A DNA stretch of 64,000 nucleotides, taken from the NCBI GenBank assembly GCA_965204725.1, contig OZ242005.1, positions 5,317,244 through 5,381,243 on the forward strand. Reading direction: 5' to 3'. Under the pieces are notes generated by a model. The model worked only from the letters and a program-made list of their open reading frames with translations. It was not told the origin of the DNA and made no database searches. A program made the position numbers and the translations under genes. Positions 1-64,000 of the stretch are shown one piece after another. This DNA comes from Candidatus Latescibacterota bacterium. Lineage in GTDB: Bacteria; Latescibacterota; UBA2968; UBA8231. The stretch's first letter is position 1. Each line of letters starts with the position of its first letter.

Positions 1-420
1 GTAGTGGTCAATTTTGTGGAACAGGTTACTGCAAAAGATCATCCTATAAAGTGGCTTGTGCAAAACAAAGCAGTGAGTCGTCAGTACCACACATGGTTTG
101 ATTGGGAGAAGAAGAATGCCAATAGGTTTTTTGGTCTATTTGGAGATTCCTTCAAGAATCACATAGCGGAAAAGGTGAAAATGAGTAACGACGTAGAACT
201 ATCTATACAGGCATTCTTAGAAATTGGCCGTGAGAGAAATCGTCTTGTTCATGGCGACTATGGCAGCTTCTCACTTGAGAAAACCTCCGAAGAAATATAT
301 AAACTCTACTCTGATGCGAAGGCTTTCGTAGAATGGTTCCCAGATGAACTCAATAGGTTCACTGAAGAAGAATCACTGGACAGACGATTACCGCTTGCGG
401 TGGGCAACCGTAGGCCGTAG
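1..420 (+). CDS. HEPN-domain protein (5'-truncated by window edge)
   Basis: Helical AT-rich ORF with RxxxxH motif (RNRLVHG) near the C-terminus; frame is open to the window start. Confidence 0.7.
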   Translation, partial: VVVNFVEQVTAKDHPIKWLVQNKAVSRQYHTWFDWEKKNANRFFGLFGDSFKNHIAEKVKMSNDVELSIQAFLEIGRERNRLVHGDYGSFSLEKTSEEIYKLYSDAKAFVEWFPDELNRFTEEESLDRRLPLAVGNRRP

Positions 421-444
421 GTAGAAAGGCGATGAAGGAAGGCT

Positions 445-1815
445 ATGGCGATGCACAGCGAAATATACGCGGCCTACGCCGCGGCGCGCCCCCGGTCGCA
501 GGAGTATTTTGCGCGCGCTTGCAAGGTGCTCGGCGGCAAGGCGGGGCACGACCTGCGCTACGCAACGCCGGTGCCGCTCTATATCGAGCGGGGGACCGGC
601 GGCCGCAAGTGGGATGTCGATGGCAACGAGTACATCGACTTTTTGCTCGGCAACGGGGCCTTGCTCTTGGGACACGCGCCGGCCGAAGTCGTAGCGGCCA
701 TCGCCGCGGCGGTGGGGCGCGGGACGCACTTTGGCAACGACCATCCACTGCACATCGAATGGGCCGAGCGCATCCAAGCACTGGTTCCCTCGGCCGAACG
801 AGTGCGTTTGGTCAATTCGGGGACGGAGGCGACCTTGCTGGCGCTGCGCTTGGCGCGGGCTTTTACGGGACGCCACAAGGTCCTGCGCTTTGCCGGCCAC
901 TTCCACGGGTGGCACGACGACGTGATGCGCGGGGTGCAGCCCCCCTTTGACGCGGATGGCTCCTTGGGCATTCCCCCGCAGGTGCGCGACCACATAGTCT
1001 GTGTGCCGGCGGGCGATGCGGCCCAAGTCGCCGACATCCTCGATGCAGAGGGCGATATTGCCGCGGCGATTATCGAGCCATCGGGAGGTTCGTGGGGCCG
1101 AGTGCCCTTGGCACCGGAGTTTTTGCGCGACCTGCAAACAATAACCCGCGCCCGCGGGGTGGTGCTGATTTTCGACGAGGTAGTCACCGGCTTTCGCTTC
1201 AGTCCGGGCGGTGCTCAAGTGCTCTACGGGCTGCGGCCGGATCTATCTTGTTTTGCCAAAGTGGTAGCCGGGGGCATGCCCGGCGGGGCTGTGGTAGGAC
1301 GAGCGGACATTATGGAGCTCTTCGATGTGCCAGACGATTCCCGCCCGCACGTGACGCACCAAGGGACCTTCAACGGGGCACCCCTTTCGGCCGCGGCTGG
1401 GATTGCCGTGCTCGAGCGCGTGGCCACGGGCGAGCCGATAGACCGAGCCAACGCCCGCGCCGCTGAGCTGCGTGCTGCTTGGGACGAAGTACTGGAACGC
1501 CGCGGTATCGCTGGGTACGTGTATGGAGTGTGTTCGACCTTTCACGTCTATTTTGAAACCGATCGCCAGCGCGTACAAAAGGCCCATACCCGGGCGGATT
1601 TGCACACCACCGCAGCCGAGCGGCTCAAGGGGATGCCGGGGAAGCTGGTCGAAGAGTACCAGCGCAATTTGCGCTTTTACGGGGTCGATAACATGAGCTC
1701 CACCGGGGGCGTACTCTCGTCTGCACACACGGCCCAAGACATTGAGGAAGCGACCGCGGCGTTTGCCCAAGCGGTTGAGTCGCTCTTGGCCCAAGGGCTG
1801 GTTCTGACGTTGTAG
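445..1815 (+). CDS. Class-III PLP aminotransferase (glutamate-1-semialdehyde aminomutase-like)
   Basis: WDVDGNEYID, NSGTEAT, FHGWHD, LIFDEVVTGFR, PLP lysine in FAKVVAGG, HQGTFNG. Confidence 0.88.
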   Translation: MAMHSEIYAAYAAARPRSQEYFARACKVLGGKAGHDLRYATPVPLYIERGTGGRKWDVDGNEYIDFLLGNGALLLGHAPAEVVAAIAAAVGRGTHFGNDHPLHIEWAERIQALVPSAERVRLVNSGTEATLLALRLARAFTGRHKVLRFAGHFHGWHDDVMRGVQPPFDADGSLGIPPQVRDHIVCVPAGDAAQVADILDAEGDIAAAIIEPSGGSWGRVPLAPEFLRDLQTITRARGVVLIFDEVVTGFRFSPGGAQVLYGLRPDLSCFAKVVAGGMPGGAVVGRADIMELFDVPDDSRPHVTHQGTFNGAPLSAAAGIAVLERVATGEPIDRANARAAELRAAWDEVLERRGIAGYVYGVCSTFHVYFETDRQRVQKAHTRADLHTTAAERLKGMPGKLVEEYQRNLRFYGVDNMSSTGGVLSSAHTAQDIEEATAAFAQAVESLLAQGLVLTL

Positions 1816-1893
1816 CACTGCGGCCTTGCCGCGCAACGCAGCCGTCTGTAGTTTTTTGTTACATTCTCTGCACATTTTCCGCGAGGTACGTCT

Positions 1894-3369
1894 ATGGCCG
1901 AAGTCGTTCGCCACAACTGTGGTCTGACCATAGCTCACTCTCTCCACGACGCCTACCGCTTTATTCATTCGCTCCAGCATCGAGGCCGTGAGGCGGCCGG
2001 CATTGCTGCTGTCGGCGACGACCGCATCGACGTGATCAAGTGGAAGGGCGGGGTTTCGCGCTTCGACGTAACCGATCTCCACAAAATTTTCCTCAGCCCC
2101 AACTACCACACCTACATGGCCCACGTGCGCTACGCCACCCGCGGCTCGAAGGACAAAATCCTCGAGGAGGCGCACCCGCACGTCATCGGCGGCACGGTCG
2201 AACACCGCGACAACCACATCCTGATCTGGGACTGCGACATAGCGGCTGTCCACAACGGCCAAATCGACCGGGTCTTCTTTGAGGACTCGGCGCCCTTGCA
2301 CTTGTATTCGAGTTGCGACACAGAGGCCCTGCTCTACCTCTACCGCGAGCGCGGCGCGTCCAACTTCCTCAAGGAAGTGCCCGGGGCCTATACCTTGGCC
2401 ATTGCCGACAAGCGCGAGCGCGACGTGATCGCGATACGCGATCGCACCGGGATCAAGCCCGGAGTCCTCGGTTGGAAGGACGGCAAGTACGTGATGGCCT
2501 CGGAGGACATCGCCTTCCGCAAAAACGGCGGCGAATACGTCGAAGACTTGGAGCCGGGAGCGATCTACTATCTCACGCCCGAAGGGAACTACAGCAAGGA
2601 AGTCGTGGTCCAGACCAACCCCGCCTATTGCTTTTTTGAATGGAACTACATCACCGACCTCGACTCGATCATCAACGGCGTCAGCGTGCGCCGCATCCGC
2701 GAATCCCTAGGAGAGATGCTCAGTGAGGAATTTCTGCCGCCCGACAGCGATCTAGTTACGTATCTGCCGCGCTGTCCCGAAGTGGCGGCCCGCGCCTACG
2801 CCAAGCAGGCCGAATTGCCCTTTGAACCCGTGTTCTACAAGATGCGCGGCGAGCGCTCGTTTCAAGGTTCAACCGCTGACGATCGCAAGGACTCGATTGG
2901 CCAGAATTTGCACCTTCTGCCCGGGATGGCGCAAAAGCTCAAGGGCAAGACCGTGATCCTGATTGACGACAGCATCGTGCGCGGCAACAATTCCAAGCGG
3001 GCCTGCGACCTGCTCTATGCGGAGGCTGGCGTCGAGCGGGCCTATTTGGTGAGTTACACGCCGCCGATTGGCATCATCGGCGACGATGGCGTACCGAGGG
3101 GATGCACTTTTGGGGTGGATATGCCGCCGGACCCGCCGCAGGGCGACGAGTTTATCGCCCGTGGGCGCACGGCCGAGGCCATTGGTGAGGCGATGGGAAT
3201 GCCCGTGGTTTACTTGTCGCGACAGGGGATGCTAGCGGCCTTTGCCCGCGCTGGCCTGCCCGAGCGCGACTTGTGTACGTACTGCATTGGCGGGCGCATG
3301 CCCTTTGAAGCGGCTGGCTCGCTGATCCAAATCGGCGACAGGCCACAACTCGACTTGTGGCGAGCTTGA
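1894..3369 (+). CDS. purF: Amidophosphoribosyltransferase
   Basis: Short propeptide then CG nucleophile, LQHRGREAAG, HVRYAT, HNG, CFFE, PRPP loop IDDSIVRG, CTFGVDM, CTYC. Confidence 0.9.
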   Translation: MAEVVRHNCGLTIAHSLHDAYRFIHSLQHRGREAAGIAAVGDDRIDVIKWKGGVSRFDVTDLHKIFLSPNYHTYMAHVRYATRGSKDKILEEAHPHVIGGTVEHRDNHILIWDCDIAAVHNGQIDRVFFEDSAPLHLYSSCDTEALLYLYRERGASNFLKEVPGAYTLAIADKRERDVIAIRDRTGIKPGVLGWKDGKYVMASEDIAFRKNGGEYVEDLEPGAIYYLTPEGNYSKEVVVQTNPAYCFFEWNYITDLDSIINGVSVRRIRESLGEMLSEEFLPPDSDLVTYLPRCPEVAARAYAKQAELPFEPVFYKMRGERSFQGSTADDRKDSIGQNLHLLPGMAQKLKGKTVILIDDSIVRGNNSKRACDLLYAEAGVERAYLVSYTPPIGIIGDDGVPRGCTFGVDMPPDPPQGDEFIARGRTAEAIGEAMGMPVVYLSRQGMLAAFARAGLPERDLCTYCIGGRMPFEAAGSLIQIGDRPQLDLWRA

Positions 3370-3457
3370 TGAGCATGGGCGTTGTCTCCGGTCGATTAAT
3401 TTTGCATGATAAGCCCTGAGAGTTGCACTATCAACCGCGAATCCGAGGAGTAGGAAG

Positions 3458-4189
3458 ATGGTAGTCGAAGAAGTACGGCTGTGGAAATTGACCCGCCGCC
3501 ACGTGCGCGAGCGGCTCGAACAGGGCTTGATCAAGGGAGCGATTTTGCCCACTGGCAGCACAGAGCAGCACAACGAGCACTTGGCGATGGAGCACGACAC
3601 CGCCAGCGCGGCGCATGTCGCGCACCAAGCGGCCTTACAGCTCTATCCGCAAGTGGTGGTGGCCACGCCTCTGTCCGTGGGCATCTCTGAGCACTGGATG
3701 GAGTTCCCCGGCACCTTGAGCTTGCGGCCAGAGACCTTTTTTGCCGTGGCCTACGACGTGTGCGAGTCGCTCAAGCGACACGGGATTGAGCACGTCCTGA
3801 TATGCAATGGCCACGCCGGCAACAGCCCCTTAGGCGGCCAAGCCGAGGATTTCAGCAAGCGGCTGGGGATGGACGTGCAGTTTTATTCGTACTGGACAGC
3901 GTATTCGGAGGAGTTGGTCGCCCAAGTGCTGGAGTCGGGGGACTGCCCGGCGCACGCGGCCGAGTTTGAGACCTCGTTTGCCATGGCGGCTTTTCCCGAG
4001 AACGTGCAGTGGAAAGGGGTTGATTACGCAGGGGCCAACCTCGACATCAAGAGCGAAAGCTACGCTCCGCGCGACCCGATCTACTTCAAGGCGGGCCGCG
4101 ACTTGGCCACGCCCAAGAAAGGCCGGGTGATGGCCGATGTGGCCATTGACTGGGTCGCGGCTAAGATGCAGGCGATGATCGACGCTTAG
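3458..4189 (+). CDS. Creatininase/creatinine amidohydrolase family protein
   Basis: PTGSTEQH, GISEH...FPGTLSL, NGHAGN, HAAEFETS; GGAG-containing RBS upstream. Confidence 0.88.
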   Translation: MVVEEVRLWKLTRRHVRERLEQGLIKGAILPTGSTEQHNEHLAMEHDTASAAHVAHQAALQLYPQVVVATPLSVGISEHWMEFPGTLSLRPETFFAVAYDVCESLKRHGIEHVLICNGHAGNSPLGGQAEDFSKRLGMDVQFYSYWTAYSEELVAQVLESGDCPAHAAEFETSFAMAAFPENVQWKGVDYAGANLDIKSESYAPRDPIYFKAGRDLATPKKGRVMADVAIDWVAAKMQAMIDA

Positions 4190-4249
4190 GGAAGGCCGGG
4201 CTGGGCCTACGCAGTCGAACAGGGATTCGCAATCGCGTCGCTCAGTCCC

Positions 4250-4277
4250 TTGACAAAGACTGGCCGTATGGTACTGT
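4250..4277 (+). promoter_or_regulatory. Putative sigma70 promoter for the repeat gene
   Basis: TTGACA (4250-4255), 16-nt spacer ending TGG, TACTGT (4272-4277); AAGGAG RBS before ATG 4315. Confidence 0.5.
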
Positions 4278-4314
4278 TGGGTATGACCTTAACCCAATAG
4301 GAAGGAGATGCGCT

Positions 4315-4863
4315 ATGACCGAGGTTACGGAGCGAGTTGCTCGGCTCGAAGGAGCATATAACCATCTGGCGACCAAGGAAGATATGGCCAAACTCAGAGC
4401 CGCCACAAAAGCCGACATCGCCGAACTCAAAGCCGCTACCAAGGAGGATATTGCCGAACTCAAAGCCGCTACTCAAGCCGACATCGCCGAACTCAAAGTA
4501 GCCACCAAGGAAGATATTGCTGAACTCAAAGTAGCCACCCAAGCCGACATTGCTGAACTCAAAGCCGCTACCCAAGCCGATATTGCTGAACTCAAAGCCG
4601 CCACTCAAGCCGATATTGCCGAACTCAAAGCCGCTACTCAAGCCGACATCGCCGAACTCAAAGCCGCCACTCAAGCCGATATTGCTGAACTCAAAGTAGC
4701 CACCAAGGAAGATATGCAGGCGTTGAACGCCGACTTGACGAAAAAGATCGGGACTGTGGAGCAAGAGATCGCCGGCTTAAAAGGCAGTGCCAAGACGCTA
4801 GCAATAGCAATTAGTGTGGGGCTAGTTGTAGTTCAGCTTATTCTCAAGTACGCCCTCCCATAG
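4315..4863 (+). CDS. Coiled-coil repeat protein with C-terminal membrane anchor (DUF1640/CCDC90-like)
   Basis: Eleven 11-aa units AT(K/Q)xDIAELK(A/V); hydrophobic C-terminus LAIAISVGLVVVQLIL; strong RBS. Confidence 0.75.
   Translation: MTEVTERVARLEGAYNHLATKEDMAKLRAATKADIAELKAATKEDIAELKAATQADIAELKVATKEDIAELKVATQADIAELKAATQADIAELKAATQADIAELKAATQADIAELKAATQADIAELKVATKEDMQALNADLTKKIGTVEQEIAGLKGSAKTLAIAISVGLVVVQLILKYALP
4369..4731 (+). repeat. 33-bp coding tandem repeat, 11 copies
   Basis: Consensus ~gcyacycaagccgayatygcygaactcaaagcc, contiguous, variation mostly at third codon positions. Confidence 0.95.
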
Positions 4864-4880
4864 CCCCACATATTGCTCTA

Positions 4881-4921
4881 AAAAACAAACGCCCTGCTCC
4901 CCGAAGGAAGCAGGGCGTTTG
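4881..4921 (-). terminator. Intrinsic terminator downstream of vapC, probably bidirectional
   Basis: Stem caaacgccctgct/agcagggcgtttg, C-TTCG-G loop on minus strand, followed by a T run; lies between convergent genes. Confidence 0.8.
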
Positions 4922-5019
4922 CATACCCTGAAGAAGCGGTCGCAGCTTTTAGTACGCGGCCTTGATCTGGCCCCAGCTCACATCCTCGAAGGCTCTAGCC
5001 CGGCCAACACCACATCGTT
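4883..5019. repeat. Degenerate direct-repeat copy of 5822-5993 (3' end of 5892-6803 gene plus terminator)
   Basis: Shared aaacaaacgccctgctccccgaaggaagcagggcgtttgcataccctgaa and gcagcttttagtacgcggccttgatctggccccagctcac; 31-nt internal deletion. Confidence 0.93.
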
Positions 5020-5034
5020 AGCCGCGGCCGACTG

Positions 5035-5445
5035 TTACCGCTCTTCAACCAAAAAACCTTCAAGTGAAATCGCGGTCTCGGGAAAAGCCGTTAAAATTCT
5101 TCGATCTGAAGTGACCAGAGGTACACTTAAATTCTGCGCCAGAGCAACAAATTCGCAGTCATAAGCCGAGCATTTCGACGAAATTGCCAACTTCATAACC
5201 GACACAGAAGAAACTGTATGTTCTCGTTCCTGCATAATTTCTTCCGCATTTCTGAGAAGGTCAATCGCGTGATCTAAGTCGAAAATTTCCCGCCTAACGT
5301 ACAACGACAAAAGATTGCGAAATTCACTGCGCCAGAGCAATGGGGCTGCCCATTCAGCATCCAGTCGCTTTACCGCTTCTGCCTGTTGTGTCCATTCGCC
5401 ACTAATCAGCAAATAAGCGATTAAATTTGTATCGGCAACAATCAA
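5035..5445 (-). CDS. vapC: VapC-family PIN-domain toxin
   Basis: MIVADTN, SEFRN, SAYDCEFVALA, LVTSD: PIN acidic residues; 4-bp overlap with upstream antitoxin. Confidence 0.92.
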   Translation of the reverse strand: MIVADTNLIAYLLISGEWTQQAEAVKRLDAEWAAPLLWRSEFRNLLSLYVRREIFDLDHAIDLLRNAEEIMQEREHTVSSVSVMKLAISSKCSAYDCEFVALAQNLSVPLVTSDRRILTAFPETAISLEGFLVEER

Positions 5446-5690
5446 GGACGCCCTTCCTCTTTGGCTTCTCTCAAAAATTCATCCGTCAGAGGCGGCGCAT
5501 CCGAAACTCGATTTCTCAATTCCTCTAATTTTTTCAGCAATTCTTCCGTACTCTCGCGCTGGCGGATCAAAACTTCCTCCAGGCAGCCGATTACCTCGCT
5601 GTTCATACTGCGACGATGTGCGGCAGCACGCACCTTTAGTTTTTCATAAAGTTTGGGCGGCATATTCTTTATCGTAACATTGATAGCCAA
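5442..5690 (-). CDS. Ribbon-helix-helix (FitA/Arc-like) antitoxin
   Basis: NVTIKNMPPKLYEKLKVRAAAHRRSMNSE; TTG start at 5690 with GAGG RBS, shorter than the ORF track. Confidence 0.85.
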   Translation of the reverse strand: MAINVTIKNMPPKLYEKLKVRAAAHRRSMNSEVIGCLEEVLIRQRESTEELLKKLEELRNRVSDAPPLTDEFLREAKEEGRP

Positions 5691-5821
5691 AGCAACCCTC
5701 CGCAATACGACCGAAAAAGGAACCTTTGCAAAAGCTACGCGCTCAATGACTCCGGTCAACACGTCATGTCCATTGTAAAACGTTTGCTTCGCTGCGCTTC
5801 ATCTCCTTGCCTCTGCCGCCC

Positions 5822-5860
5822 AAACAAACGCCCTGCTCCCCGAAGGAAGCAGGGCGTTTG
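5822..5860 (-). terminator. Intrinsic terminator of the 5892-6803 gene
   Basis: Same hairpin as 4886-4921, ~30 nt past the stop codon. Confidence 0.75.
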
Positions 5861-5891
5861 CATACCCTGAAAAAGCAGTCGCACGCAGCTT

Positions 5892-6803
5892 TTAGTACGC
5901 GGCCTTGATCTGGCCCCAGCTCACGTCCTCGACCGAAGTCCCGGCACCTGCGGCCTCCATCGAAGGCTCTAGCGGAGCCAACACCACGTCGTTGGTGGCC
6001 GTGCAGCACATTTCCGGCGACATGGTCCAGAAGCCTTGATAGCTTTCGAGCGCACACTCGGTGCATGGCTCGTCGAAGTCGCCCACGGTCACAGACGAGT
6101 GGATGATCTCCTCTTCCGCGAGGTCGAAAATCACAGCCTGATCGGGAGTAGCCGACTCATCGTTGGGCAGCGAGGTGATTGGGGTGATGGCCAACTCGTA
6201 ATAATAGGTGCTCTCGCCGAACTGCTCGCCGTCGTAACCCCAGCCGAAATCGATAAAGTCGCTGCCATCCACAAACCACTCCAGTGCGCGCACCGGGCGG
6301 TAGAACTGATAGGCCCCTTCCACCGGCGGCACGGCCCACTTGTAGCTAAAGTTGTTGGCCGGCTCGCCTTCGAGGTTGTGCTCCTCGGTCGGCGTGTGGT
6401 CCGGGTTGACCTCTACTTCCCAAGCGTCATCCTGCCAGAAGGCCGAGGGATTTTCGCGGTCTAGGTTGTGGACATTGTCGAAAACCTCGGACATGTAGTA
6501 GAGCTTGTTCGCGCTGTCGTTCCAGCCGATGAGGTGGCGGATGTTGATGTCGCTGACATCGATCTCGCCGCGGCCTACGGGCTGGATGTCGGCTACTGGC
6601 GAATAGAGGCGGTCGTTGCGGATCGTGTACGGATCAATCGGCACGACGTCCCAGTCCGACAGGTCGCCGTCCATCGTGGGGACGAGGTTGTCGGGGAACT
6701 GCACGGCGAAGTAGAGCTCGCCGGGAGGAGCGTGGCCAAAGGACGTACCGCACAGGCCCATGACCAAAGCTGCGGCTAAAACGAATTTGGTCCGTTCTTG
6801 CAT
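5892..6803 (-). CDS. Secreted acidic protein, DOMON/CBM9-like domain, C-terminal SWGxIK motif
   Basis: Signal peptide; PTMDGDLSDW, WQDDAWEV; ends TSVEDVSWGQIKAAY; AAGGAGG RBS. Confidence 0.7.
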   Translation of the reverse strand: MQERTKFVLAAALVMGLCGTSFGHAPPGELYFAVQFPDNLVPTMDGDLSDWDVVPIDPYTIRNDRLYSPVADIQPVGRGEIDVSDINIRHLIGWNDSANKLYYMSEVFDNVHNLDRENPSAFWQDDAWEVEVNPDHTPTEEHNLEGEPANNFSYKWAVPPVEGAYQFYRPVRALEWFVDGSDFIDFGWGYDGEQFGESTYYYELAITPITSLPNDESATPDQAVIFDLAEEEIIHSSVTVGDFDEPCTECALESYQGFWTMSPEMCCTATNDVVLAPLEPSMEAAGAGTSVEDVSWGQIKAAY

Positions 6804-6838
6804 GACGAAAAACCCTCCTTAGGAGAAGTGAGAAATGC

Positions 6839-6896
6839 TGTATAAACAAATGTTTACACAAACTTTCACTAGGCTATTAATAGCTCAATTGTGAGC
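6839..6896. promoter_or_regulatory. Cluster of palindromes (candidate operators) in an AT-rich upstream region
   Basis: TGTATAAACA-AA-TGTTTACACA (6839-6860), GCTATTAATAGC (6873-6884), GCTCAATTGTGAGC (6883-6896). Confidence 0.45.
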
Positions 6897-6904
6897 AAAG
6901 TTAC

Positions 6905-6936
6905 AAAAAAAGCGGCGCGGGAACAAGCCCCGCCGC
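6905..6936 (-). terminator. Intrinsic terminator after the 6968-9088 gene
   Basis: GC-rich imperfect hairpin followed by T7 on the minus strand. Confidence 0.6.
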
Positions 6937-6967
6937 GCCCGATGTCCGAGTTTTTCCGCAACACCTG

Positions 6968-9088
6968 TCAATACGCGACCGCGAGGATGCCGGCGCGTTC
7001 CTCTTGCTCTTCTAATTGCAGCCGCCAGATATAGGTGCCCGGGGGCACGAGTTGCTGAGCGGCGTCGCGGCCGTCCCAGCGATGGGCAAATTCGCCGCTG
7101 CGTGCGGCAATGGGCGGCAGCTCGACCACGAGCTGGCCGGCGAGGTTGTAAATAGCCAGCCGCACCCGGCGGATGGCCGTAACCTCGCGCAACTTGTAGG
7201 CAATTTCCAAGGTCTCGTTCAGCCCATCGCCATTCGGAGTAAGCGGGTTGGACGTCACCGCAATATCGACGAGGAGCCGGCCGCCAACGGGCGTGTTGAC
7301 CGCGAGCGCATCGCCCGAAAAGCGAAAGGTGGCGTTGCCCGGGCGGATTTGCTGTTTGATCTGATCGGGGTCGTTGCTGTCGAAGACCCAGCCCGAAAAC
7401 TCGGTGCCAAAGCGCAAGACCGGCACCACAAAGCGCACTTCGAGCTGTTTGAAGCTGTCGTCTTCGCCTTGCAGGCGGGGAAAGGACACCACGAGGCGGT
7501 CCGCTTGGATGTCGGGGACAAAGGCGTCCAAGTCGAGTCTGGTGCCGTCGCGTTTAACTTCAGAGACGGATTGGACTTGGGCGTGGGTGCGGATTTCGAG
7601 CTGGTCGAAGCCCGTGTCTTCGGCGCTGAATTCCGGCCGGACGATGTACGTAAACTCCCTCGGCGCGAAGGAATCAACGGCAATGGGCCACACCTCGCCG
7701 AGGATTTCGCGGGCGGCCGGTGCATTGCCGAATTGGAGCGCGAGTGAGCGGATGCGGGGCGCGGTGGTAAAGGTAGAGAACAGGCGAAAGGAGAGCTGGA
7801 TGTAGCGGCTCGGCCCGGGCGACAAAAGCGGCGTACCGTCGCGCCACGCCTCAGCCGGCGCCGCGCTGTCGCGCAAGCCCGCGGCAAAGTCGTAGGGCGG
7901 CGACCAGAAGCTCCAGTTGTCGGTGTCGTACACCGTGGGCAGGCGGCCAGACGGATCGAGCTTTTCATAAGCGGCCAAGGTGATGGGGCGGACGTCGCCG
8001 TTAATGTTTTCGGCGAAATAGAGGCTGGGGTCGGGCGAGTTACCAGTGCGGGTGCGGACCTCAATGCGGGTGCCCTCGGGCACCTCGGCGTCCCAGCGAA
8101 TTTTGCCCCAGTTGATCGGCTGGCCAAAGTCGAGAATCTGGGTGACGAGGACGGTCTCCTCGACAAAGCCCTCGCCGTACACCTCGAACTCGGCGACCTC
8201 CCAGTCGCGCAAGGGGAAGGCTTGGGCCGTGATCCAGCGGATTGACTCGGTGGGAAAGCGCAGTTCAACTACGGGCTCGAGGTTTTCGCGGTTGGATTCG
8301 AGCACCTCTAGCTCCGGGTCTTGGGTGCGGACCCAGCGCAGACCCTTGGTGACGCGGCTGACTCGGTCGCAGGAGCTGTTAGCAAAGCTCACGGTGTTAT
8401 CGCCTTTACGGATTTCATACCAAGCGAGAAAGTTGCTGGCAAAGCTATCTACGCCAAAGGTTTCCAACAGGGGACGAGGCTCGGTGAATTCGTCAATGAG
8501 CAGTAGGTCGTCCTCTTGGCCGAGCCGGGGAAAGAAGCGGATGCGGTTGACGGGCACGGCCGCCCGAAAATCTATGACAACCGCTTCTTTCCAGCCTTCG
8601 CCGGTGACCCCAGCGATGATCGTGCCGCCACTGAATATGCCTTGACCTGGGGTGAAGCGGCGGAAGTGAGCGGTGGTCACATCGCCATCGAATTGCTTCT
8701 TCACGGCGCGGATCTGGTCGTCAAGGGCCGAGCAACCGTCGGTCGTCAGGACCTCACCGCCGATATAGGGCAGGGGAATTTTGATGGCCGAGGAATTGGG
8801 ATCGGTCCGAGTCAGGTTGACCAATGGATCGATGAAGCGCGGCCCGATGGCATCGGCGGCAAAGTCGATGAGGGTGTCGGCGGCCGCGCCGTGGGGCGTG
8901 ACGCCCACCAGTTCGGTGCTCGCACGCTGGCCCTCGGCATCAAAGAACCAGTACTCGCCGGCCCCTTCTTCCGACAGCAGGCTGGTCCAAGGATTGCCGT
9001 CGGCCCCTCCGACGCGAAACTCCCCGCGGCTGTGCGCCGGCACCATGGACAGGACGAGCAGGAAACACAAAGCGATGATGCGCTGCAT
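6968..9088 (-). CDS. Secreted protein with C-terminal FlgD-Ig/CHU_C-like domain
   Basis: Signal peptide; NPLTPNGDGLNE...IYNLAG...WDGRD...VPPGTY; ends VAY. Confidence 0.78.
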   Translation of the reverse strand: MQRIIALCFLLVLSMVPAHSRGEFRVGGADGNPWTSLLSEEGAGEYWFFDAEGQRASTELVGVTPHGAAADTLIDFAADAIGPRFIDPLVNLTRTDPNSSAIKIPLPYIGGEVLTTDGCSALDDQIRAVKKQFDGDVTTAHFRRFTPGQGIFSGGTIIAGVTGEGWKEAVVIDFRAAVPVNRIRFFPRLGQEDDLLLIDEFTEPRPLLETFGVDSFASNFLAWYEIRKGDNTVSFANSSCDRVSRVTKGLRWVRTQDPELEVLESNRENLEPVVELRFPTESIRWITAQAFPLRDWEVAEFEVYGEGFVEETVLVTQILDFGQPINWGKIRWDAEVPEGTRIEVRTRTGNSPDPSLYFAENINGDVRPITLAAYEKLDPSGRLPTVYDTDNWSFWSPPYDFAAGLRDSAAPAEAWRDGTPLLSPGPSRYIQLSFRLFSTFTTAPRIRSLALQFGNAPAAREILGEVWPIAVDSFAPREFTYIVRPEFSAEDTGFDQLEIRTHAQVQSVSEVKRDGTRLDLDAFVPDIQADRLVVSFPRLQGEDDSFKQLEVRFVVPVLRFGTEFSGWVFDSNDPDQIKQQIRPGNATFRFSGDALAVNTPVGGRLLVDIAVTSNPLTPNGDGLNETLEIAYKLREVTAIRRVRLAIYNLAGQLVVELPPIAARSGEFAHRWDGRDAAQQLVPPGTYIWRLQLEEQEERAGILAVAY

Positions 9089-9232
9089 GGGTCTCTTCCT
9101 TGAGTTGCCGGTAATATAAAAAGAGAAGCGGGCCGTTTAGCAAGTTCAGATCTGGGCAGGGCGAGCCGCGCTCAACTTGATTTATGCCCGTACTTTGGTT
9201 GTCTTATGCCGCAAATCGCACGGAGGATTGCA

Positions 9233-10234
9233 ATGAAAGCGCATTGTGCTGTAGCCGTCGGCCTCGCCTTAGTCCTCTCGCAGCCCAGCGAAAGTTTGGC
9301 TCTCGACACGGTCTCGATTGGGGAGGGCGGCGACTTGGACTGGCAGGGCGAAGGCGCGGCGGTCGTCTCCACCCTCGACGCCGAGCACCGCTCGCCTTTG
9401 AACCCCAACAACCTGCTGGTGGGCAATGCGCCCGGCGACTTAATCGAATTCACCCGCGAGGGCTTTGTCCACAGCATCCTGCCCCGGCGCATTGCCGAGG
9501 GAGAAAACGTGGCCATCGGCACCATCGACCGCGGTGGCCACATCGAGTCGCCCAACGTCTTCGACTTCAGCGGCACGTTCAAGCCGCTCGACTTGGAGAT
9601 GATGTTAAAGGAGCTGCTCTCAGACGAGCCGGGCGGCGAGTTGTTGGCCTTTGAGCGCAAGAACCAAAACTCCCTCGGCATCCTCGTGTTACTCAATTTA
9701 GGAGCGCGCTTCGGGGTGGAGCGGATACGCATCTATCCGCGCAACACGGTCGTGGCCTCGCCCTCAACCCCCTTCCAAAACGACTACCTACGGGCTTACG
9801 AGCTGTTTACCAACGACGGCCTAAACCTGACCAGCGAGGACACGCCAATATGGAAGCCGCTGATCGCCGAAACCGACAATCAAGTCGCGGTTATCGACGT
9901 GCCGCTCGACCCACCGCGCTACGTCCAGCACCTGCGCTTGCGGGCGACTTCGCCGGTGAATTTTGAGATTGACGAGATCGAGGTTTTCGGCAAGGGCTTT
10001 TTGTCGCGGGCCCAGTACGTGTCAGACATTTTCGACGCCGGGCAACCGGCCGTGTGGGGCACCCTGCGCTGGGTGGAAGAGGTGTTGGGCGATCCGCGCT
10101 TCTCCAGCGTGCAGATCCGCACGCGCACGGGCACGGACACCTCGCCCTTTGTGTACACCCGCCGATTGCGCGGCAAGCAAAACGCCGAGGACATCCCTTT
10201 TTCGCTGGAAAACCCCGGGAGGAGATGGGCCTAG
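9233..10234 (+). CDS. Secreted FlgD-Ig family protein, N-terminal part (frameshift at ~10218)
   Basis: GGAGG RBS, signal peptide, EIDEIEVFGKGF and QIRTRTG motifs shared with paralogs; continues in another frame. Confidence 0.7.
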   Translation: MKAHCAVAVGLALVLSQPSESLALDTVSIGEGGDLDWQGEGAAVVSTLDAEHRSPLNPNNLLVGNAPGDLIEFTREGFVHSILPRRIAEGENVAIGTIDRGGHIESPNVFDFSGTFKPLDLEMMLKELLSDEPGGELLAFERKNQNSLGILVLLNLGARFGVERIRIYPRNTVVASPSTPFQNDYLRAYELFTNDGLNLTSEDTPIWKPLIAETDNQVAVIDVPLDPPRYVQHLRLRATSPVNFEIDEIEVFGKGFLSRAQYVSDIFDAGQPAVWGTLRWVEEVLGDPRFSSVQIRTRTGTDTSPFVYTRRLRGKQNAEDIPFSLENPGRRWA

Positions 10235-11301
10235 CCGAGTACCGCACCTTTCCCCAAAAGGCCGGTCAGACGCCCATTACCGATGCGGCGGGCCGCGAGT
10301 GGATGGCCGGGGCCGTGACCGACGACCTGATCAATTGGAGCCCTTTCAGCACGCCGTATCCGGCGGACGGGCCTATTGTCTCGCCTAGCCCGCGCCGCTA
10401 CATGCAGTTCGAGGCCGTTTTTAACAGCAGCGACCTAGAGGCGGCGCGGGCGATCCAGTCGCTGAGCTTCGAGCTGCTAACGCCGCCGTTTGCCGACGCC
10501 TTGGTCGGCGAAGTCTTTCCACGCGAGGTAAAAGTGGCTGAGGAAGTGTCCTTTACCTTTGCCGTGCGCGCCGCCATGGGTACGGCTGGCCTGCGCGGCT
10601 TCGACACCATTGAGATCGACACGCCGACGCGGGTGTCGAGCATCGACGCGGTGCAGATCGTCGCTGGCGATGGCGCGATCGTGGCCGAGCACCACAACCT
10701 CGCCGACGCGAGCGGGGACTTCGCCATTGTCGAGGTTGCCGACGACCGCTTTGCCGTGCGCTTCCCCGTGGTGACCCAAGACCAGACGCAGGTGCATATT
10801 CGCTTCCAGACCAACGTGCTGACGTACAGCACCAACTTCACCGCTTCGGCCCGTCGCACGACCGAGCCGAGCGCCGCCCAAGTCATCGACCCGGGCCATG
10901 TAGCCTTTTTGGGCGAGGGCGACGAGGATGCCTTTTCCGGCACCACAGTACTCAGCCCGTCCGTATTGGCTGAAGGGCAGCTATTGGGCCAAGTGCAGGC
11001 TGCGCCCAATCCGTTTACCCCCAACGGCGACGGCATCAACGACGAGGCGGTCATCCACTACAACCTGCTGGCACTGAGCACCCCGCGGCCGGTTGAGGTC
11101 GCGCTCTACGACTTGAGCGGCCGGCGCGTACGCGTCCTCTTCGCTGGCGAAGAGGCCAATGGCCGCTACACAGACAAAGCGTGGGATGGCCGCGACGACC
11201 AAGGTCGCACCGTTCCCCCAGGCCTATACGTGGCCCGCGTCTTTGTCGTCGGAGATTCGGGCGACGCCGAGCAGAGCCGCGTCGTCGGGGTCGCGTACTA
11301 G
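10225..11301 (+). CDS. Secreted FlgD-Ig family protein, C-terminal part of the frameshifted gene
   Basis: NWSPFS, SPSPRRYMQ, GEVFP, PNPFTPNGDGIND, WDGRDD, VPPGLY; ends VAY. Confidence 0.72.
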   Translation: MGLAEYRTFPQKAGQTPITDAAGREWMAGAVTDDLINWSPFSTPYPADGPIVSPSPRRYMQFEAVFNSSDLEAARAIQSLSFELLTPPFADALVGEVFPREVKVAEEVSFTFAVRAAMGTAGLRGFDTIEIDTPTRVSSIDAVQIVAGDGAIVAEHHNLADASGDFAIVEVADDRFAVRFPVVTQDQTQVHIRFQTNVLTYSTNFTASARRTTEPSAAQVIDPGHVAFLGEGDEDAFSGTTVLSPSVLAEGQLLGQVQAAPNPFTPNGDGINDEAVIHYNLLALSTPRPVEVALYDLSGRRVRVLFAGEEANGRYTDKAWDGRDDQGRTVPPGLYVARVFVVGDSGDAEQSRVVGVAY

Positions 11302-11326
11302 CATAAAAAGTGCCGTGCAACGGAGA

Positions 11327-14300
11327 CTAACGACCCCCTAGCCGCGCCCTCATCCTCCGCACCCGCGGATCGTCCGGTCCCTCCTCCAGCACCTGCCGCG
11401 CCTTTTCCACTTCCCCCGTACCCCGATAGGCGTCGGCCAGTTTTAGCCGCAAGGTCGCGTCCTCGGGCCGCCGCTGTACCGCTTCCTGCAAATAGTGTTG
11501 CGCCGCGGCAAACTGCCGCTGCTTTAGAAAGGCCGTGCCGAGGTTGTTCCACACGCGGGCGTCGGTGGAGTCTATGGCCAAGGCTCGGCGAAAGACGCGC
11601 ATTCCCTCGGCAAAGCGTTCCTGCATCAAGAGGGCGGTGCCGAGATTGTTGAGCAGCCCGAGATGGTCGGGCAGGGCCTTTAAGCCGCGGCGGTAGGTTG
11701 CGGCGGCTTGGTCGAAGGCGCGGTTGCGGGTGTGAATGGCTCCGAGGCGCAAGTGGGCGGCGACAAAGGTTGGCGCGAGGTCGGCCGTGCGTTGGTAAGC
11801 CGCGGCCGCAACGTCCCACTGCCGCAGGTGTTCGTGCAGTTCGCCCTTGCGGTAGTGCCCCACGGCGTGGTCGGGCAGCGCGGCGAGCAACTCGTCGTAC
11901 CAGCGCACGGCCTGTTGGAAGCGGCCACGGCGGATGGCGTCTTCGGCCAGTTTGAAGCTCAGCTCGGGCAAGACACGCCGCACTTCTATGTCCTCGGGCC
12001 GCAGCCGAGCGGCTTTGCCCATCTGCGCGAGGGCCTCGGAGTACGCGCCGCGCCGCTCGTGCATCAGCCCGTCCAGCGCGAGGTGACGCGCCGTCCAAGC
12101 GCGGGTTAGCGGCGGCGGCGCGGCCGGATGCACAAAGCCCAAGTCAACGCGACGAACAGCCGCTAGATCCGCGAGGGAAAACAGCCCGCGGCCGCGGCTT
12201 AGGTCGCGGTAGAGGCCCCGCGGGGCCGCAAACTCCAGCCGGGCATTGTCGTCGGTGTTGAGCGGGGCGTCGCCAGCCAGCTTTTTGATCCCTTGATCGC
12301 CCATGACATAAGAGCAGAGCACATCGAGTGCGTCGCCCCCGCCACTGCGCGCCAAGTCGCGCCGCACACCGGGCCGGTCCAAGCGCGTCGCGAGCCGGTC
12401 CAATCCCACTTCCACTGGCGAGGCCGAGCCGACGAGCAGATAGTCAATCCCGGGCATTAGCTCCCACATAGACATATACGGGAAGGCGTCGGCAAACGTG
12501 GCGACAATGGTCTGCACGTCCTCTGGTTCTAGCGCGTAGGCTTGGAGCCAAACGCCGACCAAGCCCCCCGGCGCGAGCTTTTGGCGGCAGTCGTGGAAAA
12601 ATTCGCGGGTGAACAGATCCACCATGCCCGCAATCCACAAGCTCGAAGGCTGCGAGATGATGACGTCGTAGCGGCCCTCGGAAAGCGCGAGGTGGTTGCG
12701 GCCGTCGCCGACGATCATCCGCGTGCGCGGATCGGCGAGCGCGTTTTGGTTGACCTCGCTAAAGAGTTCGGTCGCCTCCACGACTTCGGGCGACAGTTCG
12801 ACGCAGTCGATGGCCGCGATCGGGTGGCACAAGGCCGCGCCCAAGCTGATGCCGCAGCCGAGGCCGATCAGCAGCACTTGTTGAGGATCCTCATGCAAGA
12901 GCAGCGGCAGATGCGCCAACAGCGAATGCGAGCGCAAATCCTTGCCCTGCGACGAGGCGACGACCTTGCCGTTGACCCGCATGAAACGCTCGCCGCGCAA
13001 GTCCCACGCGGTCACCGTCGCGGTCATGCCTTCTTTGGCATAGAGCAAGCGGCGATCTTGCCCCATGGCGTGAGCCACGCCTTGCCCGGCGAGGCGGGCC
13101 GCGTTCTGATACTGCCCGGCGTAGAGGTACGGGGCGCTGTTGAGCAAGGCCACGTCCCAAGCCGGAAGGCGCGAAACCGCTAGGGGCAACAGCAGCAGGC
13201 CGGGTGCCAGCAGGCGGACCAGCGGGCGGCGAAACGAGCCATCGCGCCAGAGGAAGTAAAGGCCCAACCCTATATTGAGGGTGGTGGCCGCGAGAATGCT
13301 GGCCTGCACTCCGATAAGGGGAATCAAGAGAAAGCCCCCGGCAAAGGCGCCCAGCACGGCCCCGAGCGTGTTGGCTGCGTACGCATCGCCGACCGACTTG
13401 CCTACGGTGGCGAGGTTCCGGGTGTAGAGCTTGGCCGCGGCCGGGAAGATGCCGCCGGCCGCAAAAGTCGGCAGGAACATCAGGCCGAAGGCGAGGAGGA
13501 ATTCGCTCAAATGCAGCAGCCCGAAGGAGCCGGCATAGCGGTTGACCAGCTCGACGACCACGAGGGGCAGCAGGCCAAAGAGCGGCTCGACCAGCAGGGC
13601 CGTTAGGCCGACGGCCAACTGCAAGAGGGCGAGGGTGCCCAAGAGCCGCGCCCGGCGGTCGATCCAGCCGGCCAGCACCAAGCTGCCCAAGCCCAGCCCG
13701 CAGATGAAGGCCACCAGCATCAAGGTAAACGCATACACTGAGGAGCCAATGAGCAGCGACAGGGTGCGAGTCCAACTCACCTCGTAGATCATAGAGGCAA
13801 AACCCGTCAGGCCCAGTGCCCAGAGCGCGGCCAAGTCGCCTCGGCTCGCCGCCGGTTCGTCCGCAGGCGGGCGGGCGGGCGGCGCGTCCGTGAGGACAAA
13901 GGCCAGCGCGCCGATGAGCAAGTTGGCCCCGGCCGCCGCCCACAGCGTGGTCTGCACCCCAAGGGAAGGGACCAATAGGAACCCGGTCAGCGCGGCCCCG
14001 AGCGCGGCCCCGAGCGTATTGAGCGCGTAGAGCCTGCCCAAGTCGCGCCCCATGCGTTCTAGGCGTTGGGTGGTAAAGCGGCTCAACAGGGGCAGCGTCG
14101 CGCCCATCAGCGTCGTGGGCAGCGCCAACAGGGCCGCCGACGCGACAAAGCGCCCCACGCCGAGCCAGAGGCCGGTTCCACCCAGTTCGCGATAGAGCCA
14201 GCCATAGACCGGCTCCAAGGCACTAAAGGCCGGCGTCATGGCCAAGCCGCAAAGGCCGATGAACACTTCCAACCAAGCGTACACGCGCAACGGCCGGCCC

Positions 14301-14500
14301 GTGCGGTCGGCGAGCCGGCCGGCGAGCCAACTGCCCAACGCCAGCCCGGCCATGAACGCGGTCAACACCGTAGCCGACGTAAAGACCGTATTGCCCATCG
14401 CCAGCCGGAAGAGTCGCATCCAAGTGATTTGATAGATGAGGGCGCAGGCGCCTGAAAAAAAGAACAGCCCGAAAACGGCCCAGCGGCTCGCGTTGTACAT
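11327..14500 (-). CDS. Fused multi-TM (MFS-like)/spermidine-synthase-like protein with C-terminal TPRs
   Basis: Two TM repeats (FFFSGACALIYQITW; GFASMIYEVSW; LYALNTLGA); VLLIGLGCG, VELSPEV, GDGR; TPRs. Confidence 0.87.
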   Translation of the reverse strand: MYNASRWAVFGLFFFSGACALIYQITWMRLFRLAMGNTVFTSATVLTAFMAGLALGSWLAGRLADRTGRPLRVYAWLEVFIGLCGLAMTPAFSALEPVYGWLYRELGGTGLWLGVGRFVASAALLALPTTLMGATLPLLSRFTTQRLERMGRDLGRLYALNTLGAALGAALTGFLLVPSLGVQTTLWAAAGANLLIGALAFVLTDAPPARPPADEPAASRGDLAALWALGLTGFASMIYEVSWTRTLSLLIGSSVYAFTLMLVAFICGLGLGSLVLAGWIDRRARLLGTLALLQLAVGLTALLVEPLFGLLPLVVVELVNRYAGSFGLLHLSEFLLAFGLMFLPTFAAGGIFPAAAKLYTRNLATVGKSVGDAYAANTLGAVLGAFAGGFLLIPLIGVQASILAATTLNIGLGLYFLWRDGSFRRPLVRLLAPGLLLLPLAVSRLPAWDVALLNSAPYLYAGQYQNAARLAGQGVAHAMGQDRRLLYAKEGMTATVTAWDLRGERFMRVNGKVVASSQGKDLRSHSLLAHLPLLLHEDPQQVLLIGLGCGISLGAALCHPIAAIDCVELSPEVVEATELFSEVNQNALADPRTRMIVGDGRNHLALSEGRYDVIISQPSSLWIAGMVDLFTREFFHDCRQKLAPGGLVGVWLQAYALEPEDVQTIVATFADAFPYMSMWELMPGIDYLLVGSASPVEVGLDRLATRLDRPGVRRDLARSGGGDALDVLCSYVMGDQGIKKLAGDAPLNTDDNARLEFAAPRGLYRDLSRGRGLFSLADLAAVRRVDLGFVHPAAPPPLTRAWTARHLALDGLMHERRGAYSEALAQMGKAARLRPEDIEVRRVLPELSFKLAEDAIRRGRFQQAVRWYDELLAALPDHAVGHYRKGELHEHLRQWDVAAAAYQRTADLAPTFVAAHLRLGAIHTRNRAFDQAAATYRRGLKALPDHLGLLNNLGTALLMQERFAEGMRVFRRALAIDSTDARVWNNLGTAFLKQRQFAAAQHYLQEAVQRRPEDATLRLKLADAYRGTGEVEKARQVLEEGPDDPRVRRMRARLGGR

Positions 14501-14521
14501 CGAGAAGTCGCTTTCTGCGGA

Positions 14522-16732
14522 TCAACCGCCGAAAATTTGTTCGATCTGGGCTTCCATTTCTCGGCGCACCACCTTTTTCAGGCGGTAGGCGCGCTGGCCA
14601 CGGCTAAAGGCCGCAAATTGAGCAGCCGCGTCGGCTGGGCGTCCAGTGCGTTGGTAGAGGTGGCCGAGAAATAGATGGGCTTGGTAGTCGTGCGGAGCAA
14701 TCTGGAGCAGGTGTTCAAACAGGGGCACGGCCTCTGCATAGCGCGCTTGGCGGGCGTAGAGCATCCCCAAGCTCCAGTGGGGATGCGCGGCCTTGGGGGC
14801 GAGGGCGAGGGCGCGGCGCAAGAGTTTTTCAGCGTCCGCCAGCCGCTCGGTCGCCCCGAGGGCCATGCTCGGCCCTTGTTCGAGTTGGATGAGCAGGTCG
14901 GCGAGGCGGGTTGGGTACTCAGGCACGTGCGGCTCGCGCTGCACGAGCTGCTCAAACTCGTCGCGGGCCGCGCGGTGTTGCCCTTGCTCCGCGTACAGGC
15001 GGGCCAGTTGATAGCGCACGACCGTCGAGTCTGGGTTCAGTTCGAGCGTGCGGCGATAACATTGGGCTGCGCGCTGGGGTTGGTCCGTCATCAGGAGGGC
15101 GTAGCCGAGGCCGCCGTGCGCCGCGGCCCAGTTGGGGCGCACGACCGCGACCTCGGAGTACGCGGCCGCGGCCTCGTCGTAGCGCCGAGCGAGCAGCGCG
15201 GTGTGCCCGAGGAGAAAGCGCACATCCGCGTCGTGGGGCTGCGCCTTGAGGTACTGCCGATAGAGGGCCATCGCCTCGTCGTAACGCTCGGCCTCGCCGT
15301 GGAGGGCCGCCAGCGCGAGGAGCGGCGCGGCGAAGCTGGGGTCGCGGACCATGGCGCGGCGGTAGTGGCGGGCGGCGTGGGCCGGCATGTCCCGTTCTTC
15401 GTAGGCGTAGCCGAGGTAGTAGTGCTCGTGGGCATTGCCCGCTGGGTCCATCGCCCCGGTGGCGACGTTGCAAAAGACCAACAGGGCGGCAAAAGCGGCG
15501 AGCCCGGGCCGAGGCCGGTGCCACAGGACGCGCACTCCACAAGCCGCAAACAACAACAGCACGGGCACGGCGGGCAGGCGATAGCGCCCGGTGACGAAAA
15601 ACAAAACGACGGAAAGCGCGTAGCAGGCCACAAAGAGCGCGAGCAAGCGTCCCTCGGGCGTGGGCGAGCGCACAACGCCAAAAAGCCCCACCAGAGCCAG
15701 CGGGGCGACCAAACCGAAGGGAAACGCCAGCCCCTTTTTCCACAGCAGGATCGACAAAAGCGCGGAGTCGTTGCGGGCGAAGTACAGGTCGCGGTTGCGC
15801 GGGATCTCGTCGCCGCGCAGGAACAGGTAGCCCTTGTAGGCCAGCAAGCCCAAGAAATCGAGCGGCTCGGCCGTTATGTATTGCCAAGATTGGGCGAAAA
15901 AATAGCGCGACTTGGCCGAAGGCTGCTCAAGGCTGGCGTGGCGCTCGGGCATTTCCACCAGCTCGGTCCAAGCCCGTCCCGGGCGGATGCGAGTCGTCTG
16001 CTCGGAGTCGGCGTTGTTGCCGATGTAGAAGTTGATGCCCGCGTTGTGCGAGATGAGCACCCGATCGCCGCCGACAGCCCAGTTGCGATACGCGACCGGC
16101 GCGATGACTAAGGCACAGCCCAAGAGCAGGAGAGCCGGCGAGCGGAGCCGACGCTGCCGGTAGTAGAGATAGCCCAACAGCACGGGCGCGCAGAGCAGCA
16201 CGTTGGCCACGGCGAGCGCGGACAGGCCCAGCAGCACCCCGGCTGCTAGGGCGCGCTGCCAACCGCCCGCGCCGACTACGAGCAACAGCACGAGCACGTT
16301 GAGGCAACAGGCCAGCAGGGTGGGCAGCAACTCGCCGCCAAAGTAGATGAGCGGCCCGTACAACGCCGCGGCAAAACCCGCGCCCAGCCCGACCCCCGCG
16401 CCAAAGACCCGGCGCCCCAACAGGCTTATGAGGACGCAGACGAGTGCGCCGAGGACGGCTTGGATGAGGCGCGGTAGGTAGAGGTCGTCCCCGGCGAGGG
16501 CAAAGAGGACGCCGAGGAGCACGGGGTAGAGCGGCGGTTGCCAGAAGGGAGCGGCCCGCCCCGCAAAGGAGACATCGCTGAAGTAGCGCGCGTCCTCGGT
16601 ATAGGTGCGAGCATCGACGACGGGCGCGGTGAAAAGCGGGCTGGCGCGTATTTCGTGGAGGTAGTACAGGCGCGCTGACAGGGCGAGCGCGAAGACGGCC
16701 ACCACCCCATAGAACACCGAGCGTCTAGCCAT
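14522..16732 (-). CDS. ArnT/PMT-like GT-C membrane glycosyltransferase with TPR tail
   Basis: DARTY, FWQPPLYP, GINFYIGNN, RYRLP, many TM segments, then TPRs; start placed at MARRSVFY, 11 nt after the upstream stop. Confidence 0.8.
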   Translation of the reverse strand: MARRSVFYGVVAVFALALSARLYYLHEIRASPLFTAPVVDARTYTEDARYFSDVSFAGRAAPFWQPPLYPVLLGVLFALAGDDLYLPRLIQAVLGALVCVLISLLGRRVFGAGVGLGAGFAAALYGPLIYFGGELLPTLLACCLNVLVLLLVVGAGGWQRALAAGVLLGLSALAVANVLLCAPVLLGYLYYRQRRLRSPALLLLGCALVIAPVAYRNWAVGGDRVLISHNAGINFYIGNNADSEQTTRIRPGRAWTELVEMPERHASLEQPSAKSRYFFAQSWQYITAEPLDFLGLLAYKGYLFLRGDEIPRNRDLYFARNDSALLSILLWKKGLAFPFGLVAPLALVGLFGVVRSPTPEGRLLALFVACYALSVVLFFVTGRYRLPAVPVLLLFAACGVRVLWHRPRPGLAAFAALLVFCNVATGAMDPAGNAHEHYYLGYAYEERDMPAHAARHYRRAMVRDPSFAAPLLALAALHGEAERYDEAMALYRQYLKAQPHDADVRFLLGHTALLARRYDEAAAAYSEVAVVRPNWAAAHGGLGYALLMTDQPQRAAQCYRRTLELNPDSTVVRYQLARLYAEQGQHRAARDEFEQLVQREPHVPEYPTRLADLLIQLEQGPSMALGATERLADAEKLLRRALALAPKAAHPHWSLGMLYARQARYAEAVPLFEHLLQIAPHDYQAHLFLGHLYQRTGRPADAAAQFAAFSRGQRAYRLKKVVRREMEAQIEQIFGG

Positions 16733-16743
16733 GCGCTTCGCGC

Positions 16744-19407
16744 TTATTGCAAGCCGGCGTAGATAGAAATGAAGATCTGATTGATAATCACGGCGTCCTC
16801 GCCCCGGGGCTGGCGGCGGTCGATCTTCATGCCCGCATGGGTCGTGACCTTGTAGCCGAGATAATCGGAGATATTGGACAACTGCAAGGCCCAGACTAGG
16901 CCGCTGAAGTCGTTGGAGTCGCGCTCCATGTCGTTGAGGAAGGTCAGCTCCAGCCCGCTCAGCAGGTTCGTGTGGCTGAGCAGGGGAAAGCCGAGCACAA
17001 AGCCGCCAATCTCGGCTAACTCGGTGCGCTCGTCGGCCGAAATCAGATCGCGGCTCTGGCGGCGGTACTCGCTTTTCCAGCGCGGCTCCACCCACAGGCG
17101 GCCCAAGTCGAAGCGGTAGCTGATTTTGTTGATTAGGCCCCAGAAAAAGTCGCGCTCGCGCAGGCCCAACAGGGCGCGCTCATTGGCGCTGAGCCGCGAG
17201 TGATACAGGTCGTATTTGAGGTAATTGGCCGTCAGCAGGCCGCGTAGCTCGTAGTCGTGGCCGATCCACAGGCTGTTGATCCAAGCGTCGCGGGCGATGA
17301 GCGGGTCCTCAACTTTGGTCGGCTCGCCGGTGCGGATATTGGCGTTGGGCAGCCACTGCAAGAGGTCGTCGGGAATGTCGTCGGTGGTGGATTTGAGCAT
17401 CTCAAAGACGCGGAAGCGCCCCCAATTCGGCGTGTGGCGGTCGAGGGTCAGCAAGGCGTAATTGGCGTGGTTTTTCTGGTTGGAAGAAATAAGGCCCTCG
17501 CGCAAGACGCCGACCATCAGCCGCACCTCCGGCGTGAGGTGGACGCCGCCGTAGGCGTTGTACCCGCGGTGGTCTTTCTTGTAGGGGTAGTCGGGCAATT
17601 CGTCGTTTTCAAAGCGATCGACCCACAGGTTGTTGTTCAGATCAATGCCAAAGAGGAATTCGGGCCGATCGACGTTGTGGCGCAAAAACGGCTCCTCGTA
17701 ATCTGGAATGAGGTTGCTCAAGAAGCGGTTGTCGTTCTGGTTGAAATCCGAGATGAAGTCGTTGTTCTCGTCCCAGCCGGGGAAGACGCTCGGATCGCCG
17801 GTCTGCCAGTCCTTGCGCACGGTGTCGGGAAATTCGTCTTGGTCGTCGTTGTCCTCCACGAGCTCGACGACGTGGATACGCTCGTCCTCGTAGTCGATAA
17901 AGCCATCGCCTTGGGCGGTGAACGTGCGGGTGGAGTAGCGAGGATCCATGCTGTATGCCTCGCCAAAAAAGAAGAAGGGAAACGCGGCCCGCGACAGGTT
18001 CATCATCCACGCGGCTGCGGCGCGATCGCCGCGGATGCCCGAAAAGGTGGTGTGCGTCTTGGCAACCACGTTGGGGTATTTGGTGTAGCTGTAGCTGAGG
18101 TCGTACTCGCCGTAAAAGTCAAAGCCGAGGACCTTTTTTAGCTCTAAGGTTCCTCCCCAGATCTGGGTGGAGGTCGGCAGGCCGTAGTCGAAACTGACGA
18201 TCTGCAAATTGGTGTTGTCGCGCACGTTGCCCTCGGCTTGGGCGACGAGCAAGAGCACGGACTCGCCGCCCGCATTGAGCTGGCGGTCGGAGGTGACCCA
18301 TACCTGATAGTCGTTGCCCAGCACGAGGCGGAACTCGACCTTTTTGATCTCTTCTTTGGTCCCCGAAGCGCGGTTGACAAAGGCCGGGCTGTCAAAGTCG
18401 TAGCGCAGGCGGATTTCCTCGACGCCATCGGCCGACAGGAAGCCTTCCCCCACGAGCCCGCCCTCGATGATCGGCTCAAAGCGAATGGCCTTGCCGTTGT
18501 CTTGGGTTCCGTCGAGATAGGTGATGATGATGTCCGAGCCGGCGCTGAAGAAGGCCGCGCCGCCAACGCCGTCGGCCGGGCTGTCGTCGCGCAAGACGAT
18601 CTCGATGATCGAGACGGTCTGGTTCTGATCAACCGATAGCTCGCCCGTGAAGGGGTTGCCGGTAAAGCCGTCGATGAGGGTGTTGGATTGGTGGGCGTTG
18701 ACCATAGTCAAACCGAGCGTGGCAAAGTCGCCCACCTGCGCGGTGGCGCGGCTGCCGAACATGGACGTGGCGTTGGAGACCAAGCTCTCTTGATCGTTGG
18801 TCGACGTGCCGCCGGGGCGGCTGATGCGCGAGTAGATTAAGGTGCCTTGGTATTTGTCGGCCGCGTAGTCGAATTGAATGCCGTCCCAGCGCGGCTTGGA
18901 AAAGGTCATCGGCGTCAGGGTCGAGCGGATTTTGGTGCCGGCCGTCAGGGCGTAGTGGTGCTGGCCCCTAGAGTCGGCCGAGATGACCAAGCCGCTAAAC
19001 CAGCCCTCGAATTTTTGCGACTTCAGCACTGAAGAGCCAAATTGCCGGGGCTGGGTCTGCGAGTTGTTAAAAATCAGCCAGCCGCGCGTGACGAGGTTGC
19101 CGTAGAGGTCGTAGTAGTAATCGCCCTCGTGGATCGCGCTGACGTAGCGCTGGTAGTGATCGCGGGCGTAGTTGGAGTATTCCCATTGCCGCCACTGGTA
19201 TTCGTTAAAAAGCTCTTGCGGCACGTACCACCGGCGCTTGGCCGGGTCGAGAGCACCGAACAGGACGCCGGGCCCCTGCGGCTCAAAGGAAACCACCCCG
19301 CCCCTTTTGACCGTGCCCGTGCGCGAGCCGTACGTCTGGGCCTCGGCGGCCGCGCTGCCGAGCCACAGGACGGCTATTGCCATCTGGCCTATCCATCTCC
19401 GGTTCAC
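16744..19407 (-). CDS. Large exported protein, putative outer-membrane beta-barrel with Asp-rich loops
   Basis: GTG start with GAGGAGG RBS; signal peptide ending AEA-Q; alternating beta patterns; EDNDDQDEFPD, WDENND, DLNNN; ends QIFISIYAGLQ. Confidence 0.6.
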   Translation of the reverse strand: MNRRWIGQMAIAVLWLGSAAAEAQTYGSRTGTVKRGGVVSFEPQGPGVLFGALDPAKRRWYVPQELFNEYQWRQWEYSNYARDHYQRYVSAIHEGDYYYDLYGNLVTRGWLIFNNSQTQPRQFGSSVLKSQKFEGWFSGLVISADSRGQHHYALTAGTKIRSTLTPMTFSKPRWDGIQFDYAADKYQGTLIYSRISRPGGTSTNDQESLVSNATSMFGSRATAQVGDFATLGLTMVNAHQSNTLIDGFTGNPFTGELSVDQNQTVSIIEIVLRDDSPADGVGGAAFFSAGSDIIITYLDGTQDNGKAIRFEPIIEGGLVGEGFLSADGVEEIRLRYDFDSPAFVNRASGTKEEIKKVEFRLVLGNDYQVWVTSDRQLNAGGESVLLLVAQAEGNVRDNTNLQIVSFDYGLPTSTQIWGGTLELKKVLGFDFYGEYDLSYSYTKYPNVVAKTHTTFSGIRGDRAAAAWMMNLSRAAFPFFFFGEAYSMDPRYSTRTFTAQGDGFIDYEDERIHVVELVEDNDDQDEFPDTVRKDWQTGDPSVFPGWDENNDFISDFNQNDNRFLSNLIPDYEEPFLRHNVDRPEFLFGIDLNNNLWVDRFENDELPDYPYKKDHRGYNAYGGVHLTPEVRLMVGVLREGLISSNQKNHANYALLTLDRHTPNWGRFRVFEMLKSTTDDIPDDLLQWLPNANIRTGEPTKVEDPLIARDAWINSLWIGHDYELRGLLTANYLKYDLYHSRLSANERALLGLRERDFFWGLINKISYRFDLGRLWVEPRWKSEYRRQSRDLISADERTELAEIGGFVLGFPLLSHTNLLSGLELTFLNDMERDSNDFSGLVWALQLSNISDYLGYKVTTHAGMKIDRRQPRGEDAVIINQIFISIYAGLQ

Positions 19408-19462
19408 CTGCAATCCCTCCTCAGTGGTCAATGATAATTGGCCCCAAGCGTTCCAGCAATAA

Positions 19463-22400
19463 CTAGTAGGCCACGGCGATAACCCGCGCTTGCGTCGTTG
19501 GGACCCCGGTGGCGTCGGCGTCGAGCCGGACTTGGCACAGATACAGCCCGGGCGGCACCCGGCGGCCCCGGTCATCGACGCCATCCCAACGCACCGCGGT
19601 GCGGCCGCTCAACACCATCTCCTCGCGCTGCCAAATCCGCCGCCCATTGAGCGCGTAAATCCGCACTTGGAGGCGGCGACTCGACGTCAGCTTGAAGATC
19701 TCTAGCGAGATTTCAGCCGCGTCGTTGATCCCATCGCCGTTGGGGGTAAAGGGGTTGGGACCGACGGCGAGGCCATGGACCAGCCCGTCGTCGATGGGGA
19801 CGTTGATCGAGAGCGTGTTGCTGGCGACGCCTTCGTCGGCGTTACCCGCTTCAACCGCCTGCCACGCCACCTCGGCGTTGGCGGTTGCCGCGTGGCGCAC
19901 GAACAGGCGCAAAGTAGTGCCGTTGAGAAAGACCGGGGCCGAAAGGCGCATGCGAAAGCGCGGACCCGGCCCGGCGACGAGGCCGCGCTTCGTCGCGGAG
20001 AGGCGGTTGTACGCGACCAAGTCGAGCGAGTCGCCGAGCGCATTAAAGGGGAACTGGGCGCCGTCGCCGCGCAGAATGCGGAAGTAGCGGATCGGGCCTT
20101 GCTCCGCGCTGGGCAGGTCTTGGTAGCTCGTTTGGTCAATTTCGCTGAGCCGGTCGCCGGTGCGGCGAAAGTAGCGGATGGTGCCGCGCTCGTCTTCGTC
20201 GAGGGTGCCATAGGCCGCGGCCGTAAGCGGCAAGCCGCCTTGCGTAACGGGCACCTCTTCGCCTTCGAGGGCAATGCGATGGTACGTGCGGCCGGCGGCC
20301 GGCAGGATGTTGAGCGCGTCGTCTAGGCGCACCCAGATCGAGTCGCCGCCATTGGCCAACAGCGCGATTTGCGCTTGATCGCTGGCCGCGAGCACGCCGC
20401 CCTCGGCGGGGCGAAAGACTTGTTCGCCGTCTGGGCCGCTGAGGCCAAACTCCACGAGTTCGAGCTGGTCCGAGGCCGGCATGGTCAGCAGGATTTCGTT
20501 GAAGCCCGTGCTGCGCGAGGCGGCGGGCGACTCAATGAAGTAGGGCTGGGCAAACACGTCAAAGGTCTCCCGCACCCCGGAGGCCGCCACCGAGGCCGGC
20601 CACAACTCGGCCGCGATGCGCTCGGCCACGGGATGGAGCAGCTCGACGGAGAGCGAGCGGATCGATGCGGCCGCCTCGCGGTCGGTGGTGATCATCTCAA
20701 CTTGGAACTGCATGTACTTGCGTAGGCCGGGGGAGGTGACCATGTCGCCGGGCTGCTGATAGGCGCGGCTCCAAGGGCTCCAGCCGCTGGTGGGTACGAA
20801 GGAGGTGTCGGCTGGCCCCTTGAAGCTGCCCAAGAGGTTTTTCCAAGCGTCATAGGCGATTTCGTTGCCCGTTTTGTCGTAGTAGCGCACGACCTTGCCC
20901 AGCAAGTCGCCGGTGCGGGTGCGGACGGCGACGGTCGTGCCCGGGGGCGTCTCGGCCTCCCAAGCGATGGCCCCAAAGTTGCGCACCCCCGGCAGCGCGA
21001 TCAGATCGGAAGTCAGTTCGACTTGCGCTGGGTAGCCGGTGGAAAAAAGCTGGTACTCGGCAATGGTCGGCCCCGTGTTGTAGCCACCCCGGCGGCGCGG
21101 ATCCGCCGAGAGGATGCTCACCTCGAGGAAGCGGAGCTTGGGGCTGGGGGTATAGGTATCGACGATGTGCTCAAAGCGGTCGGTGCTATTGTCCTCGCGG
21201 GCGCGGGGGCTGAGACGCGCCCACTTAATTTTGCCGCGCGTGTCGCGCGAGCCGTCGGAGCCGCGGATTAAGTAGCCGTCGATAAAAGGCTGGGGCCGGG
21301 CCGAGGAAATCCGCATGGCGTCGAGCCAAAACGACGCGCCCATGTCCACGGTGAGCACGCCGCGGTCGATGGTCGGCGACCAAACGAGGTGTAGGAAGCT
21401 GGTGTTGAAATCCGCGTCAAACGCCGGCCCCGGCAGAAAGCCATCGCCGGTCAGGTCGAGATGGCCGCCGCCGGCCACTAAGCCGCTGCTGATGTTGTCG
21501 CCAAACCCGTACACCTCAATTCCGGCTAGGCGCGGCCGCTCGCGCCGGTAGTAATCGAGGCGGCCTTGGCGCTGGGCATCGAGGCTTTCATAGACCGCAC
21601 GCTCGACCGGCTCTTCAAAGCCTTGTTCGTCGCGGATGAAATAGACGATCGCGCCGCGCTCGTCGGCTGGCAGGGCCTGCCATCCCGCTTCGCCGATGAG
21701 CTCGCCGCGCTCGCCGCGCGTATCGCTGACCACGATGCGGATGGTCTGGACCATTTTGCCCCGCCAATCGGCGTCGGCGTCGAGCTGTTCGAGGCCAATG
21801 CGGAAGGTGCGTTGGTCGCGATTGGGGGCCTTGGTGTTGGCGACTCGTTCAAAGGTGATTTTGTCGGCGTTTTCCCACACCGGCTCTTGGTCGGGCGCGG
21901 CGAGGACGCGGAACTGGAAGAAGGGGTCGCCCAACTCCTCTGCGACGAAGTGAATGACGAGGGAATCGACCGCCACGACGCGGCCCAAGTCCATTTCGAT
22001 CCACCAGTCGTCCAACGACGCCTGCGGGTCGGGCTCCCAGAAAGTGGTCGGGTCGTCATCGAGGATGTGGGCAGCCGCGGCCGCGTTTGAGCCAACGCGG
22101 CTGATGCCCGGGCGAAAGAAATAGGAGTAGATGGGGTTGCCCTTGCGGTCGAGGATGACTTCGCCTTTTACGTCGCGGGTCTGGGTGCTGTCGATGTTGA
22201 GGATGGCGGTCTGATTGCGGCGGCGACGCAGCTCGGGGATGGGGCGCGTGAAGGTCGCTAGATCGTCGAGCAGGTTGAAGTGGGCGCGAAAAAAGTGCGG
22301 CTCAACCACACCATCCGGCGACACCTTCACGGCATGGGTCGGCAACTGCCAATTCTGCCAGTGCGCGGCCCGGTTGACTTGGACGGAGCGGCTGGTGACG

Positions 22401-22471
22401 CGGTGGCCCTTTTGGGCGTGGACTGCGACCAGCGGCGTTGAGCAAAGGACGAGAAACGCTAGGAGCCTCAT
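19463..22471 (-). CDS. Secreted protein with discoidin-like regions and C-terminal FlgD-Ig domain
   Basis: Signal peptide MRLLAFLVL; DDDPTTFW, WIEMDLG; AVRTRTG, WSPWS, SPGLRKYMQ; PNPFTPNGDGIND; ends VAY. Confidence 0.78.
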   Translation of the reverse strand: MRLLAFLVLCSTPLVAVHAQKGHRVTSRSVQVNRAAHWQNWQLPTHAVKVSPDGVVEPHFFRAHFNLLDDLATFTRPIPELRRRRNQTAILNIDSTQTRDVKGEVILDRKGNPIYSYFFRPGISRVGSNAAAAAHILDDDPTTFWEPDPQASLDDWWIEMDLGRVVAVDSLVIHFVAEELGDPFFQFRVLAAPDQEPVWENADKITFERVANTKAPNRDQRTFRIGLEQLDADADWRGKMVQTIRIVVSDTRGERGELIGEAGWQALPADERGAIVYFIRDEQGFEEPVERAVYESLDAQRQGRLDYYRRERPRLAGIEVYGFGDNISSGLVAGGGHLDLTGDGFLPGPAFDADFNTSFLHLVWSPTIDRGVLTVDMGASFWLDAMRISSARPQPFIDGYLIRGSDGSRDTRGKIKWARLSPRAREDNSTDRFEHIVDTYTPSPKLRFLEVSILSADPRRRGGYNTGPTIAEYQLFSTGYPAQVELTSDLIALPGVRNFGAIAWEAETPPGTTVAVRTRTGDLLGKVVRYYDKTGNEIAYDAWKNLLGSFKGPADTSFVPTSGWSPWSRAYQQPGDMVTSPGLRKYMQFQVEMITTDREAAASIRSLSVELLHPVAERIAAELWPASVAASGVRETFDVFAQPYFIESPAASRSTGFNEILLTMPASDQLELVEFGLSGPDGEQVFRPAEGGVLAASDQAQIALLANGGDSIWVRLDDALNILPAAGRTYHRIALEGEEVPVTQGGLPLTAAAYGTLDEDERGTIRYFRRTGDRLSEIDQTSYQDLPSAEQGPIRYFRILRGDGAQFPFNALGDSLDLVAYNRLSATKRGLVAGPGPRFRMRLSAPVFLNGTTLRLFVRHAATANAEVAWQAVEAGNADEGVASNTLSINVPIDDGLVHGLAVGPNPFTPNGDGINDAAEISLEIFKLTSSRRLQVRIYALNGRRIWQREEMVLSGRTAVRWDGVDDRGRRVPPGLYLCQVRLDADATGVPTTQARVIAVAY

Positions 22472-24759
22472 GGTGCCCTCCTGAGAATCCGGTAGGTCGC
22501 CTCGCCTTGGGCGATGCGGATGCGGCAATCGACGGGCAGGTCAAAAAAGCGCTGGGGGGGCTGACCGGGCCAGAGCACGTGCAGGCTATCGACGCGGGTC
22601 GCCGCCCCCAGCCCGAGGTGCAAAAGCGGCTCGTTGCTGCTGCCGAAGCCAAAGCCGCTCTGGCGCTGGGCGCGGATGGCGCGGCCGGAGGCAAAGGCGG
22701 CGACGTGCGCGCCGAGCGCACTGCGATTGGCCTCGGTACCCACCAGCTCAATGGATAGATAGTGCTGCGCCGGGCCGTCGTTGCGATAGAGCGCGTTGTC
22801 CCAAGTGTCGGCGTCGTAGTGCCCGCCCAAGCCAGCGTACAGGTCCAAGTCGCCGTCTTGATCGAAGTCGGCGAAGGTGGCCCCGTGGCCCTTGCCGAGG
22901 CTGCCGGTGCCGGCCGGGACCGTAATATCGGCAAAGGTGCCGTCGCCCAAGTTGCGGAAGAGCGCGTTGGGTTCGAGGCGGGCCATTTGCGGGCCGCCGT
23001 TGGCGAGGTAAATATCGACGAAGCCGTCGTTGTCTATATCGCCCACGCCCGCGCCCATACTGCCGAAAGAGCGCTTGAGGCCGGCCGCGACCGCGATGTC
23101 GGCAAAGGTGCCGTCACCCAAGTTGCGATAGAGAAAGGGCCGGTTCGGCTCAATGGCCTCACCGGTGACCATGCTGTTGAGGACATCGGGAAAGGCGCTC
23201 ATAGTGGAAGCAAATAGGTCGAGATGCCCATCGTTGTCAAGGTCGAAAAAGAACGCCACATACCCGCCTTCCACCGGAAAGAGCACGCCGGCGCGCTCGG
23301 CCACATCGGCCCAAGTGTCGTCGCCGAGGTTGCGATAGAGGCGGTTGAACTGGCCGATGTTGACCGCGTACAAGTCGGTCCAGCCATCGCCGTCAAAGTC
23401 GCCCGCGGTCGTGCCAATGGTCTGGCCCGAGTCGGCGACCGCGGCCGCCGCGGCCACGTTGAGGAACGCGCCGTTTTTCTGGTTGTGCAGGAGGGCGTTT
23501 GGCTCGCCCGAACCCGTGACGCCGTTGGCCACGTACAAATCGAGGTAGCCATCGCGGTCGAAATCGAGCCACGCGACCGTAAAGCTATCGCTGGAGTCGG
23601 CCAGGCCCGCGGCGCGACCCACGTCGAGGAATGCGCCCGCGTCGTTTCTGTACAATGAGTTGGGGGCGCGGCCCTCCCAAGCGTCGCGGCTGACGAAGAG
23701 GTCGTCGTCCCCGTCGTTGTCAAAGTCCGCGGCCGCCGCGGCCCAACCGCCACGCGCATCGGCCAGCCCGGCCGCTTGGGCGACCGCGCGAAACTGGCCG
23801 CGGTCGTTGCGGTACAGCGCGTGCTCGGCTTGGATGCCAACGCTGAAGAGATCGAAGTCGCCATCGCCGTCAAAGTCGAGCCACGCGCTGCCACGGCCGC
23901 GATCGTTCTTGGCCACGCCGACGCGGGCGGCCACATCGACAAAGCGCACGTCGGTCGCTACGGGCCTAGAGGGGTGCTGGGGAAAGCGATAGCGCGGCTC
24001 CAGCGCGGGTGCCGCGTCGCCCTGTCGCTCGTGGGTCAGCTTGAGCAGCCACAGGGCCTCTAGCCGGTCGAGCGACTCCAACAAATCAACCGCTCTTTCG
24101 AGCCAAGGCCGGGCGCGGCCGTCGCCCGCCCAGAAGGCCGCTGTGCCCGCCAAGAGATAGGCGCGGCCATCGTCTGGATAGGCATTCAGCAACGAGCGGC
24201 TGCGCTCCAAGGCTGCGGGAAAGCGGCCGAGGCGCAGCGTGGCTTGGAGCAAGAGGTAATGCGCGTCGCGGCGCTGAGGTTGGGCCGCCAGCGCTTGGCT
24301 GCACAGGGCCGTGGCACGTTCGAGGTTCATGGTCGCGGCGGCCTGCAAGTACAGCTCGGCCAGCAGCAGGCGGCCGTCGAGCGAGTGGGGATATTGGTCG
24401 AGGATTTCATTGACGGCGAGTTCGGCTTCGCGGGCAAAACCGCCAAACGCGAGGAGACGCGCTTCGAGGAGGCGGGCTTCGGGGCGCTGGCGCGCCGGCA
24501 CCGGCAGATCGTCGAGCAGGCGGCCCGCCCGCTGCCACCGGCCTTGGCGGAGCAGGGCTTCGCCGCGGCGGATTTGGGCAATCGAGCTGTCGGGTGCCAA
24601 GCGGACGACGCGCTTGAAGCGATCGGCCGCCTCGGAGAACCGCCCTTGGTGCAGCAGGCTCAGGGCCTCGGCATAGACGCGGTCGCTTTCGGCCTCGGGC
24701 GGGGCTTGGCAGCCGATGCAAAGGCCGGCCAAAAACAGGGCGCGGAAGCGACCCATCAC
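22468..24759 (-). CDS. TPR + FG-GAP repeat + ASPIC/UnbV (CRTAC1-like) lipoprotein
   Basis: Lipobox CIGC; repeated DFDxDGxxDL..N.LYRN; NRSALGA...GFGS...LHLGLG ASPIC motif. Confidence 0.9.
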   Translation of the reverse strand: MMGRFRALFLAGLCIGCQAPPEAESDRVYAEALSLLHQGRFSEAADRFKRVVRLAPDSSIAQIRRGEALLRQGRWQRAGRLLDDLPVPARQRPEARLLEARLLAFGGFAREAELAVNEILDQYPHSLDGRLLLAELYLQAAATMNLERATALCSQALAAQPQRRDAHYLLLQATLRLGRFPAALERSRSLLNAYPDDGRAYLLAGTAAFWAGDGRARPWLERAVDLLESLDRLEALWLLKLTHERQGDAAPALEPRYRFPQHPSRPVATDVRFVDVAARVGVAKNDRGRGSAWLDFDGDGDFDLFSVGIQAEHALYRNDRGQFRAVAQAAGLADARGGWAAAAADFDNDGDDDLFVSRDAWEGRAPNSLYRNDAGAFLDVGRAAGLADSSDSFTVAWLDFDRDGYLDLYVANGVTGSGEPNALLHNQKNGAFLNVAAAAAVADSGQTIGTTAGDFDGDGWTDLYAVNIGQFNRLYRNLGDDTWADVAERAGVLFPVEGGYVAFFFDLDNDGHLDLFASTMSAFPDVLNSMVTGEAIEPNRPFLYRNLGDGTFADIAVAAGLKRSFGSMGAGVGDIDNDGFVDIYLANGGPQMARLEPNALFRNLGDGTFADITVPAGTGSLGKGHGATFADFDQDGDLDLYAGLGGHYDADTWDNALYRNDGPAQHYLSIELVGTEANRSALGAHVAAFASGRAIRAQRQSGFGFGSSNEPLLHLGLGAATRVDSLHVLWPGQPPQRFFDLPVDCRIRIAQGEATYRILRRAP

Positions 24760-26204
24760 GGCCCTTGGTCCAGTTCGCCCAGCTTGGCCCGGGCGCGTTG
24801 GTGATCCGGGGCGAGGGCGAGCACCTTTTGCAAGGCTTGCCGCGCTTGGTCCCGCTGCCCTTGCTGCACGAGGATCAGCGCCAACCCGTAGTGCGATTCC
24901 GCGTGGTCTGGATCGAGGGCAATGCTGCGGGCGAAATGGGCGCGGGCATCGCGGTAGCTCGCTTGGCGGATGTAAGCCAGCCCGAGGACATAGTGGGCGT
25001 CGCGGTGGTCGGGATCACGGGCGAGGGCTTGGCGCAACGCGGCGACAGCCCCGGCAAAATCGCCGCGTTTGAAACGCGTTCGGCCCAAGCCATAGGCCGC
25101 GGCAAAGGAGTGGGGATCCAGTGCCAAGGCGCGGCCAAAGTGCGCGGTGGCTTCCTCGAGTACACCCTCGTGCAAGTACAGGTCGCCCAACATGAGGCTG
25201 GCGTCGCGGTGGTTGGGATCGCGGGCGAGGACTTGCTCCAGCGCGGCGCGGGCGTCGGCAAAGCGCTTTTGCTGCGCGTACACAGTGGCGAGGCGCAGGC
25301 GAATATCGACCGAGGTCAAGTCGTTGGCGAGGGCGCGCTTTAGGGAGTCAATCGCCTTATCCCACGCGCCTTGGCGGATGTAAATGTTGCCTTGATTGAG
25401 GTGGCGCTCGGCCGCGCTCAATCGCTGGAAGCGGCCCTGCGCGGTGCGGGCGTCGTCCGGCCGGGCACACTCGGCGTAGGCTTGGGCGAGTAAGTAGTGG
25501 GGCGCGGGATTGTGGGGGGCCGCGGCCGCGACGCGCTTGAGCACGGGAATGGCCGCGGCGGGTTCCCCGAGGCGGATGAGCAGGTCGCCCAAGCCGAGGC
25601 CGCCTTGGACGTGGTCGGGATCGCGGGCGAGCAGCGCGACAAAACCTGTGCGCGCTTGGGACAACTGCTGGTCGCGCCGGAGGAGGTCGCTGTGGTAGTA
25701 GCGGGCCGCGAGGTGGTCCGGGGCGAGTTCAATGGTGCGTTTGAAGGCCGCCAGTGCCCCCGCAAAATCGCCGGTGGCGCGCCGCACCTCGCCCAGATAG
25801 AAGTGGTATTTGGGATGCTCGGGCGCGAGGGCGACGGCCTGCTCTAGATGGGTCGCCGCCTCTAGATAGCGGTGCTGGTCGCGCAGCACGGCGGCGAGGG
25901 CAAAGCGAGCGCGGGGCTGGCCGGGCTTCAGGGCCAAGGCGCGTTTGAAGGCCGCAATGGCCAGCGACGGTTGATCGAGTTGGGCATGGGCTAGGCCCTT
26001 TTGAAAATGGGCGGTGCTCGACGCGGAATCGAGCGCCACGGCCTGCGCGAGCACCTCTAGGGCGCGGGCGGGCCGATCCTGTTGCAAGAAGAGCGTCCCG
26101 CGCTGGAGCAAGCGGCGGGCTTCTTCCGGGCGCGGCGCGTCCTGCGGGCTGGGCTGGTCGGCGCAGGCGAGCGCGGCCAAAATCAGCAACAGGCATGCGG
26201 TCAT
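24756..26204 (-). CDS. Tetratricopeptide-repeat lipoprotein
   Basis: Lipobox LALAC; TPR units along the whole length. Confidence 0.88.
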   Translation of the reverse strand: MTACLLLILAALACADQPSPQDAPRPEEARRLLQRGTLFLQQDRPARALEVLAQAVALDSASSTAHFQKGLAHAQLDQPSLAIAAFKRALALKPGQPRARFALAAVLRDQHRYLEAATHLEQAVALAPEHPKYHFYLGEVRRATGDFAGALAAFKRTIELAPDHLAARYYHSDLLRRDQQLSQARTGFVALLARDPDHVQGGLGLGDLLIRLGEPAAAIPVLKRVAAAAPHNPAPHYLLAQAYAECARPDDARTAQGRFQRLSAAERHLNQGNIYIRQGAWDKAIDSLKRALANDLTSVDIRLRLATVYAQQKRFADARAALEQVLARDPNHRDASLMLGDLYLHEGVLEEATAHFGRALALDPHSFAAAYGLGRTRFKRGDFAGAVAALRQALARDPDHRDAHYVLGLAYIRQASYRDARAHFARSIALDPDHAESHYGLALILVQQGQRDQARQALQKVLALAPDHQRARAKLGELDQGP

Positions 26205-27832
26205 TGGACCAGTGAGTCCGGTAGAGCGGCCTCAAGCGCTCGCTCGTCAATGTCAACCCGGCTCTGATAGCGCTGGCGCAGGTCTTTGACGAAAGCGGTG
26301 AAGGCCGCATTTTCCCGCTCGCGGCGCAACAGCGCGTGGGCGCGGCGCTGGACCTGCTCGTACGGCTCGACCCGGCCGGGATTGCGCCCTTGGACGCGGA
26401 AAACGGAGTACCCGTCGCGGACCCGAATGGGGCCAACGAGCTGGCCCGGTTCGGCCGCATAGATCGCCGGGACTAGGCGCGGATAGAGCTTCTCGTCGCG
26501 TGGATGGAAGTGGAAGCGCGCTTGCGACTGGGCGGCTTGGGCGCGTACGCTGCGGTCGGCGAGCTCGGCAAAACTCGCGCCGGCCGCGAGTTGGTCGGCC
26601 AGCCGCTGGGCCTCGGCCGGGCTGGACGCGAGCAACTCTTCAACTTCGACGGACTCTTCGTGATAAAACATGTCGGGATGACTGTCGTAGTATTCCCACA
26701 CCTCGGCGTCGGAGAGCATTTCGACGGCCGCGAAGCGGTTGCGCACGGCGTTGAGCAGCGCGTTTTGCTGGGCCCTCGTGGCCAGCCGCTGGACGTCCGG
26801 GTCGTCGTACAGGCCCTGTTCGCGAGCCGCACGTCTTTGCAGGAGGGGCCGCAGCACCAGCCGGTCTAGCGCGGTGCGCGCCCGCGCACTGTCTTTGAGG
26901 CTGCGCTGGGCATTGAGCCGCCTCAGAGCCTTATACGCCGCGGCGACCGTGGCTTGCCCCTCAGCAAAGGTGTATAGCGGCGCGGCGCACGTATCGAGCA
27001 GGCTGGTGTCCTCGCGCTGGGCCGCGCCGAGCATGAGCTGGAGCCCGTCGCGGTCGAGGGCTGCACCGGCCGCGGCGCGGAGCGACTCAAAGTGCTCGGC
27101 CTCCACTTGGGCCAAGCGTTCGCCGAATAGCTGTTCCTCGATGAGGGGCCGGTAGCGCTCGTAGGGCGCGTCGCGGTCTTCGCTGAAGCGGACGATGTGC
27201 CAACTGCGGCCGGCCCGCAGGGGAGCGGATACTTCCCCCACGGGCAGCGTCTTAAAGACCTCGGCTGGGATGTGCAGACTCGGCGCAGCCTCGCGGTCAA
27301 TAAAGCCCAACTCGCCGCCCCGTTCGGCCGAGCGCTGGTCGAGCGAGTGGACGCGGGCCACCTCGGCAAAGGGCTGGCCCGCATTGAGGGCAGCCACGGC
27401 CGCGTCGATTTCGGGGCGCGTGTGGACCAAGATCGCACTGAGCTTGCGCTCGCGGTCGTAGCCCTCCTCGGCAAAGACTCGCCGCACCTCTTCTTCGGGC
27501 ACTTGCACTTGCGCGGTTATGTGGCGCGCCCGATAGAGGGCGATGACCCGCGCATCCACGGCTTCATCTACGGTGCGTTTTACCGCTTGTACGGTATCCA
27601 GCCCGTGGGCGACGGCCTCTTTGAGGATGAGTTGGCGGTCGATGAGCGATTGCACGTATTGACGCCGGGCCGCGTCGCCGCCTTCGGGGTGGCGCAAGCC
27701 CGGGGGCAGCTTTTCGACAAAGGCCCGCAGGTTCTCCGCCGAGATGGGCACTTCGTCAATTTTGGCCACCGGCCGCTCGTCTTGTTGGGCACATCCCCAT
27801 AAAACCAACACCAGCAAAATTCCCATGTACAT
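26201..27832 (-). CDS. PpiC/SurA-type peptidyl-prolyl isomerase lipoprotein (two rotamase-like domains)
   Basis: Lipobox LWGC; FAEVARVHSLD..SAERGGELG..GEVSAP; second GASFAELA...GQLVGPI. Confidence 0.85.
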   Translation of the reverse strand: MYMGILLVLVLWGCAQQDERPVAKIDEVPISAENLRAFVEKLPPGLRHPEGGDAARRQYVQSLIDRQLILKEAVAHGLDTVQAVKRTVDEAVDARVIALYRARHITAQVQVPEEEVRRVFAEEGYDRERKLSAILVHTRPEIDAAVAALNAGQPFAEVARVHSLDQRSAERGGELGFIDREAAPSLHIPAEVFKTLPVGEVSAPLRAGRSWHIVRFSEDRDAPYERYRPLIEEQLFGERLAQVEAEHFESLRAAAGAALDRDGLQLMLGAAQREDTSLLDTCAAPLYTFAEGQATVAAAYKALRRLNAQRSLKDSARARTALDRLVLRPLLQRRAAREQGLYDDPDVQRLATRAQQNALLNAVRNRFAAVEMLSDAEVWEYYDSHPDMFYHEESVEVEELLASSPAEAQRLADQLAAGASFAELADRSVRAQAAQSQARFHFHPRDEKLYPRLVPAIYAAEPGQLVGPIRVRDGYSVFRVQGRNPGRVEPYEQVQRRAHALLRRERENAAFTAFVKDLRQRYQSRVDIDERALEAALPDSLVQ

Positions 27833-27905
27833 CGTATGTATCTCTCCTAGTTTATTTAGCTACCAGCAGAATCTGGTGGTCGTCCTTTGCGTCTAAACGA
27901 TCTCG

Positions 27906-27934
27906 CTGGATTCCCGCGTTCGCGGGAATGACGG
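27906..27934. repeat. REP-like palindrome (ATTCCC...GGGAATGAC type)
   Basis: ctggattcccgcgttcgcgggaatgacgg, intergenic hairpin. Confidence 0.7.
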
Positions 27935-27972
27935 ATCCTGTCTCTACGGCGTGTTCAACATTCATACAGCCT

Positions 27973-29919
27973 CTAATACACCGGCGTCCGGTTTCCCACC
28001 AGCCCGGTGAACCCATCTACCACCAGCCACAGACCGGCGGCGACGAACTGGCCGAGCACGACCCCGATAAAAAAGGGACGGGTGAGGAGGTAGGTGCGGG
28101 GGCCGCCGTATTTGAGGACGGTGAGCTTGATGAGCCAAGCGAGAAATATCGAAAACCATATACTGTTCATTACCCAGCCGGTGCTCACGGCAAAGCCGAG
28201 CGGATGGAAGGGCCACCACACCAAGAAGTGGCGAGCGGTCATTAAGCCGCCCATGATCAGGGCACCGAAACTCGTCCACAGCCACCCGGCGAGGCTCGGC
28301 CCCGTGGGGTTGGCGAGCTTTTTCGCCGCAAAGTCCGAGGGGTATGCGGCAAAGCCCGTGAAGTATTGAGGATGCAGGTTGAGCGCGCCATCGCGGTACG
28401 CGAGGTAGAGCATGAACCAGCAGGAGACCACGAGGCTGATGAGCATGGCCGCGACCAGCGCCCAAAAGAGCGGGCGGCGGGTGCCGTTGATCGCGCTGCC
28501 CAAGCGCAGGCTGTTGGCGAGGGGCGCGGTCATAAAGACCAATAGATCGCCCGCCCAGACGAAGGAGTAGCCCGTAGCGACCATGCCCGGCGGCCCGAGA
28601 GCCGGGACTCCAACGCCGGAGACGACAAAGCCGGCCGGGACCATTTCCGGGGTCACCGTGGGCATGCCCGCCTCGGCGATGATGCGCGCGAGGCCGATGA
28701 ATATGACCAGCGACGAGAACAGGAAAAAGGGCACGATCCACGCCGGGATCCCGCTCTTCCACAGCCAGCAGCCCATCGCGCCCACGCCGACGACGAAGAG
28801 CCAAAACGCGGCCCGATAGGAGAGAATCTCCTGCGAGTCGTCAATCCGGTCGTCGCCCCACAGGGCCTTGCGTAGAACGTTTTTGAGGTGGGGCCGCGCC
28901 GTCCACAGCCCGTAGAACACCAAGACGATGAGCGCGCCCATCATCTGATGCCCCATGATCGCGCCCACCGGCCCAGACCCGGTCCAAGGCCCCAACTCCT
29001 CGGGGCTGAAAATGCCGATGTAGCTAAAGAGGCTTTCTTGTATCACATGCAGTAGGTAGAAAAACCACAGGCTGAAGGCGATATTGGAGTTGATGAAGTA
29101 CGCGAAGCCAAACATCAAAAAGTTGATGCGGATGTTGAGCGAGCCCGTGCGGTTAAAAAGCTCGACGCTGGTCTGGAGGGCGACGGAGGGGACGAAGTTG
29201 AAGTAGTGGTGCAGGGCGTTGGTGCTGTTGAGCAAGAAGGGCAGCAGCAAGCCGCACCACATGATGGGGTTGCGGAAAAAGGGCTTGAGGGTTTTTTGCT
29301 CGCCGTCGTCTTGGATCATGGCGAGGGGGACTTGGGCCAGCGGAAAAACGAGCCGCTCGTTGTCAACCCACTGGCGGCGCAAGATGGATATGGCCGCGAT
29401 AATGGTCGCGTAAAACGCCGCATAAAAGACCAGCCAGTGCCCGAGGGGCTTGAGCCAGACGCTATAGGGGATGGCCGAGCCTTTGGTCCCCTCGTAAAAC
29501 GCCTTTACCGCGACCGGATCGTACACGACCATCCAATCCGCGAGGAACGGATGGACTAAGGAGGCCCATTGGTTTTCGGAAGTGGCGTAGTAGAAGGTGC
29601 CGGTGATCATGGGCAGCAGCATCCCCACCACACCGCGTGTGGGGATGGCCGTGGCGACCGCCATCATGGCGAAGATGACGACCAACTCACCGCGCCGAAA
29701 ACCGTAGCGGCCCAAGGCGATTTGGACCGTCAGCAGCAGGACGAACAGCAGGAAGAAGGCGGCCGGCGTGGCCGAACTCAGCCCGAGGCGCGAGCCTTGG
29801 ACGACCATGCTGCCGTAGGGAATGCCGATGGCAATGAGCAAGCTCAGCGCGGCACCGACGAGGATGCTCCGGCCCGTAATGGCGGCCGGCGCATTGTCAG
29901 GGGAGTCGATTTCAGCCAT
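27973..29919 (-). CDS. Multi-pass membrane protein, DUF6785/DUF6784-like putative transporter
   Basis: Many TM helices; RRQWVDNERLVFPLAQVP, WWPFHPLGF, KLTVLKYGG...PFFIG motifs. Confidence 0.72.
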   Translation of the reverse strand: MAEIDSPDNAPAAITGRSILVGAALSLLIAIGIPYGSMVVQGSRLGLSSATPAAFFLLFVLLLTVQIALGRYGFRRGELVVIFAMMAVATAIPTRGVVGMLLPMITGTFYYATSENQWASLVHPFLADWMVVYDPVAVKAFYEGTKGSAIPYSVWLKPLGHWLVFYAAFYATIIAAISILRRQWVDNERLVFPLAQVPLAMIQDDGEQKTLKPFFRNPIMWCGLLLPFLLNSTNALHHYFNFVPSVALQTSVELFNRTGSLNIRINFLMFGFAYFINSNIAFSLWFFYLLHVIQESLFSYIGIFSPEELGPWTGSGPVGAIMGHQMMGALIVLVFYGLWTARPHLKNVLRKALWGDDRIDDSQEILSYRAAFWLFVVGVGAMGCWLWKSGIPAWIVPFFLFSSLVIFIGLARIIAEAGMPTVTPEMVPAGFVVSGVGVPALGPPGMVATGYSFVWAGDLLVFMTAPLANSLRLGSAINGTRRPLFWALVAAMLISLVVSCWFMLYLAYRDGALNLHPQYFTGFAAYPSDFAAKKLANPTGPSLAGWLWTSFGALIMGGLMTARHFLVWWPFHPLGFAVSTGWVMNSIWFSIFLAWLIKLTVLKYGGPRTYLLTRPFFIGVVLGQFVAAGLWLVVDGFTGLVGNRTPVY

Positions 29920-29934
29920 GTTTTTTGACGATTG

Positions 29935-30894
29935 ATGGACGCGACAAACAAAGCAAAAACCATAAACAGAGCAAAAGGCCGAGCCCTTGCTCTACTCATT
30001 GGTTTATCGCTCGTCGCGCTCTTGGAGGCGGCCTTGTGGCTGGTGGGCATCGGCCCGGACGACGCTCTTTTCGCGGCCACCGACTCGTCCTATCGCATCA
30101 ACCCACAGGCCGCCCGACGCTTCTTCCCCCGCCAGTACGTGCGCTTGGCCCCGGGTCAAGATCGCTTTGCCCGCGTGAAAGACGCGCGCACCTTTCGCGT
30201 GTTCGCGCTCGGGGCTTCAACCCTGCTCGGCTTTCCCAATCCCGCCTATACTTCGTTTCCCAACTTCTTGCAACAGATGCTCGCCGATGCGTATCCAGAG
30301 CGCACAATCGAGGTCGTCAACTGCGGCGTCACCGCCATCAATTCCTTCGTCTTGCGCGAATTTGTCGAGGAGGTGGTCGAGCACGAGCCGGATTTGGTCC
30401 TAATCTACGCCGGTCACAACGAGTTCATAGGGCCGTACGGGGCCGCAACTCCGTTTGCGCGCTTGAGCAGCCACGGGGCCTTCATCGAGTTGCAGATGTT
30501 CTTGCAGCGGACCAAAATCTACTACTTGCTCGACAGCCTCCTGCACTCGCTGCGCCCAGCCGCACCCGCCGAGTCCTTTGGCGTCCATCTGGTACAGCGC
30601 GAGATCTACTTGGAGGACGAAGCGCACCGGCAGACCACAGCCCATTACCAGCGCAACATGGCCGAGATGATCGACGTGCTGCGCGAGCGCGCGGTGCCGG
30701 TCGCGCTCTGTACGCTAGTCTCCAATTTGACCGGGTTTATCCCCTGCGCTCGCAGGGACCGGTCCCGCCGCCGGACGCGACGCCCGCGGAGTATCCCCAG
30801 CACGCGGCTTTGCACTTTGCCGCCGGCTTGGCCCACCAAGCGGCCGGGGATTCCGCCCGAGCCCTCGCCGCGTTTGTGCGCGCCCGCGATTTAG
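29935..30894 (+). CDS. Membrane-anchored SGNH/GDSL hydrolase, N-terminal part (frameshift at ~30737)
   Basis: N-terminal TM; LGAST (block I), VNCG (II), YAGHNE (III); similarity ends at VSNLTGF. Confidence 0.72.
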   Translation: MDATNKAKTINRAKGRALALLIGLSLVALLEAALWLVGIGPDDALFAATDSSYRINPQAARRFFPRQYVRLAPGQDRFARVKDARTFRVFALGASTLLGFPNPAYTSFPNFLQQMLADAYPERTIEVVNCGVTAINSFVLREFVEEVVEHEPDLVLIYAGHNEFIGPYGAATPFARLSSHGAFIELQMFLQRTKIYYLLDSLLHSLRPAAPAESFGVHLVQREIYLEDEAHRQTTAHYQRNMAEMIDVLRERAVPVALCTLVSNLTGFIPCARRDRSRRRTRRPRSIPSTRLCTLPPAWPTKRPGIPPEPSPRLCAPAI

Positions 30895-31463
30895 ACGGCA
30901 TTCACCTGCGGGCCTGCTCGCCCTTCAACCGCACCATTCGCGCCTTGGCCGCGGACTCTGGGGCGATCTTGATCGACGTGGAGCAGGCGTTTGCCGCCCA
31001 CGCGCCTGCTGGTTTGGTCGGCGACGCGCTCATCACCGAGTATTTGCATCCCACGGTGTGGGGCCATTACCTGATCGCCCGGACCGCGATGACGACCCTC
31101 TTTGGCCGAGAGGACGCGCTGGGCTTGGCCGGGGGCCGTGCGGATGCCTTGGACGATTTTGCCGGATATTGCCGCCGCTTGGGCTACGGAGTCCGCGAGC
31201 GCGTCTTAGCGCGCAACGACCTAATCCTGTTGCTCAAGAACATGCCGTACGCCGAGCGGCCGCCCATTTTGGAGCAACGGCTCGCGCACCTAGTCGGCGA
31301 GCAGCTAGCCGACCTACCCAAGCTGAGCTACGCACAGATTGCAGATTTTGCCCATCGCGGCGGCGTCCATTTCCTAGCAGCCATCATCGCCGACCTCGCC
31401 AACCCGCAGCCGCTGGCCGACGCGCTAGACGAGCTCATGGGGCCGTTGGGGTTGGCCCCCTAG
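30738..31463 (+). CDS. SGNH hydrolase, C-terminal part of the frameshifted gene
   Basis: YPLRS..., ARDLD..LRA..FN..IR, ITEYLHPTVWGH (block V) in the alternative frame. Confidence 0.65.
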   Translation, partial: YPLRSQGPVPPPDATPAEYPQHAALHFAAGLAHQAAGDSARALAAFVRARDLDGIHLRACSPFNRTIRALAADSGAILIDVEQAFAAHAPAGLVGDALITEYLHPTVWGHYLIARTAMTTLFGREDALGLAGGRADALDDFAGYCRRLGYGVRERVLARNDLILLLKNMPYAERPPILEQRLAHLVGEQLADLPKLSYAQIADFAHRGGVHFLAAIIADLANPQPLADALDELMGPLGLAP

Positions 31464-31476
31464 CGGCAGCCCAAGA

Positions 31477-32487
31477 CTATCCCACCAATTCCTCTCCGTA
31501 GGCGAACAGCAGCGGCGTTCCCCCGGTGTGGACGAAGACGATGTTTTCGCTGGTGCGGAAACGCCCTTGGCGCATCTGATCAATTAGGCAGGCCAATCCC
31601 TTGCCCGAATAAGTGGGATCGACAAAGAGGCCCTCGCGCTGGGCGAGGAGGCGGATGCTGTCGAGCGTGGCGCGGTCTAAGTGGCCGAAGCCCGGGCCGA
31701 CGTACGCATCGGTCACGGCGACGCGCTCCGGGTCGGGCGCGCAGTTGAGGCCGAGGTGAGCGGCGGCCTCTGCGGCGGATTGCGCGATGCGCTCAGACGC
31801 CCCTTCGCGCTGGCTCATTTTGCTCTGAGGTGTGCCGAGGAAGCGGGTCGGCCGGCCCAAGAGGGCAAAGCCAGCCACCAGCCCGGCCAAGCTGGTCCCC
31901 CCGGACCCGATTACCACGTCGTCGGCTTGGATGCCCGCGGCGCACAATTGAGTTTCGATTTCCAATGCACACTGAATGTAGGCAATGCGCGACAACAGCC
32001 CGGACAGGCCGGTGAAAGGCTTGTACCCCTCTTCCTCGAGCCGTTCCACTTCCTCGGCTATGACCGCGCCAACGCCCTCGGGCCGAGCAAAGCGAATGCG
32101 CGCCCCGCACAACTCGTCTAAAAGGTAGTTGCCTTGGGCTGGCGACTTGCGCCCCATGATGGAATCGTCCTCGCGCAGGACGACGACGCCCTTGAGGCCG
32201 AGCTGGGCGCAGGCCGCGGCGAATTGGCGGCAGTGATTGGACTGGACGACCGCGCTCAGCACGGCCGCATCGCACCCTTGGGCCGTGGCCTCGGCAAGGG
32301 TGAATTCGAGGTAGCGGGACTTGTTGCCGCCAAAGGCGAGGCCGGTTAGGTCGTCGCGCTTGATCCATATCTGCGCCCCCCCGAGCGCGGTCGACAGCCG
32401 CGGACAGTGCTGCAAGGGCGTTGGCAGATGCGTCAGGTGGTGGCGAGGCTGCGCGTCGATGGCGCGTTGGATCGCTTGGATGTCCAT
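31477..32487 (-). CDS. D-cysteine desulfhydrase / ACC deaminase family PLP enzyme
   Basis: PTPL, IKRDDLTGLAFGGNK, QSNH, DPTYSGK, HTGG. Confidence 0.92.
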   Translation of the reverse strand: MDIQAIQRAIDAQPRHHLTHLPTPLQHCPRLSTALGGAQIWIKRDDLTGLAFGGNKSRYLEFTLAEATAQGCDAAVLSAVVQSNHCRQFAAACAQLGLKGVVVLREDDSIMGRKSPAQGNYLLDELCGARIRFARPEGVGAVIAEEVERLEEEGYKPFTGLSGLLSRIAYIQCALEIETQLCAAGIQADDVVIGSGGTSLAGLVAGFALLGRPTRFLGTPQSKMSQREGASERIAQSAAEAAAHLGLNCAPDPERVAVTDAYVGPGFGHLDRATLDSIRLLAQREGLFVDPTYSGKGLACLIDQMRQGRFRTSENIVFVHTGGTPLLFAYGEELVG

Positions 32488-32520
32488 GAGAAAAGCTCCT
32501 TGCGCTAAGACCGGAACGCG

Positions 32521-33678
32521 TTATGCCCACAAATGGCGGTGAGCACCAATCCATTCGAGGTGGGCGCGGCGGATGAGGCCGTAGTTGTAGAAGGCGTAGC
32601 CGTGGATGCCGGCTTGACGTAGCGCGGTCAGATGGGTGCCGAGCGCGGTGCCGTCGGCGAATCCTCCGGGGTGGACGATGGCACTGAGGCCGGTATTCGC
32701 TGGGAATTCGTCGCGCAGGGCGCGTGCGTCCGGTGCGCCGCCCACGCCGGCGTTGACCATGTACACATTGCGAAGGACGCGATCCGAATCAAGCCCGTTG
32801 ACGACCCGGTCGCGGCCCCCGAAGAACGAGGCCCGGGCACCGGCTTGGGCGGCGATGGCAACGGCTTCTTCCACCAGCGAGGTCGCTGCTTCGACGCGGG
32901 CGTCAAGCAAGGTCTGCAAGCGGCCGGAAAAGGCGGCGGCTAGGTCCTCGGCACTCGGGGGCTGCATGGCTTCCGGGGTAGGCTCCGCGGCGAGTTCGCG
33001 GGTGAGGTACTCGGCGACATCGGCGCGCAAGCCCTCTCCGTCCAAGCCGAGATCACCGGCCCGCTGCAAGCAGTGCCGACAGTAGCACAACCCCATCAGC
33101 AGCTCGCAAAAGGGCGTGATTTGCACGCCGATTTTGGGATTGCGGAACCCGTAGCTGAAGTGCAAATAGCCCAGCGATTCGAGGTGGAACTCGTCGGGCT
33201 GGAACTGCGCGGCTAGGTCGCGGCAGAGTGCGCGGGCATAGGAGCGCACCAAGGGGCTGGCCGGGCAAAGCTGGGCGAGGTTGATGTGCCCAAAGGGGTC
33301 GCGCTTGGCCGCGTCTGGATAGCGCTGGGGCAGATAGTGGTTGTAGTTGAAGACCAGCCAACTCGTCAGGTCGAGCCCACGCGCTCGGATGGCATCCGCG
33401 ATTCGGCGCATGTAATCCGGGCCATTGACGACGCTGCTGATCAGGGGGGCGATTGGGCTTTCGTCATAAAAAGCGGAGGAAGGCTCGAAGTAGAGCGCGC
33501 CTTCTTCGCCCCAGTAGAGGGGCCGCCGGGGATTGTGCGGCAAAAAATACGTCGATACGTGGTAGCTCTGGGCTAGGCTGACGCTGTTGAGGCCGGCCGT
33601 GTGGGCGATGGTGTCTAGGGCCGCGTCAATGCCCTCGTCCGACAAGTCCCAAGGGTACGTGTATATGGTCGCTCGCAT
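32521..33678 (-). CDS. Hypothetical TIM-barrel (glycoside-hydrolase-like) protein
   Basis: IYTYPWD, SYH, LCPASP, LESLGY, CYCRHC, FYNYG; AAGGAG RBS before ATG 33678. Confidence 0.6.
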   Translation of the reverse strand: MRATIYTYPWDLSDEGIDAALDTIAHTAGLNSVSLAQSYHVSTYFLPHNPRRPLYWGEEGALYFEPSSAFYDESPIAPLISSVVNGPDYMRRIADAIRARGLDLTSWLVFNYNHYLPQRYPDAAKRDPFGHINLAQLCPASPLVRSYARALCRDLAAQFQPDEFHLESLGYLHFSYGFRNPKIGVQITPFCELLMGLCYCRHCLQRAGDLGLDGEGLRADVAEYLTRELAAEPTPEAMQPPSAEDLAAAFSGRLQTLLDARVEAATSLVEEAVAIAAQAGARASFFGGRDRVVNGLDSDRVLRNVYMVNAGVGGAPDARALRDEFPANTGLSAIVHPGGFADGTALGTHLTALRQAGIHGYAFYNYGLIRRAHLEWIGAHRHLWA

Positions 33679-33779
33679 GGGCGCGATCTCCTTGTTTGCA
33701 ATAGTCTTTCCCGAGGAATCCACGGCTGCAACCGACGCATCTCAGGCTCCGACTCGACCGAGTGCTTACAGCCTTCCAA

Positions 33780-33880
33780 GGATCGAGGGCATCTTGCCCT
33801 CGCCGAGGGCGGGACGCCCTCGATCCCGGACGCAGCAGGAACGTCAGAAAATGCCTACGCAACGTAAGTGTCGCGTACTT
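33780..33880. repeat. REP-like doublet and left arm of a 77-bp inverted repeat
   Basis: gatcgagggcatcttgccctcg + cgagggcgggacgccctcgatcc; 33804-33880 is an inverted copy of 35622-35698. Confidence 0.8.
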
Positions 33881-33896
33881 GGGACGGAGTGTTGCG

Positions 33897-35501
33897 TTAC
33901 ATTCCCCAGACCGTGACCGGAGTGCCGCCTTCGGTTTCCTCGCGGCGATATACCTTGTCGTCCCACGACGTGCCCTCGCTCCGGTCGAACAGCACCAAGT
34001 GCCCCTCGGCCGTCGCGCAGCGGTCCATGTAGGCGCGGGTCTGCGCCAGCCCTTCGCGCAGCGTCTGCGCCAACCCCCGATGCAGCACCTTGCACTCAAT
34101 GACCACCTTCTGCGGTTGTCGGCGATCTCCATCCACCGGCCACACCAGCAGCAAATCCGTGCGCCGACGACCCAAGCCATACTCCCGCTCGATGCGCCCG
34201 CCGCTGTTGACGATGCGTTGCAAGAACGCTTGCAGCAGCAACTGCGGTCCGGCCTCCTTGTACTGGAACCGCTCTACCCAGTGCTCGGAATGCTCGCGGA
34301 AAAACTCTTGGAACGCTGTCAGCAACTTGCTCACCTGCAAGCGGCCGTCGTCATCGATGTACCAAGCCGGGTCGTGGTGGATCGACATCTCCTGCGTGGT
34401 CCAGGTGAGCGCACGGGGGATGACCTCGCGGTAGATCGGGTTGGCGATGGCGACAGGGCGGTGCTGCGCGACCAAGCCCAAGTCGCGCACGTACTGTAGG
34501 TCGTCGTCGGCAAACGATCCCGCGTCATCGGCCCCTTTCAGCAGCGGCTCGATCACGCGGCGCACTCGTTCCTCTTGGAGCTTGTCGGTAAGCTGGTCTA
34601 GGTGCGTCTCGCGGCGCAGGATCAACTGCTCGCGGGCGTCTTGGATCGCATCGGCGGTGATCGCCCGGCTGCGGTCGCGCCCGGCCTTGTTCTTGAAACA
34701 GGCTTCGTACGCCAGCGCGTTGACCAGCCACGGCTGGCCTTGGGTCAGCGTCCAGACGTCGTGCCGCGCCGCGTCGGTGAACGCTTGGCCGGTCGCATCG
34801 GTATGCTGTGCCAACAGGGACTCGACGTCGTCGCGGGAAAAATCCCCAAGCCGCAGGGACTCGGCGCGGATGTTGAAGGCACTGCCGCCAGCGATGATGG
34901 CGTTTTCAGCCGAAGACCGGATGCGATAGTCGCGCACGTCGCGCACCCCGCAGAGGATGACGCTTTGGGGGAAGCGGCGCGGTCGGTCGGGGTAGCCAGC
35001 GCGGAGTTGCCGCAGCACCGCCAGCAAGGTGTCGCCGACCAGCGCGTCGATCTCGTCGATCATCAGCACCAGTGGCTTGGCATCCGATTCGGACCAGCGG
35101 GCCAACGTCCCTCGGAGCGCATCGTGCGGACCGAATGCCTCGAAGGTGTCGAGACTAGTCTTTCTCAGGGTCGGGTCGTTCAAAACGTACTCCGCCTCTG
35201 AAGCCATCTGACCAAGTATGGCTCGCATAGCCGCGGGCACATCTTCCCGCGCCGACTGGCCGGTCTCGACGTTCACGTAAGCACAGCGGAACGCGCCGCT
35301 GGCGTTCAGTTCATCCCTCAGTGCCAAGAGTGCCGAGGTCTTGCCCGTCTGACGCGGCGCGTGTAAGACGAAGTACTTCCGCTGCTGGATGAGCAGCAGC
35401 AGATCTTCGACATCGAGCCGCGCCAAGGGCGGGATGTGATAGTGCATATCCGCATCAATGGGACCGGCGGTATTAAAGAAACGCATGGTTGTTGTCGTCA
35501 T
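33897..35501 (-). CDS. AAA-like ATPase with C-terminal PD-(D/E)XK nuclease-like domain (copy 1)
   Basis: FFNTAGP, Walker A APRQTGKTS, Walker B LMIDEID, REY..RTDL..VIECK. Confidence 0.85.
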   Translation of the reverse strand: MTTTTMRFFNTAGPIDADMHYHIPPLARLDVEDLLLLIQQRKYFVLHAPRQTGKTSALLALRDELNASGAFRCAYVNVETGQSAREDVPAAMRAILGQMASEAEYVLNDPTLRKTSLDTFEAFGPHDALRGTLARWSESDAKPLVLMIDEIDALVGDTLLAVLRQLRAGYPDRPRRFPQSVILCGVRDVRDYRIRSSAENAIIAGGSAFNIRAESLRLGDFSRDDVESLLAQHTDATGQAFTDAARHDVWTLTQGQPWLVNALAYEACFKNKAGRDRSRAITADAIQDAREQLILRRETHLDQLTDKLQEERVRRVIEPLLKGADDAGSFADDDLQYVRDLGLVAQHRPVAIANPIYREVIPRALTWTTQEMSIHHDPAWYIDDDGRLQVSKLLTAFQEFFREHSEHWVERFQYKEAGPQLLLQAFLQRIVNSGGRIEREYGLGRRRTDLLLVWPVDGDRRQPQKVVIECKVLHRGLAQTLREGLAQTRAYMDRCATAEGHLVLFDRSEGTSWDDKVYRREETEGGTPVTVWGM

Positions 35502-35621
35502 CTGTCGCCTCCTGTCGAAACGGACTTAGCCCTGAAGCGATGAGACCCGCATTTGTGAATATCGGGCAATTCGCTTGGTTCGGCAGCAATTCAGTGGCAC
35601 ACAGTTTAGTCCGGCAATGCT

Positions 35622-35702
35622 AAGTACGCGACACCTACTTTGCGTCCGCCTTTTCTGCTGTTGCCGATACGTCCGGGATCGAGGGCGGGACGCCCTCGAT
35701 CC
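35622..35702. repeat. REP-like palindrome and right arm of the inverted repeat
   Basis: aagtacgcgacac...cgtccgggatcgagggcgggacgccctcgatcc. Confidence 0.8.
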
Positions 35703-35763
35703 TTAGAAAGTTGGCGGCTAGTGTCGTGTAGTAAGCCGGCAATGATCAGTATCCTTCATCCGC

Positions 35764-37365
35764 TCACATTCCCCAGACCGTGACTGGTGGGCCGCCTTCG
35801 GTTTCCTCGCGGCGATACACCTTATCGTCCCACGACGTGCCCTCGCTCCGGTCGAACAGCACCAAGTGCCCCTCGGCCGTCGCGCAGCGGTCCATGTAGG
35901 CGCGCGTCTGCGCCAGCCCTTCGCGCAGCGTCTGCGCCAACCCCCGATGCAGCACCTTGCACTCAATGACCACCTTTTGCGGTTGGCGGCGATCGCCCCC
36001 CACCGGCCACACCAGCAGCAAATCCGTGCGCCGACGACCCAAGCCATACTCGCGCTCGATGCGCCCACCGCTGTTGACGATGCGCTGCAAGAACGCCTGT
36101 AGCAGCAACTGCGGCCCGGCCTCCTTGTACTGGAACCGCTCCACCCAGTGCTCGGAGTGCTCGCGGAAAAACCCTTGGAACGCCGTCAGCAGCTTGCCCA
36201 CCTGCAAACTGCCGCTGTCATCAATGTACCAAGCCGGGTCGTGATGGATCGACATCTCCTGCGTGGTCCAGGTGAGAGCGCGGGGGATGACCTCGCGGTA
36301 GATCGGGTTGGCGATGGCGACAGGGCGGTGCTGTGCGACCAAGCCCAAGTCGCGCACGTACTGCAGGTCGTCGTCGGCAAACGACCCAACGTCATCGGCC
36401 CCTTTCAGCAGCGGCTCGATCACGCGGCGCACCCGTTCCTCTTGGAGCTTGTCGGTAAGCTGGTCGAGATGCGTCTCGCGGCGCAGGATCAACTGCTCGC
36501 GGGCGTCTTGGATGGCATCGGCAGAGATCGCCCGGCTGCGGTCGCGCCCGGCCTTGTTCTTGAAACAGGCTTCATAAGCCAGCGCATTGACCAGCCACGG
36601 CTGGCCTTGGGTCAGCGTCCAGACGTCGCGCCGCGCCGCGTCGGTGAACGCTTGGCCGGTCGCGGCGGTATGCTGCGCCAGCAGGGCCTCGACGTCATCG
36701 CGGGAAAAATCCCCAAGCCGCAGGGACTCGGCGCGGATGTTGAAGGCACTGCCGCCAGCGATGATGGCGTTTTCAGCCGAAGACCGGATGCGATAGTCGC
36801 GCACGTCGCGCACCCCGCAGAGGATGACGCTCTGGGGGAAGCGGCGCGGGCGGTCGGGGTAGCCAGCGCGGAGTTGCCGCAGCACCGCCAGCAGGGTGTC
36901 GCCGACCAGCGCGTCGATCTCGTCGATCATCAGCACCAGTGGCTTGGCGTCCGACTCGGACCAGCGGGCAAGGGTCTCCCCAAGCGCGTCGTTGGGGCCA
37001 GTGTCGTCGAGAATGCCGCGCCAGATGTCGGCGACGAATAGGTCATCAAGTGCGTGGCGCGCAGCACGAGCCAATGCACTGAGAATGGCCCGGATGGCTG
37101 CGGCCACATCCTCCCGCGCGGCTTGGCCGATCTCGACGTTCACGTAGGCACAGCGGAACTCGCCGCTGGCGTTCAGTTCGTCCCTCAGTGCCAAGAGCGC
37201 CGAGGTCTTGCCCGTCTGACGCGGCGCGTGCAGGACGAAGTACTTCCGCTGCTGGATGAGCAGCAGCAGATCTTCGACATCGAGCCGCGCTAAGGGCGGG
37301 ATGTGATAGTGCATATCCGCATCGATGGGACCGGCAGTATTGAAGAAACGCATAGTTGTCGTCAT
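35764..37365 (-). CDS. AAA-like ATPase with C-terminal PD-(D/E)XK nuclease-like domain (copy 2)
   Basis: Near-identical tandem paralog of 33897-35501 (offset 1867 bp at the 3' end). Confidence 0.85.
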   Translation of the reverse strand: MTTTMRFFNTAGPIDADMHYHIPPLARLDVEDLLLLIQQRKYFVLHAPRQTGKTSALLALRDELNASGEFRCAYVNVEIGQAAREDVAAAIRAILSALARAARHALDDLFVADIWRGILDDTGPNDALGETLARWSESDAKPLVLMIDEIDALVGDTLLAVLRQLRAGYPDRPRRFPQSVILCGVRDVRDYRIRSSAENAIIAGGSAFNIRAESLRLGDFSRDDVEALLAQHTAATGQAFTDAARRDVWTLTQGQPWLVNALAYEACFKNKAGRDRSRAISADAIQDAREQLILRRETHLDQLTDKLQEERVRRVIEPLLKGADDVGSFADDDLQYVRDLGLVAQHRPVAIANPIYREVIPRALTWTTQEMSIHHDPAWYIDDSGSLQVGKLLTAFQGFFREHSEHWVERFQYKEAGPQLLLQAFLQRIVNSGGRIEREYGLGRRRTDLLLVWPVGGDRRQPQKVVIECKVLHRGLAQTLREGLAQTRAYMDRCATAEGHLVLFDRSEGTSWDDKVYRREETEGGPPVTVWGM

Positions 37366-37387
37366 CTGTCGCGACTCCTTACAGGTC

Positions 37388-40300
37388 TCAGTTGAGTTTC
37401 AGTTTGTCGGACACTTCAGCGAGTAGCGCATTGATCTCTTCCACAGCCGCCGGGTCGGGCGCGGTTTCTCCCCCGAACTCAATGCGGACATTGAACTTGA
37501 GGGCATTGCCGACAGCGGCCTTGGTAATGCTTGGAATCTGATCGGCCAAGTCTTGGATGCCGTTGGCTTCGAGGACACCTTCGGCCATGAGGAGTCCCCG
37601 TGGCTTAGGTGCCGGAAGCTCCTCGCGTACTGTGGAGGGCACTTGGAGGATCACCTGTTGGGCACCAGCCAAGTCGCACGGCCACGCGGTGCTATCATTG
37701 CTCAGCTCGATCCAGCGCGCCCGGATACCATCTTCTATTGCCGACTGCACCGTGGACCACGGCAAATTGACGTCCCGCTTGGTCGAGAGCGCAGTGGCGA
37801 GGGCGAGGGCGTTGGTCTTGCTATCTTTCCAAGCATTGGGAAGCGACTTAGCCATCAACTCGTCCACGGCAATCCGCTCGGGCGGCGGCCTCAATATGGC
37901 AGCGGCACTGAGTACGCCAGCAGGGACTGGCTCCTTCAGGATTGAGGCCGGTCCGCTCGTCAACCACACTAGCCCCTGTTCAACGGCTTGTGCGATTGCG
38001 GCCTCGACCTCCGCTGGTTCGCATTTCGGGATTGTTAAAATCTCTTCGTAGCCTTCCCTAGGCACACTCACGGTGTGGCCGCCAGCGAAATAGTCGTACA
38101 CACCTTGGACGCTGATCTCCGCAGCCGACCAAAGCCCGGGGAGTTTTTGATACCCGAGCAAATCGGGCGCGAGGTCGCTCAGGGTGGCCGCTTCGGGTAG
38201 CAGCACCTCCAAGCCTGAGTCCTTGAGGGCTGGCTCCTCAATAGCCGTGCGCCAGAATGTCCTAGCGGTGTGGTCTGGGCGGGCGACCCGCGCCACCCAG
38301 ATTCCCTGCTGGACTCCTTGGACGACCGTATCCAGAATCTCCTTCTGGCGCAGCATCTTGGGCAGCTTGGGGAACTGGGCGAAGGCCCCGACCAGATCCT
38401 TGACGCGGCGGGCGTCCTCCCCTTCGCGCCACAAGTCGTAGGGGCCGCCCGGCATCATGGCCTCTGAACTGATGGCGGTTTCCTGAATGCGCGCTCGCGG
38501 ATCGGCCTTGATGGTAGTGAACAAGGGTTCGTCGGTCACCACGACTTTGAAGGCGTGGACTTCATTGCGCTCGTTGACGGTGACCACCACGGAGTACGCT
38601 TGCCTGATAGCCTCCGGGACGCGCTTTCTCGCCGACTCTGTTTCATGGGTGAGCATCTGCTCGCGGATTGGATCAATCGGCTGGTTCTTGAGTTGGTCGC
38701 GGACTTCCTCCCAACCGAGATACTCCCGCATCCGGGTGCGCGCTGCATCAAGACCGTCCCTAGAAGGAACGGCGAGGACGATGGCGTTGCGATAGACGCG
38801 GGGGCGGTCCGGCGCGGTCGTCTCGTCGATGAACCGCTTGGCTTCGGCGCTTGGCTTGCCAGACTCCGAGGCCGCTTGCGGACCGAGGATGCCGTAGTGG
38901 AACGCGCCGTCGTCCGCGATGTCGCGTGGTCTTTGCGGCAGGTTGTGGACCTTTGCGCCGGCCGCAGACGCGCCCGACGTGAGCATCTTCTGTTTCTCAA
39001 TGGCACTGATGATCTGTGATTCCACGAGGGGGGTCGGTACTCGGGTGTTGCAGGCGTCGTGGTGCATCTGCCGCAGGTTGGGACGATTGCCCAGCCGCCA
39101 TGCCTTTCCCGTGGCGACCTCCACCTCGTCGAGAAACCAAGACAACTCCGTCCAGCGCCGCAGGGCCTTCTCTAGTTCTATTTTGTCCAGATGGGCCGCT
39201 CCGATCAGCACCATCAACTCCTGAGTCAAAATTTTGTGCCCAATGGGCTGGGAACTCAGAAATACCGCAATGACCGCCTGCTCCATCTGCCGGTGGCTCA
39301 GACCGGTTGCCTCGGATTGAATGGTGTGCGCCTTGGCCAACTCGCCTTCGAGAATCGGCCGCCATGCTTGGTGCTTGCCGGTGTCTGTGTCAACGCTGGC
39401 AAAGGAAGCAAGCTCCCCGGCGGCTTCGGCCAAGCCGTTCTTTTTCGGGTCGTTCAAAAACACATTCGGCCCGACCAGCGGGCTCGTGTCCCACTTCTCG
39501 GCATCGCGCAGGGCAATGGCAAATGTCCGCAGGATGCCTCGGGTGCGCTGGAAGCCGTTGAGTTGGGTCCAGCGGGTGTAAAAAATATCCGTGAGGTCTG
39601 GGTGAAAGGGATAGCTGCTCAGATAGCGTTCTTCCGCGCTCGCCCGCTCTTTTTGGGTCTGCTCGTCGAGCGCGGCGATGCTGCCCACGACCGCAGTGAC
39701 GTGCGGGCGGAAAACGCTTGGATCGCGAATGGACTCAGGCTTGAAAAAGCGTCGCCGCAGCACCTCGGCCACGTCCTCCTTGCCCACCGGACTGGCGTCT
39801 TCTTCCGTCTGGCGGCCAAAGACTTCGGACATGTCGCGCAGCAACTCGTTGCCAAAGTCGTCGTGCTTCCTTGGATCGGAGGCGAGCAGCGAGGCCACCA
39901 TGGCGCAACGGTCCACTTTTACGACCGCTTGGGTGAGGTACTGAAAAAAGCTGATCAAGTGCCCGCGCACCTCTGGATCGGCTTCGACCTGAGCGCGGAT
40001 ATACATCAATACCTCGTCGAGCAGCACCAGCGTCGAGAGATCGTCTTGTTGCGGCTTTGATAGCAACTCTGCTACCAGCGGTTCGGCCGGCGGAGTGCCG
40101 CGCTCGGCGTCTTTGCCGTCGGCGTGGATGAGTCTGAGACCATCGGCCCCGGCCAGTTGAAAGGCGAGAATGCTCCACGGATGCTTGAGCATCCTGACCG
40201 TGCCGTCGGGACTTGGCGTCTCAACGCCTTTCTCTAGGTCAATTTTGTCAAAGCACAGTGCTGCGACCCGGGCCTTGGGGGCCTTGAAGCCGATATGTGC

Positions 40301-40660
40301 CTCGAACTCCTTTACCGCTGGCAGGTCGGGCAGCGCGGCCGGGTCGTGGACTAGGTGCCGGAGCGCGATGAGCGTATGGGTCTTGCCGCCGCCGTAGTTG
40401 ACCGCCAGCTTCCGGTACGCCTTGTCGCTTGTACCGGCCAAGCGCTGGGCCACGTCTTTGACCAGTTCTCGCAGATTGTAGGTGGGATAGGTGAGCGCGA
40501 AGAACGCGGCGGGATGTTCGTACACGGGCCGCTGGCCCTTCTGCATGACCACGTCGTATAAGTCGGCGGCGAACACGGCCAGCGACAATTCGCCGGTCTT
40601 TAGGTCGTCGCGCAGTTGCACGACCTCGTGCCAAGGTTTATAGGCAGGCTTTGTTGTCAT
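37388..40660 (-). CDS. DUF499-family P-loop ATPase
   Basis: PW..V.LR.D....FAADL, FFALTYPT, YGGGKTH, LLDE, YPFHP, GFQRTRGILR. Confidence 0.9.
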   Translation of the reverse strand: MTTKPAYKPWHEVVQLRDDLKTGELSLAVFAADLYDVVMQKGQRPVYEHPAAFFALTYPTYNLRELVKDVAQRLAGTSDKAYRKLAVNYGGGKTHTLIALRHLVHDPAALPDLPAVKEFEAHIGFKAPKARVAALCFDKIDLEKGVETPSPDGTVRMLKHPWSILAFQLAGADGLRLIHADGKDAERGTPPAEPLVAELLSKPQQDDLSTLVLLDEVLMYIRAQVEADPEVRGHLISFFQYLTQAVVKVDRCAMVASLLASDPRKHDDFGNELLRDMSEVFGRQTEEDASPVGKEDVAEVLRRRFFKPESIRDPSVFRPHVTAVVGSIAALDEQTQKERASAEERYLSSYPFHPDLTDIFYTRWTQLNGFQRTRGILRTFAIALRDAEKWDTSPLVGPNVFLNDPKKNGLAEAAGELASFASVDTDTGKHQAWRPILEGELAKAHTIQSEATGLSHRQMEQAVIAVFLSSQPIGHKILTQELMVLIGAAHLDKIELEKALRRWTELSWFLDEVEVATGKAWRLGNRPNLRQMHHDACNTRVPTPLVESQIISAIEKQKMLTSGASAAGAKVHNLPQRPRDIADDGAFHYGILGPQAASESGKPSAEAKRFIDETTAPDRPRVYRNAIVLAVPSRDGLDAARTRMREYLGWEEVRDQLKNQPIDPIREQMLTHETESARKRVPEAIRQAYSVVVTVNERNEVHAFKVVVTDEPLFTTIKADPRARIQETAISSEAMMPGGPYDLWREGEDARRVKDLVGAFAQFPKLPKMLRQKEILDTVVQGVQQGIWVARVARPDHTARTFWRTAIEEPALKDSGLEVLLPEAATLSDLAPDLLGYQKLPGLWSAAEISVQGVYDYFAGGHTVSVPREGYEEILTIPKCEPAEVEAAIAQAVEQGLVWLTSGPASILKEPVPAGVLSAAAILRPPPERIAVDELMAKSLPNAWKDSKTNALALATALSTKRDVNLPWSTVQSAIEDGIRARWIELSNDSTAWPCDLAGAQQVILQVPSTVREELPAPKPRGLLMAEGVLEANGIQDLADQIPSITKAAVGNALKFNVRIEFGGETAPDPAAVEEINALLAEVSDKLKLN

Positions 40661-40794
40661 GTCGTCCTCGTTGATTCCGTGAATGCTTAGATAGAAGGAT
40701 AGATCCGCACCGCATCTATGGGCCGGATTTCAGCAATCGCTCGATTTTGGACCAGTGCCGCTAAATTATCGATCTTACGCTTACTTCCCGTGCG

Positions 40795-41097
40795 TTAGGT
40801 CTGCACGGCCTCGCGGTTGTTGAGTGTTGGCAGTGCTCTAATACCCTCGCCTATTTCCTTTTCAGCAATCCGCAACTCATAGAGCTTCTGCAAATTCAGC
40901 CAAAACTCTGCACTGGTATTAAAAAAATGAGCCAATCTCAGGGCCGTGTCGCCAGTGATAGCACGTCGCCCGTTGAGGATTTCGGTGATTCGACTGGCGG
41001 GCACCTCAATTTGTCGTGCGAGTGATGCTGCGCTCATATCGAGCACTCTCAACTCTTCGGCGAGGTGTTCCCCCGGATGAATTGCAGGTATGGTCAT
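40795..41097 (-). CDS. higA: HigA-family HTH antitoxin (no adjacent HigB)
   Basis: IHPGEHL.EE, RITEILNGRRAITGDTALRL..FF.TSAEFWLNLQ..YEL. Confidence 0.9.
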   Translation of the reverse strand: MTIPAIHPGEHLAEELRVLDMSAASLARQIEVPASRITEILNGRRAITGDTALRLAHFFNTSAEFWLNLQKLYELRIAEKEIGEGIRALPTLNNREAVQT

Positions 41098-41105
41098 GAC
41101 TGTTT

Positions 41106-41218
41106 CTCTCTGCCTCGGCACTTGGACATCGTCACGGGCGGCTAGGTGGTTGCTAGGGCTTCGAGAACCGCCTGCTCGTCGGAACCAGCGTCGGTCAATT
41201 CGATGAGGGCTTGCAGGA
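41106..41218 (-). pseudogene. Degenerate duplicate of the 3' end of the DUF1156 gene (44446-44559)
   Basis: Encodes LQALIELTDAGSDEQAVLEAL/SNHLAARDDVQVPRQR versus LQALIELAAAGSDERATLEALSNHAAARDDVQAPRQR; 1-nt indel. Confidence 0.88.
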
Positions 41219-41272
41219 ACACTTTAGGCTCCAGATCGGGTATCCAAACGGTGAACCAGTGGCCGCGTAATG

Positions 41273-43261
41273 TCAGGATGCAGAGTTCTCAAATGACTCG
41301 ATCTCGTCTAATAGTTTCTTGATTCGGCCTTTGTCTTTGCTCTTTTCGCGGTATTTTTGGTAGCTTGCTTCTGCGTCGCGGATAAGCTGCTGGTAGGTAA
41401 TCACGCGGATATTTCTTGCTTCCATGGATCTTTCCGACATTTGCCGCCTTGCTGGATTTTCCCAATCGCTGAGTTCTCTGCCGACCAAACAAACGACCTC
41501 TATGGAACTGCTTTCATTCGGTGTTTGTAGTTGTAGTTGTTTATTCAATGCCTGTATATACTTATCGACTTGCTCCATAAGGCGGTTGCTTGAAGTGATA
41601 ACAGACCCTCTTTTTAGCTCAATGATTACGTGCTTACCTGACGTCTTCTTGTATAGAATATCTATCCGCCCCCGCTTTTCTTCATTACTCAACTTGTCGT
41701 TGTCGGAAATTTTCTTAAAAGCCGTAGTAATCGACTGTTCTAAGGTGGGTGGTGTGTCCGTAGCCATATCCCACGACGGGTCTAGTAGCCAGAGATGGTT
41801 ATAAATATGATCCTGAATAATCTTTTCTAGTGCATCTTCTGTAATGTCTTTTGACAACTTTTTAATAACATCTAAGCGGCCCTCAGTGATTTGGTAATAC
41901 CACGATGCTTCTATATCATCTAGCTCGGAAAAGAGTTTTACGGCGACTTCAAGATTGTTGATGTCAAGCTGTTCTAATTCATTTAGCTTTTCTTTGTGTC
42001 GCAAGTGTTCAAATGCTAAAACTCCATGTTTATATAGCGTCTTTCTGTGATCTTCGTCTGTCGCGATTTGGTTGATCTTGCCGAACAATTTTTCGGCGGC
42101 GGTTTTAGTATCTCCCTTCAATGACTCATACCATTCCTTGAGCGCGGGAATCTCACGGGCTTGCTTCACTCCTTCTTCATCCTTTAGTTTTGCTCGTTCT
42201 GTTGCTAAATGTTTGAGTTCCCGTTCGACAAATGTTCTCAGTTGCACAAATCGATCATCGCTTTGAATAAAATCTTGCCTACTGGACGTGGCAATATCCT
42301 CTTCCTCGGTTGAGTCGAGGAAGTCGGCTTCCAATTCGCCTATGACGTACTTTGTATATAGCCCACCTTCTCGGAATGAGTCCAAGATGTCTTCCAATGC
42401 AACCTTTCCCCTAGCGAGAATGGATACTTTATTCAGATTATCTGCGCCTTCCTGTAAGGTTCCTGATTCTTTGACCAAACCAATCCAGCCGCGCACAGCA
42501 TATTGTTCTTGCTTATCTACTGTATTTTTCTCGCGCTGAACGACATATCTCTTATCGTGCTCAAATTTGGACTTGTCGAAGTCGCCATAGACCAAGGCGT
42601 ATTCCAGCTTTCCGAAATAGTTCCTGTCTTGTAGGGTTATCTCGTCATCATTGACAAACACTTGAAAGTCTTCGGAAATAACCGAAAAGCGGCGAGCCAC
42701 GCGCTGGCGCAGATGGGTGTCCAGTGATGAGTTCACCCGTTTCTTGAGGTCGTGCAGAACGATTGCCGTGCCAGAAGGTCCCAAATTGATTGCCTTCGGC
42801 ACATCTATGACGGGAGGGTGATACTTTCGTTTGTTTTCTATTGCTTCTTGGATTTTTTCGACATCTAATTCAATCGCCAGAGGACCGGTATTCTTCTTCT
42901 TTGTAAAGACCTGTACTTTCCTTGCAATAGACAAGACAGACAGTTTGCCAATGCCCTTTCTCCCCATAACAGGCCGCCCCTTGTCTACTGTCTGGTCTCC
43001 ACCCCCTTTGATCCGGCGTTGATAACCGACGGTTAGAAATTTTTCACGCAAATCTGCGTCGTCCATTCCGCAGCCATCGTCTTTAATGACAATCTGCTTA
43101 CCGTCATTTTGTCCTTTTACGGATACATCGACCCGAGCGGCGTCGGCATCCCAAGCATTGGCAATTAGCTCAGCGAGGACGGCGGGAACGTTGCTATACA
43201 GATTTAGACCCAAATGATTGAGCACATTCAAGTCAATATCCAAAATATATTCTTTAGACAT
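41273..43261 (-). CDS. GHKL/MORC ATPase fused to PD-(D/E)XK nuclease (HgiDII/BbrUII-like restriction endonuclease)
   Basis: ELIANAWDA, DDGCGM, GRKGIGK; HLWLLDPSW, RIDI...IIELKR; AT-rich; overlaps the methylase by 8 bp. Confidence 0.85.
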   Translation of the reverse strand: MSKEYILDIDLNVLNHLGLNLYSNVPAVLAELIANAWDADAARVDVSVKGQNDGKQIVIKDDGCGMDDADLREKFLTVGYQRRIKGGGDQTVDKGRPVMGRKGIGKLSVLSIARKVQVFTKKKNTGPLAIELDVEKIQEAIENKRKYHPPVIDVPKAINLGPSGTAIVLHDLKKRVNSSLDTHLRQRVARRFSVISEDFQVFVNDDEITLQDRNYFGKLEYALVYGDFDKSKFEHDKRYVVQREKNTVDKQEQYAVRGWIGLVKESGTLQEGADNLNKVSILARGKVALEDILDSFREGGLYTKYVIGELEADFLDSTEEEDIATSSRQDFIQSDDRFVQLRTFVERELKHLATERAKLKDEEGVKQAREIPALKEWYESLKGDTKTAAEKLFGKINQIATDEDHRKTLYKHGVLAFEHLRHKEKLNELEQLDINNLEVAVKLFSELDDIEASWYYQITEGRLDVIKKLSKDITEDALEKIIQDHIYNHLWLLDPSWDMATDTPPTLEQSITTAFKKISDNDKLSNEEKRGRIDILYKKTSGKHVIIELKRGSVITSSNRLMEQVDKYIQALNKQLQLQTPNESSSIEVVCLVGRELSDWENPARRQMSERSMEARNIRVITYQQLIRDAEASYQKYREKSKDKGRIKKLLDEIESFENSAS

Positions 43262-44336
43262 TTCTTTTCTCTCTTTTTACCAAATGATCTGTAATTGCCC
43301 TGCCGATAGCGGATGCTAAAGCCGGCGGAACGGCGTTGCCGATTTGACGGCCAACTTTCGTAAAGAACGCTTTTTCGCCCGGAGCGATAAACTGGTATTG
43401 TTCGGGAAAGGTTTGTAGGATTGCACCTTCTCGCAAGCTCAAAGCCCGGTCTTGTTCTGGATGGCCATAGCGTCCCGTTCCATAACGATAGAACTGTGTA
43501 GTCAGGGTCGGTGCGGGCTTATCCCACTGCATACGTCCGTAAACACTTCCATAGCTCAAACCGCTATCTTTCTTATAGCAATCTGGCAATAATGCAGTGG
43601 GCCAATCTTGCCAACTCCTACCGGGTCTTGAGGCTTGGATTCGCTTGAGGTTGATTGGATCTAACCGAGAGCAAACATGCAGCGGATCCGCCTCACTTGA
43701 TTGTCCATGTTCAAGAGGACATAAATGTCCAATCGCTTGCTTAACTGTTTTAAGACCTGCCTCGTGAAAAAGGGGTTCTTTGGCTACGGATTTTGGCATA
43801 TCAATCGTACCCAACAAAGACGCCAACATAACCAAACGGCGGCGCTTTTGTGGAACCCCAAAGTCGTCACAAGAGATGATACCGTCGGCAATTTTATACC
43901 CTGCATCAGTCAACTCGTGCTTAAATTCATGGTAAATGGACTTACCCATGAGTTGGGGCACGTTTTCCATTGATATGATCTCTGGCCGACCTTCGAGAAT
44001 TATGCGGAGAAATTCATCAATTAGATTCCATCTCTCATCGGATTGCTTCCTTTTTGCCGTGTGACTGGAGAATGGTTGGCAGGGAGCACAGCCGACGAGT
44101 ATGCGATATTCTGCGTCATCAAAATATGTCGAAATATCGGAAAAAGAGAGTGCTCTAATATCCGCTTCGACAAAAGTTGCTCCGCAGTTCTTTTCGTAAG
44201 CATAACGACACGAGCTATCAATATCTAGACCGGCCTTGACGGTGATTCCTGCCTCCTGTAGCCCATACGTCAACCCGCCAATGCTACAGAACATATCAAA
44301 TACTTGTGCGTTTAATTGATTCAGTGATTCACGCAT
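43254..44336 (-). CDS. DNA (cytosine-5)-methyltransferase
   Basis: DMFCSIGG, GCAPCQPFS, ENV, PQKRRR, REGAILQTFP, QIGNAVPP. Confidence 0.93.
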   Translation of the reverse strand: MRESLNQLNAQVFDMFCSIGGLTYGLQEAGITVKAGLDIDSSCRYAYEKNCGATFVEADIRALSFSDISTYFDDAEYRILVGCAPCQPFSSHTAKRKQSDERWNLIDEFLRIILEGRPEIISMENVPQLMGKSIYHEFKHELTDAGYKIADGIISCDDFGVPQKRRRLVMLASLLGTIDMPKSVAKEPLFHEAGLKTVKQAIGHLCPLEHGQSSEADPLHVCSRLDPINLKRIQASRPGRSWQDWPTALLPDCYKKDSGLSYGSVYGRMQWDKPAPTLTTQFYRYGTGRYGHPEQDRALSLREGAILQTFPEQYQFIAPGEKAFFTKVGRQIGNAVPPALASAIGRAITDHLVKREKRNV

Positions 44337-44419
44337 GAAATCGCCTCACAATCGCTATTGCACCCTTAACTATGACGGCGGTAGTACTGGCTCAATCTAA
44401 GAGGGATATTGGCACCTTG

Positions 44420-47400
44420 TCAACGTTGATCGCCAAATTGAAGTGCTCTCTGTCTGGGGGCCTGAACATCGTCGCGGGCGGCGGCGTGGTTGCTTAGGGC
44501 TTCGAGAGTTGCCCGCTCGTCGGAGCCGGCCGCGGCTAGTTCGATGAGGGCTTGGAGGAGCTGATTGAACAGGGCGTTGCGCTGGAGGCCGCGGGTGTCG
44601 AGGTAATCGTCCACTTTGACTTGGTCGCCGGCGCGCCACAGGTGCATGAGCTTGTGGACTTGGTCTATGAGGGGGGCGGGGCGTCCGCCCGGTGCTCCGA
44701 GACCGAGGTTGCGGCCCTGCCGCCGGTTATAAGGCTTGAGCTTGACTTTGGTGCCGCCGCCGGTCTCTTCCGCGTCCTCGGGTGGGTCGTCCTCGTCGCT
44801 GGCTGCTCCCTTGCCCGGTTGGGCGAGGAGGTCGTGCTGGTTGACGAGGGCTGTGTCGGAGAGGTTGCACGACAGGGCGTAGAGGATGCAGCCGCCGATG
44901 GGGGCTTCTTCCATGCCGAAGTCGTGGCGATGGAGCAGGTAGTACGTGGTTACGTCGTCGAGGCCGGTTGCGGCTTCCTGGCCGTCGCGGGTGAGTACGC
45001 GACCGACGACGAAATCGACGACCATGCGCCGCACTGCGCGTAGGAACTCCGAGACGGACATGAGTTGGTTCGGGTCGTTGGCCTTCTTGACGACGGGGTG
45101 CTTGCTGAAGGCTTCGAGGGCCGGGCCGGTTGCGGCCCACACGAAGTCTGGTCCGCGAATGCCGGCGTCCCAGAAGTCGCGGAGTTGTTGGGTGATGTTG
45201 TCGCGCATTTCGTTGAGGACGGTGTTGTCCCAGCCGGGGCGGGCAAGGGGGCGTTTTTTGCAGACGATCCACACGGAGGAGGACAACGCGGCGGACGCCA
45301 TCGCACGAGTCCGAGTGCCCATCTCGGTCTGGATGGGCCACGAGCCATCGACGACAAAACCGGCTCGGATCAGGGCGGCTACCAGTGTCTCCCAAGCATC
45401 GGGATGTTTGTTGGCGAACACGACCACGAGCCGCCCGTCCGGTTGCAACGCAGCATGACAAGCCCGGAACGAGCGGGCCATGCCGTCTTCATAATTCTGC
45501 TTGGATCGCTTTTTGTCGCCACCAAATCGGCTGGCATCGTCAATGAGTTCACCATCCTCTGCGTCGTGATTCCATTTGGGGCCGAGAGCATCGGAGAAGA
45601 CGGTCTCAATTTCGGCGGACAATCCTAAAGTTGAGCGTCTCAACCAGACATAGAAGAAGTCCATGAGGTCGGAATAGGGGATGGCGTCGTAGTAGGGTGG
45701 GTCGGTAAGAATGGCGTCGTATTCCCCTGATGTTTTAGCAGCACTGGTAGCTTGTACGTTTGTTACTTCTGCTGATTGGGCTGATTCGAGTATGTGGTCA
45801 ACACAACGTGAAACCCAATCAAGCGCACCAAGATAGTTGCCAGAGGAATCCGATAACGGATTGACTTCGGTATAATCCCACACAATCGGAAGGGCAAAGC
45901 GCCCAAAGGTGTGTCCAATTTTCTCTCCGCTGTTGTGCCAAGAGCAGATCGCGCTGGAGTAGTCGGCCAGCCGATCATTCACGAGTGCGAGATTTGCAAC
46001 CAGTGCCTCACGCCAACTCTCCGGCCAACTATCGAGTTCTTGCATCAGGTTCCGAAGGGTCAGAACAAATTCTCCAAGCGCCAATAGCTGCCGATTCGTA
46101 AACAGCTTCCGCCACGTGTCGAAGCCGTAACCATCCACCGAGAACGCTCGCGACGCGCCGGTTCCTGCTTTGGGCGTCTGTTCCTCCGGCAACCCAAACG
46201 GAATGTCCGCATACAGCCCTTGAAGCTGATCCTCAGTCACTTCTGCCACCGCCCGCTCATGGTCCATCGGCAAACGATATTCCTTCCCCTTCCCCTTCGG
46301 CCCATCCACCACCACAGCCGTCATCACTGCGCCCAACCGCCCAGCGCGGCCTTCAAACCGAATATCTTCCATCGCCATGATCGCGCCGCAGCACGGGCAA
46401 GTTGCGCCCGTGCGCGACATAGTGCCCGCGCCAACGCGCTTGTCGTGCTCCCGCCGCTGCGCCGCATTGCCGCCGTTGTGCGGCACATCATTCTGGACGC
46501 CAAAGACGACGCCTGTCTGATCGGCTTTAGGCTCCATCGTCAGCAGCACGCGCTTTCTGTCCTTCTTGCACAACCAGCGCGTCTTGAGCAGCGGCAGAGG
46601 GACGCGGCATTGTTTGCAAGTCACAGTCCGCGCCCACAGATAGGCCACCGTCGGCTTGGCGACCCAGCGCGGATTGCGCGGGTCGGCGAGATAGGCGTCG
46701 TCAAATTCGGCATTGAGCGGATCGACCTGCGGAACGCCCGCATCGTCAACCTCTAAAAGCCGTCTGGGGCGCGGCTCACACTCCTCGCCCAGCTTCAGCG
46801 GCTCAAACTCGGCATACGTCGGATAGTACGCCGCCAACTCCGTCCGCGCCTTGGCCAACACCCACCGGCCCCAAGCCCGCACATGCCAAGCGAGGTCCGC
46901 CTCAAGGATGGGATCATCCTGTTGCAAAAAATCGAGCTGAACTTCGCCGCCATCGCCGTGGCCGAGCCGCTCCAACAGGGTTCGCAAGTTAGCCCCCTTA
47001 AACCCCTTCGCCTTGAGGAACGCCGCCATAAATTCGCCATCCTCCAGCGCGAACTTGGGCAGCGGACGAGTCTGACCAGAGAGCTTCTGCGGATATTCGA
47101 GGGTACACTTGAGGATGAACCAAGCCACCGGATTGATGTCCATAGCGGTCACGTCGCAGCCGAGACGCATAGCTTCAAGCGGAATGGCCCCACCGCCCGC
47201 GAACGGGTCCAGCACCTTGGGCGCCCGGCCATACACCTTGCGAATCTCGTCGCGGAACCATTGAAGATCCGGCCCATTCTCCCGCCCCCAATGGAGAATA
47301 CCCCCAACCGTCTCCTCCTTCACCTTCTCCACCACGCGCCCCCCTACCCGCTTGCGCTCAATCGTCTCCACCACGCGCCCGGCCAGCCGCTCCAGCATCT

Positions 47401-47602
47401 CCTGCCGTTGCTTGTGATTGCCGGGATCGGCCAGCAACGTCGCAATCAGCGCCGCCCGCGACGCCGCAAGGGGCCGCCGCGCCGGCCAAATATGCAGCGT
47501 CGAGATATGCCCATGCCGCACATTCTTCTCATGGACCGAGTCGAGCGACGCCTGCTTGAGAGGGAAGGCGACTTCGATGAGACGTTTGTCATTGGGGGTC
47601 AT
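44420..47602 (-). CDS. DUF1156-domain adenine-specific DNA methyltransferase with Zn ribbon
   Basis: LHIWPARRPL, VLDPFAGGGAIPLEA, CKQC/CPCC, TDPPYYD, YSDLMDFFYVW. Confidence 0.92.
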   Translation of the reverse strand: MTPNDKRLIEVAFPLKQASLDSVHEKNVRHGHISTLHIWPARRPLAASRAALIATLLADPGNHKQRQEMLERLAGRVVETIERKRVGGRVVEKVKEETVGGILHWGRENGPDLQWFRDEIRKVYGRAPKVLDPFAGGGAIPLEAMRLGCDVTAMDINPVAWFILKCTLEYPQKLSGQTRPLPKFALEDGEFMAAFLKAKGFKGANLRTLLERLGHGDGGEVQLDFLQQDDPILEADLAWHVRAWGRWVLAKARTELAAYYPTYAEFEPLKLGEECEPRPRRLLEVDDAGVPQVDPLNAEFDDAYLADPRNPRWVAKPTVAYLWARTVTCKQCRVPLPLLKTRWLCKKDRKRVLLTMEPKADQTGVVFGVQNDVPHNGGNAAQRREHDKRVGAGTMSRTGATCPCCGAIMAMEDIRFEGRAGRLGAVMTAVVVDGPKGKGKEYRLPMDHERAVAEVTEDQLQGLYADIPFGLPEEQTPKAGTGASRAFSVDGYGFDTWRKLFTNRQLLALGEFVLTLRNLMQELDSWPESWREALVANLALVNDRLADYSSAICSWHNSGEKIGHTFGRFALPIVWDYTEVNPLSDSSGNYLGALDWVSRCVDHILESAQSAEVTNVQATSAAKTSGEYDAILTDPPYYDAIPYSDLMDFFYVWLRRSTLGLSAEIETVFSDALGPKWNHDAEDGELIDDASRFGGDKKRSKQNYEDGMARSFRACHAALQPDGRLVVVFANKHPDAWETLVAALIRAGFVVDGSWPIQTEMGTRTRAMASAALSSSVWIVCKKRPLARPGWDNTVLNEMRDNITQQLRDFWDAGIRGPDFVWAATGPALEAFSKHPVVKKANDPNQLMSVSEFLRAVRRMVVDFVVGRVLTRDGQEAATGLDDVTTYYLLHRHDFGMEEAPIGGCILYALSCNLSDTALVNQHDLLAQPGKGAASDEDDPPEDAEETGGGTKVKLKPYNRRQGRNLGLGAPGGRPAPLIDQVHKLMHLWRAGDQVKVDDYLDTRGLQRNALFNQLLQALIELAAAGSDERATLEALSNHAAARDDVQAPRQRALQFGDQR

Positions 47603-47647
47603 GGGATGCTCTCATTAGTGATGAAGCTGCCTTCGCAGATATGCCAT

Positions 47648-49315
47648 CTATCTTCGTTTTCTTTCCCTGATTCCGAGAGCCCGTCGGTAGGTAGGGTGAA
47701 CTACTACGCGAGTATCGTCGTCTATTTCAGAAGGTGAGACCCCTTGCCCTAACTCATCGACCCAAGATGCACTTTCAAAGGACTCAAGTTTTAGACCGAC
47801 CAAACCGATCCTGTAGAACACCATAAATAGCGTCCGTTTGAAGTCATTCACATCTACTAAATCATTTGCGACGTTTCTTGCATGTTCTCGTAGTGGTCCA
47901 CGCCCCTCGGGGTGATCTATTGCCGATTTTAAGCAGAGCTCAGCAATATCATTGTATCCAACTTGACTCAACGGAAATGACGGAGGACGTTTTTTAAGGA
48001 TGTCCGCGTAGTCCAATAACCCTGGATAGTCTGCGTACCATTCATCTTCAAGTGCTCTTAGCCGTTGTCGTGAATACTCTCCCTCTGCACGTTTAAGAGT
48101 ATCCACATTCAGTCGAGGCATTCCTTCAGATGCTTCAATACACTTATTGAAAAAACTGATCACGTCTCGAGGTCTTTGGGCACGGTCAGTAATAAATTTC
48201 TTAATGGGTATTTTATATATCTGCCTAGGTAATAGATCCCGATGCGTAACACTTTTGTTTTTTTGGTATCGCCGTGCTACAAGTTCATCTACTCGCTTGT
48301 CTAGCACTTCGACTATCTGATCAGGAGACCAATGTAGGGGTAAGTACAAAGATTGGTATTTCTCCTCTTGGAATCCAGTGCCACGAACCAGTTTGAAAAC
48401 TCTGTCGATCAAGTCACGCCTGACAGCAACCAAAACCTTGACATTTGGTACTTTGCTGATCTCCTTCAGAGATTCCAGCAGTGCCATGATCAGCCGATAG
48501 CGTAGTTTCTCTTCGACCCAGTTTTCATCAAGACGATCAATTAGTATGTAGTAGTTCTTCTGTCTATCTGAAAGCACGTTTCTCAACAAACCAAGTACCT
48601 TGTTTAAGTCTTGGACTTGAGCCTCGCTGACTACACTCTGGCCTCGGTTCACTACTTCAATTCTATCCTCTTCTGAGAGGCGGGATGCCTTCTTGAGTGA
48701 CCCACCTGCCTTGAGTATGGAATTTTTTAATTTAATTTCAAGTCCATCTTTCAGCTTCTCCTCTATAGTTGTAGTGATTTCCTTGACTCGATACTCAGTC
48801 TCTATCCAGAAACTTTTACCCCATTCTTGAAGATATTGTACGGCCTGTCTTGAGTTTTTATCTTTGCGAGTTTGGCCTGAGAACATATCACTAAAGAAAT
48901 TCCACCATCGTCCGTCCTCTCTATCCGTGTGTGGCTCAAAATGCTTTCTCAGTACCTCAACCGTCAAAACATGGCGCCAGAGCAACTTGTAGAAGGGCTC
49001 TAGATTTACGCCGAGATCCGTAAAATACCTGATCACAGAGGAATTTGAAACGTAAGTAAGAGCAAGATCTTGAGGATCAATCGAAATGACCCGAGCCTCT
49101 TTCTCCTCCTGCTTGAGGCGTTCAAAGAGTGCCGACTTCCCCGAACCTGTCCGACCGAGAACAATCTGCCGAATGTCTTTTTGGTTCTTGAGAACTTCGT
49201 AGTCTCCAGTATCAACAAAGCAGGTTTCAAGAAATTCGGTATCATCCTCCGCACTGGCAGCACCGATTGTGTCCGTTCTTCGGAATCTAAATTCAGATTG
49301 ACGTCCCTTGGCCAT
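47648..49315 (-). CDS. P-loop ATPase (Sll1717/FunZ-like)
   Basis: G.ASAEDD..FL..CFV, GRTGSGKS, ILIDRLDE, RPRD, VHPTYRRAL; AT-rich. Confidence 0.8.
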   Translation of the reverse strand: MAKGRQSEFRFRRTDTIGAASAEDDTEFLETCFVDTGDYEVLKNQKDIRQIVLGRTGSGKSALFERLKQEEKEARVISIDPQDLALTYVSNSSVIRYFTDLGVNLEPFYKLLWRHVLTVEVLRKHFEPHTDREDGRWWNFFSDMFSGQTRKDKNSRQAVQYLQEWGKSFWIETEYRVKEITTTIEEKLKDGLEIKLKNSILKAGGSLKKASRLSEEDRIEVVNRGQSVVSEAQVQDLNKVLGLLRNVLSDRQKNYYILIDRLDENWVEEKLRYRLIMALLESLKEISKVPNVKVLVAVRRDLIDRVFKLVRGTGFQEEKYQSLYLPLHWSPDQIVEVLDKRVDELVARRYQKNKSVTHRDLLPRQIYKIPIKKFITDRAQRPRDVISFFNKCIEASEGMPRLNVDTLKRAEGEYSRQRLRALEDEWYADYPGLLDYADILKKRPPSFPLSQVGYNDIAELCLKSAIDHPEGRGPLREHARNVANDLVDVNDFKRTLFMVFYRIGLVGLKLESFESASWVDELGQGVSPSEIDDDTRVVVHPTYRRALGIRERKRR

Positions 49316-49373
49316 TTGACATAAACCCTTGTTTTTAGATGGATTGGCTCTTGATCTGAGCGGTCAGTTCCCC

Positions 49374-49739
49374 TCAACGCCTCCAGAGTCGGCGGGCTAT
49401 CGCCACCCGTTCCTGTTCCAGCCTTTGGGCAAGACCCTCTAACTGTTGCTGAACACTGGCATCAACTTGGCCGCTGAGGAGGTGCTCGCCAAGCTGTTTC
49501 AGACCCTCCAAAGGCTCGCCGGTATTCGACCGGAGCAAGCTATCCAAAGTCAGTGCCTCAACGGACTGCGATTCAAGGCCCTGATCACTGGCGTCAATGA
49601 GAAGCTGCCCGAGCTTCCTCTGCTCGGGACCGGGCGGGCTGGTTCCTCCCTGTCCCAGCCGCTTAATCACGTTGTCTATCAGGGTCCCATAAGCCACGAC
49701 CTCAGCATAAACCCCCCTCAACAAACTCAACCCACTCAT
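49374..49739 (-). CDS. Hypothetical alpha-helical protein
   Basis: GAGG RBS, co-oriented, fills the gap between protease and ATPase genes. Confidence 0.7.
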   Translation of the reverse strand: MSGLSLLRGVYAEVVAYGTLIDNVIKRLGQGGTSPPGPEQRKLGQLLIDASDQGLESQSVEALTLDSLLRSNTGEPLEGLKQLGEHLLSGQVDASVQQQLEGLAQRLEQERVAIARRLWRR

Positions 49740-49773
49740 GTCGCCACCTCTCTGAATATAGATGTAGGTGCTT

Positions 49774-50145
49774 TCAAATGTGCCTCTTGAGCCGCACGGC
49801 CGGCAGCCTTTTCAGGCGTTGATTGCTCGGATCAACCTCAATACCCACCGACTCCAAGGCCGTAACGCCGAGCAACGGTTCGGCGTTTTCCGCTCCAAAA
49901 AGGATCGTTCCGCCGACGATCTCCCCCATAAATTCAATGTCCGCCGTGGTGATGTTCATTTTGATTTCGCGCCCGTCTGCCAGTTCATACACCCGCGCCC
50001 CCTTGGGCCTAAGCCCGATGGCCTCCAGACAGGATCGGGGGACTAGGCAATCCGTCGCACCCGTGTCAACCAGAAACAGCCCTTCCCAAGCTCGGTCCGG
50101 TTCAGCCGGATTCCGAATGGTAACAGTAACATGCGTCGCGCCCAT
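49774..50145 (-). CDS. Clan AA (retropepsin-like) aspartic protease
   Basis: LVDTGA, YELADG, PLLGVTALE..G..VDP; GAGGAG RBS. Confidence 0.9.
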   Translation of the reverse strand: MGATHVTVTIRNPAEPDRAWEGLFLVDTGATDCLVPRSCLEAIGLRPKGARVYELADGREIKMNITTADIEFMGEIVGGTILFGAENAEPLLGVTALESVGIEVDPSNQRLKRLPAVRLKRHI

Positions 50146-50190
50146 TGTAGCACTCCTCTCGGTTGCTCAACGCCCTCCACGCCCTCCACC

Positions 50191-53100
50191 TCACAATTTC
50201 CCCGATGGGCTTGACCCGCGCAACCGCTCCGCCTCACTCGACTCGGCGGCCTCTATAACAGCCTCCGAAGTGATGGTGTAAGCGATAGACTCGCGGCTCC
50301 TGACGAGCAGCTTGGCAAACGGGTCGCGCACCCGCACCAACTGCGGGTGAGGCGTGGCGCAGTTGAAGACGACGTAGAGCCAGTATTCGTCGCGGAGGTT
50401 GCAAGCCTTGGCCCATTCATTCTCGCTCATCTCGACATGGCCGGTCCCGGCCCGTCCCTTGACTTCTATGGCGCGTCGTTCTCCGCCAGCGCGGAGGGAA
50501 CGCAGATCGAAGCCCGGCCAATCGGTCAGCCCGGCGCGCCGCGCCAGCTCGGGCCGCGAAACATCCCGCACTTGGGCACCGGAGCGCTTCTCATAACCGG
50601 CAGCCACCTCCATGGCGATGGCTTCGACATCGGCATCGTAGTGCTCAGCCTCGGCGGAATCCTCGGCCGGCACCACGAGAGCGTGAACGAGGAACTCAAT
50701 CTCACCAGCCTTAATGAGGTCTGGTTCGGCTCGCAGTTGGGCGAGGCGATGGTCGCGGGAAGCCAGTACGCTCCGCTGCCGTTTCTTGACCTTGGGAAGT
50801 TCCCTCTTGGCGTACGGATCATCAGCGCGGGCCATGTCGCTAAGGCGAGATCGGGCCGCGGCGAGTTCGGCAATCTGAAAGTCGAAGCCGCGATTGACGA
50901 ACTCCAAGCGGGCGGGCAAATCCTCGAGGCAGCGCTGGCGATGGGCTTGCGCGACGCGCTCGCTCACTTCCTCGCGGATAAACCGGGCGGCGTCAACGAC
51001 CCTATCGCGTGCTAGAGTAGCCAGTGGCACCCGGCTCGGGGCAAAGCCATGGGCACCTCTGAGCAGCAGCAGATGCTCAACCGGGTACTCCTCTAAAGTA
51101 CCGTCGCTCAATTGACGCAGCCCGATCAGGCGCGATTCGAGAAGTTGCGGAGCGGTTGCGTTGCCCTGTTCGACGGAAATCAGGGCAATGTGAAACAGGT
51201 ATGCCTCATCGGCATAAGGGTCGGTGAACACGGCCCCTTGAAGCCCGTCGCGCCCGAAGCGACTGAGGATCGCGCCCGAGAGGCCATCGAACACCGGCTC
51301 GCCGGGGTGCATCCAGACCGCGCTCTCGCGGTTCGCGGGCTTGTACACCGTCAGCCGTTCTCGCGCTTCCTCGGGATAGACCTCAAGCATTGGCAACAAG
51401 GCATCGGCCGCGCGGGGCCGGTTGGGGACCAACGCAAAGGCGGCTTCCAAATCGCCCTCAATACGCAAGTCGAGTAGGGGCGCGGCTCGCTCCACAAAAC
51501 GGCGCACGTATCCGGGCAGCAACCGGCGATAGTTTTCCCGCTCTGCTTCTTGGTTGAGACGAGCCAATCGCTGGCGCACCTCGCCGCCATCTCCAAAGAG
51601 CACACGCTCCCGCTCCGCCAGTGCTTGGACCTGTTGCTCCGTAAGGCGGCCCAAGCGCTCGGCAATGGTATCGGCGTCTTCAGCCAGATAGTCCCGCATG
51701 GACAACCCCTCGAACAGCCGGCCCACCACGTCAAAGACCTTGTCGGATCGGAGTTGCCGCCGGATCGCTTCGAGCTTGTCAAGCAGGGTCTTCAGTACCC
51801 GCCCTTCGCGCGTACCGCCGGCCACCAGATTGACAATGACCACTGGATCGCGCTGCTGGCCGTAGCGATGGATGCGCCCCATCCGCTGTTCGAGCCGCGC
51901 TGGATTCCAAGGGATGTCGTAGTTCACCATCAGCCAGCAGAACTGGAGATTGATCCCCTCGCCCGCCGCGTCGGTGGCCACTAGGTAGTTGGCCCCGCCT
52001 TCGGTCGCGGGTCGGCGGAAAAACTCGACTTGGTGCTCGCGCTCCTCGTAGGGCAGGCCGCCGTGGATCAGGGCGATCTGACCGGTAAAGCCGAGGCTTT
52101 CGAGCCGGCGCACCAAAAACTCCGCTGTGTCGCGGTGCTCGGTGAAGACGATGAGCTTCTCGTCGAGGTATTGCGGATCGCGGAGCACCTCGCGCAGCTT
52201 CTCAAACTTGGACTCCTCGCCGGTGTGGAACAGGTTCCGGGCCTTGTGGAGCAACGCTTCGACCCTGCTATGTTCTATCTCCAGCTCGCTGAGATTGACT
52301 GCGACCGTGCCGCTTAGGGCCTCGTCCTCAAACTCCTCGTGTTGCTCGCCCCCGCCCTCGCTTGCAGTCTCTTCATCGGCGGTCCGCGTTTCAAATACAT
52401 CGTCGAGCTTGCCGAGGCTCCGTTGTTGGTGCGCGAGGTGTTCCTCGGTGAGTCGTCCCTGCCGAATGTCGTCAATCAGCCCGGCGAGCTTGTCTCGGCG
52501 CCGCTCAAACGAGCGCATGAGGGCGTAGGTGGAGCTGGCGAGACGCCGCTGAAAGACGCTCATTGCCAAGCGGGCCGCGGCGCGGTTCAACACGCCGGCG
52601 CGGTTGTAGTAATACTGGATGTATTCGGTCGTCGCGTCGTAGAGCTCCTGCTCGCTTTCTCGACCCTGCGAGAGATCGTAGCTCAGAGTGGCGCAGTTGC
52701 GCTGTGGATACAGCGGCGAACCATCAAGGCGGACCATTTCCTCTTTGGTCCGGCGGATAAAGTGCTTCTTCCGCGATTGGTGGGGAAAAGTATCGAACGC
52801 GTCGTAGGTTGAGAGCGCGTCCGGCAGCAACAGACGCCACAGGCAGTAGTAAGGATAATCCTTGCCCATGTTCGGCGTTGCCGTCAGCAACAGCAGATGT
52901 TGGGCCGACCAAGAGAGCCTCCAGTGCTCATCCTCTACTTCGGCGCCGGCTAGGGCTTCCGCCAGTTTGTACCGATCCGTCTTACGCACCCGAAAATCCG
53001 GCTGGCGATCCGCAGACAGCTTGTGCGCCTCGTCGAAGACGACGAGGTCGTAGGCGGCGGTTTGCGGGGCTTTGAGGCAGCCGAACATGCGGTCCCCGGC

Positions 53101-53523
53101 CAAGGTGTCGATGCTGACGATGGTCCGGTCGCTCTCCGGGCCGAGGAAGGGATTGCCAGCGCGGGCGTCTGCGCCGCTGACGACGCGGAATGGCAGGCGA
53201 AACAGGGTGCGCATCTCCCGCTCCCAGTTGCCGACCAAGCCAGCCGGCGGCACGACGAGGACGCGACGGATGAGGCGGCGGGACAGCATCTCGCGCACGT
53301 ATAGGCCCGTCATAATGGTCTTGCCGGCCCCCGCGTCGTCGGCCAGCAAGAACCGCAGGGGGGCCTGTTGCAGCATCTGCTCGTACACGGCAATGCGCTG
53401 ATGCGGAAGCGGGTCAATCAGCGACGTTTCCGCAGCGAACGCCGAATTAAAAAGATGCCCGTAGGCGAGACGATGCGCCTCGGCAACCGCCGAGACCGCC
53501 TCTGGGTGGGCCGAGAAGTCCAT
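50191..53523 (-). CDS. SNF2-family helicase with C-terminal DUF3883 nuclease-like domain
   Basis: PLPHQ, LADDAGAGKT, DEAH, TATP, EGINLQ, EQRMGRIHR; GFDLRS...IEVKG...NEW. Confidence 0.92.
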   Translation of the reverse strand: MDFSAHPEAVSAVAEAHRLAYGHLFNSAFAAETSLIDPLPHQRIAVYEQMLQQAPLRFLLADDAGAGKTIMTGLYVREMLSRRLIRRVLVVPPAGLVGNWEREMRTLFRLPFRVVSGADARAGNPFLGPESDRTIVSIDTLAGDRMFGCLKAPQTAAYDLVVFDEAHKLSADRQPDFRVRKTDRYKLAEALAGAEVEDEHWRLSWSAQHLLLLTATPNMGKDYPYYCLWRLLLPDALSTYDAFDTFPHQSRKKHFIRRTKEEMVRLDGSPLYPQRNCATLSYDLSQGRESEQELYDATTEYIQYYYNRAGVLNRAAARLAMSVFQRRLASSTYALMRSFERRRDKLAGLIDDIRQGRLTEEHLAHQQRSLGKLDDVFETRTADEETASEGGGEQHEEFEDEALSGTVAVNLSELEIEHSRVEALLHKARNLFHTGEESKFEKLREVLRDPQYLDEKLIVFTEHRDTAEFLVRRLESLGFTGQIALIHGGLPYEEREHQVEFFRRPATEGGANYLVATDAAGEGINLQFCWLMVNYDIPWNPARLEQRMGRIHRYGQQRDPVVIVNLVAGGTREGRVLKTLLDKLEAIRRQLRSDKVFDVVGRLFEGLSMRDYLAEDADTIAERLGRLTEQQVQALAERERVLFGDGGEVRQRLARLNQEAERENYRRLLPGYVRRFVERAAPLLDLRIEGDLEAAFALVPNRPRAADALLPMLEVYPEEARERLTVYKPANRESAVWMHPGEPVFDGLSGAILSRFGRDGLQGAVFTDPYADEAYLFHIALISVEQGNATAPQLLESRLIGLRQLSDGTLEEYPVEHLLLLRGAHGFAPSRVPLATLARDRVVDAARFIREEVSERVAQAHRQRCLEDLPARLEFVNRGFDFQIAELAAARSRLSDMARADDPYAKRELPKVKKRQRSVLASRDHRLAQLRAEPDLIKAGEIEFLVHALVVPAEDSAEAEHYDADVEAIAMEVAAGYEKRSGAQVRDVSRPELARRAGLTDWPGFDLRSLRAGGERRAIEVKGRAGTGHVEMSENEWAKACNLRDEYWLYVVFNCATPHPQLVRVRDPFAKLLVRSRESIAYTITSEAVIEAAESSEAERLRGSSPSGKL

Positions 53524-53794
53524 TAGTGGTCAGGTTCCATTCGACTTGGGGGAGTTGTTGGGCCAATGGCTAGCTCGCTACTCCTTCACAGCACCCGCCG
53601 TCAGCCCCTGCGTGAAAAATCGCTGGGTGAAGAGAAAGAATAGCTGTAGCGTTCTGCGATTTCCGAAATGCGGTCCGGTTTCATTGCTTCAATAATGCCG
53701 CCAAGCCGTGGGTCTTGGCAAACCCGAATACGTGCCCTCGGCTTACCGATGGATCGAAGGAGTTGGCTGAAGATCGGATTCAGAATGTATTGAT

Positions 53795-53935
53795 CCTTGC
53801 ACTGCCGGCACCGATGTTTGAGGTTACGCCTAGGTTCACGCGAACGGTCTTGTTTGCACACAAACCCTTAGCCAATATGAATAAGGAAGACCGAGTGCGC
53901 TCCTGCTACCTACACGCGTACCTACTTATGTATCT
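53795..53935 (+). pseudogene. Fragment resembling the C-terminal part of AlbA/Schlafen-HATPase (RecG-like) regulators
   Basis: LPAPMFEV..TRTVLFAHKPL..M.KEDRVRSCYLH recognised from memory; N-terminal domains absent. Confidence 0.5.
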
Positions 53936-53968
53936 CAACACCCGACCACTCTCAAAAGAAGGCAGACC

Positions 53969-55153
53969 ATGTTTCGACAGTTAGAAATGGCACCGGCCGA
54001 CCCCATCTTGGGGCTGAGCGCGGCGTTCAAGAGCGATGCGAATCCAAACAAAATCAACCTCAGCGTCGGCGTCTATCAGGACGCGAGCGGCCAGACGCCG
54101 GTTTTGGCTACGGTGCAAACCGCGCAAGAGCGCGTCTTAGCTGCGGAGAAAAGCAAGAGCTATTTGAGCATTGAGGGCAGCCCGGAATACGGGGCGGCCG
54201 TGCGGGCGCTCATTTTGGGCGTTGGGCACGAAGCGGCCGAGCGAGCCGTCACCGTGCAAAGCCCCGGCGGCACCGGTGCCTTGCGCTTGGCTGGCGACTT
54301 TCTCGCCCAGCACTTAGGCGATCGGTCCGTGTGGATGAGCGAGCCGACTTGGGCCAATCACCCCAAGGTCTTTGCCGCGGCCGGCCTGCGGGTCGAGACC
54401 TATCCCTATTTCTCTGCCCGCGCCAACCGCCTCGATGCCGACGCCTTGCTCGCTGCACTCGGGCAAATCCCCTCCGGCCACGTAGTGCTGCTGCACGGCT
54501 GCTGCCACAACCCCACCGGCTGCGACCCCACCCCGGCTACTTGGCGGCAGATCGCTGCGATCGTCGCCGAGCGCGGCTTATTGCCCTTGGTTGACTTTGC
54601 CTATCAGGGGTTCGGCGACGGGTTGCACGAAGACGCGGCCGGCCTGCGGGCACTCTGCGACGCGGGTTGCGAGCTACTCGTGGCCAGTTCCTTTTCCAAA
54701 AACTTCGGCCTGTACAACGAGCGCGTCGGCGCGCTGACCTTGATCGGCGCGGACGCCGAGGCCGCGCTTAGGGCCTTGAGCCACCTCAAAATCGCCGCCC
54801 GCACTAGTTACTCCAATCCCCCGGCCCACGGGGCGGCCATTGTCTGCGAGATCCTCGGCGACCCAATGCTGCGCCGCCAATGGGAGGGCGAATTGGCGCA
54901 GATGCGCGAGCGGATCAACCGCGTGCGCCAACGGCTCGTCGCTCGGCTCGGCAAAAAGGGCGTGGAGCGCGACTTTTCGTTTATCGAACGGCAGCGGGGG
55001 ATGTTCTCTTTTTCGGGCTTGAACGCCGAGCAGGTCGAAAGGCTGCGGGAACAGTACGCGATCTACATCGTAGCGGGAGGGCGCATCAACGTCGCCGGCC
55101 TGACCGAGGACAACCTCGATTACTTCTGCGCTTCGCTGGCCGCTGTCTTGTAG
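53969..55153 (+). CDS. aspC: Aspartate/aromatic amino acid aminotransferase
   Basis: APADPILG, INLSVGVY, PTWANH, HGCCHNPTG, DFAYQGF, SFSKNFGLYNERVG, GRINVAG. Confidence 0.93.
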   Translation: MFRQLEMAPADPILGLSAAFKSDANPNKINLSVGVYQDASGQTPVLATVQTAQERVLAAEKSKSYLSIEGSPEYGAAVRALILGVGHEAAERAVTVQSPGGTGALRLAGDFLAQHLGDRSVWMSEPTWANHPKVFAAAGLRVETYPYFSARANRLDADALLAALGQIPSGHVVLLHGCCHNPTGCDPTPATWRQIAAIVAERGLLPLVDFAYQGFGDGLHEDAAGLRALCDAGCELLVASSFSKNFGLYNERVGALTLIGADAEAALRALSHLKIAARTSYSNPPAHGAAIVCEILGDPMLRRQWEGELAQMRERINRVRQRLVARLGKKGVERDFSFIERQRGMFSFSGLNAEQVERLREQYAIYIVAGGRINVAGLTEDNLDYFCASLAAVL

Positions 55154-56218
55154 CTACTGCACGGAGAAGCTCAGGGCGCGCACCAGCACCGGGGTGCCGG
55201 TGAGGATTTCCGCTTGGCTCGACAGGGTGTTGCCGTCGTCGTACACGATGGTCTCTGGCCGGCCTAGGGCAATGTCATCGTCGCCGCGCAAGACCGCGAT
55301 GGGTTCGGGGCGCTGGAGAAATTCGATCAGGGCTTGGTCGAGCTGGTCTAGCCCGGTGAAGCGATCCACTTGCCCCTCTTGGACCAGCGTGGCGAATTGC
55401 TCGTAGAACGGCCCGGCGTTTTCGGCCAATAGCTGCGAGCCGGCGAGGAAGTACAGGGTATAGACGCGATCGATCTCGTTGAAGGTGATCCAAGTGTTCT
55501 CCCCGGGGCCGTATTGGACGATGTTTGAATAGACGAATTGTTCGTCAAACAAGGTCTCTAACTCACCAGCGGAACTACACAAAAAGGCGTGGACCTCGGC
55601 GTCGCGGCTCAGCTTGAATCGCAGTTGCAGTTGGTCGCCCTGCTGCAATTGTGCGCCCTCGGCCAGCTCGACGGCTTGGGCGACGCCTCCCTCTTCGCGC
55701 TTGGCAATCAGGTGCAATTCCACTTCAACGGGTCCGTCGCCGGCGTCGATTCCACGCTGGCGCGCGGCGACCTCATGGCGCACGTCTCGCTCCAAGATGC
55801 GGCCGGTGCGAGCGGCCACGAGCTCGCCGCTGGCCCGCTCGATTAAAAACATCCGCACGTACATCCACGGCGCGTCTGCTTCGAGCCGCCCACCCAATGC
55901 GAGCGCGGCGCGCCCCCCTTGCTTGAGGCCGACCAATTCCGCGTCGCGCCACCGCTTCCCGGTCGTGTCCGCCAGCCCCACCGCGACCTCGGTCCTCAGC
56001 AGCGCGGACAGCAAGTAGTCGTTGATCACCTTGGTCTCCTCGGTCTGTACGCCGGCCGGGTCACGCAAGCCCAGCCAGTCGATCTCGCCCTCTTGGGACT
56101 CGACGATTCCCACTAGCTCTTGGGCCGCAGCCGCTAGTTGATGGCTTTGCTCCCGGCCGCCGATAAAGGGGACACAGCCGCCCAGCGAGAGTGCGAGTGC
56201 AATCACCAGCCCAGCCAT
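55154..56218 (-). CDS. Hypothetical lipoprotein (possible DUF4384-like domain)
   Basis: Lipobox LGGC; EGAQLQQGDQLQLRF. Confidence 0.6.
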   Translation of the reverse strand: MAGLVIALALSLGGCVPFIGGREQSHQLAAAAQELVGIVESQEGEIDWLGLRDPAGVQTEETKVINDYLLSALLRTEVAVGLADTTGKRWRDAELVGLKQGGRAALALGGRLEADAPWMYVRMFLIERASGELVAARTGRILERDVRHEVAARQRGIDAGDGPVEVELHLIAKREEGGVAQAVELAEGAQLQQGDQLQLRFKLSRDAEVHAFLCSSAGELETLFDEQFVYSNIVQYGPGENTWITFNEIDRVYTLYFLAGSQLLAENAGPFYEQFATLVQEGQVDRFTGLDQLDQALIEFLQRPEPIAVLRGDDDIALGRPETIVYDDGNTLSSQAEILTGTPVLVRALSFSVQ

Positions 56219-56219
56219 G

Positions 56220-57929
56220 TCACTTCTCCAGCCGCCGCAAAACGGGCAACAGCATATCCTCGGCCACGCGCTCCCAACTCATCATTTGGGCCACTGCGTA
56301 GCCTTCGGCAAGCAGCTTTTTGCGGTCGGTCTCACCAGTGGACAACTGGCCGGCCAAGGCGCTGGCTACGACCTGACTTTGCAATGCTTCGGCCTGGGTG
56401 CATTCCCGCGCTCCAATCGGTTGACCGGCGCGGTCCGCCGCGGCGAGCTGGGTATAGGCACCCTCGATAAAGCCACCCAATCCCGCCTCACCGGCTGCTT
56501 GGCGCACAAAGCCGCGGCAACCGCACACATCGCTGACCACGCTGATGGTGCCAGAGCTTAGGCACTCGACTTGGGAGATGCCAAAAGGCTCGTAAATCGA
56601 CTGCCCGAACTCCACGTCGCTACCTCGGCGCAAATCGGCAAACTCCGCATGGGCCGGCAGGAACGCGCCGCAGCTTTGCTGGTCCCACCCAAATTGATTG
56701 ACGAAAAGTGCTTTGACGGCGCGCGTACGCGCATTAAAGGCGCGGACCAAAAGGTCGAATTTTAGCTCGCCGCTGCTGAGGTCGCTCCCGCCCTCGCGGT
56801 GGACCAGCGGCCAACCGTACGCGGCCATGCGCTGGACATCCTCGGGGTCGCGGCGGCCGGTCTCGGTCGCCAATGCAATAAAAAGCGCCCGTTGCCCTCG
56901 CTCCCACAGGTGGCGATCGAGGTGTTCGAGTACTAGCAAATCGCGCCACAACCCCTTGCTCTCGACTAGGCGGGCGACGTGCGTAAAGACCATATCCGGG
57001 GTCCAACCCAAGAGCGCGGCCGCGCTGGCCTGCACCTTTTTTCGCGCCGCCTCGCGCTCGGCCACGGACAACTCCGCGGCCGGCACCCCGTTGTATAGGA
57101 GGTCAATGGGACGAGCGGCGAATTCCGGCCCGAGAAAGCGCAGCTCCTCCTCCACCCAATCGCCGACCGCGAGGACGGCGTCGAGACGCCAAGCTTGGCT
57201 GACTAAGGCGTGTTTGAAATAGCTGTCTTGCGGGCCGAACAATTCGTCGATGTACTGGCCGTTTGCTCTCGCTTGGCGCAGCGCGTTGTAAAAGGCAATG
57301 TCGCGCCCGGGCCGCTCCTCGACCAAGGGCCGCACGGTGGCCACTTCGTGCGCGTAGAACAGGGTCTTACACGCGGCATCGCTCATCATGGCTCTGAAGG
57401 CAGTCCCCAGCCCCATGAATTCATGCGCCAACAGCAGGAAGGGCGCGTCGCCGACTAGGGAGCACACGGCTGCAAAACCCGGCTCGGCCAAGCGCAGGTA
57501 TTGCTCGTATTCCCAATGCTGCTCGTAGCGGTTCGATTCGAGGCCAAAGTGGAGGAATAGGTCTCGTTTGAATTCGTTCAGCCGCTGGGGCGGGTGGCTC
57601 ACATCTACCAACAAAACCTCGGGCGCGGCGCGGCGTCCGTCTTGGGTCAGCAAGCGTCGGCCATAGACCAGCCGCACACCAAATTCCCGCTCGACCGCAC
57701 TGAGCTGGTCGGCGACTGGCGCGGCGCGAATGCTGCGGCTGGCGTCGTAGAGTATCTCGCCGTCTGGGCCGAGCGGTTGGGCGCGATCTGGATCGGTTAG
57801 GGGGCCGAGTAGGATGGTGCGCTGGCAATGGCTCTGGTAGCTGCGGGCCGTGATCAGACCGCGCAAAACCGCGCCGATCCCACCGACTTGCTGCACGGCT
57901 TCGTGCGTGACGTGGACGAGGGTGGTCAT
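56220..57929 (-). CDS. GT-B glycosyltransferase, glycogen-synthase (GT3)-like
   Basis: HEAVQQVGGIGAV, AHEFMG, R...SKG, SIYEPFGISQVE. Confidence 0.68.
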   Translation of the reverse strand: MTTLVHVTHEAVQQVGGIGAVLRGLITARSYQSHCQRTILLGPLTDPDRAQPLGPDGEILYDASRSIRAAPVADQLSAVEREFGVRLVYGRRLLTQDGRRAAPEVLLVDVSHPPQRLNEFKRDLFLHFGLESNRYEQHWEYEQYLRLAEPGFAAVCSLVGDAPFLLLAHEFMGLGTAFRAMMSDAACKTLFYAHEVATVRPLVEERPGRDIAFYNALRQARANGQYIDELFGPQDSYFKHALVSQAWRLDAVLAVGDWVEEELRFLGPEFAARPIDLLYNGVPAAELSVAEREAARKKVQASAAALLGWTPDMVFTHVARLVESKGLWRDLLVLEHLDRHLWERGQRALFIALATETGRRDPEDVQRMAAYGWPLVHREGGSDLSSGELKFDLLVRAFNARTRAVKALFVNQFGWDQQSCGAFLPAHAEFADLRRGSDVEFGQSIYEPFGISQVECLSSGTISVVSDVCGCRGFVRQAAGEAGLGGFIEGAYTQLAAADRAGQPIGARECTQAEALQSQVVASALAGQLSTGETDRKKLLAEGYAVAQMMSWERVAEDMLLPVLRRLEK

Positions 57930-58531
57930 CGCACTAGATTTCCGCCCGTGATCCTCTGTAACAAGTGGGGTTCGTCCTTGAGGATCGGCTGGAAACTGGG
58001 ATCATTCTGGACCTGAGCGGCGAGAGAATCCCCGCGCATTTCTTCTTGCCCAACGAAGGCCATGATTTCTTGCGTTGCCCAATGCACCGCTCCGCTATCT
58101 ACTAGTTCGGGTGGGCAAAAACATCCGCGTTCAATGAGGGGTCCCCATGCCGATCTCAGCAGGCTCTCTTCGTCTTGAGGGACGAAGAACAAAGGAAATT
58201 GGATGTGGCACAATTCCCACCGGAAATGCAGGTTTTCCTGTAGCAGATTTGAGTAGGCCAATTCGACGCTGCTCCATCCACGCCCCTGAGCAAGAGACTT
58301 GGCCGTGACAAAATACACAACGTGTCGGCAGCGTATAATGCTCTCTCGAAGCGCGGCAAATGCTCCTTGGCCTTTCGGGTAGTGATGGCGATCGATCCAC
58401 GGAAAGTAGGCGTTGTCTTCTAGTGCTCTGTACACGGGCAGCACTAGACAATCTCGATCCTCGGCACAATGCGAGAGAAACACGTGATGGGTACAAGGCG
58501 GCAGACGCTCGACCTTCCAATCGCCGATCAT
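57926..58531 (-). CDS. TIR-domain protein
   Basis: VFLSH..ED, PWID, I..CRHVVYFVT, GWSSVELAY (candidate catalytic Glu). Confidence 0.85.
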   Translation of the reverse strand: MIGDWKVERLPPCTHHVFLSHCAEDRDCLVLPVYRALEDNAYFPWIDRHHYPKGQGAFAALRESIIRCRHVVYFVTAKSLAQGRGWSSVELAYSNLLQENLHFRWELCHIQFPLFFVPQDEESLLRSAWGPLIERGCFCPPELVDSGAVHWATQEIMAFVGQEEMRGDSLAAQVQNDPSFQPILKDEPHLLQRITGGNLVR

Positions 58532-59152
58532 TCAAGTGGCCCATTCGCGCAACGGAGGGAAGGGTTCCACTTCGAGTGTAGGAGCCGCAATGCCCGTAAT
58601 GGCCGTAATCAGTTCCTCGCCGAGGGGCGTCGGACAAGCGAATATGTCGTGCTTGATTTCCATGACACCGCCTTCGGCCATGCTTTCGCATGCCGTTTTG
58701 ATCTGGCCGAGCCTGTATTTGTCATCTAAAGCTGAAGACAGCGACTGGTAAGACAAGCCATAGCCAACCGTGCGCGTTGGGTTAAACTGCGGGAAGGCGG
58801 CGAGAATATCGCGGTAAATCTCAGGCAAGCTATCCACATCGTCTGTCAACTCAAAAGGTTCTACTTTGAGTGTAGGGGCCGCAATGCCCGTAATGGCCGC
58901 AATCAGTTCTTCGCCAAGGGAAGTCGGATATGCGAATAGCTTGCCCTCAATCTCCACGACACCGCCTTCGGTCATGTTTTCACCCGCCTTCACAATCTGG
59001 CCGAGCGTGTATTTCCCATCCAACGCCGAATACAGCGATTGGAATGACAAGCCATGGCCGGCCATGCGCGTCGGGTTGAACTGCGGGAAGGCGGCGAGGA
59101 CATCGCGGTAAATCTCAGGTAAGCTATTAACGTATTCAGTGGATATGGGCAT
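58532..59152 (-). CDS. Hypothetical protein with two tandem ~98-aa (winged-helix-like) domains
   Basis: Internal duplication LPEIYRD.LAAFPQFNPTR...PT.LGEELI.AITG; GGAGG RBS. Confidence 0.78.
   Translation of the reverse strand: MPISTEYVNSLPEIYRDVLAAFPQFNPTRMAGHGLSFQSLYSALDGKYTLGQIVKAGENMTEGGVVEIEGKLFAYPTSLGEELIAAITGIAAPTLKVEPFELTDDVDSLPEIYRDILAAFPQFNPTRTVGYGLSYQSLSSALDDKYRLGQIKTACESMAEGGVMEIKHDIFACPTPLGEELITAITGIAAPTLEVEPFPPLREWAT
58561..59131. repeat. Intragenic direct duplication, 294-bp period
   Basis: 58561-58837 matches 58855-59131. Confidence 0.9.
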
Positions 59153-59324
59153 GTCATACCTCCCTGCGTTGATTGTACATGGTCGTCTCTGACAAAATAG
59201 ACCGCAGCCTAAGCCCCGACAAGGCGGCCAGAGCGTCTCAACCGGTACGCCCCCCTTGGTGCTGTGTGGTTAGATTCGTACCCTTTCTCGTCCATGTCCC
59301 CAACCTACTTTCCAGCGAGGAATC

Positions 59325-60188
59325 ATGTCCCCTAGCACCTCCCTCCCCTCCCATGCCTACGACCCCCTCATCGACCTCGCGTTGCGAGAAGACCTCGGCA
59401 CCGTAGATGTAGAAGCCGATCGGACCGCTGCTTGGACCGTGGCCAGCCATGCCGAGGCCCACGCTCGCATCATCGCTCGCCAAGCCGGTGTCGTCGCCGG
59501 CGTCGAAATCGCCCGTGCAGTCTTTGCTCGGCTCGACGAGGGCGTTTCTGTATGCACCGAGGTGTCCGACGGGGACGCGGTCGCAGCAGGCCAGACCCTC
59601 GTCCGCTTGCAGGGCCGCGCGCGCGCGCTCCTAGCCGGGGAACGCACCGCGCTCAATTTCCTGCAACAGCTTTCGGGCGTAGCCACCCTGACCCAGTGCT
59701 ATGTGCAGGCCCTAACCGGCACGGTCACGCGCATCACCGATACCCGCAAAACCACCCCGGGCTGGCGGCACGTACAAAAGTGGGCCGTGCGCTTGGGCGG
59801 CGGCGTCAATCACCGCATGGGTCTGTACGACGCCGTTCTAATCAAGGAAAACCACGCCGCAGCCGCTGGGGGCGTCCGCGCAGCCATTCACGCGGCGCGA
59901 GGCCAAGCAGCCCCGATCTACGTGGAGGCCGAAAATCTCGCGGAAGTTGAGGAGGCCCTAGCGGGCGGCCCGGACCGCATCCTGCTCGACAACATGGACG
60001 CGCCGACCCTGCGCCGAGCCGTAGCACTCATCCGCGCCGCCAATCCCGCCGTTGAGATTGAGGCCACCGGCGGGTACACCTTGGCGACCGTGCGCGAGGC
60101 CGCCGCGGCTGGGGTGGACCTCGTGTCGATCGGCGCTCTGACGCATTCGGCACCGGCGTTGGATCTAAGCATGCTTTTTGAGGAATAG
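59325..60188 (+). CDS. nadC: Nicotinate-nucleotide pyrophosphorylase (carboxylating)
   Basis: ERTALN, DTRKTTPG, NHRMGLYD..LIKENH, ILLDN, GALTHSA..LDLS. Confidence 0.96.
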   Translation: MSPSTSLPSHAYDPLIDLALREDLGTVDVEADRTAAWTVASHAEAHARIIARQAGVVAGVEIARAVFARLDEGVSVCTEVSDGDAVAAGQTLVRLQGRARALLAGERTALNFLQQLSGVATLTQCYVQALTGTVTRITDTRKTTPGWRHVQKWAVRLGGGVNHRMGLYDAVLIKENHAAAAGGVRAAIHAARGQAAPIYVEAENLAEVEEALAGGPDRILLDNMDAPTLRRAVALIRAANPAVEIEATGGYTLATVREAAAAGVDLVSIGALTHSAPALDLSMLFEE

Positions 60189-60193
60189 AAGCG

Positions 60194-60667
60194 CTAGCTG
60201 GCTCGCCATGTACAATAGGGATTGCTGACGAGGTTGGCGTTGTGATAGCGCGGATCGCCCGATACTTCGGCACCGGCCCAAGGCGGCTTTTCCACGACCT
60301 CTTCCCGGCTGCTCAGCTCGATTTCGGCGAGCACCAACCCCTCATTTTCTCCAGCAAATACGTCGATGCTCCAGACCTTGCCCGCCCAAAGCAAGGCGTA
60401 GCGCGTCTTTTCGATGTAGGGCCGCTGGCACAGGTTCGCGAGGATGCTCTCGGCGTCTGGGCGCGGAATTTCGTATTCGTACTCGCGGCGGGCAATGCCG
60501 CTCGTCAATCCCTTGAGCGTGAGTACGGCCCGCTGGCCCTCAATGCGCACGCGCACCACACTGCCGTCTTGGGTGGGAATGTAGCCCTGCCGAAAGGCGA
60601 CGCCCGCCAGCGAGTCGAGGCACGAGCGATCGGCCACGAGGTACTTGCGCTCGATTTCCCAAGGCAT
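60194..60667 (-). CDS. CYTH-domain protein
   Basis: EIERKYLV, QGY, VRVR, R.EYEY, IEKTR, LAEIEL. Confidence 0.92.
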   Translation of the reverse strand: MPWEIERKYLVADRSCLDSLAGVAFRQGYIPTQDGSVVRVRIEGQRAVLTLKGLTSGIARREYEYEIPRPDAESILANLCQRPYIEKTRYALLWAGKVWSIDVFAGENEGLVLAEIELSSREEVVEKPPWAGAEVSGDPRYHNANLVSNPYCTWRAS

Positions 60668-60670
60668 CGC

Positions 60671-61954
60671 TTAGTCGGAAGCGGCGCGGTCGATGAGGCT
60701 GTGGCGCTCGGGTCCCACGGAAACGTAGCGAATGCGGCAACCGATGAGCCGCTCAATCTCCAGCACATAAGCGCGTGCGGCTGAGGGCAAATCGCCAAAG
60801 TGCCGACACGAGCTAATGTCTTCTTGCCAACCCTGCATTTCTTTATACATGGGCCGCGCCTTATCCAAAACCGGATTCAAGGGGAATCGATCCACGCGCC
60901 GCCCATTGCACTCATAGTGCGTACACAAAAACAAAGGATCGAGGCCGGACAAGCTGTCGAGCTTGGTCAGGGCGATTTCCGTAGCTCCTTGTATTTGGGC
61001 ACCATAGCGCGAGGCGAGGGCGTCGAAGTGGCCAATTCGGCGGGGCCGCCCCGTGGTCGCGCCGTATTCGTACGCCATTTCGCGGAGACGGCCCGCTTGT
61101 TCGCCTGTCATTTCGGTGGCAAAACTACCGGCCCCAACGCATGTAGAAAAAGCCTTCATCACGCCGATAACTCGATCCGGAAAGTGCCCGACGAGGCCGC
61201 CGCCGATGGGGGCAAAAGACGCCAAACAACACGACGACGAAGTGTAGGGATAGATGCCGTACACGACGTCGCGCAAGGCACCCATTTGGGCCTCGAACAA
61301 AATGTTCTTCCCGCGTTGAGCCGCTTCTTCGAGCAGGACCGTGGTGTCGCAGATCAGGTCCTTGATTTGCTCGCCATAGGTGAAGACGTGATCGAGCACC
61401 TCGCTGTATTGGATGGCGTCTCGGCGGCCGTGGACGCCGGCGGCGACCAAGTTCTTCCACTCCACGAGCGGCCGCAGCCGCTCCTTGAGGCGGTCTGGAT
61501 GCAGCAATTCGCCGACTTGGATGCCCTTTTTGAGGAAGCGATCGCCGTATGCCGGGGCAATGCCGCGCCGCGTCGAGCCAAAGGCGTGCTGGCCCAGCCG
61601 CTCTTCTTCCCATTCGTCTTCTAGCCGGTGAAAAGGGAAGCAAACCGTCGCCCGATCAGACACCCGCACTGAGTCGGTGGCAAACCCGGCCGCGGACAGG
61701 TCGTTTAGCTCTTCTGCTAAGACTTGCAGGTCAACGACCACGCCCGGCCCCAACACGTTGACTACCGCTGGGTTGAATATCCCCGAGGGCACCAAGTGCA
61801 TCTTAAAGGTGCCGCATTCGTTTACTACGGTGTGGCCGGCGTTGGCCCCCCCTTGAAAACGCACGACGACATCCGCGTCCCGAGCCAGATAGTCGATCAT
61901 CCGGCCCTTTCCCTCGTCTCCCCAATTCGTCCCACATACGACTGCTATGGTCAT
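60671..61954 (-). CDS. purA: Adenylosuccinate synthetase
   Basis: WGDEGKG, RFQGGANAGHT, HLVPSG, YPYTSSS, EYGATTGRPRR, TKLD, SVGP; start MTIAVV. Confidence 0.96.
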   Translation of the reverse strand: MTIAVVCGTNWGDEGKGRMIDYLARDADVVVRFQGGANAGHTVVNECGTFKMHLVPSGIFNPAVVNVLGPGVVVDLQVLAEELNDLSAAGFATDSVRVSDRATVCFPFHRLEDEWEEERLGQHAFGSTRRGIAPAYGDRFLKKGIQVGELLHPDRLKERLRPLVEWKNLVAAGVHGRRDAIQYSEVLDHVFTYGEQIKDLICDTTVLLEEAAQRGKNILFEAQMGALRDVVYGIYPYTSSSCCLASFAPIGGGLVGHFPDRVIGVMKAFSTCVGAGSFATEMTGEQAGRLREMAYEYGATTGRPRRIGHFDALASRYGAQIQGATEIALTKLDSLSGLDPLFLCTHYECNGRRVDRFPLNPVLDKARPMYKEMQGWQEDISSCRHFGDLPSAARAYVLEIERLIGCRIRYVSVGPERHSLIDRAASD

Positions 61955-62280
61955 GGTGTGTGTTCCTTTAGGTGCTTGGCCAACCCGCGGGCTAAGTCGC
62001 CGCGCAAAACGCCGACCACTTGGGCGTCCTCGCGGCCAAAGCTCTGAGTCAGCACTTCCATTGCCTGTACTTGAAAGACGCACGTGCCGCCGCGTTCCAA
62101 GCGAGCCAACTCGCGTAGCGTGCGCGGCGCTAGATGGCTGCTGACAAATACAAAGGCCAGCGTCTTGGCGCGACGCACGGCCGACAAGCCGACGACTGTG
62201 GCCCCAGAGCGGCAGCCGATCCCCAAGAGCGCGGATAGTTGCGCCGATGGGTTGAGGCGGGGCAGTGCTTGCTCAGACAA
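61951..62280 (-). CDS. L7Ae/L30e-like (YlxQ-type) RNA-binding protein
   Basis: LLGIGCRSG..VVG..AV ... FGREDAQVVGV; overlaps both neighbours. Confidence 0.6.
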   Translation of the reverse strand: MSEQALPRLNPSAQLSALLGIGCRSGATVVGLSAVRRAKTLAFVFVSSHLAPRTLRELARLERGGTCVFQVQAMEVLTQSFGREDAQVVGVLRGDLARGLAKHLKEHTP

Positions 62281-63292
62281 AGGCTGGCGTGATGGGCGCT
62301 GACCCGCGCGCCGCCGACAGGTTGGCTGCTTCGAGTACGCCGATTACCCGGCCCGCGGATTGAGGAGTAATGACGAGGTCGGCGCGCCCTTGTAGATGCG
62401 CGAAGACGTTTTCGTAGTATGCGTCCCAATTCGACTCGGCGAAGGGCACCTCGGCACTCATCTGGCGGCCGTTGATCAGTGCCTTAACGAGAAACTTGCC
62501 ACCCACGTCCTCGATTGCGCCCTGCGTCCCCAGCACCCGCCAGCGCGGCTGCGAACTCATCGACAGGTTGGACATCGTCAGGGTGGCGGTGCAGCCGCTT
62601 TGGAAGCGCAGCGTGTATTCGGAGTGATCTTCGTTGTCGTATTTTTTCCACGCGGGATTTTTGACTTGGTAGCCGCTGACCGAGGCGATTTTTTCCGGGA
62701 CGATATTCAAGATCCAGTCCGTAAAATGCGCCCCCCAGTCGTAGATGGCTCCGCCGGAGATTTTGCGATTGGAGCGCCACCAAGTCCCCTGCTCGCCATA
62801 GCCGTAAGACCCGGCCTCAATGCGGAAGACGCGGCCGATGATTTGCTCTTTGAGGATTAGATCGCGCAGCACCACAAAGTCGCCGTCCCAGCGCCGATTG
62901 TGAAACGTCGAGATCAGGGCCTTGTTCTTTTTAGCCGCTGCTTGCATGCGCTTAACTTCGGCACTGGTGATGGCGAGCGGCTTCTCGCAGACTACGTGAA
63001 CCCCGGCATTGAGGCACTGTACCGCTAGCTTGGCGTGTGTGTTGTGCGGGGTGATGATTGTCACCAAGTCCAAGTTTGCGTTCCGCAGCATGGAGCCGAC
63101 GCGGCCGTAGGTTTTGACGCCGGGAAAGTCCTCTTCTGCTACTTGACGCCGCTCGGCATCTAGCTCGCAGACCGCAGCTACTTCTACCCCCTCGTTTTTG
63201 GCCATAGAGGCCAAGTGCAACTGACCCATATTGAACGCGCCGCCGTACCCTATGACGCCGACGCGGAAATGTCCTTGTTTTTTTGCTCCCAC
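62273..63292 (-). CDS. Gfo/Idh/MocA family oxidoreductase
   Basis: VGVIGYG, TPHNTH, HVVCEKP, FHNRRWD, GGAIYDWGAH; GTG start with GAGGAG RBS. Confidence 0.93.
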   Translation of the reverse strand: MGAKKQGHFRVGVIGYGGAFNMGQLHLASMAKNEGVEVAAVCELDAERRQVAEEDFPGVKTYGRVGSMLRNANLDLVTIITPHNTHAKLAVQCLNAGVHVVCEKPLAITSAEVKRMQAAAKKNKALISTFHNRRWDGDFVVLRDLILKEQIIGRVFRIEAGSYGYGEQGTWWRSNRKISGGAIYDWGAHFTDWILNIVPEKIASVSGYQVKNPAWKKYDNEDHSEYTLRFQSGCTATLTMSNLSMSSQPRWRVLGTQGAIEDVGGKFLVKALINGRQMSAEVPFAESNWDAYYENVFAHLQGRADLVITPQSAGRVIGVLEAANLSAARGSAPITPAFV

Positions 63293-63355
63293 CGTGTGCT
63301 CCTCTGTTAAAGGTTTGCAGCCGCGAATTTGCAAAATGCCGCTTGCAGCCGTTCA

Positions 63356-63691
63356 CTAGCTGGTTGCCGCTGCGGCAGCAAGTTGGTGATTAACAACCTG
63401 CCAGAATGTGACAATCGCGCTTTTCTCGCCGTTAAAAAAATCCTCAAAAAAACCAACTGAATTTAACGGCAAGGGATAGGCATAACGCTCGCCATCTTCG
63501 CCAATCTCTGTGACCCAATCGTCAGGCTCTGTGGAATCGATCACCTCAAAAAACGAAGCATCATAGAGAAAAGGCCGGCCCGCGTCGTTCAAGATCCTAA
63601 AGTCATCGGCTTCTATCCCAATTACAATATAATGTTGGTTGGGAGTGAGATCGGGATGTGCGATATTTTGTTCTCTAAATTGGACGATCAT
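63356..63691 (-). CDS. Acidic hypothetical protein (immunity/antitoxin-like)
   Basis: LT...Y.VIGIE...FRILND.G.PFLY....FE; 4-bp overlap with the upstream basic ORF; AT-rich. Confidence 0.65.
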   Translation of the reverse strand: MIVQFREQNIAHPDLTPNQHYIVIGIEADDFRILNDAGRPFLYDASFFEVIDSTEPDDWVTEIGEDGERYAYPLPLNSVGFFEDFFNGEKSAIVTFWQVVNHQLAAAAATS

Positions 63692-63879
63692 AGCGAATCA
63701 ACTCGTTTTTGCTTCAACTCAATGCGACCGATCTCAGGATGTTCATACCAGTGAATTTCGTATTGATGCCCGGCAACTTCAAAGCGGGGACTGCTCTTTT
63801 TGGCCCATCTCGATGCGCGACCACCATAAGTGCGAACCAAACGTTGCACATCGCGAATGCGGTTGCCTTTGGCGATCAC
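63688..63879 (-). CDS. Small basic protein (toxin-domain-like), start uncertain
   Basis: IRD..RL...YGG...W.K...EIHWYE...G..E.K.K. Confidence 0.55.
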   Translation of the reverse strand: MIAKGNRIRDVQRLVRTYGGRASRWAKKSSPRFEVAGHQYEIHWYEHPEIGRIELKQKRVDSL

Positions 63880-64000
63880 GCGAGATTGTGCAATCTGTTT
63901 TGATGTCAGCTCAAGAATTTCACAGACCCTTTCTTAACTTCGGATTGGCCTCGCTAACGGGTTTATATTTTTGACACGAGCGATTGTTATATAGCCGAAT

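Follow-up and report, generated by a model that had tools for sequence, protein, structure and literature searches.

Hma backbone and its embedded genes

Within the window, as we call the whole 64-kb stretch of DNA analyzed here, the locus at 37388..53523 is an Hma system, also known as a Type-1 DUF499-centred BREX-related system, whose three-gene anti-phage backbone comprises a helicase-nuclease (hmaA), a DNA methylase (hmaB), and an ATPase (hmaC). All features described below lie on the minus strand. An earlier sequence-only reading had given the order, strand, coordinates, and co-orientation of the genes, with extra genes in both gaps, and these were reproduced in full; PADLOC matched each of the three backbone genes. 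hmaA (50191..53523, 1110 aa; PADLOC HmaA, 4.4e-160) encodes an SNF2/DEAH helicase whose C-terminal part is a NOV_C PD-(D/E)xK nuclease domain (Pfam SNF2-rel_dom, Helicase_C, and NOV_C at aa 966-1059; motifs GAGKT65 and DEAH164). hmaB (44420..47602, 1060 aa; PADLOC HmaB, 1.7e-116) encodes a DUF1156 amino-methyltransferase of the N6-adenine type, with Pfam DUF1156 at aa 12-66 and the catalytic motifs LDPFAGGG131 and DPPY634. hmaC (37388..40660, 1090 aa; PADLOC HmaC, 4.1e-77; Pfam PF04465, 4.9e-19) encodes a DUF499 ORC/STAND-type AAA+ ATPase with the motif GGGKT90. Mean pairwise identity of HmaB among related loci was 0.68 overall, with aa 1-40 among the most conserved segments (0.83) and aa 521-640 at 0.38-0.53. 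A hypervariable segment lies inside hmaB at ~45706-46086, where the window (46086..45706) gave no alignment to the related locus L006, and GC content drops to 0.51 across aa 501-700.

Three genes lie between hmaA and hmaB. The first (49774..50145, 123 aa) encodes a clan AA, retropepsin-like aspartic protease with the active-site motif DTG27 (TIGR03698 at 88.9 bits, cut-off 57.35). It is a small, multi-copy gene that in this clade of Hma systems usually comes immediately after hmaA, as in L014, L030, G029, and G030; in L003, G001, and G007 it lies elsewhere between hmaA and hmaB. Between two and six copies per genome were present in 14 of 18 same-genus genomes; copies also occur in type I restriction-modification (RM) operons and housekeeping contexts, and 4 of 12 non-Hma copies examined lay between hsdM and hsdS. 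In contigs from three studies, 49811 is joined directly to 50191, so that the protease gene is lost. The second gene, p121 (49374..49739), encodes a conserved 121-aa helical protein that had no match in Pfam, NCBIfam, or PADLOC. Its 151 homologues are 118-157 aa long, mostly 121-123; two directly follow a class II pAgo gene (G023 and G029), and none was found among the 32 related Hma loci. The third (47648..49315, 555 aa) encodes an Sll1717-family P-loop NTPase with a STAND/ORC-like fold (NF047389 at 195.4 bits, cut-off 75; Walker A GRTGSGKS54). Its structure model (pLDDT 82.4) gave weak Foldseek matches to PAB2304, Cdc6/ORC, BrxC, NLR, and RdrA, and no effector domain was recognisable. The family is widespread, with 1555 matches among 8000 candidates scored and a conserved length of ~550 aa; in the 32 related loci it was found only as a 34% partial match in L003. 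By appearance, this gene is the youngest cargo. A tblastn search of the window with HmaB detected no relic accompanying the Sll1717/p121 insertion.

The gap between hmaB and hmaC holds a Type II RM pair and a higA gene. The C5 cytosine DNA methyltransferase (43254..44336, 360 aa) matched PF00145 at 5e-53 and PADLOC MTase_II at 2.4e-87, with motifs PCQ85 and ENV124. Its gene overlaps by 8 nt that of a restriction enzyme of the BbrUII/HgiDII family (41273..43261, 662 aa; NF050001 at 754.5 bits, cut-off 550), which combines a GHKL ATPase with a PD-(D/E)xK domain (Pfam HATPase_c_3 and PDDEXK_4). The motifs of HmaB and of the C5 enzyme are consistent with the two methylation chemistries, m6A and m5C, proposed in the sequence-only reading. 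The HigA-family HTH gene (40795..41121; TIGR02607 at 92.8 bits, cut-off 47.7, 9e-27) likely starts at the ATG at 41095 (MTIPAIHPGE...), and no HigB partner is present beside it. In L006, L012, L014, L019, and G030, HigA is followed by a PDC-M07A ABC-ATPase; where L006 has 1246 nt that include the ATPase gene, the window has 82 nt, and its higA is what remains of a HigA + PDC-M07A module.

Beyond hmaC lies a tandem pair of AAA_22/AAA_35 ATPase genes (33897..37365), encoding proteins of 534 or 533 aa at 35764-37365 and 33897-35501 (Pfam AAA_22). The paralogues are 92% identical and form a 1867-nt tandem repeat, with 27 of their 43 differences in aa 97-123. Both carry Walker A and Walker B motifs and a C-terminal D447...E466-C-K468. 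A structure model (pLDDT 93.9) shows an alpha-beta-beta-beta-alpha-beta topology in the C-terminal PD-(D/E)xK-like domain, and Foldseek matched the ATPase part alone. The earlier description of these proteins as "AAA-nucleases" has indirect support: as nucleases they are candidates, indicated by motif and predicted topology. The pair occupies a third variable slot: in L004, orf400 directly follows hmaC with no AAA_22 gene there, homologues lie in the hmaA-hmaB gap of L004, L007, L010, and G001, and in G002 and G012 they adjoin orf400 without Hma. On the other side, upstream of hmaA, blastn against L006, L004, and G001 revealed two gene scars: 68 nt from the very end of an ABC permease gene (53577-53644; the neighbouring gene in L006 carries BPD_transp_1) and 152 nt of the ~190-aa PDC-M07A partner gene (53647-53798).

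GC content separates part of the cargo from the backbone (hmaA 0.632, hmaB 0.611, hmaC 0.611). The AT-rich cargo claimed previously comprises the Sll1717 ATPase (0.446), the C5 methyltransferase (0.467), and the restriction enzyme (0.444), whereas the protease (0.583), p121 (0.582), and higA (0.523) are intermediate. Intergenic gaps range from -8 to 177 nt (151 nt by ORF call), a packing tight enough to permit co-transcription. No terminator-like site was found between the minus-strand genes; the terminator and promoter scans both returned fewer sites than in shuffled sequence and carry little weight for this phylum. As the sequence-only reading had noted, no integrase is visible: at the Pfam level, neither an integrase nor a transposase was found among 16 + 28 ORFs of the window (at least 110 aa outside the locus).

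Variable gaps and gene-end relics

Using HmaB as the query, we retrieved 32 related loci, in which hmaA, hmaB, and hmaC keep their order and the gaps range from no cargo up to ~9 kb of it, in agreement with the proposed role of the backbone as a landing pad. The hmaA-hmaB gap spans 82-8933 bp and reaches at least 1 kb in 21 of 23 complete gaps; the hmaB-hmaC gap spans 32-5198 bp (at least 1 kb in 17/27, below 150 bp in 6/27). Both gaps are empty in L022. Among the gap modules are many known or candidate defence systems, including CBASS, Gabija, pAgo, HEC-01, and PDC-M07, and 111 of the 122 gap ORFs of at least 90 aa are co-oriented with the backbone. The identical gene content across relatives that would have spoken against a landing pad was not found; the gaps differ widely. 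L004 has orf400 and a PALP gene downstream as in the window, with different cargo. L006 shares the restriction enzyme (88% nucleotide identity), higA (92%), and a relic with the window; it has retained PDC-M07A and has neither Sll1717 nor p121. Within the genus, Hma beside orf400 is present, decayed, or not found. Cargo does lie in both gaps, as first described, but we read each gap as several layers of differing age rather than one three-gene cassette.

The RM pair is bordered by a direct repeat. Its upstream copy is the functional hmaB 3′ end (44436..44553), and its downstream copy (41106..41222) is an ancestral hmaB 3′-end relic covering aa ~1013-1053, frameshifted, with a 22-nt deletion across the old stop codon, and running straight into higA. 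The repeat was recovered both as repeat family D5 (44495-44559 against 41154-41218, 82% over 65 nt) and by tblastn of HmaB on the window (aa 1015-1052 again at 41219-41107, 8e-8). The single-copy hmaB-higA junction of G030/L066 is colinear with the relic and higA of the window, and L006 carries the orthologous relic at 15468-15547. The insert of ~3.2 kb consists of R and M genes with no mobility gene, as in the long target duplications described in Furuta 2010, and the ~115-130-nt duplicate of the hmaB 3′ end fits such an "insertion with long target duplication". Because the copies are only 82% identical, either the insertion is old or the incoming DNA carried a foreign hmaB end.

A tile scan of the related loci revealed relics at gap-facing gene ends: seven sites in 5/23 loci for the hmaB 5′ end, relics in 2/23 loci for the hmaB 3′ end, two sites in 1/26 loci for the hmaC 5′ end, and a relic in 1/19 loci for the hmaA 3′ end. 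The outer ends (hmaA 5′ and hmaC 3′) gave 0/45 tiles, and internal hmaB and hmaC tiles 0/817, against 11 terminal relic sites in these two genes; the loci are related, so that these counts are not independent, and the relics of the window and L006 represent one event. L003 and L010 share a relic junction, and three further relics, from outside the tile scan, lie in L008, G030, and G001. In L020, three hmaB-5′ relics each precede a cassette (SIR2-like, HEC-09, then Gabija), and in L013 two hmaC-5′ relics each precede an HEC-01A gene. Between the end of a relic and the called ORF that opens the cassette lie ~4-80 nt, and the final ORF of the cassette adjoins the hmaB start. These relics, sometimes stacked at cassette borders, were not found described in the literature searched, and they offer a modest mechanistic clue to how cargo enters.

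Proposed origin of the mosaic

The identities and motifs of the genes, their contrasting GC content, a synteny that varies among loci, and the repeats and relics together support an Hma system with embedded independent defence genes, a mosaic assembled in several separate events, to which we assign a probability of about 85%. A stronger form of its acquisition step, extended to all cargo, is integron-like capture without an integrase, which we advance tentatively. Here the conserved backbone ends, above all the hmaB 5′ end, would serve as recombination handles; a cassette carrying a gene-end copy would enter by single crossover or homology-anchored recombination, leaving a truncated relic and a whole gene, so that the process could repeat and cassettes stack. 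The confinement of relics to gap-facing ends, the stacked units of L020 and L013, the junction geometry, and the conserved start of HmaB all favour capture, as do metagenome contigs that begin or leave the stretch ~50 nt inside hmaB (47552-47555; others do so at 50191 and 44417). Most cassettes, the Sll1717 cargo of the window included, nevertheless lack a detectable relic, the loci are not independent, and conservation is unremarkable at the 3′ ends of hmaA (0.48) and hmaB (0.59). Relics are not grouped by cassette type, no circular or excised form was seen among the contigs, and an internal hmaA fragment in L019 implies that some relics are plain decay.

The neutral alternative is a genomic sink, an idea offered by Payne et al. 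2024 (10.1101/2024.01.29.577857): a dispensable co-oriented defence operon would tolerate insertions, and the relics would be debris of decaying or recombining second Hma copies, not the mark of a particular insertion route. L006 indeed holds a second-Hma remnant (the hmaA leader and last 220 nt of hmaA, then a protease gene), Hma genes are decayed in G007, G013, G003, and L018, scars of unrelated genes precede hmaA in the window, and this chromosome stretch varies within the genus. We nevertheless consider a sink doubtful, as random decay predicts internal and terminal fragments alike, contrary to the tile scan, and relics sit exactly at cassette borders in the same orientation beside intact backbone genes; the window relic is, moreover, colinear with the single-copy junction of another genome.

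Integration could also be site-specific, through att sites in the ends of hmaA, hmaB, and hmaC, with the recombinase encoded elsewhere and the element bringing the replaced gene end; this appears improbable. Duplicated gene ends beside a whole target gene are typical of integrase-borne islands, Liu et al. 2024 (PMC11232893) find phage integrase genes no more than ten genes away from hmaA in 19.1% of cases, and Furuta 2010 counts site-specific recombination among the classes of RM insertion flanked by repeats. A fixed crossover core, however, would give one end point, whereas the hmaB 5′ relics stop at points between +55 and +181 nt, counted from the start codon; the repeats are long (52-167 nt) and diverged (77-97% identity), and the window showed no integrase or transposase in the ORFs scanned. 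That all nine genes form one machine, with the extra genes as subunits of an Hma variant, is very improbable: co-orientation, tight packing, and the recurrence in several relatives of the protease after hmaA and HigA after hmaB, which could be regulatory or accessory, are outweighed by the bare core in L022 and other loci, the foreign GC content of the RM pair and Sll1717 gene, the wide occurrence and conserved length of the Sll1717 family, the protease copies outside Hma, and the self-sufficiency of a restriction enzyme with its methyltransferase as a known system.

Under the mosaic reading, whose enzymatic activities, co-transcription, and recombination route we infer, HmaB would mark host DNA by N6-adenine methylation, HmaC may load or regulate HmaB and sense DNA, and HmaA, as SNF2 motor and PD-(D/E)xK nuclease, would attack unmarked DNA. 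Embedded in the same orientation are the m5C Type II RM pair, the Sll1717 NTPase, and the two AAA+/PD-(D/E)xK paralogues after hmaC. An older layer common to relatives was probably hmaA-protease, hmaB-higA(-PDC-M07A), and hmaC-AAA_22, from which loss of the PDC-M07A ATPase would have left higA alone. The AT-rich RM pair may then have entered the hmaB/higA junction before the split from L006, duplicating the hmaB 3′ end and leaving hmaB intact. Later the AT-rich Sll1717 gene, perhaps with p121, would have arrived beside the hmaB start, and the AAA+ gene would have been duplicated in tandem.

Comparison with known systems

Embedding as such is already in print: Payne et al. 2024 report that, of 1485 Hma systems, 931 have embedded genes, and Liu et al. 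2024 describe the hma region as an insertion hotspot for defence genes. The sequence-only reading remarked on how little such systems have been characterised experimentally; this now holds only in part. Liu et al. also report that HmaA alone protects against T4 through its nuclease. HmaB overexpression had no effect on T4 escape in the same study, which leaves the RM-like model of Hma unproven. Our backbone model is drawn by analogy with relatives (PMC12839542; MANTIS preprint, 10.64898/2026.09.23.753747) and with the HmaA data of Liu et al.

A complete Hma backbone

An ORF check recovered every gene that the sequence-only reading had named, all on the minus strand and at the positions it had assigned. 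The three core proteins matched the PADLOC Hma models, so that the locus carries a complete Hma system: hmaA (50191-53523; HmaA, 4.4e-160 over aa 3-1085), hmaB (44420-47602; HmaB, 1.7e-116, with DUF1156 PF06634 at 1.9e-16), and hmaC (37388-40660; HmaC, 4.1e-77, with DUF499 PF04465 at 4.9e-19). A Pfam scan placed SNF2 and Helicase_C domains and a C-terminal NOV_C nuclease (aa 966-1059) in HmaA, where a motif scan found GAGKT, DEAH, and an ...IEVKGR stretch. The same motif scan showed that motif I (LDPFAGGG at 131) and DPPY (at 634) of HmaB are both intact, marking a predicted amino-methyltransferase of the N6-adenine type. The distinguishing features of Hma were all found: a helicase of the SNF2 family that also carries an active-type PD-(D/E)xK nuclease at its C terminus, an N6-type methyltransferase that has DUF1156 at its N terminus and a nested insert for recognition, and a DUF499 ORC/STAND-type AAA+ ATPase. 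The arrangement also agrees with the search rule in the available text of Payne 2024 (bioRxiv 10.1101/2024.01.29.577857), with the core genes on one strand, each present once, and three ORFs in each gap.

Within HmaB, conservation is lowest at aa 501-700, with a mean pairwise identity of 0.38-0.53 against 0.68 overall. The GC content of this part falls to 0.51, its DNA could not be aligned to that of the nearest relative, and the variable segment precedes DPPY. Judged by its sequence, this stretch fits the nested target-recognition insert that the available text of PMC12839542 describes for such methyltransferases. Our working model of the backbone is borrowed by analogy from published relatives. 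A simple RM-like model of Hma is disfavored by the report, in the part of Liu 2024 (PMC11232893) available to us, that overexpression of HmaB did not enable T4 to escape HmaA.

Cargo varies among related loci

A search with HmaB identified 32 loci at 56-87% identity, in MAGs labeled as Latescibacterota, Gemmatimonadota, Binatia, Dehalococcoidia, Spirochaetia, and others, and the A-B-C gene order was kept throughout. With the decayed locus L018 left out, the 23 complete A-B gaps ranged from 82 to 8933 bp (21 of at least 1 kb, 1 below 150 bp) and the 27 complete B-C gaps from 32 to 5198 bp (17 of at least 1 kb, 6 below 150 bp); in a single locus (L022), both gaps were bare. Gap ORFs of at least 90 aa were scanned in 146 of 157 cases, the other 11 lying upstream of locus L001 with no hmaA within reach. 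Matches included HEC-01A/B, PDC-M07A, short pAgo with TIR-APAZ, pAgo, CBASS, Gabija, HEC-09, Old/GajA-like proteins, NsnA/PD-T4-2, PDC-S02, PDC-M28, PDC-S01, PDC-S15, and a second GHKL restriction enzyme with a C5 methyltransferase, and many of the 146 ORFs had no match at all. The orientation was that of the backbone for 111 of 122 gap ORFs of at least 90 aa.

In the window, the A-B gap holds an aspartic protease, a 121-aa protein (p121), and an Sll1717-family NTPase, and the B-C gap holds a BbrUII-type RM pair and a lone HigA. This set was absent from all 32 related loci; locus L004 shares the downstream neighbors of the window (orf400 at 87% and a PALP gene at 89%) and carries different cargo. 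Since identical gene content was not found across these relatives and the gaps vary, the view of the backbone as a landing pad for exchangeable cargo is supported. The picture of one tidy cassette per gap did not hold: the gaps are layered, and the protease, p121, the Sll1717 NTPase, HigA, and the AAA_22 genes downstream of hmaC each have a different distribution.

The reported contrast between a host-like backbone and AT-rich cargo is real for the Sll1717 NTPase (GC 0.446), the C5 methyltransferase (0.467), and the restriction enzyme (0.444), and is confined to those three genes. The core genes lie at 0.61-0.63, the protease at 0.583, p121 at 0.582, higA at 0.523, and the two AAA_22 genes at a host-like 0.64-0.65.

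Cargo of the A-B gap

The clan AA aspartic protease (TIGR03698, DTG27) lies directly 3' of hmaA in two further loci and two related genomes (L014, L030, G029, and G030) and at other positions of the A-B gap in L003, G007, and G001, the last with four copies or fragments, and in L006 a 38-nt leftover of its 3' end follows hmaA. It belongs to a multi-copy family, present in 20 of 31 genomes and in 14 of the 18 from the same genus, at two to six copies each. Among 12 copies examined outside Hma, four retropepsin-like protease genes occupy a place in type I RM operons, between hsdM and hsdS (L065 in G009, L069 in G013, L070 in G010, and L071 in G011), and the rest are in housekeeping contexts. The protease thus also occurs as an embedded gene in a methylation-based defense system of another kind.

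p121 matched no family; its 151 homologues mark it as a real conserved protein. None was found in the 32 other Hma loci, and in two genomes a homologue follows a class II pAgo gene. In these (L052 in G023 and L055 in G029), the p121 homologue overlaps the pAgo stop codon (PADLOC pAgo_II, 2e-192) and is followed by an unannotated gene of 388-411 aa; the arrangement may be an undescribed pAgo-associated pair. A pairing of p121 with the Sll1717 NTPase was rejected, since their homologue lists share only one long contig and p121 occurs elsewhere after pAgo.

The Sll1717 NTPase scored 195.4 bits against NF047389 (cut-off 75) over aa 17-547, which places it in that subfamily. The family is widespread, with 1555 matches among 8000 candidates scored, in proteins of about 550 aa; the best counterpart in the 32 loci is partial, at 34%. 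The structure model indicates a STAND/ORC-like fold with no recognizable effector domain: Foldseek returned weak STAND/ORC-like matches only (TM 0.2-0.34) and identified no effector domain. Identity with the anti-phage protein DS41_1 (NF053860) was rejected at 59.9 bits against an equivalog cut-off of 370, and a literature search by the name "Sll1717" returned nothing.

AAA_22 genes and flanks of the locus

The two AAA_22 genes after hmaC (33897-37365) are a 1867-nt tandem duplication. Of the 43 positions at which their products differ, 27 fall within aa 97-123, a patch of the ATPase domain that may set different specificities. Both carry Walker A/B motifs and a C-terminal D...ExK motif, making them candidate nucleases, and an alpha-beta-beta-beta-alpha-beta core is visible at the C terminus of a confident structure model. 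Searches for a nuclease family gave no Pfam match and no structural match to a nuclease in Foldseek, and a sequence search against solved structures brought no helpful hit (best E 0.77). No PADLOC model matches the family, yet it recurs within Hma gaps: AAA_22 genes occur inside the A-B gap in L004, L007, L010, and G001. After hmaC, a single copy is whole in G001 and reduced to an N-terminal fragment in L006, and in L004 the genes are missing from this position; in G002 and G012, they adjoin orf400 without Hma. Each AAA_22 gene in the window is followed by a GC-rich palindromic element (33780-33826 and 35622-35698; 23-nt arms, 87% complementary), which may be a terminator or REP-like and have been copied along with the tandem duplication.

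Upstream of hmaA (53577-53798), we observed two gene scars. The first consists of the final 68 nt of an ABC permease gene, of which G001 and L006 have an intact version upstream of hmaA, and the second is a 152-nt fragment, 93% identical to L004:16728-16879, from a gene of about 190 aa that usually lies after PDC-M07A and before hmaC. Downstream of hmaC in L006 (22668-23153) is a remnant of a second Hma locus, made up of a 68-nt hmaA leader joined onto the final ~220 nt of hmaA and a protease gene; its identity to the window is 94%, compared with 91% for the first copy of L006 itself. Further defense genes outside the Hma locus are possibly represented by a 201-aa protein with a TIR_2 domain and its 206-aa partner in a patch of lower GC (57926-59152; 0.54) and by a HEPN_RiboL-PSP fragment at 4-420.

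Genus and population context

The host belongs to an uncultured lineage known from sponge and marine metagenomes. Hma beside orf400 was intact in G000 (the genome of the window), G001, and G014, decayed in G007, G013, and G003, and not found in G002, G010, G011, and G012. The aat gene was rejected as a conserved upstream neighbor, lying 200-250 kb away in G001, G002, and G010, so that no clean empty site can be defined for the whole Hma locus. On contig C1 of G000 are three more DUF499-like matches at 30-34% to HmaC (1919209-1921551, 5068592-5069779, and 869283-870380), one of them 13.6 kb away from a second protease copy at 5054939; further BREX-related systems are probably present in this genome.

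Metagenome evidence consists of contigs and speaks to the existence of variants, not to their frequency. In three studies (X3, X4, and X12), contigs join 49811 to 50191, with the protease gene gone as in L006. Other contigs start or leave at 50191 (the hmaA stop), 47552-47555 (about 50 nt inside hmaB), and 44417 (the hmaB stop), and one X3 contig spans the C5 methyltransferase to hmaB. The contig depth of the Sll1717 region was below that of the backbone in the same three studies, a measure that cannot rank parts of the locus.

An RM pair flanked by a long duplication of the hmaB end

In the B-C gap, the restriction enzyme scored 754.5 bits against NF050001 (BbrUII/HgiDII; cut-off 550), and the adjacent C5 methyltransferase (PF00145, 5e-53) has the PCQ and ENV motifs; the two genes overlap by 8 nt. 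An enzyme above the cut-off next to a C5 methyltransferase with its catalytic motifs identifies a BbrUII/HgiDII-type Type II RM system, for which GTCGAC is the candidate recognition site. This hexamer is depleted 12-fold in the G000 genome (observed/expected 0.084, rank 7 of 64 palindromes), a depletion that is not specific to it: measured for 6-bp palindromes as observed against Markov expectation, twelve including GTCGAC fell below 0.14. Other depleted palindromes are GTGCAC (0.011; 10 seen, 893 expected), GTATAC (0.05), and TTCGAA (0.054). Such wide depletion suggests that the genome has long been exposed to many Type II restriction systems.

The pair is bordered by a direct repeat of the hmaB 3' end (44495-44559 and 41154-41218, 82% identity); at the protein level, HmaB aa 1015-1052 recurs, frameshifted, between the restriction enzyme and higA. 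In the related genome G030, higA directly follows hmaB, and this single-copy junction is colinear through the window relic, the truncated copy of the hmaB end, into higA; relative to it, the relic lacks 22 nt that spanned the old stop codon. The insert of about 3.2 kb contains the R and M genes and no mobility gene, and the duplication spans ~115-130 nt. The criteria given in the available text of Furuta 2010 (PMC2853133) are R and M inside an insert below 20 kb, a duplication above 30 bp, no other mobile element, and a repeat that is single-copy in another genome. By these published criteria, the sequence of the RM pair classifies it as a putative "insertion with long target duplication".

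Locus L006 has the orthologous relic and restriction enzyme, so the RM insertion predates the split between the window and L006. There (13240-15305), the methyltransferase of the shared pair is cut to its first 20 codons, the 658-aa ORF of the restriction enzyme remains open, and the A-B gap contains another C5 methyltransferase, 38% identical. For the L006 enzyme, orphan status, protection by the methyltransferase of the A-B gap, and loss of activity are all conceivable.

The higA product is an HTH protein of 100-108 aa above the HigA family cut-off. No HigB/RelE-type toxin gene was found beside it, and there is no ORF of at least 80 aa between the restriction enzyme and higA, an interval of 151-177 nt occupied by the hmaB relic. 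In relatives (L006, L012, L014, L019, and G030), HigA precedes the PDC-M07A ABC ATPase, from which we consider it more likely that HigA acts as a regulator or partner of this module; a 1246-nt PDC-M07A stretch of L006 corresponds to 82 nt in the window. A promoter and terminator scan stayed below shuffled sequence (promoter-like 4 vs 7.8, terminator-like 9 vs 20) and was uninformative; one promoter-like site was placed just upstream of the C5 methyltransferase (44423-44394).

Terminal relics and a possible route of embedding

We scanned for core-gene relics at cargo borders by comparing the core proteins of each locus, cut into 60-aa tiles, with the same locus (68 full-length genes, 34 loci), excluding matches that overlapped its own full core genes. 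Tiles from the hmaB 5' end matched at seven sites in 5 of 23 loci, those from the hmaB 3' end in 2 of 23, those from the hmaC 5' end at two sites in 1 of 26, and those from the hmaA 3' end in 1 of 19; as the loci are related, these counts do not represent independent events. Outer-end tiles (hmaA 5' and hmaC 3') gave 0 of 45 and internal tiles of hmaB and hmaC 0 of 817. Internal hmaA tiles matched one true fragment (L019), a tile beside the terminal relic of L006, and two distant paralogues (L012 and L014). Beyond the tile scan, further relics were found in L008, G030, and G001 (62 nt before a protease copy).

At the DNA level, the start points of hmaB 5' relics range from +1 to +49 and their end points from +55 to +181, counted from the start codon, and their identity to the working copy is 77-97%. 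About 4-80 nt separate the relic ends from the first ORF called in the cassette, and the last ORF of the cassette adjoins the hmaB start. Units of relic plus cassette are stacked three in a row in L020 and two in L013. In related loci, border relics flank non-RM cassettes, including Old-like, HEC-01, HEC-09, Gabija, and SIR2-like genes. Most cassettes have no relic, and none was detected beside the Sll1717/p121 cargo at tblastn E <1. We found no description of terminal relics at embedded cassettes in the literature searched, which was mostly short of full text and did not extend to the supplements of the Payne preprint.

From these observations, we tentatively propose, with a probability of roughly one in three, that Hma-type systems grow by a recombinase-free, integron-like route that uses the gap-facing ends of the core genes as homology handles. 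The main handle would be the first ~60 codons of hmaB, which are highly conserved. An incoming cassette would enter with a long duplication of a core-gene end, the core gene would be rebuilt, a truncated relic would stay behind, and repeated rounds would stack cassettes into arrays. As the sequence-only reading had noted, no integrase is visible; Pfam-level ORF scans of the window found neither integrase nor transposase. Two other readings of the relics were rejected. Relics that travel with particular cassettes should cluster by cassette type, which they do not, a junction being shared only by L003/L010 and by L020/L025. Insertion at a fixed att core is at odds with the variable relic end points, and an Rfam search of 33000-54500 for known ncRNA or attC-like families at the junctions gave 0 hits at E up to 0.1.

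If the homology-handle route is correct, the "insertion with long target duplication" of RM units would be a general mechanism behind defense-system embedding, and the route would explain both the near-universal co-orientation of embedded genes and the intactness of the core genes. The only mechanistic suggestion for embedding that we found in the literature is the genomic-sink idea in the available text of Payne 2024.

Comparison with known systems

Hma was named by Payne et al. 2021, and a 2026 survey (PMC12839542) renames it, in its available text, a Type-1 DUF499-centred BREX-related system. The window locus shares with it the gene order and strand, the SNF2 helicase fused to a PD-(D/E)xK nuclease, the N6-type DUF1156 methyltransferase in which a large insert separates motifs I and IV, the DUF499 ATPase, and co-oriented embedded genes in both gaps. 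Particular to the window are three genes per gap, the upper limit of the search rule as given in the accessible part of Payne 2024, and an uncultured host with relatives labeled as Latescibacterota MAGs. Landing-pad embedding is already published: the accessible part of Payne 2024 reports embedded genes in 931 of 1485 Hma systems (62.7%), 96.7% in the same orientation, and the use of embedding to find new defenses, and that of Liu 2024 reports HmaA nuclease-dependent protection against T4 and describes the hma region as an insertion hotspot.

The only relative with a worked-out mechanism is MANTIS, or Gao_RL, a Type-2 DUF499-centred BREX-related system. According to the available text of 10.64898/2026.09.23.753747, its DUF499 ATPase, together with a co-factor, loads the methyltransferase, asymmetric sites become hemimethylated, and restriction is carried out by a helicase-nuclease. 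MANTIS shares a DUF499 AAA+ ATPase, an N6-adenine methyltransferase, and an effector of the helicase-nuclease kind with the window locus, and differs in having a fourth gene, MtsB, and a PLD-type nuclease where the window has PD-(D/E)xK. No MtsB-like gene was found at the window locus. Membership in this type was rejected with the NCBIfam models DUF499_antiphage, DUF1156_antiphage, and phospholipD_antiphage (105.3 vs 1200, 172.6 vs 1000, and 150.6 vs 1100); scores so far below the cut-offs of the PLD-helicase type leave the window locus as Hma type.

Long target duplication of RM units is described in the available text of Furuta 2010 and in earlier H. pylori work cited there. The pair in the window resembles such units in its R and M genes of ~3.2 kb, foreign GC, and ~115-nt direct repeats of the target; it differs in that the target is the 3' end of a gene of another defense system, which stays intact, and in that the repeats are old (82% identity). 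Integron arrays are similar in outline, with promoter-less, co-oriented cassettes piling up at a fixed point beside a resident gene and, in L020 and L013, stacked with a repeated border element. An integron proper was rejected, as there is no integrase, no Rfam or attC-like hit, and relic ends are variable; here, unlike in integrons, what repeats at the border is part of the host gene. PrrC in EcoprrI and BrxU in BREX, as treated in the accessible part of Payne 2024, likewise place a mechanistically different system inside a methylation-based one, and the embedded system may serve as a back-up when the outer one is inhibited. The window cargo differs from these in including a complete classical Type II RM system. 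Compared with a HigBA pair, the window has a HigA-family protein without HigB, preceded by an hmaB relic and a restriction enzyme.

To these precedents, the window and its relatives add a layered locus history, the fit of an RM pair to long target duplication, and recurrent terminal relics, which suggest a general and testable embedding route if upheld in a large survey. By their embedded position, the Sll1717-family NTPase, the AAA_22/PD-(D/E)xK ATPase, and the small retropepsin-like protease are candidate defense genes. The locus is a clear natural example, in an uncultured lineage, of one defense system hosting others.
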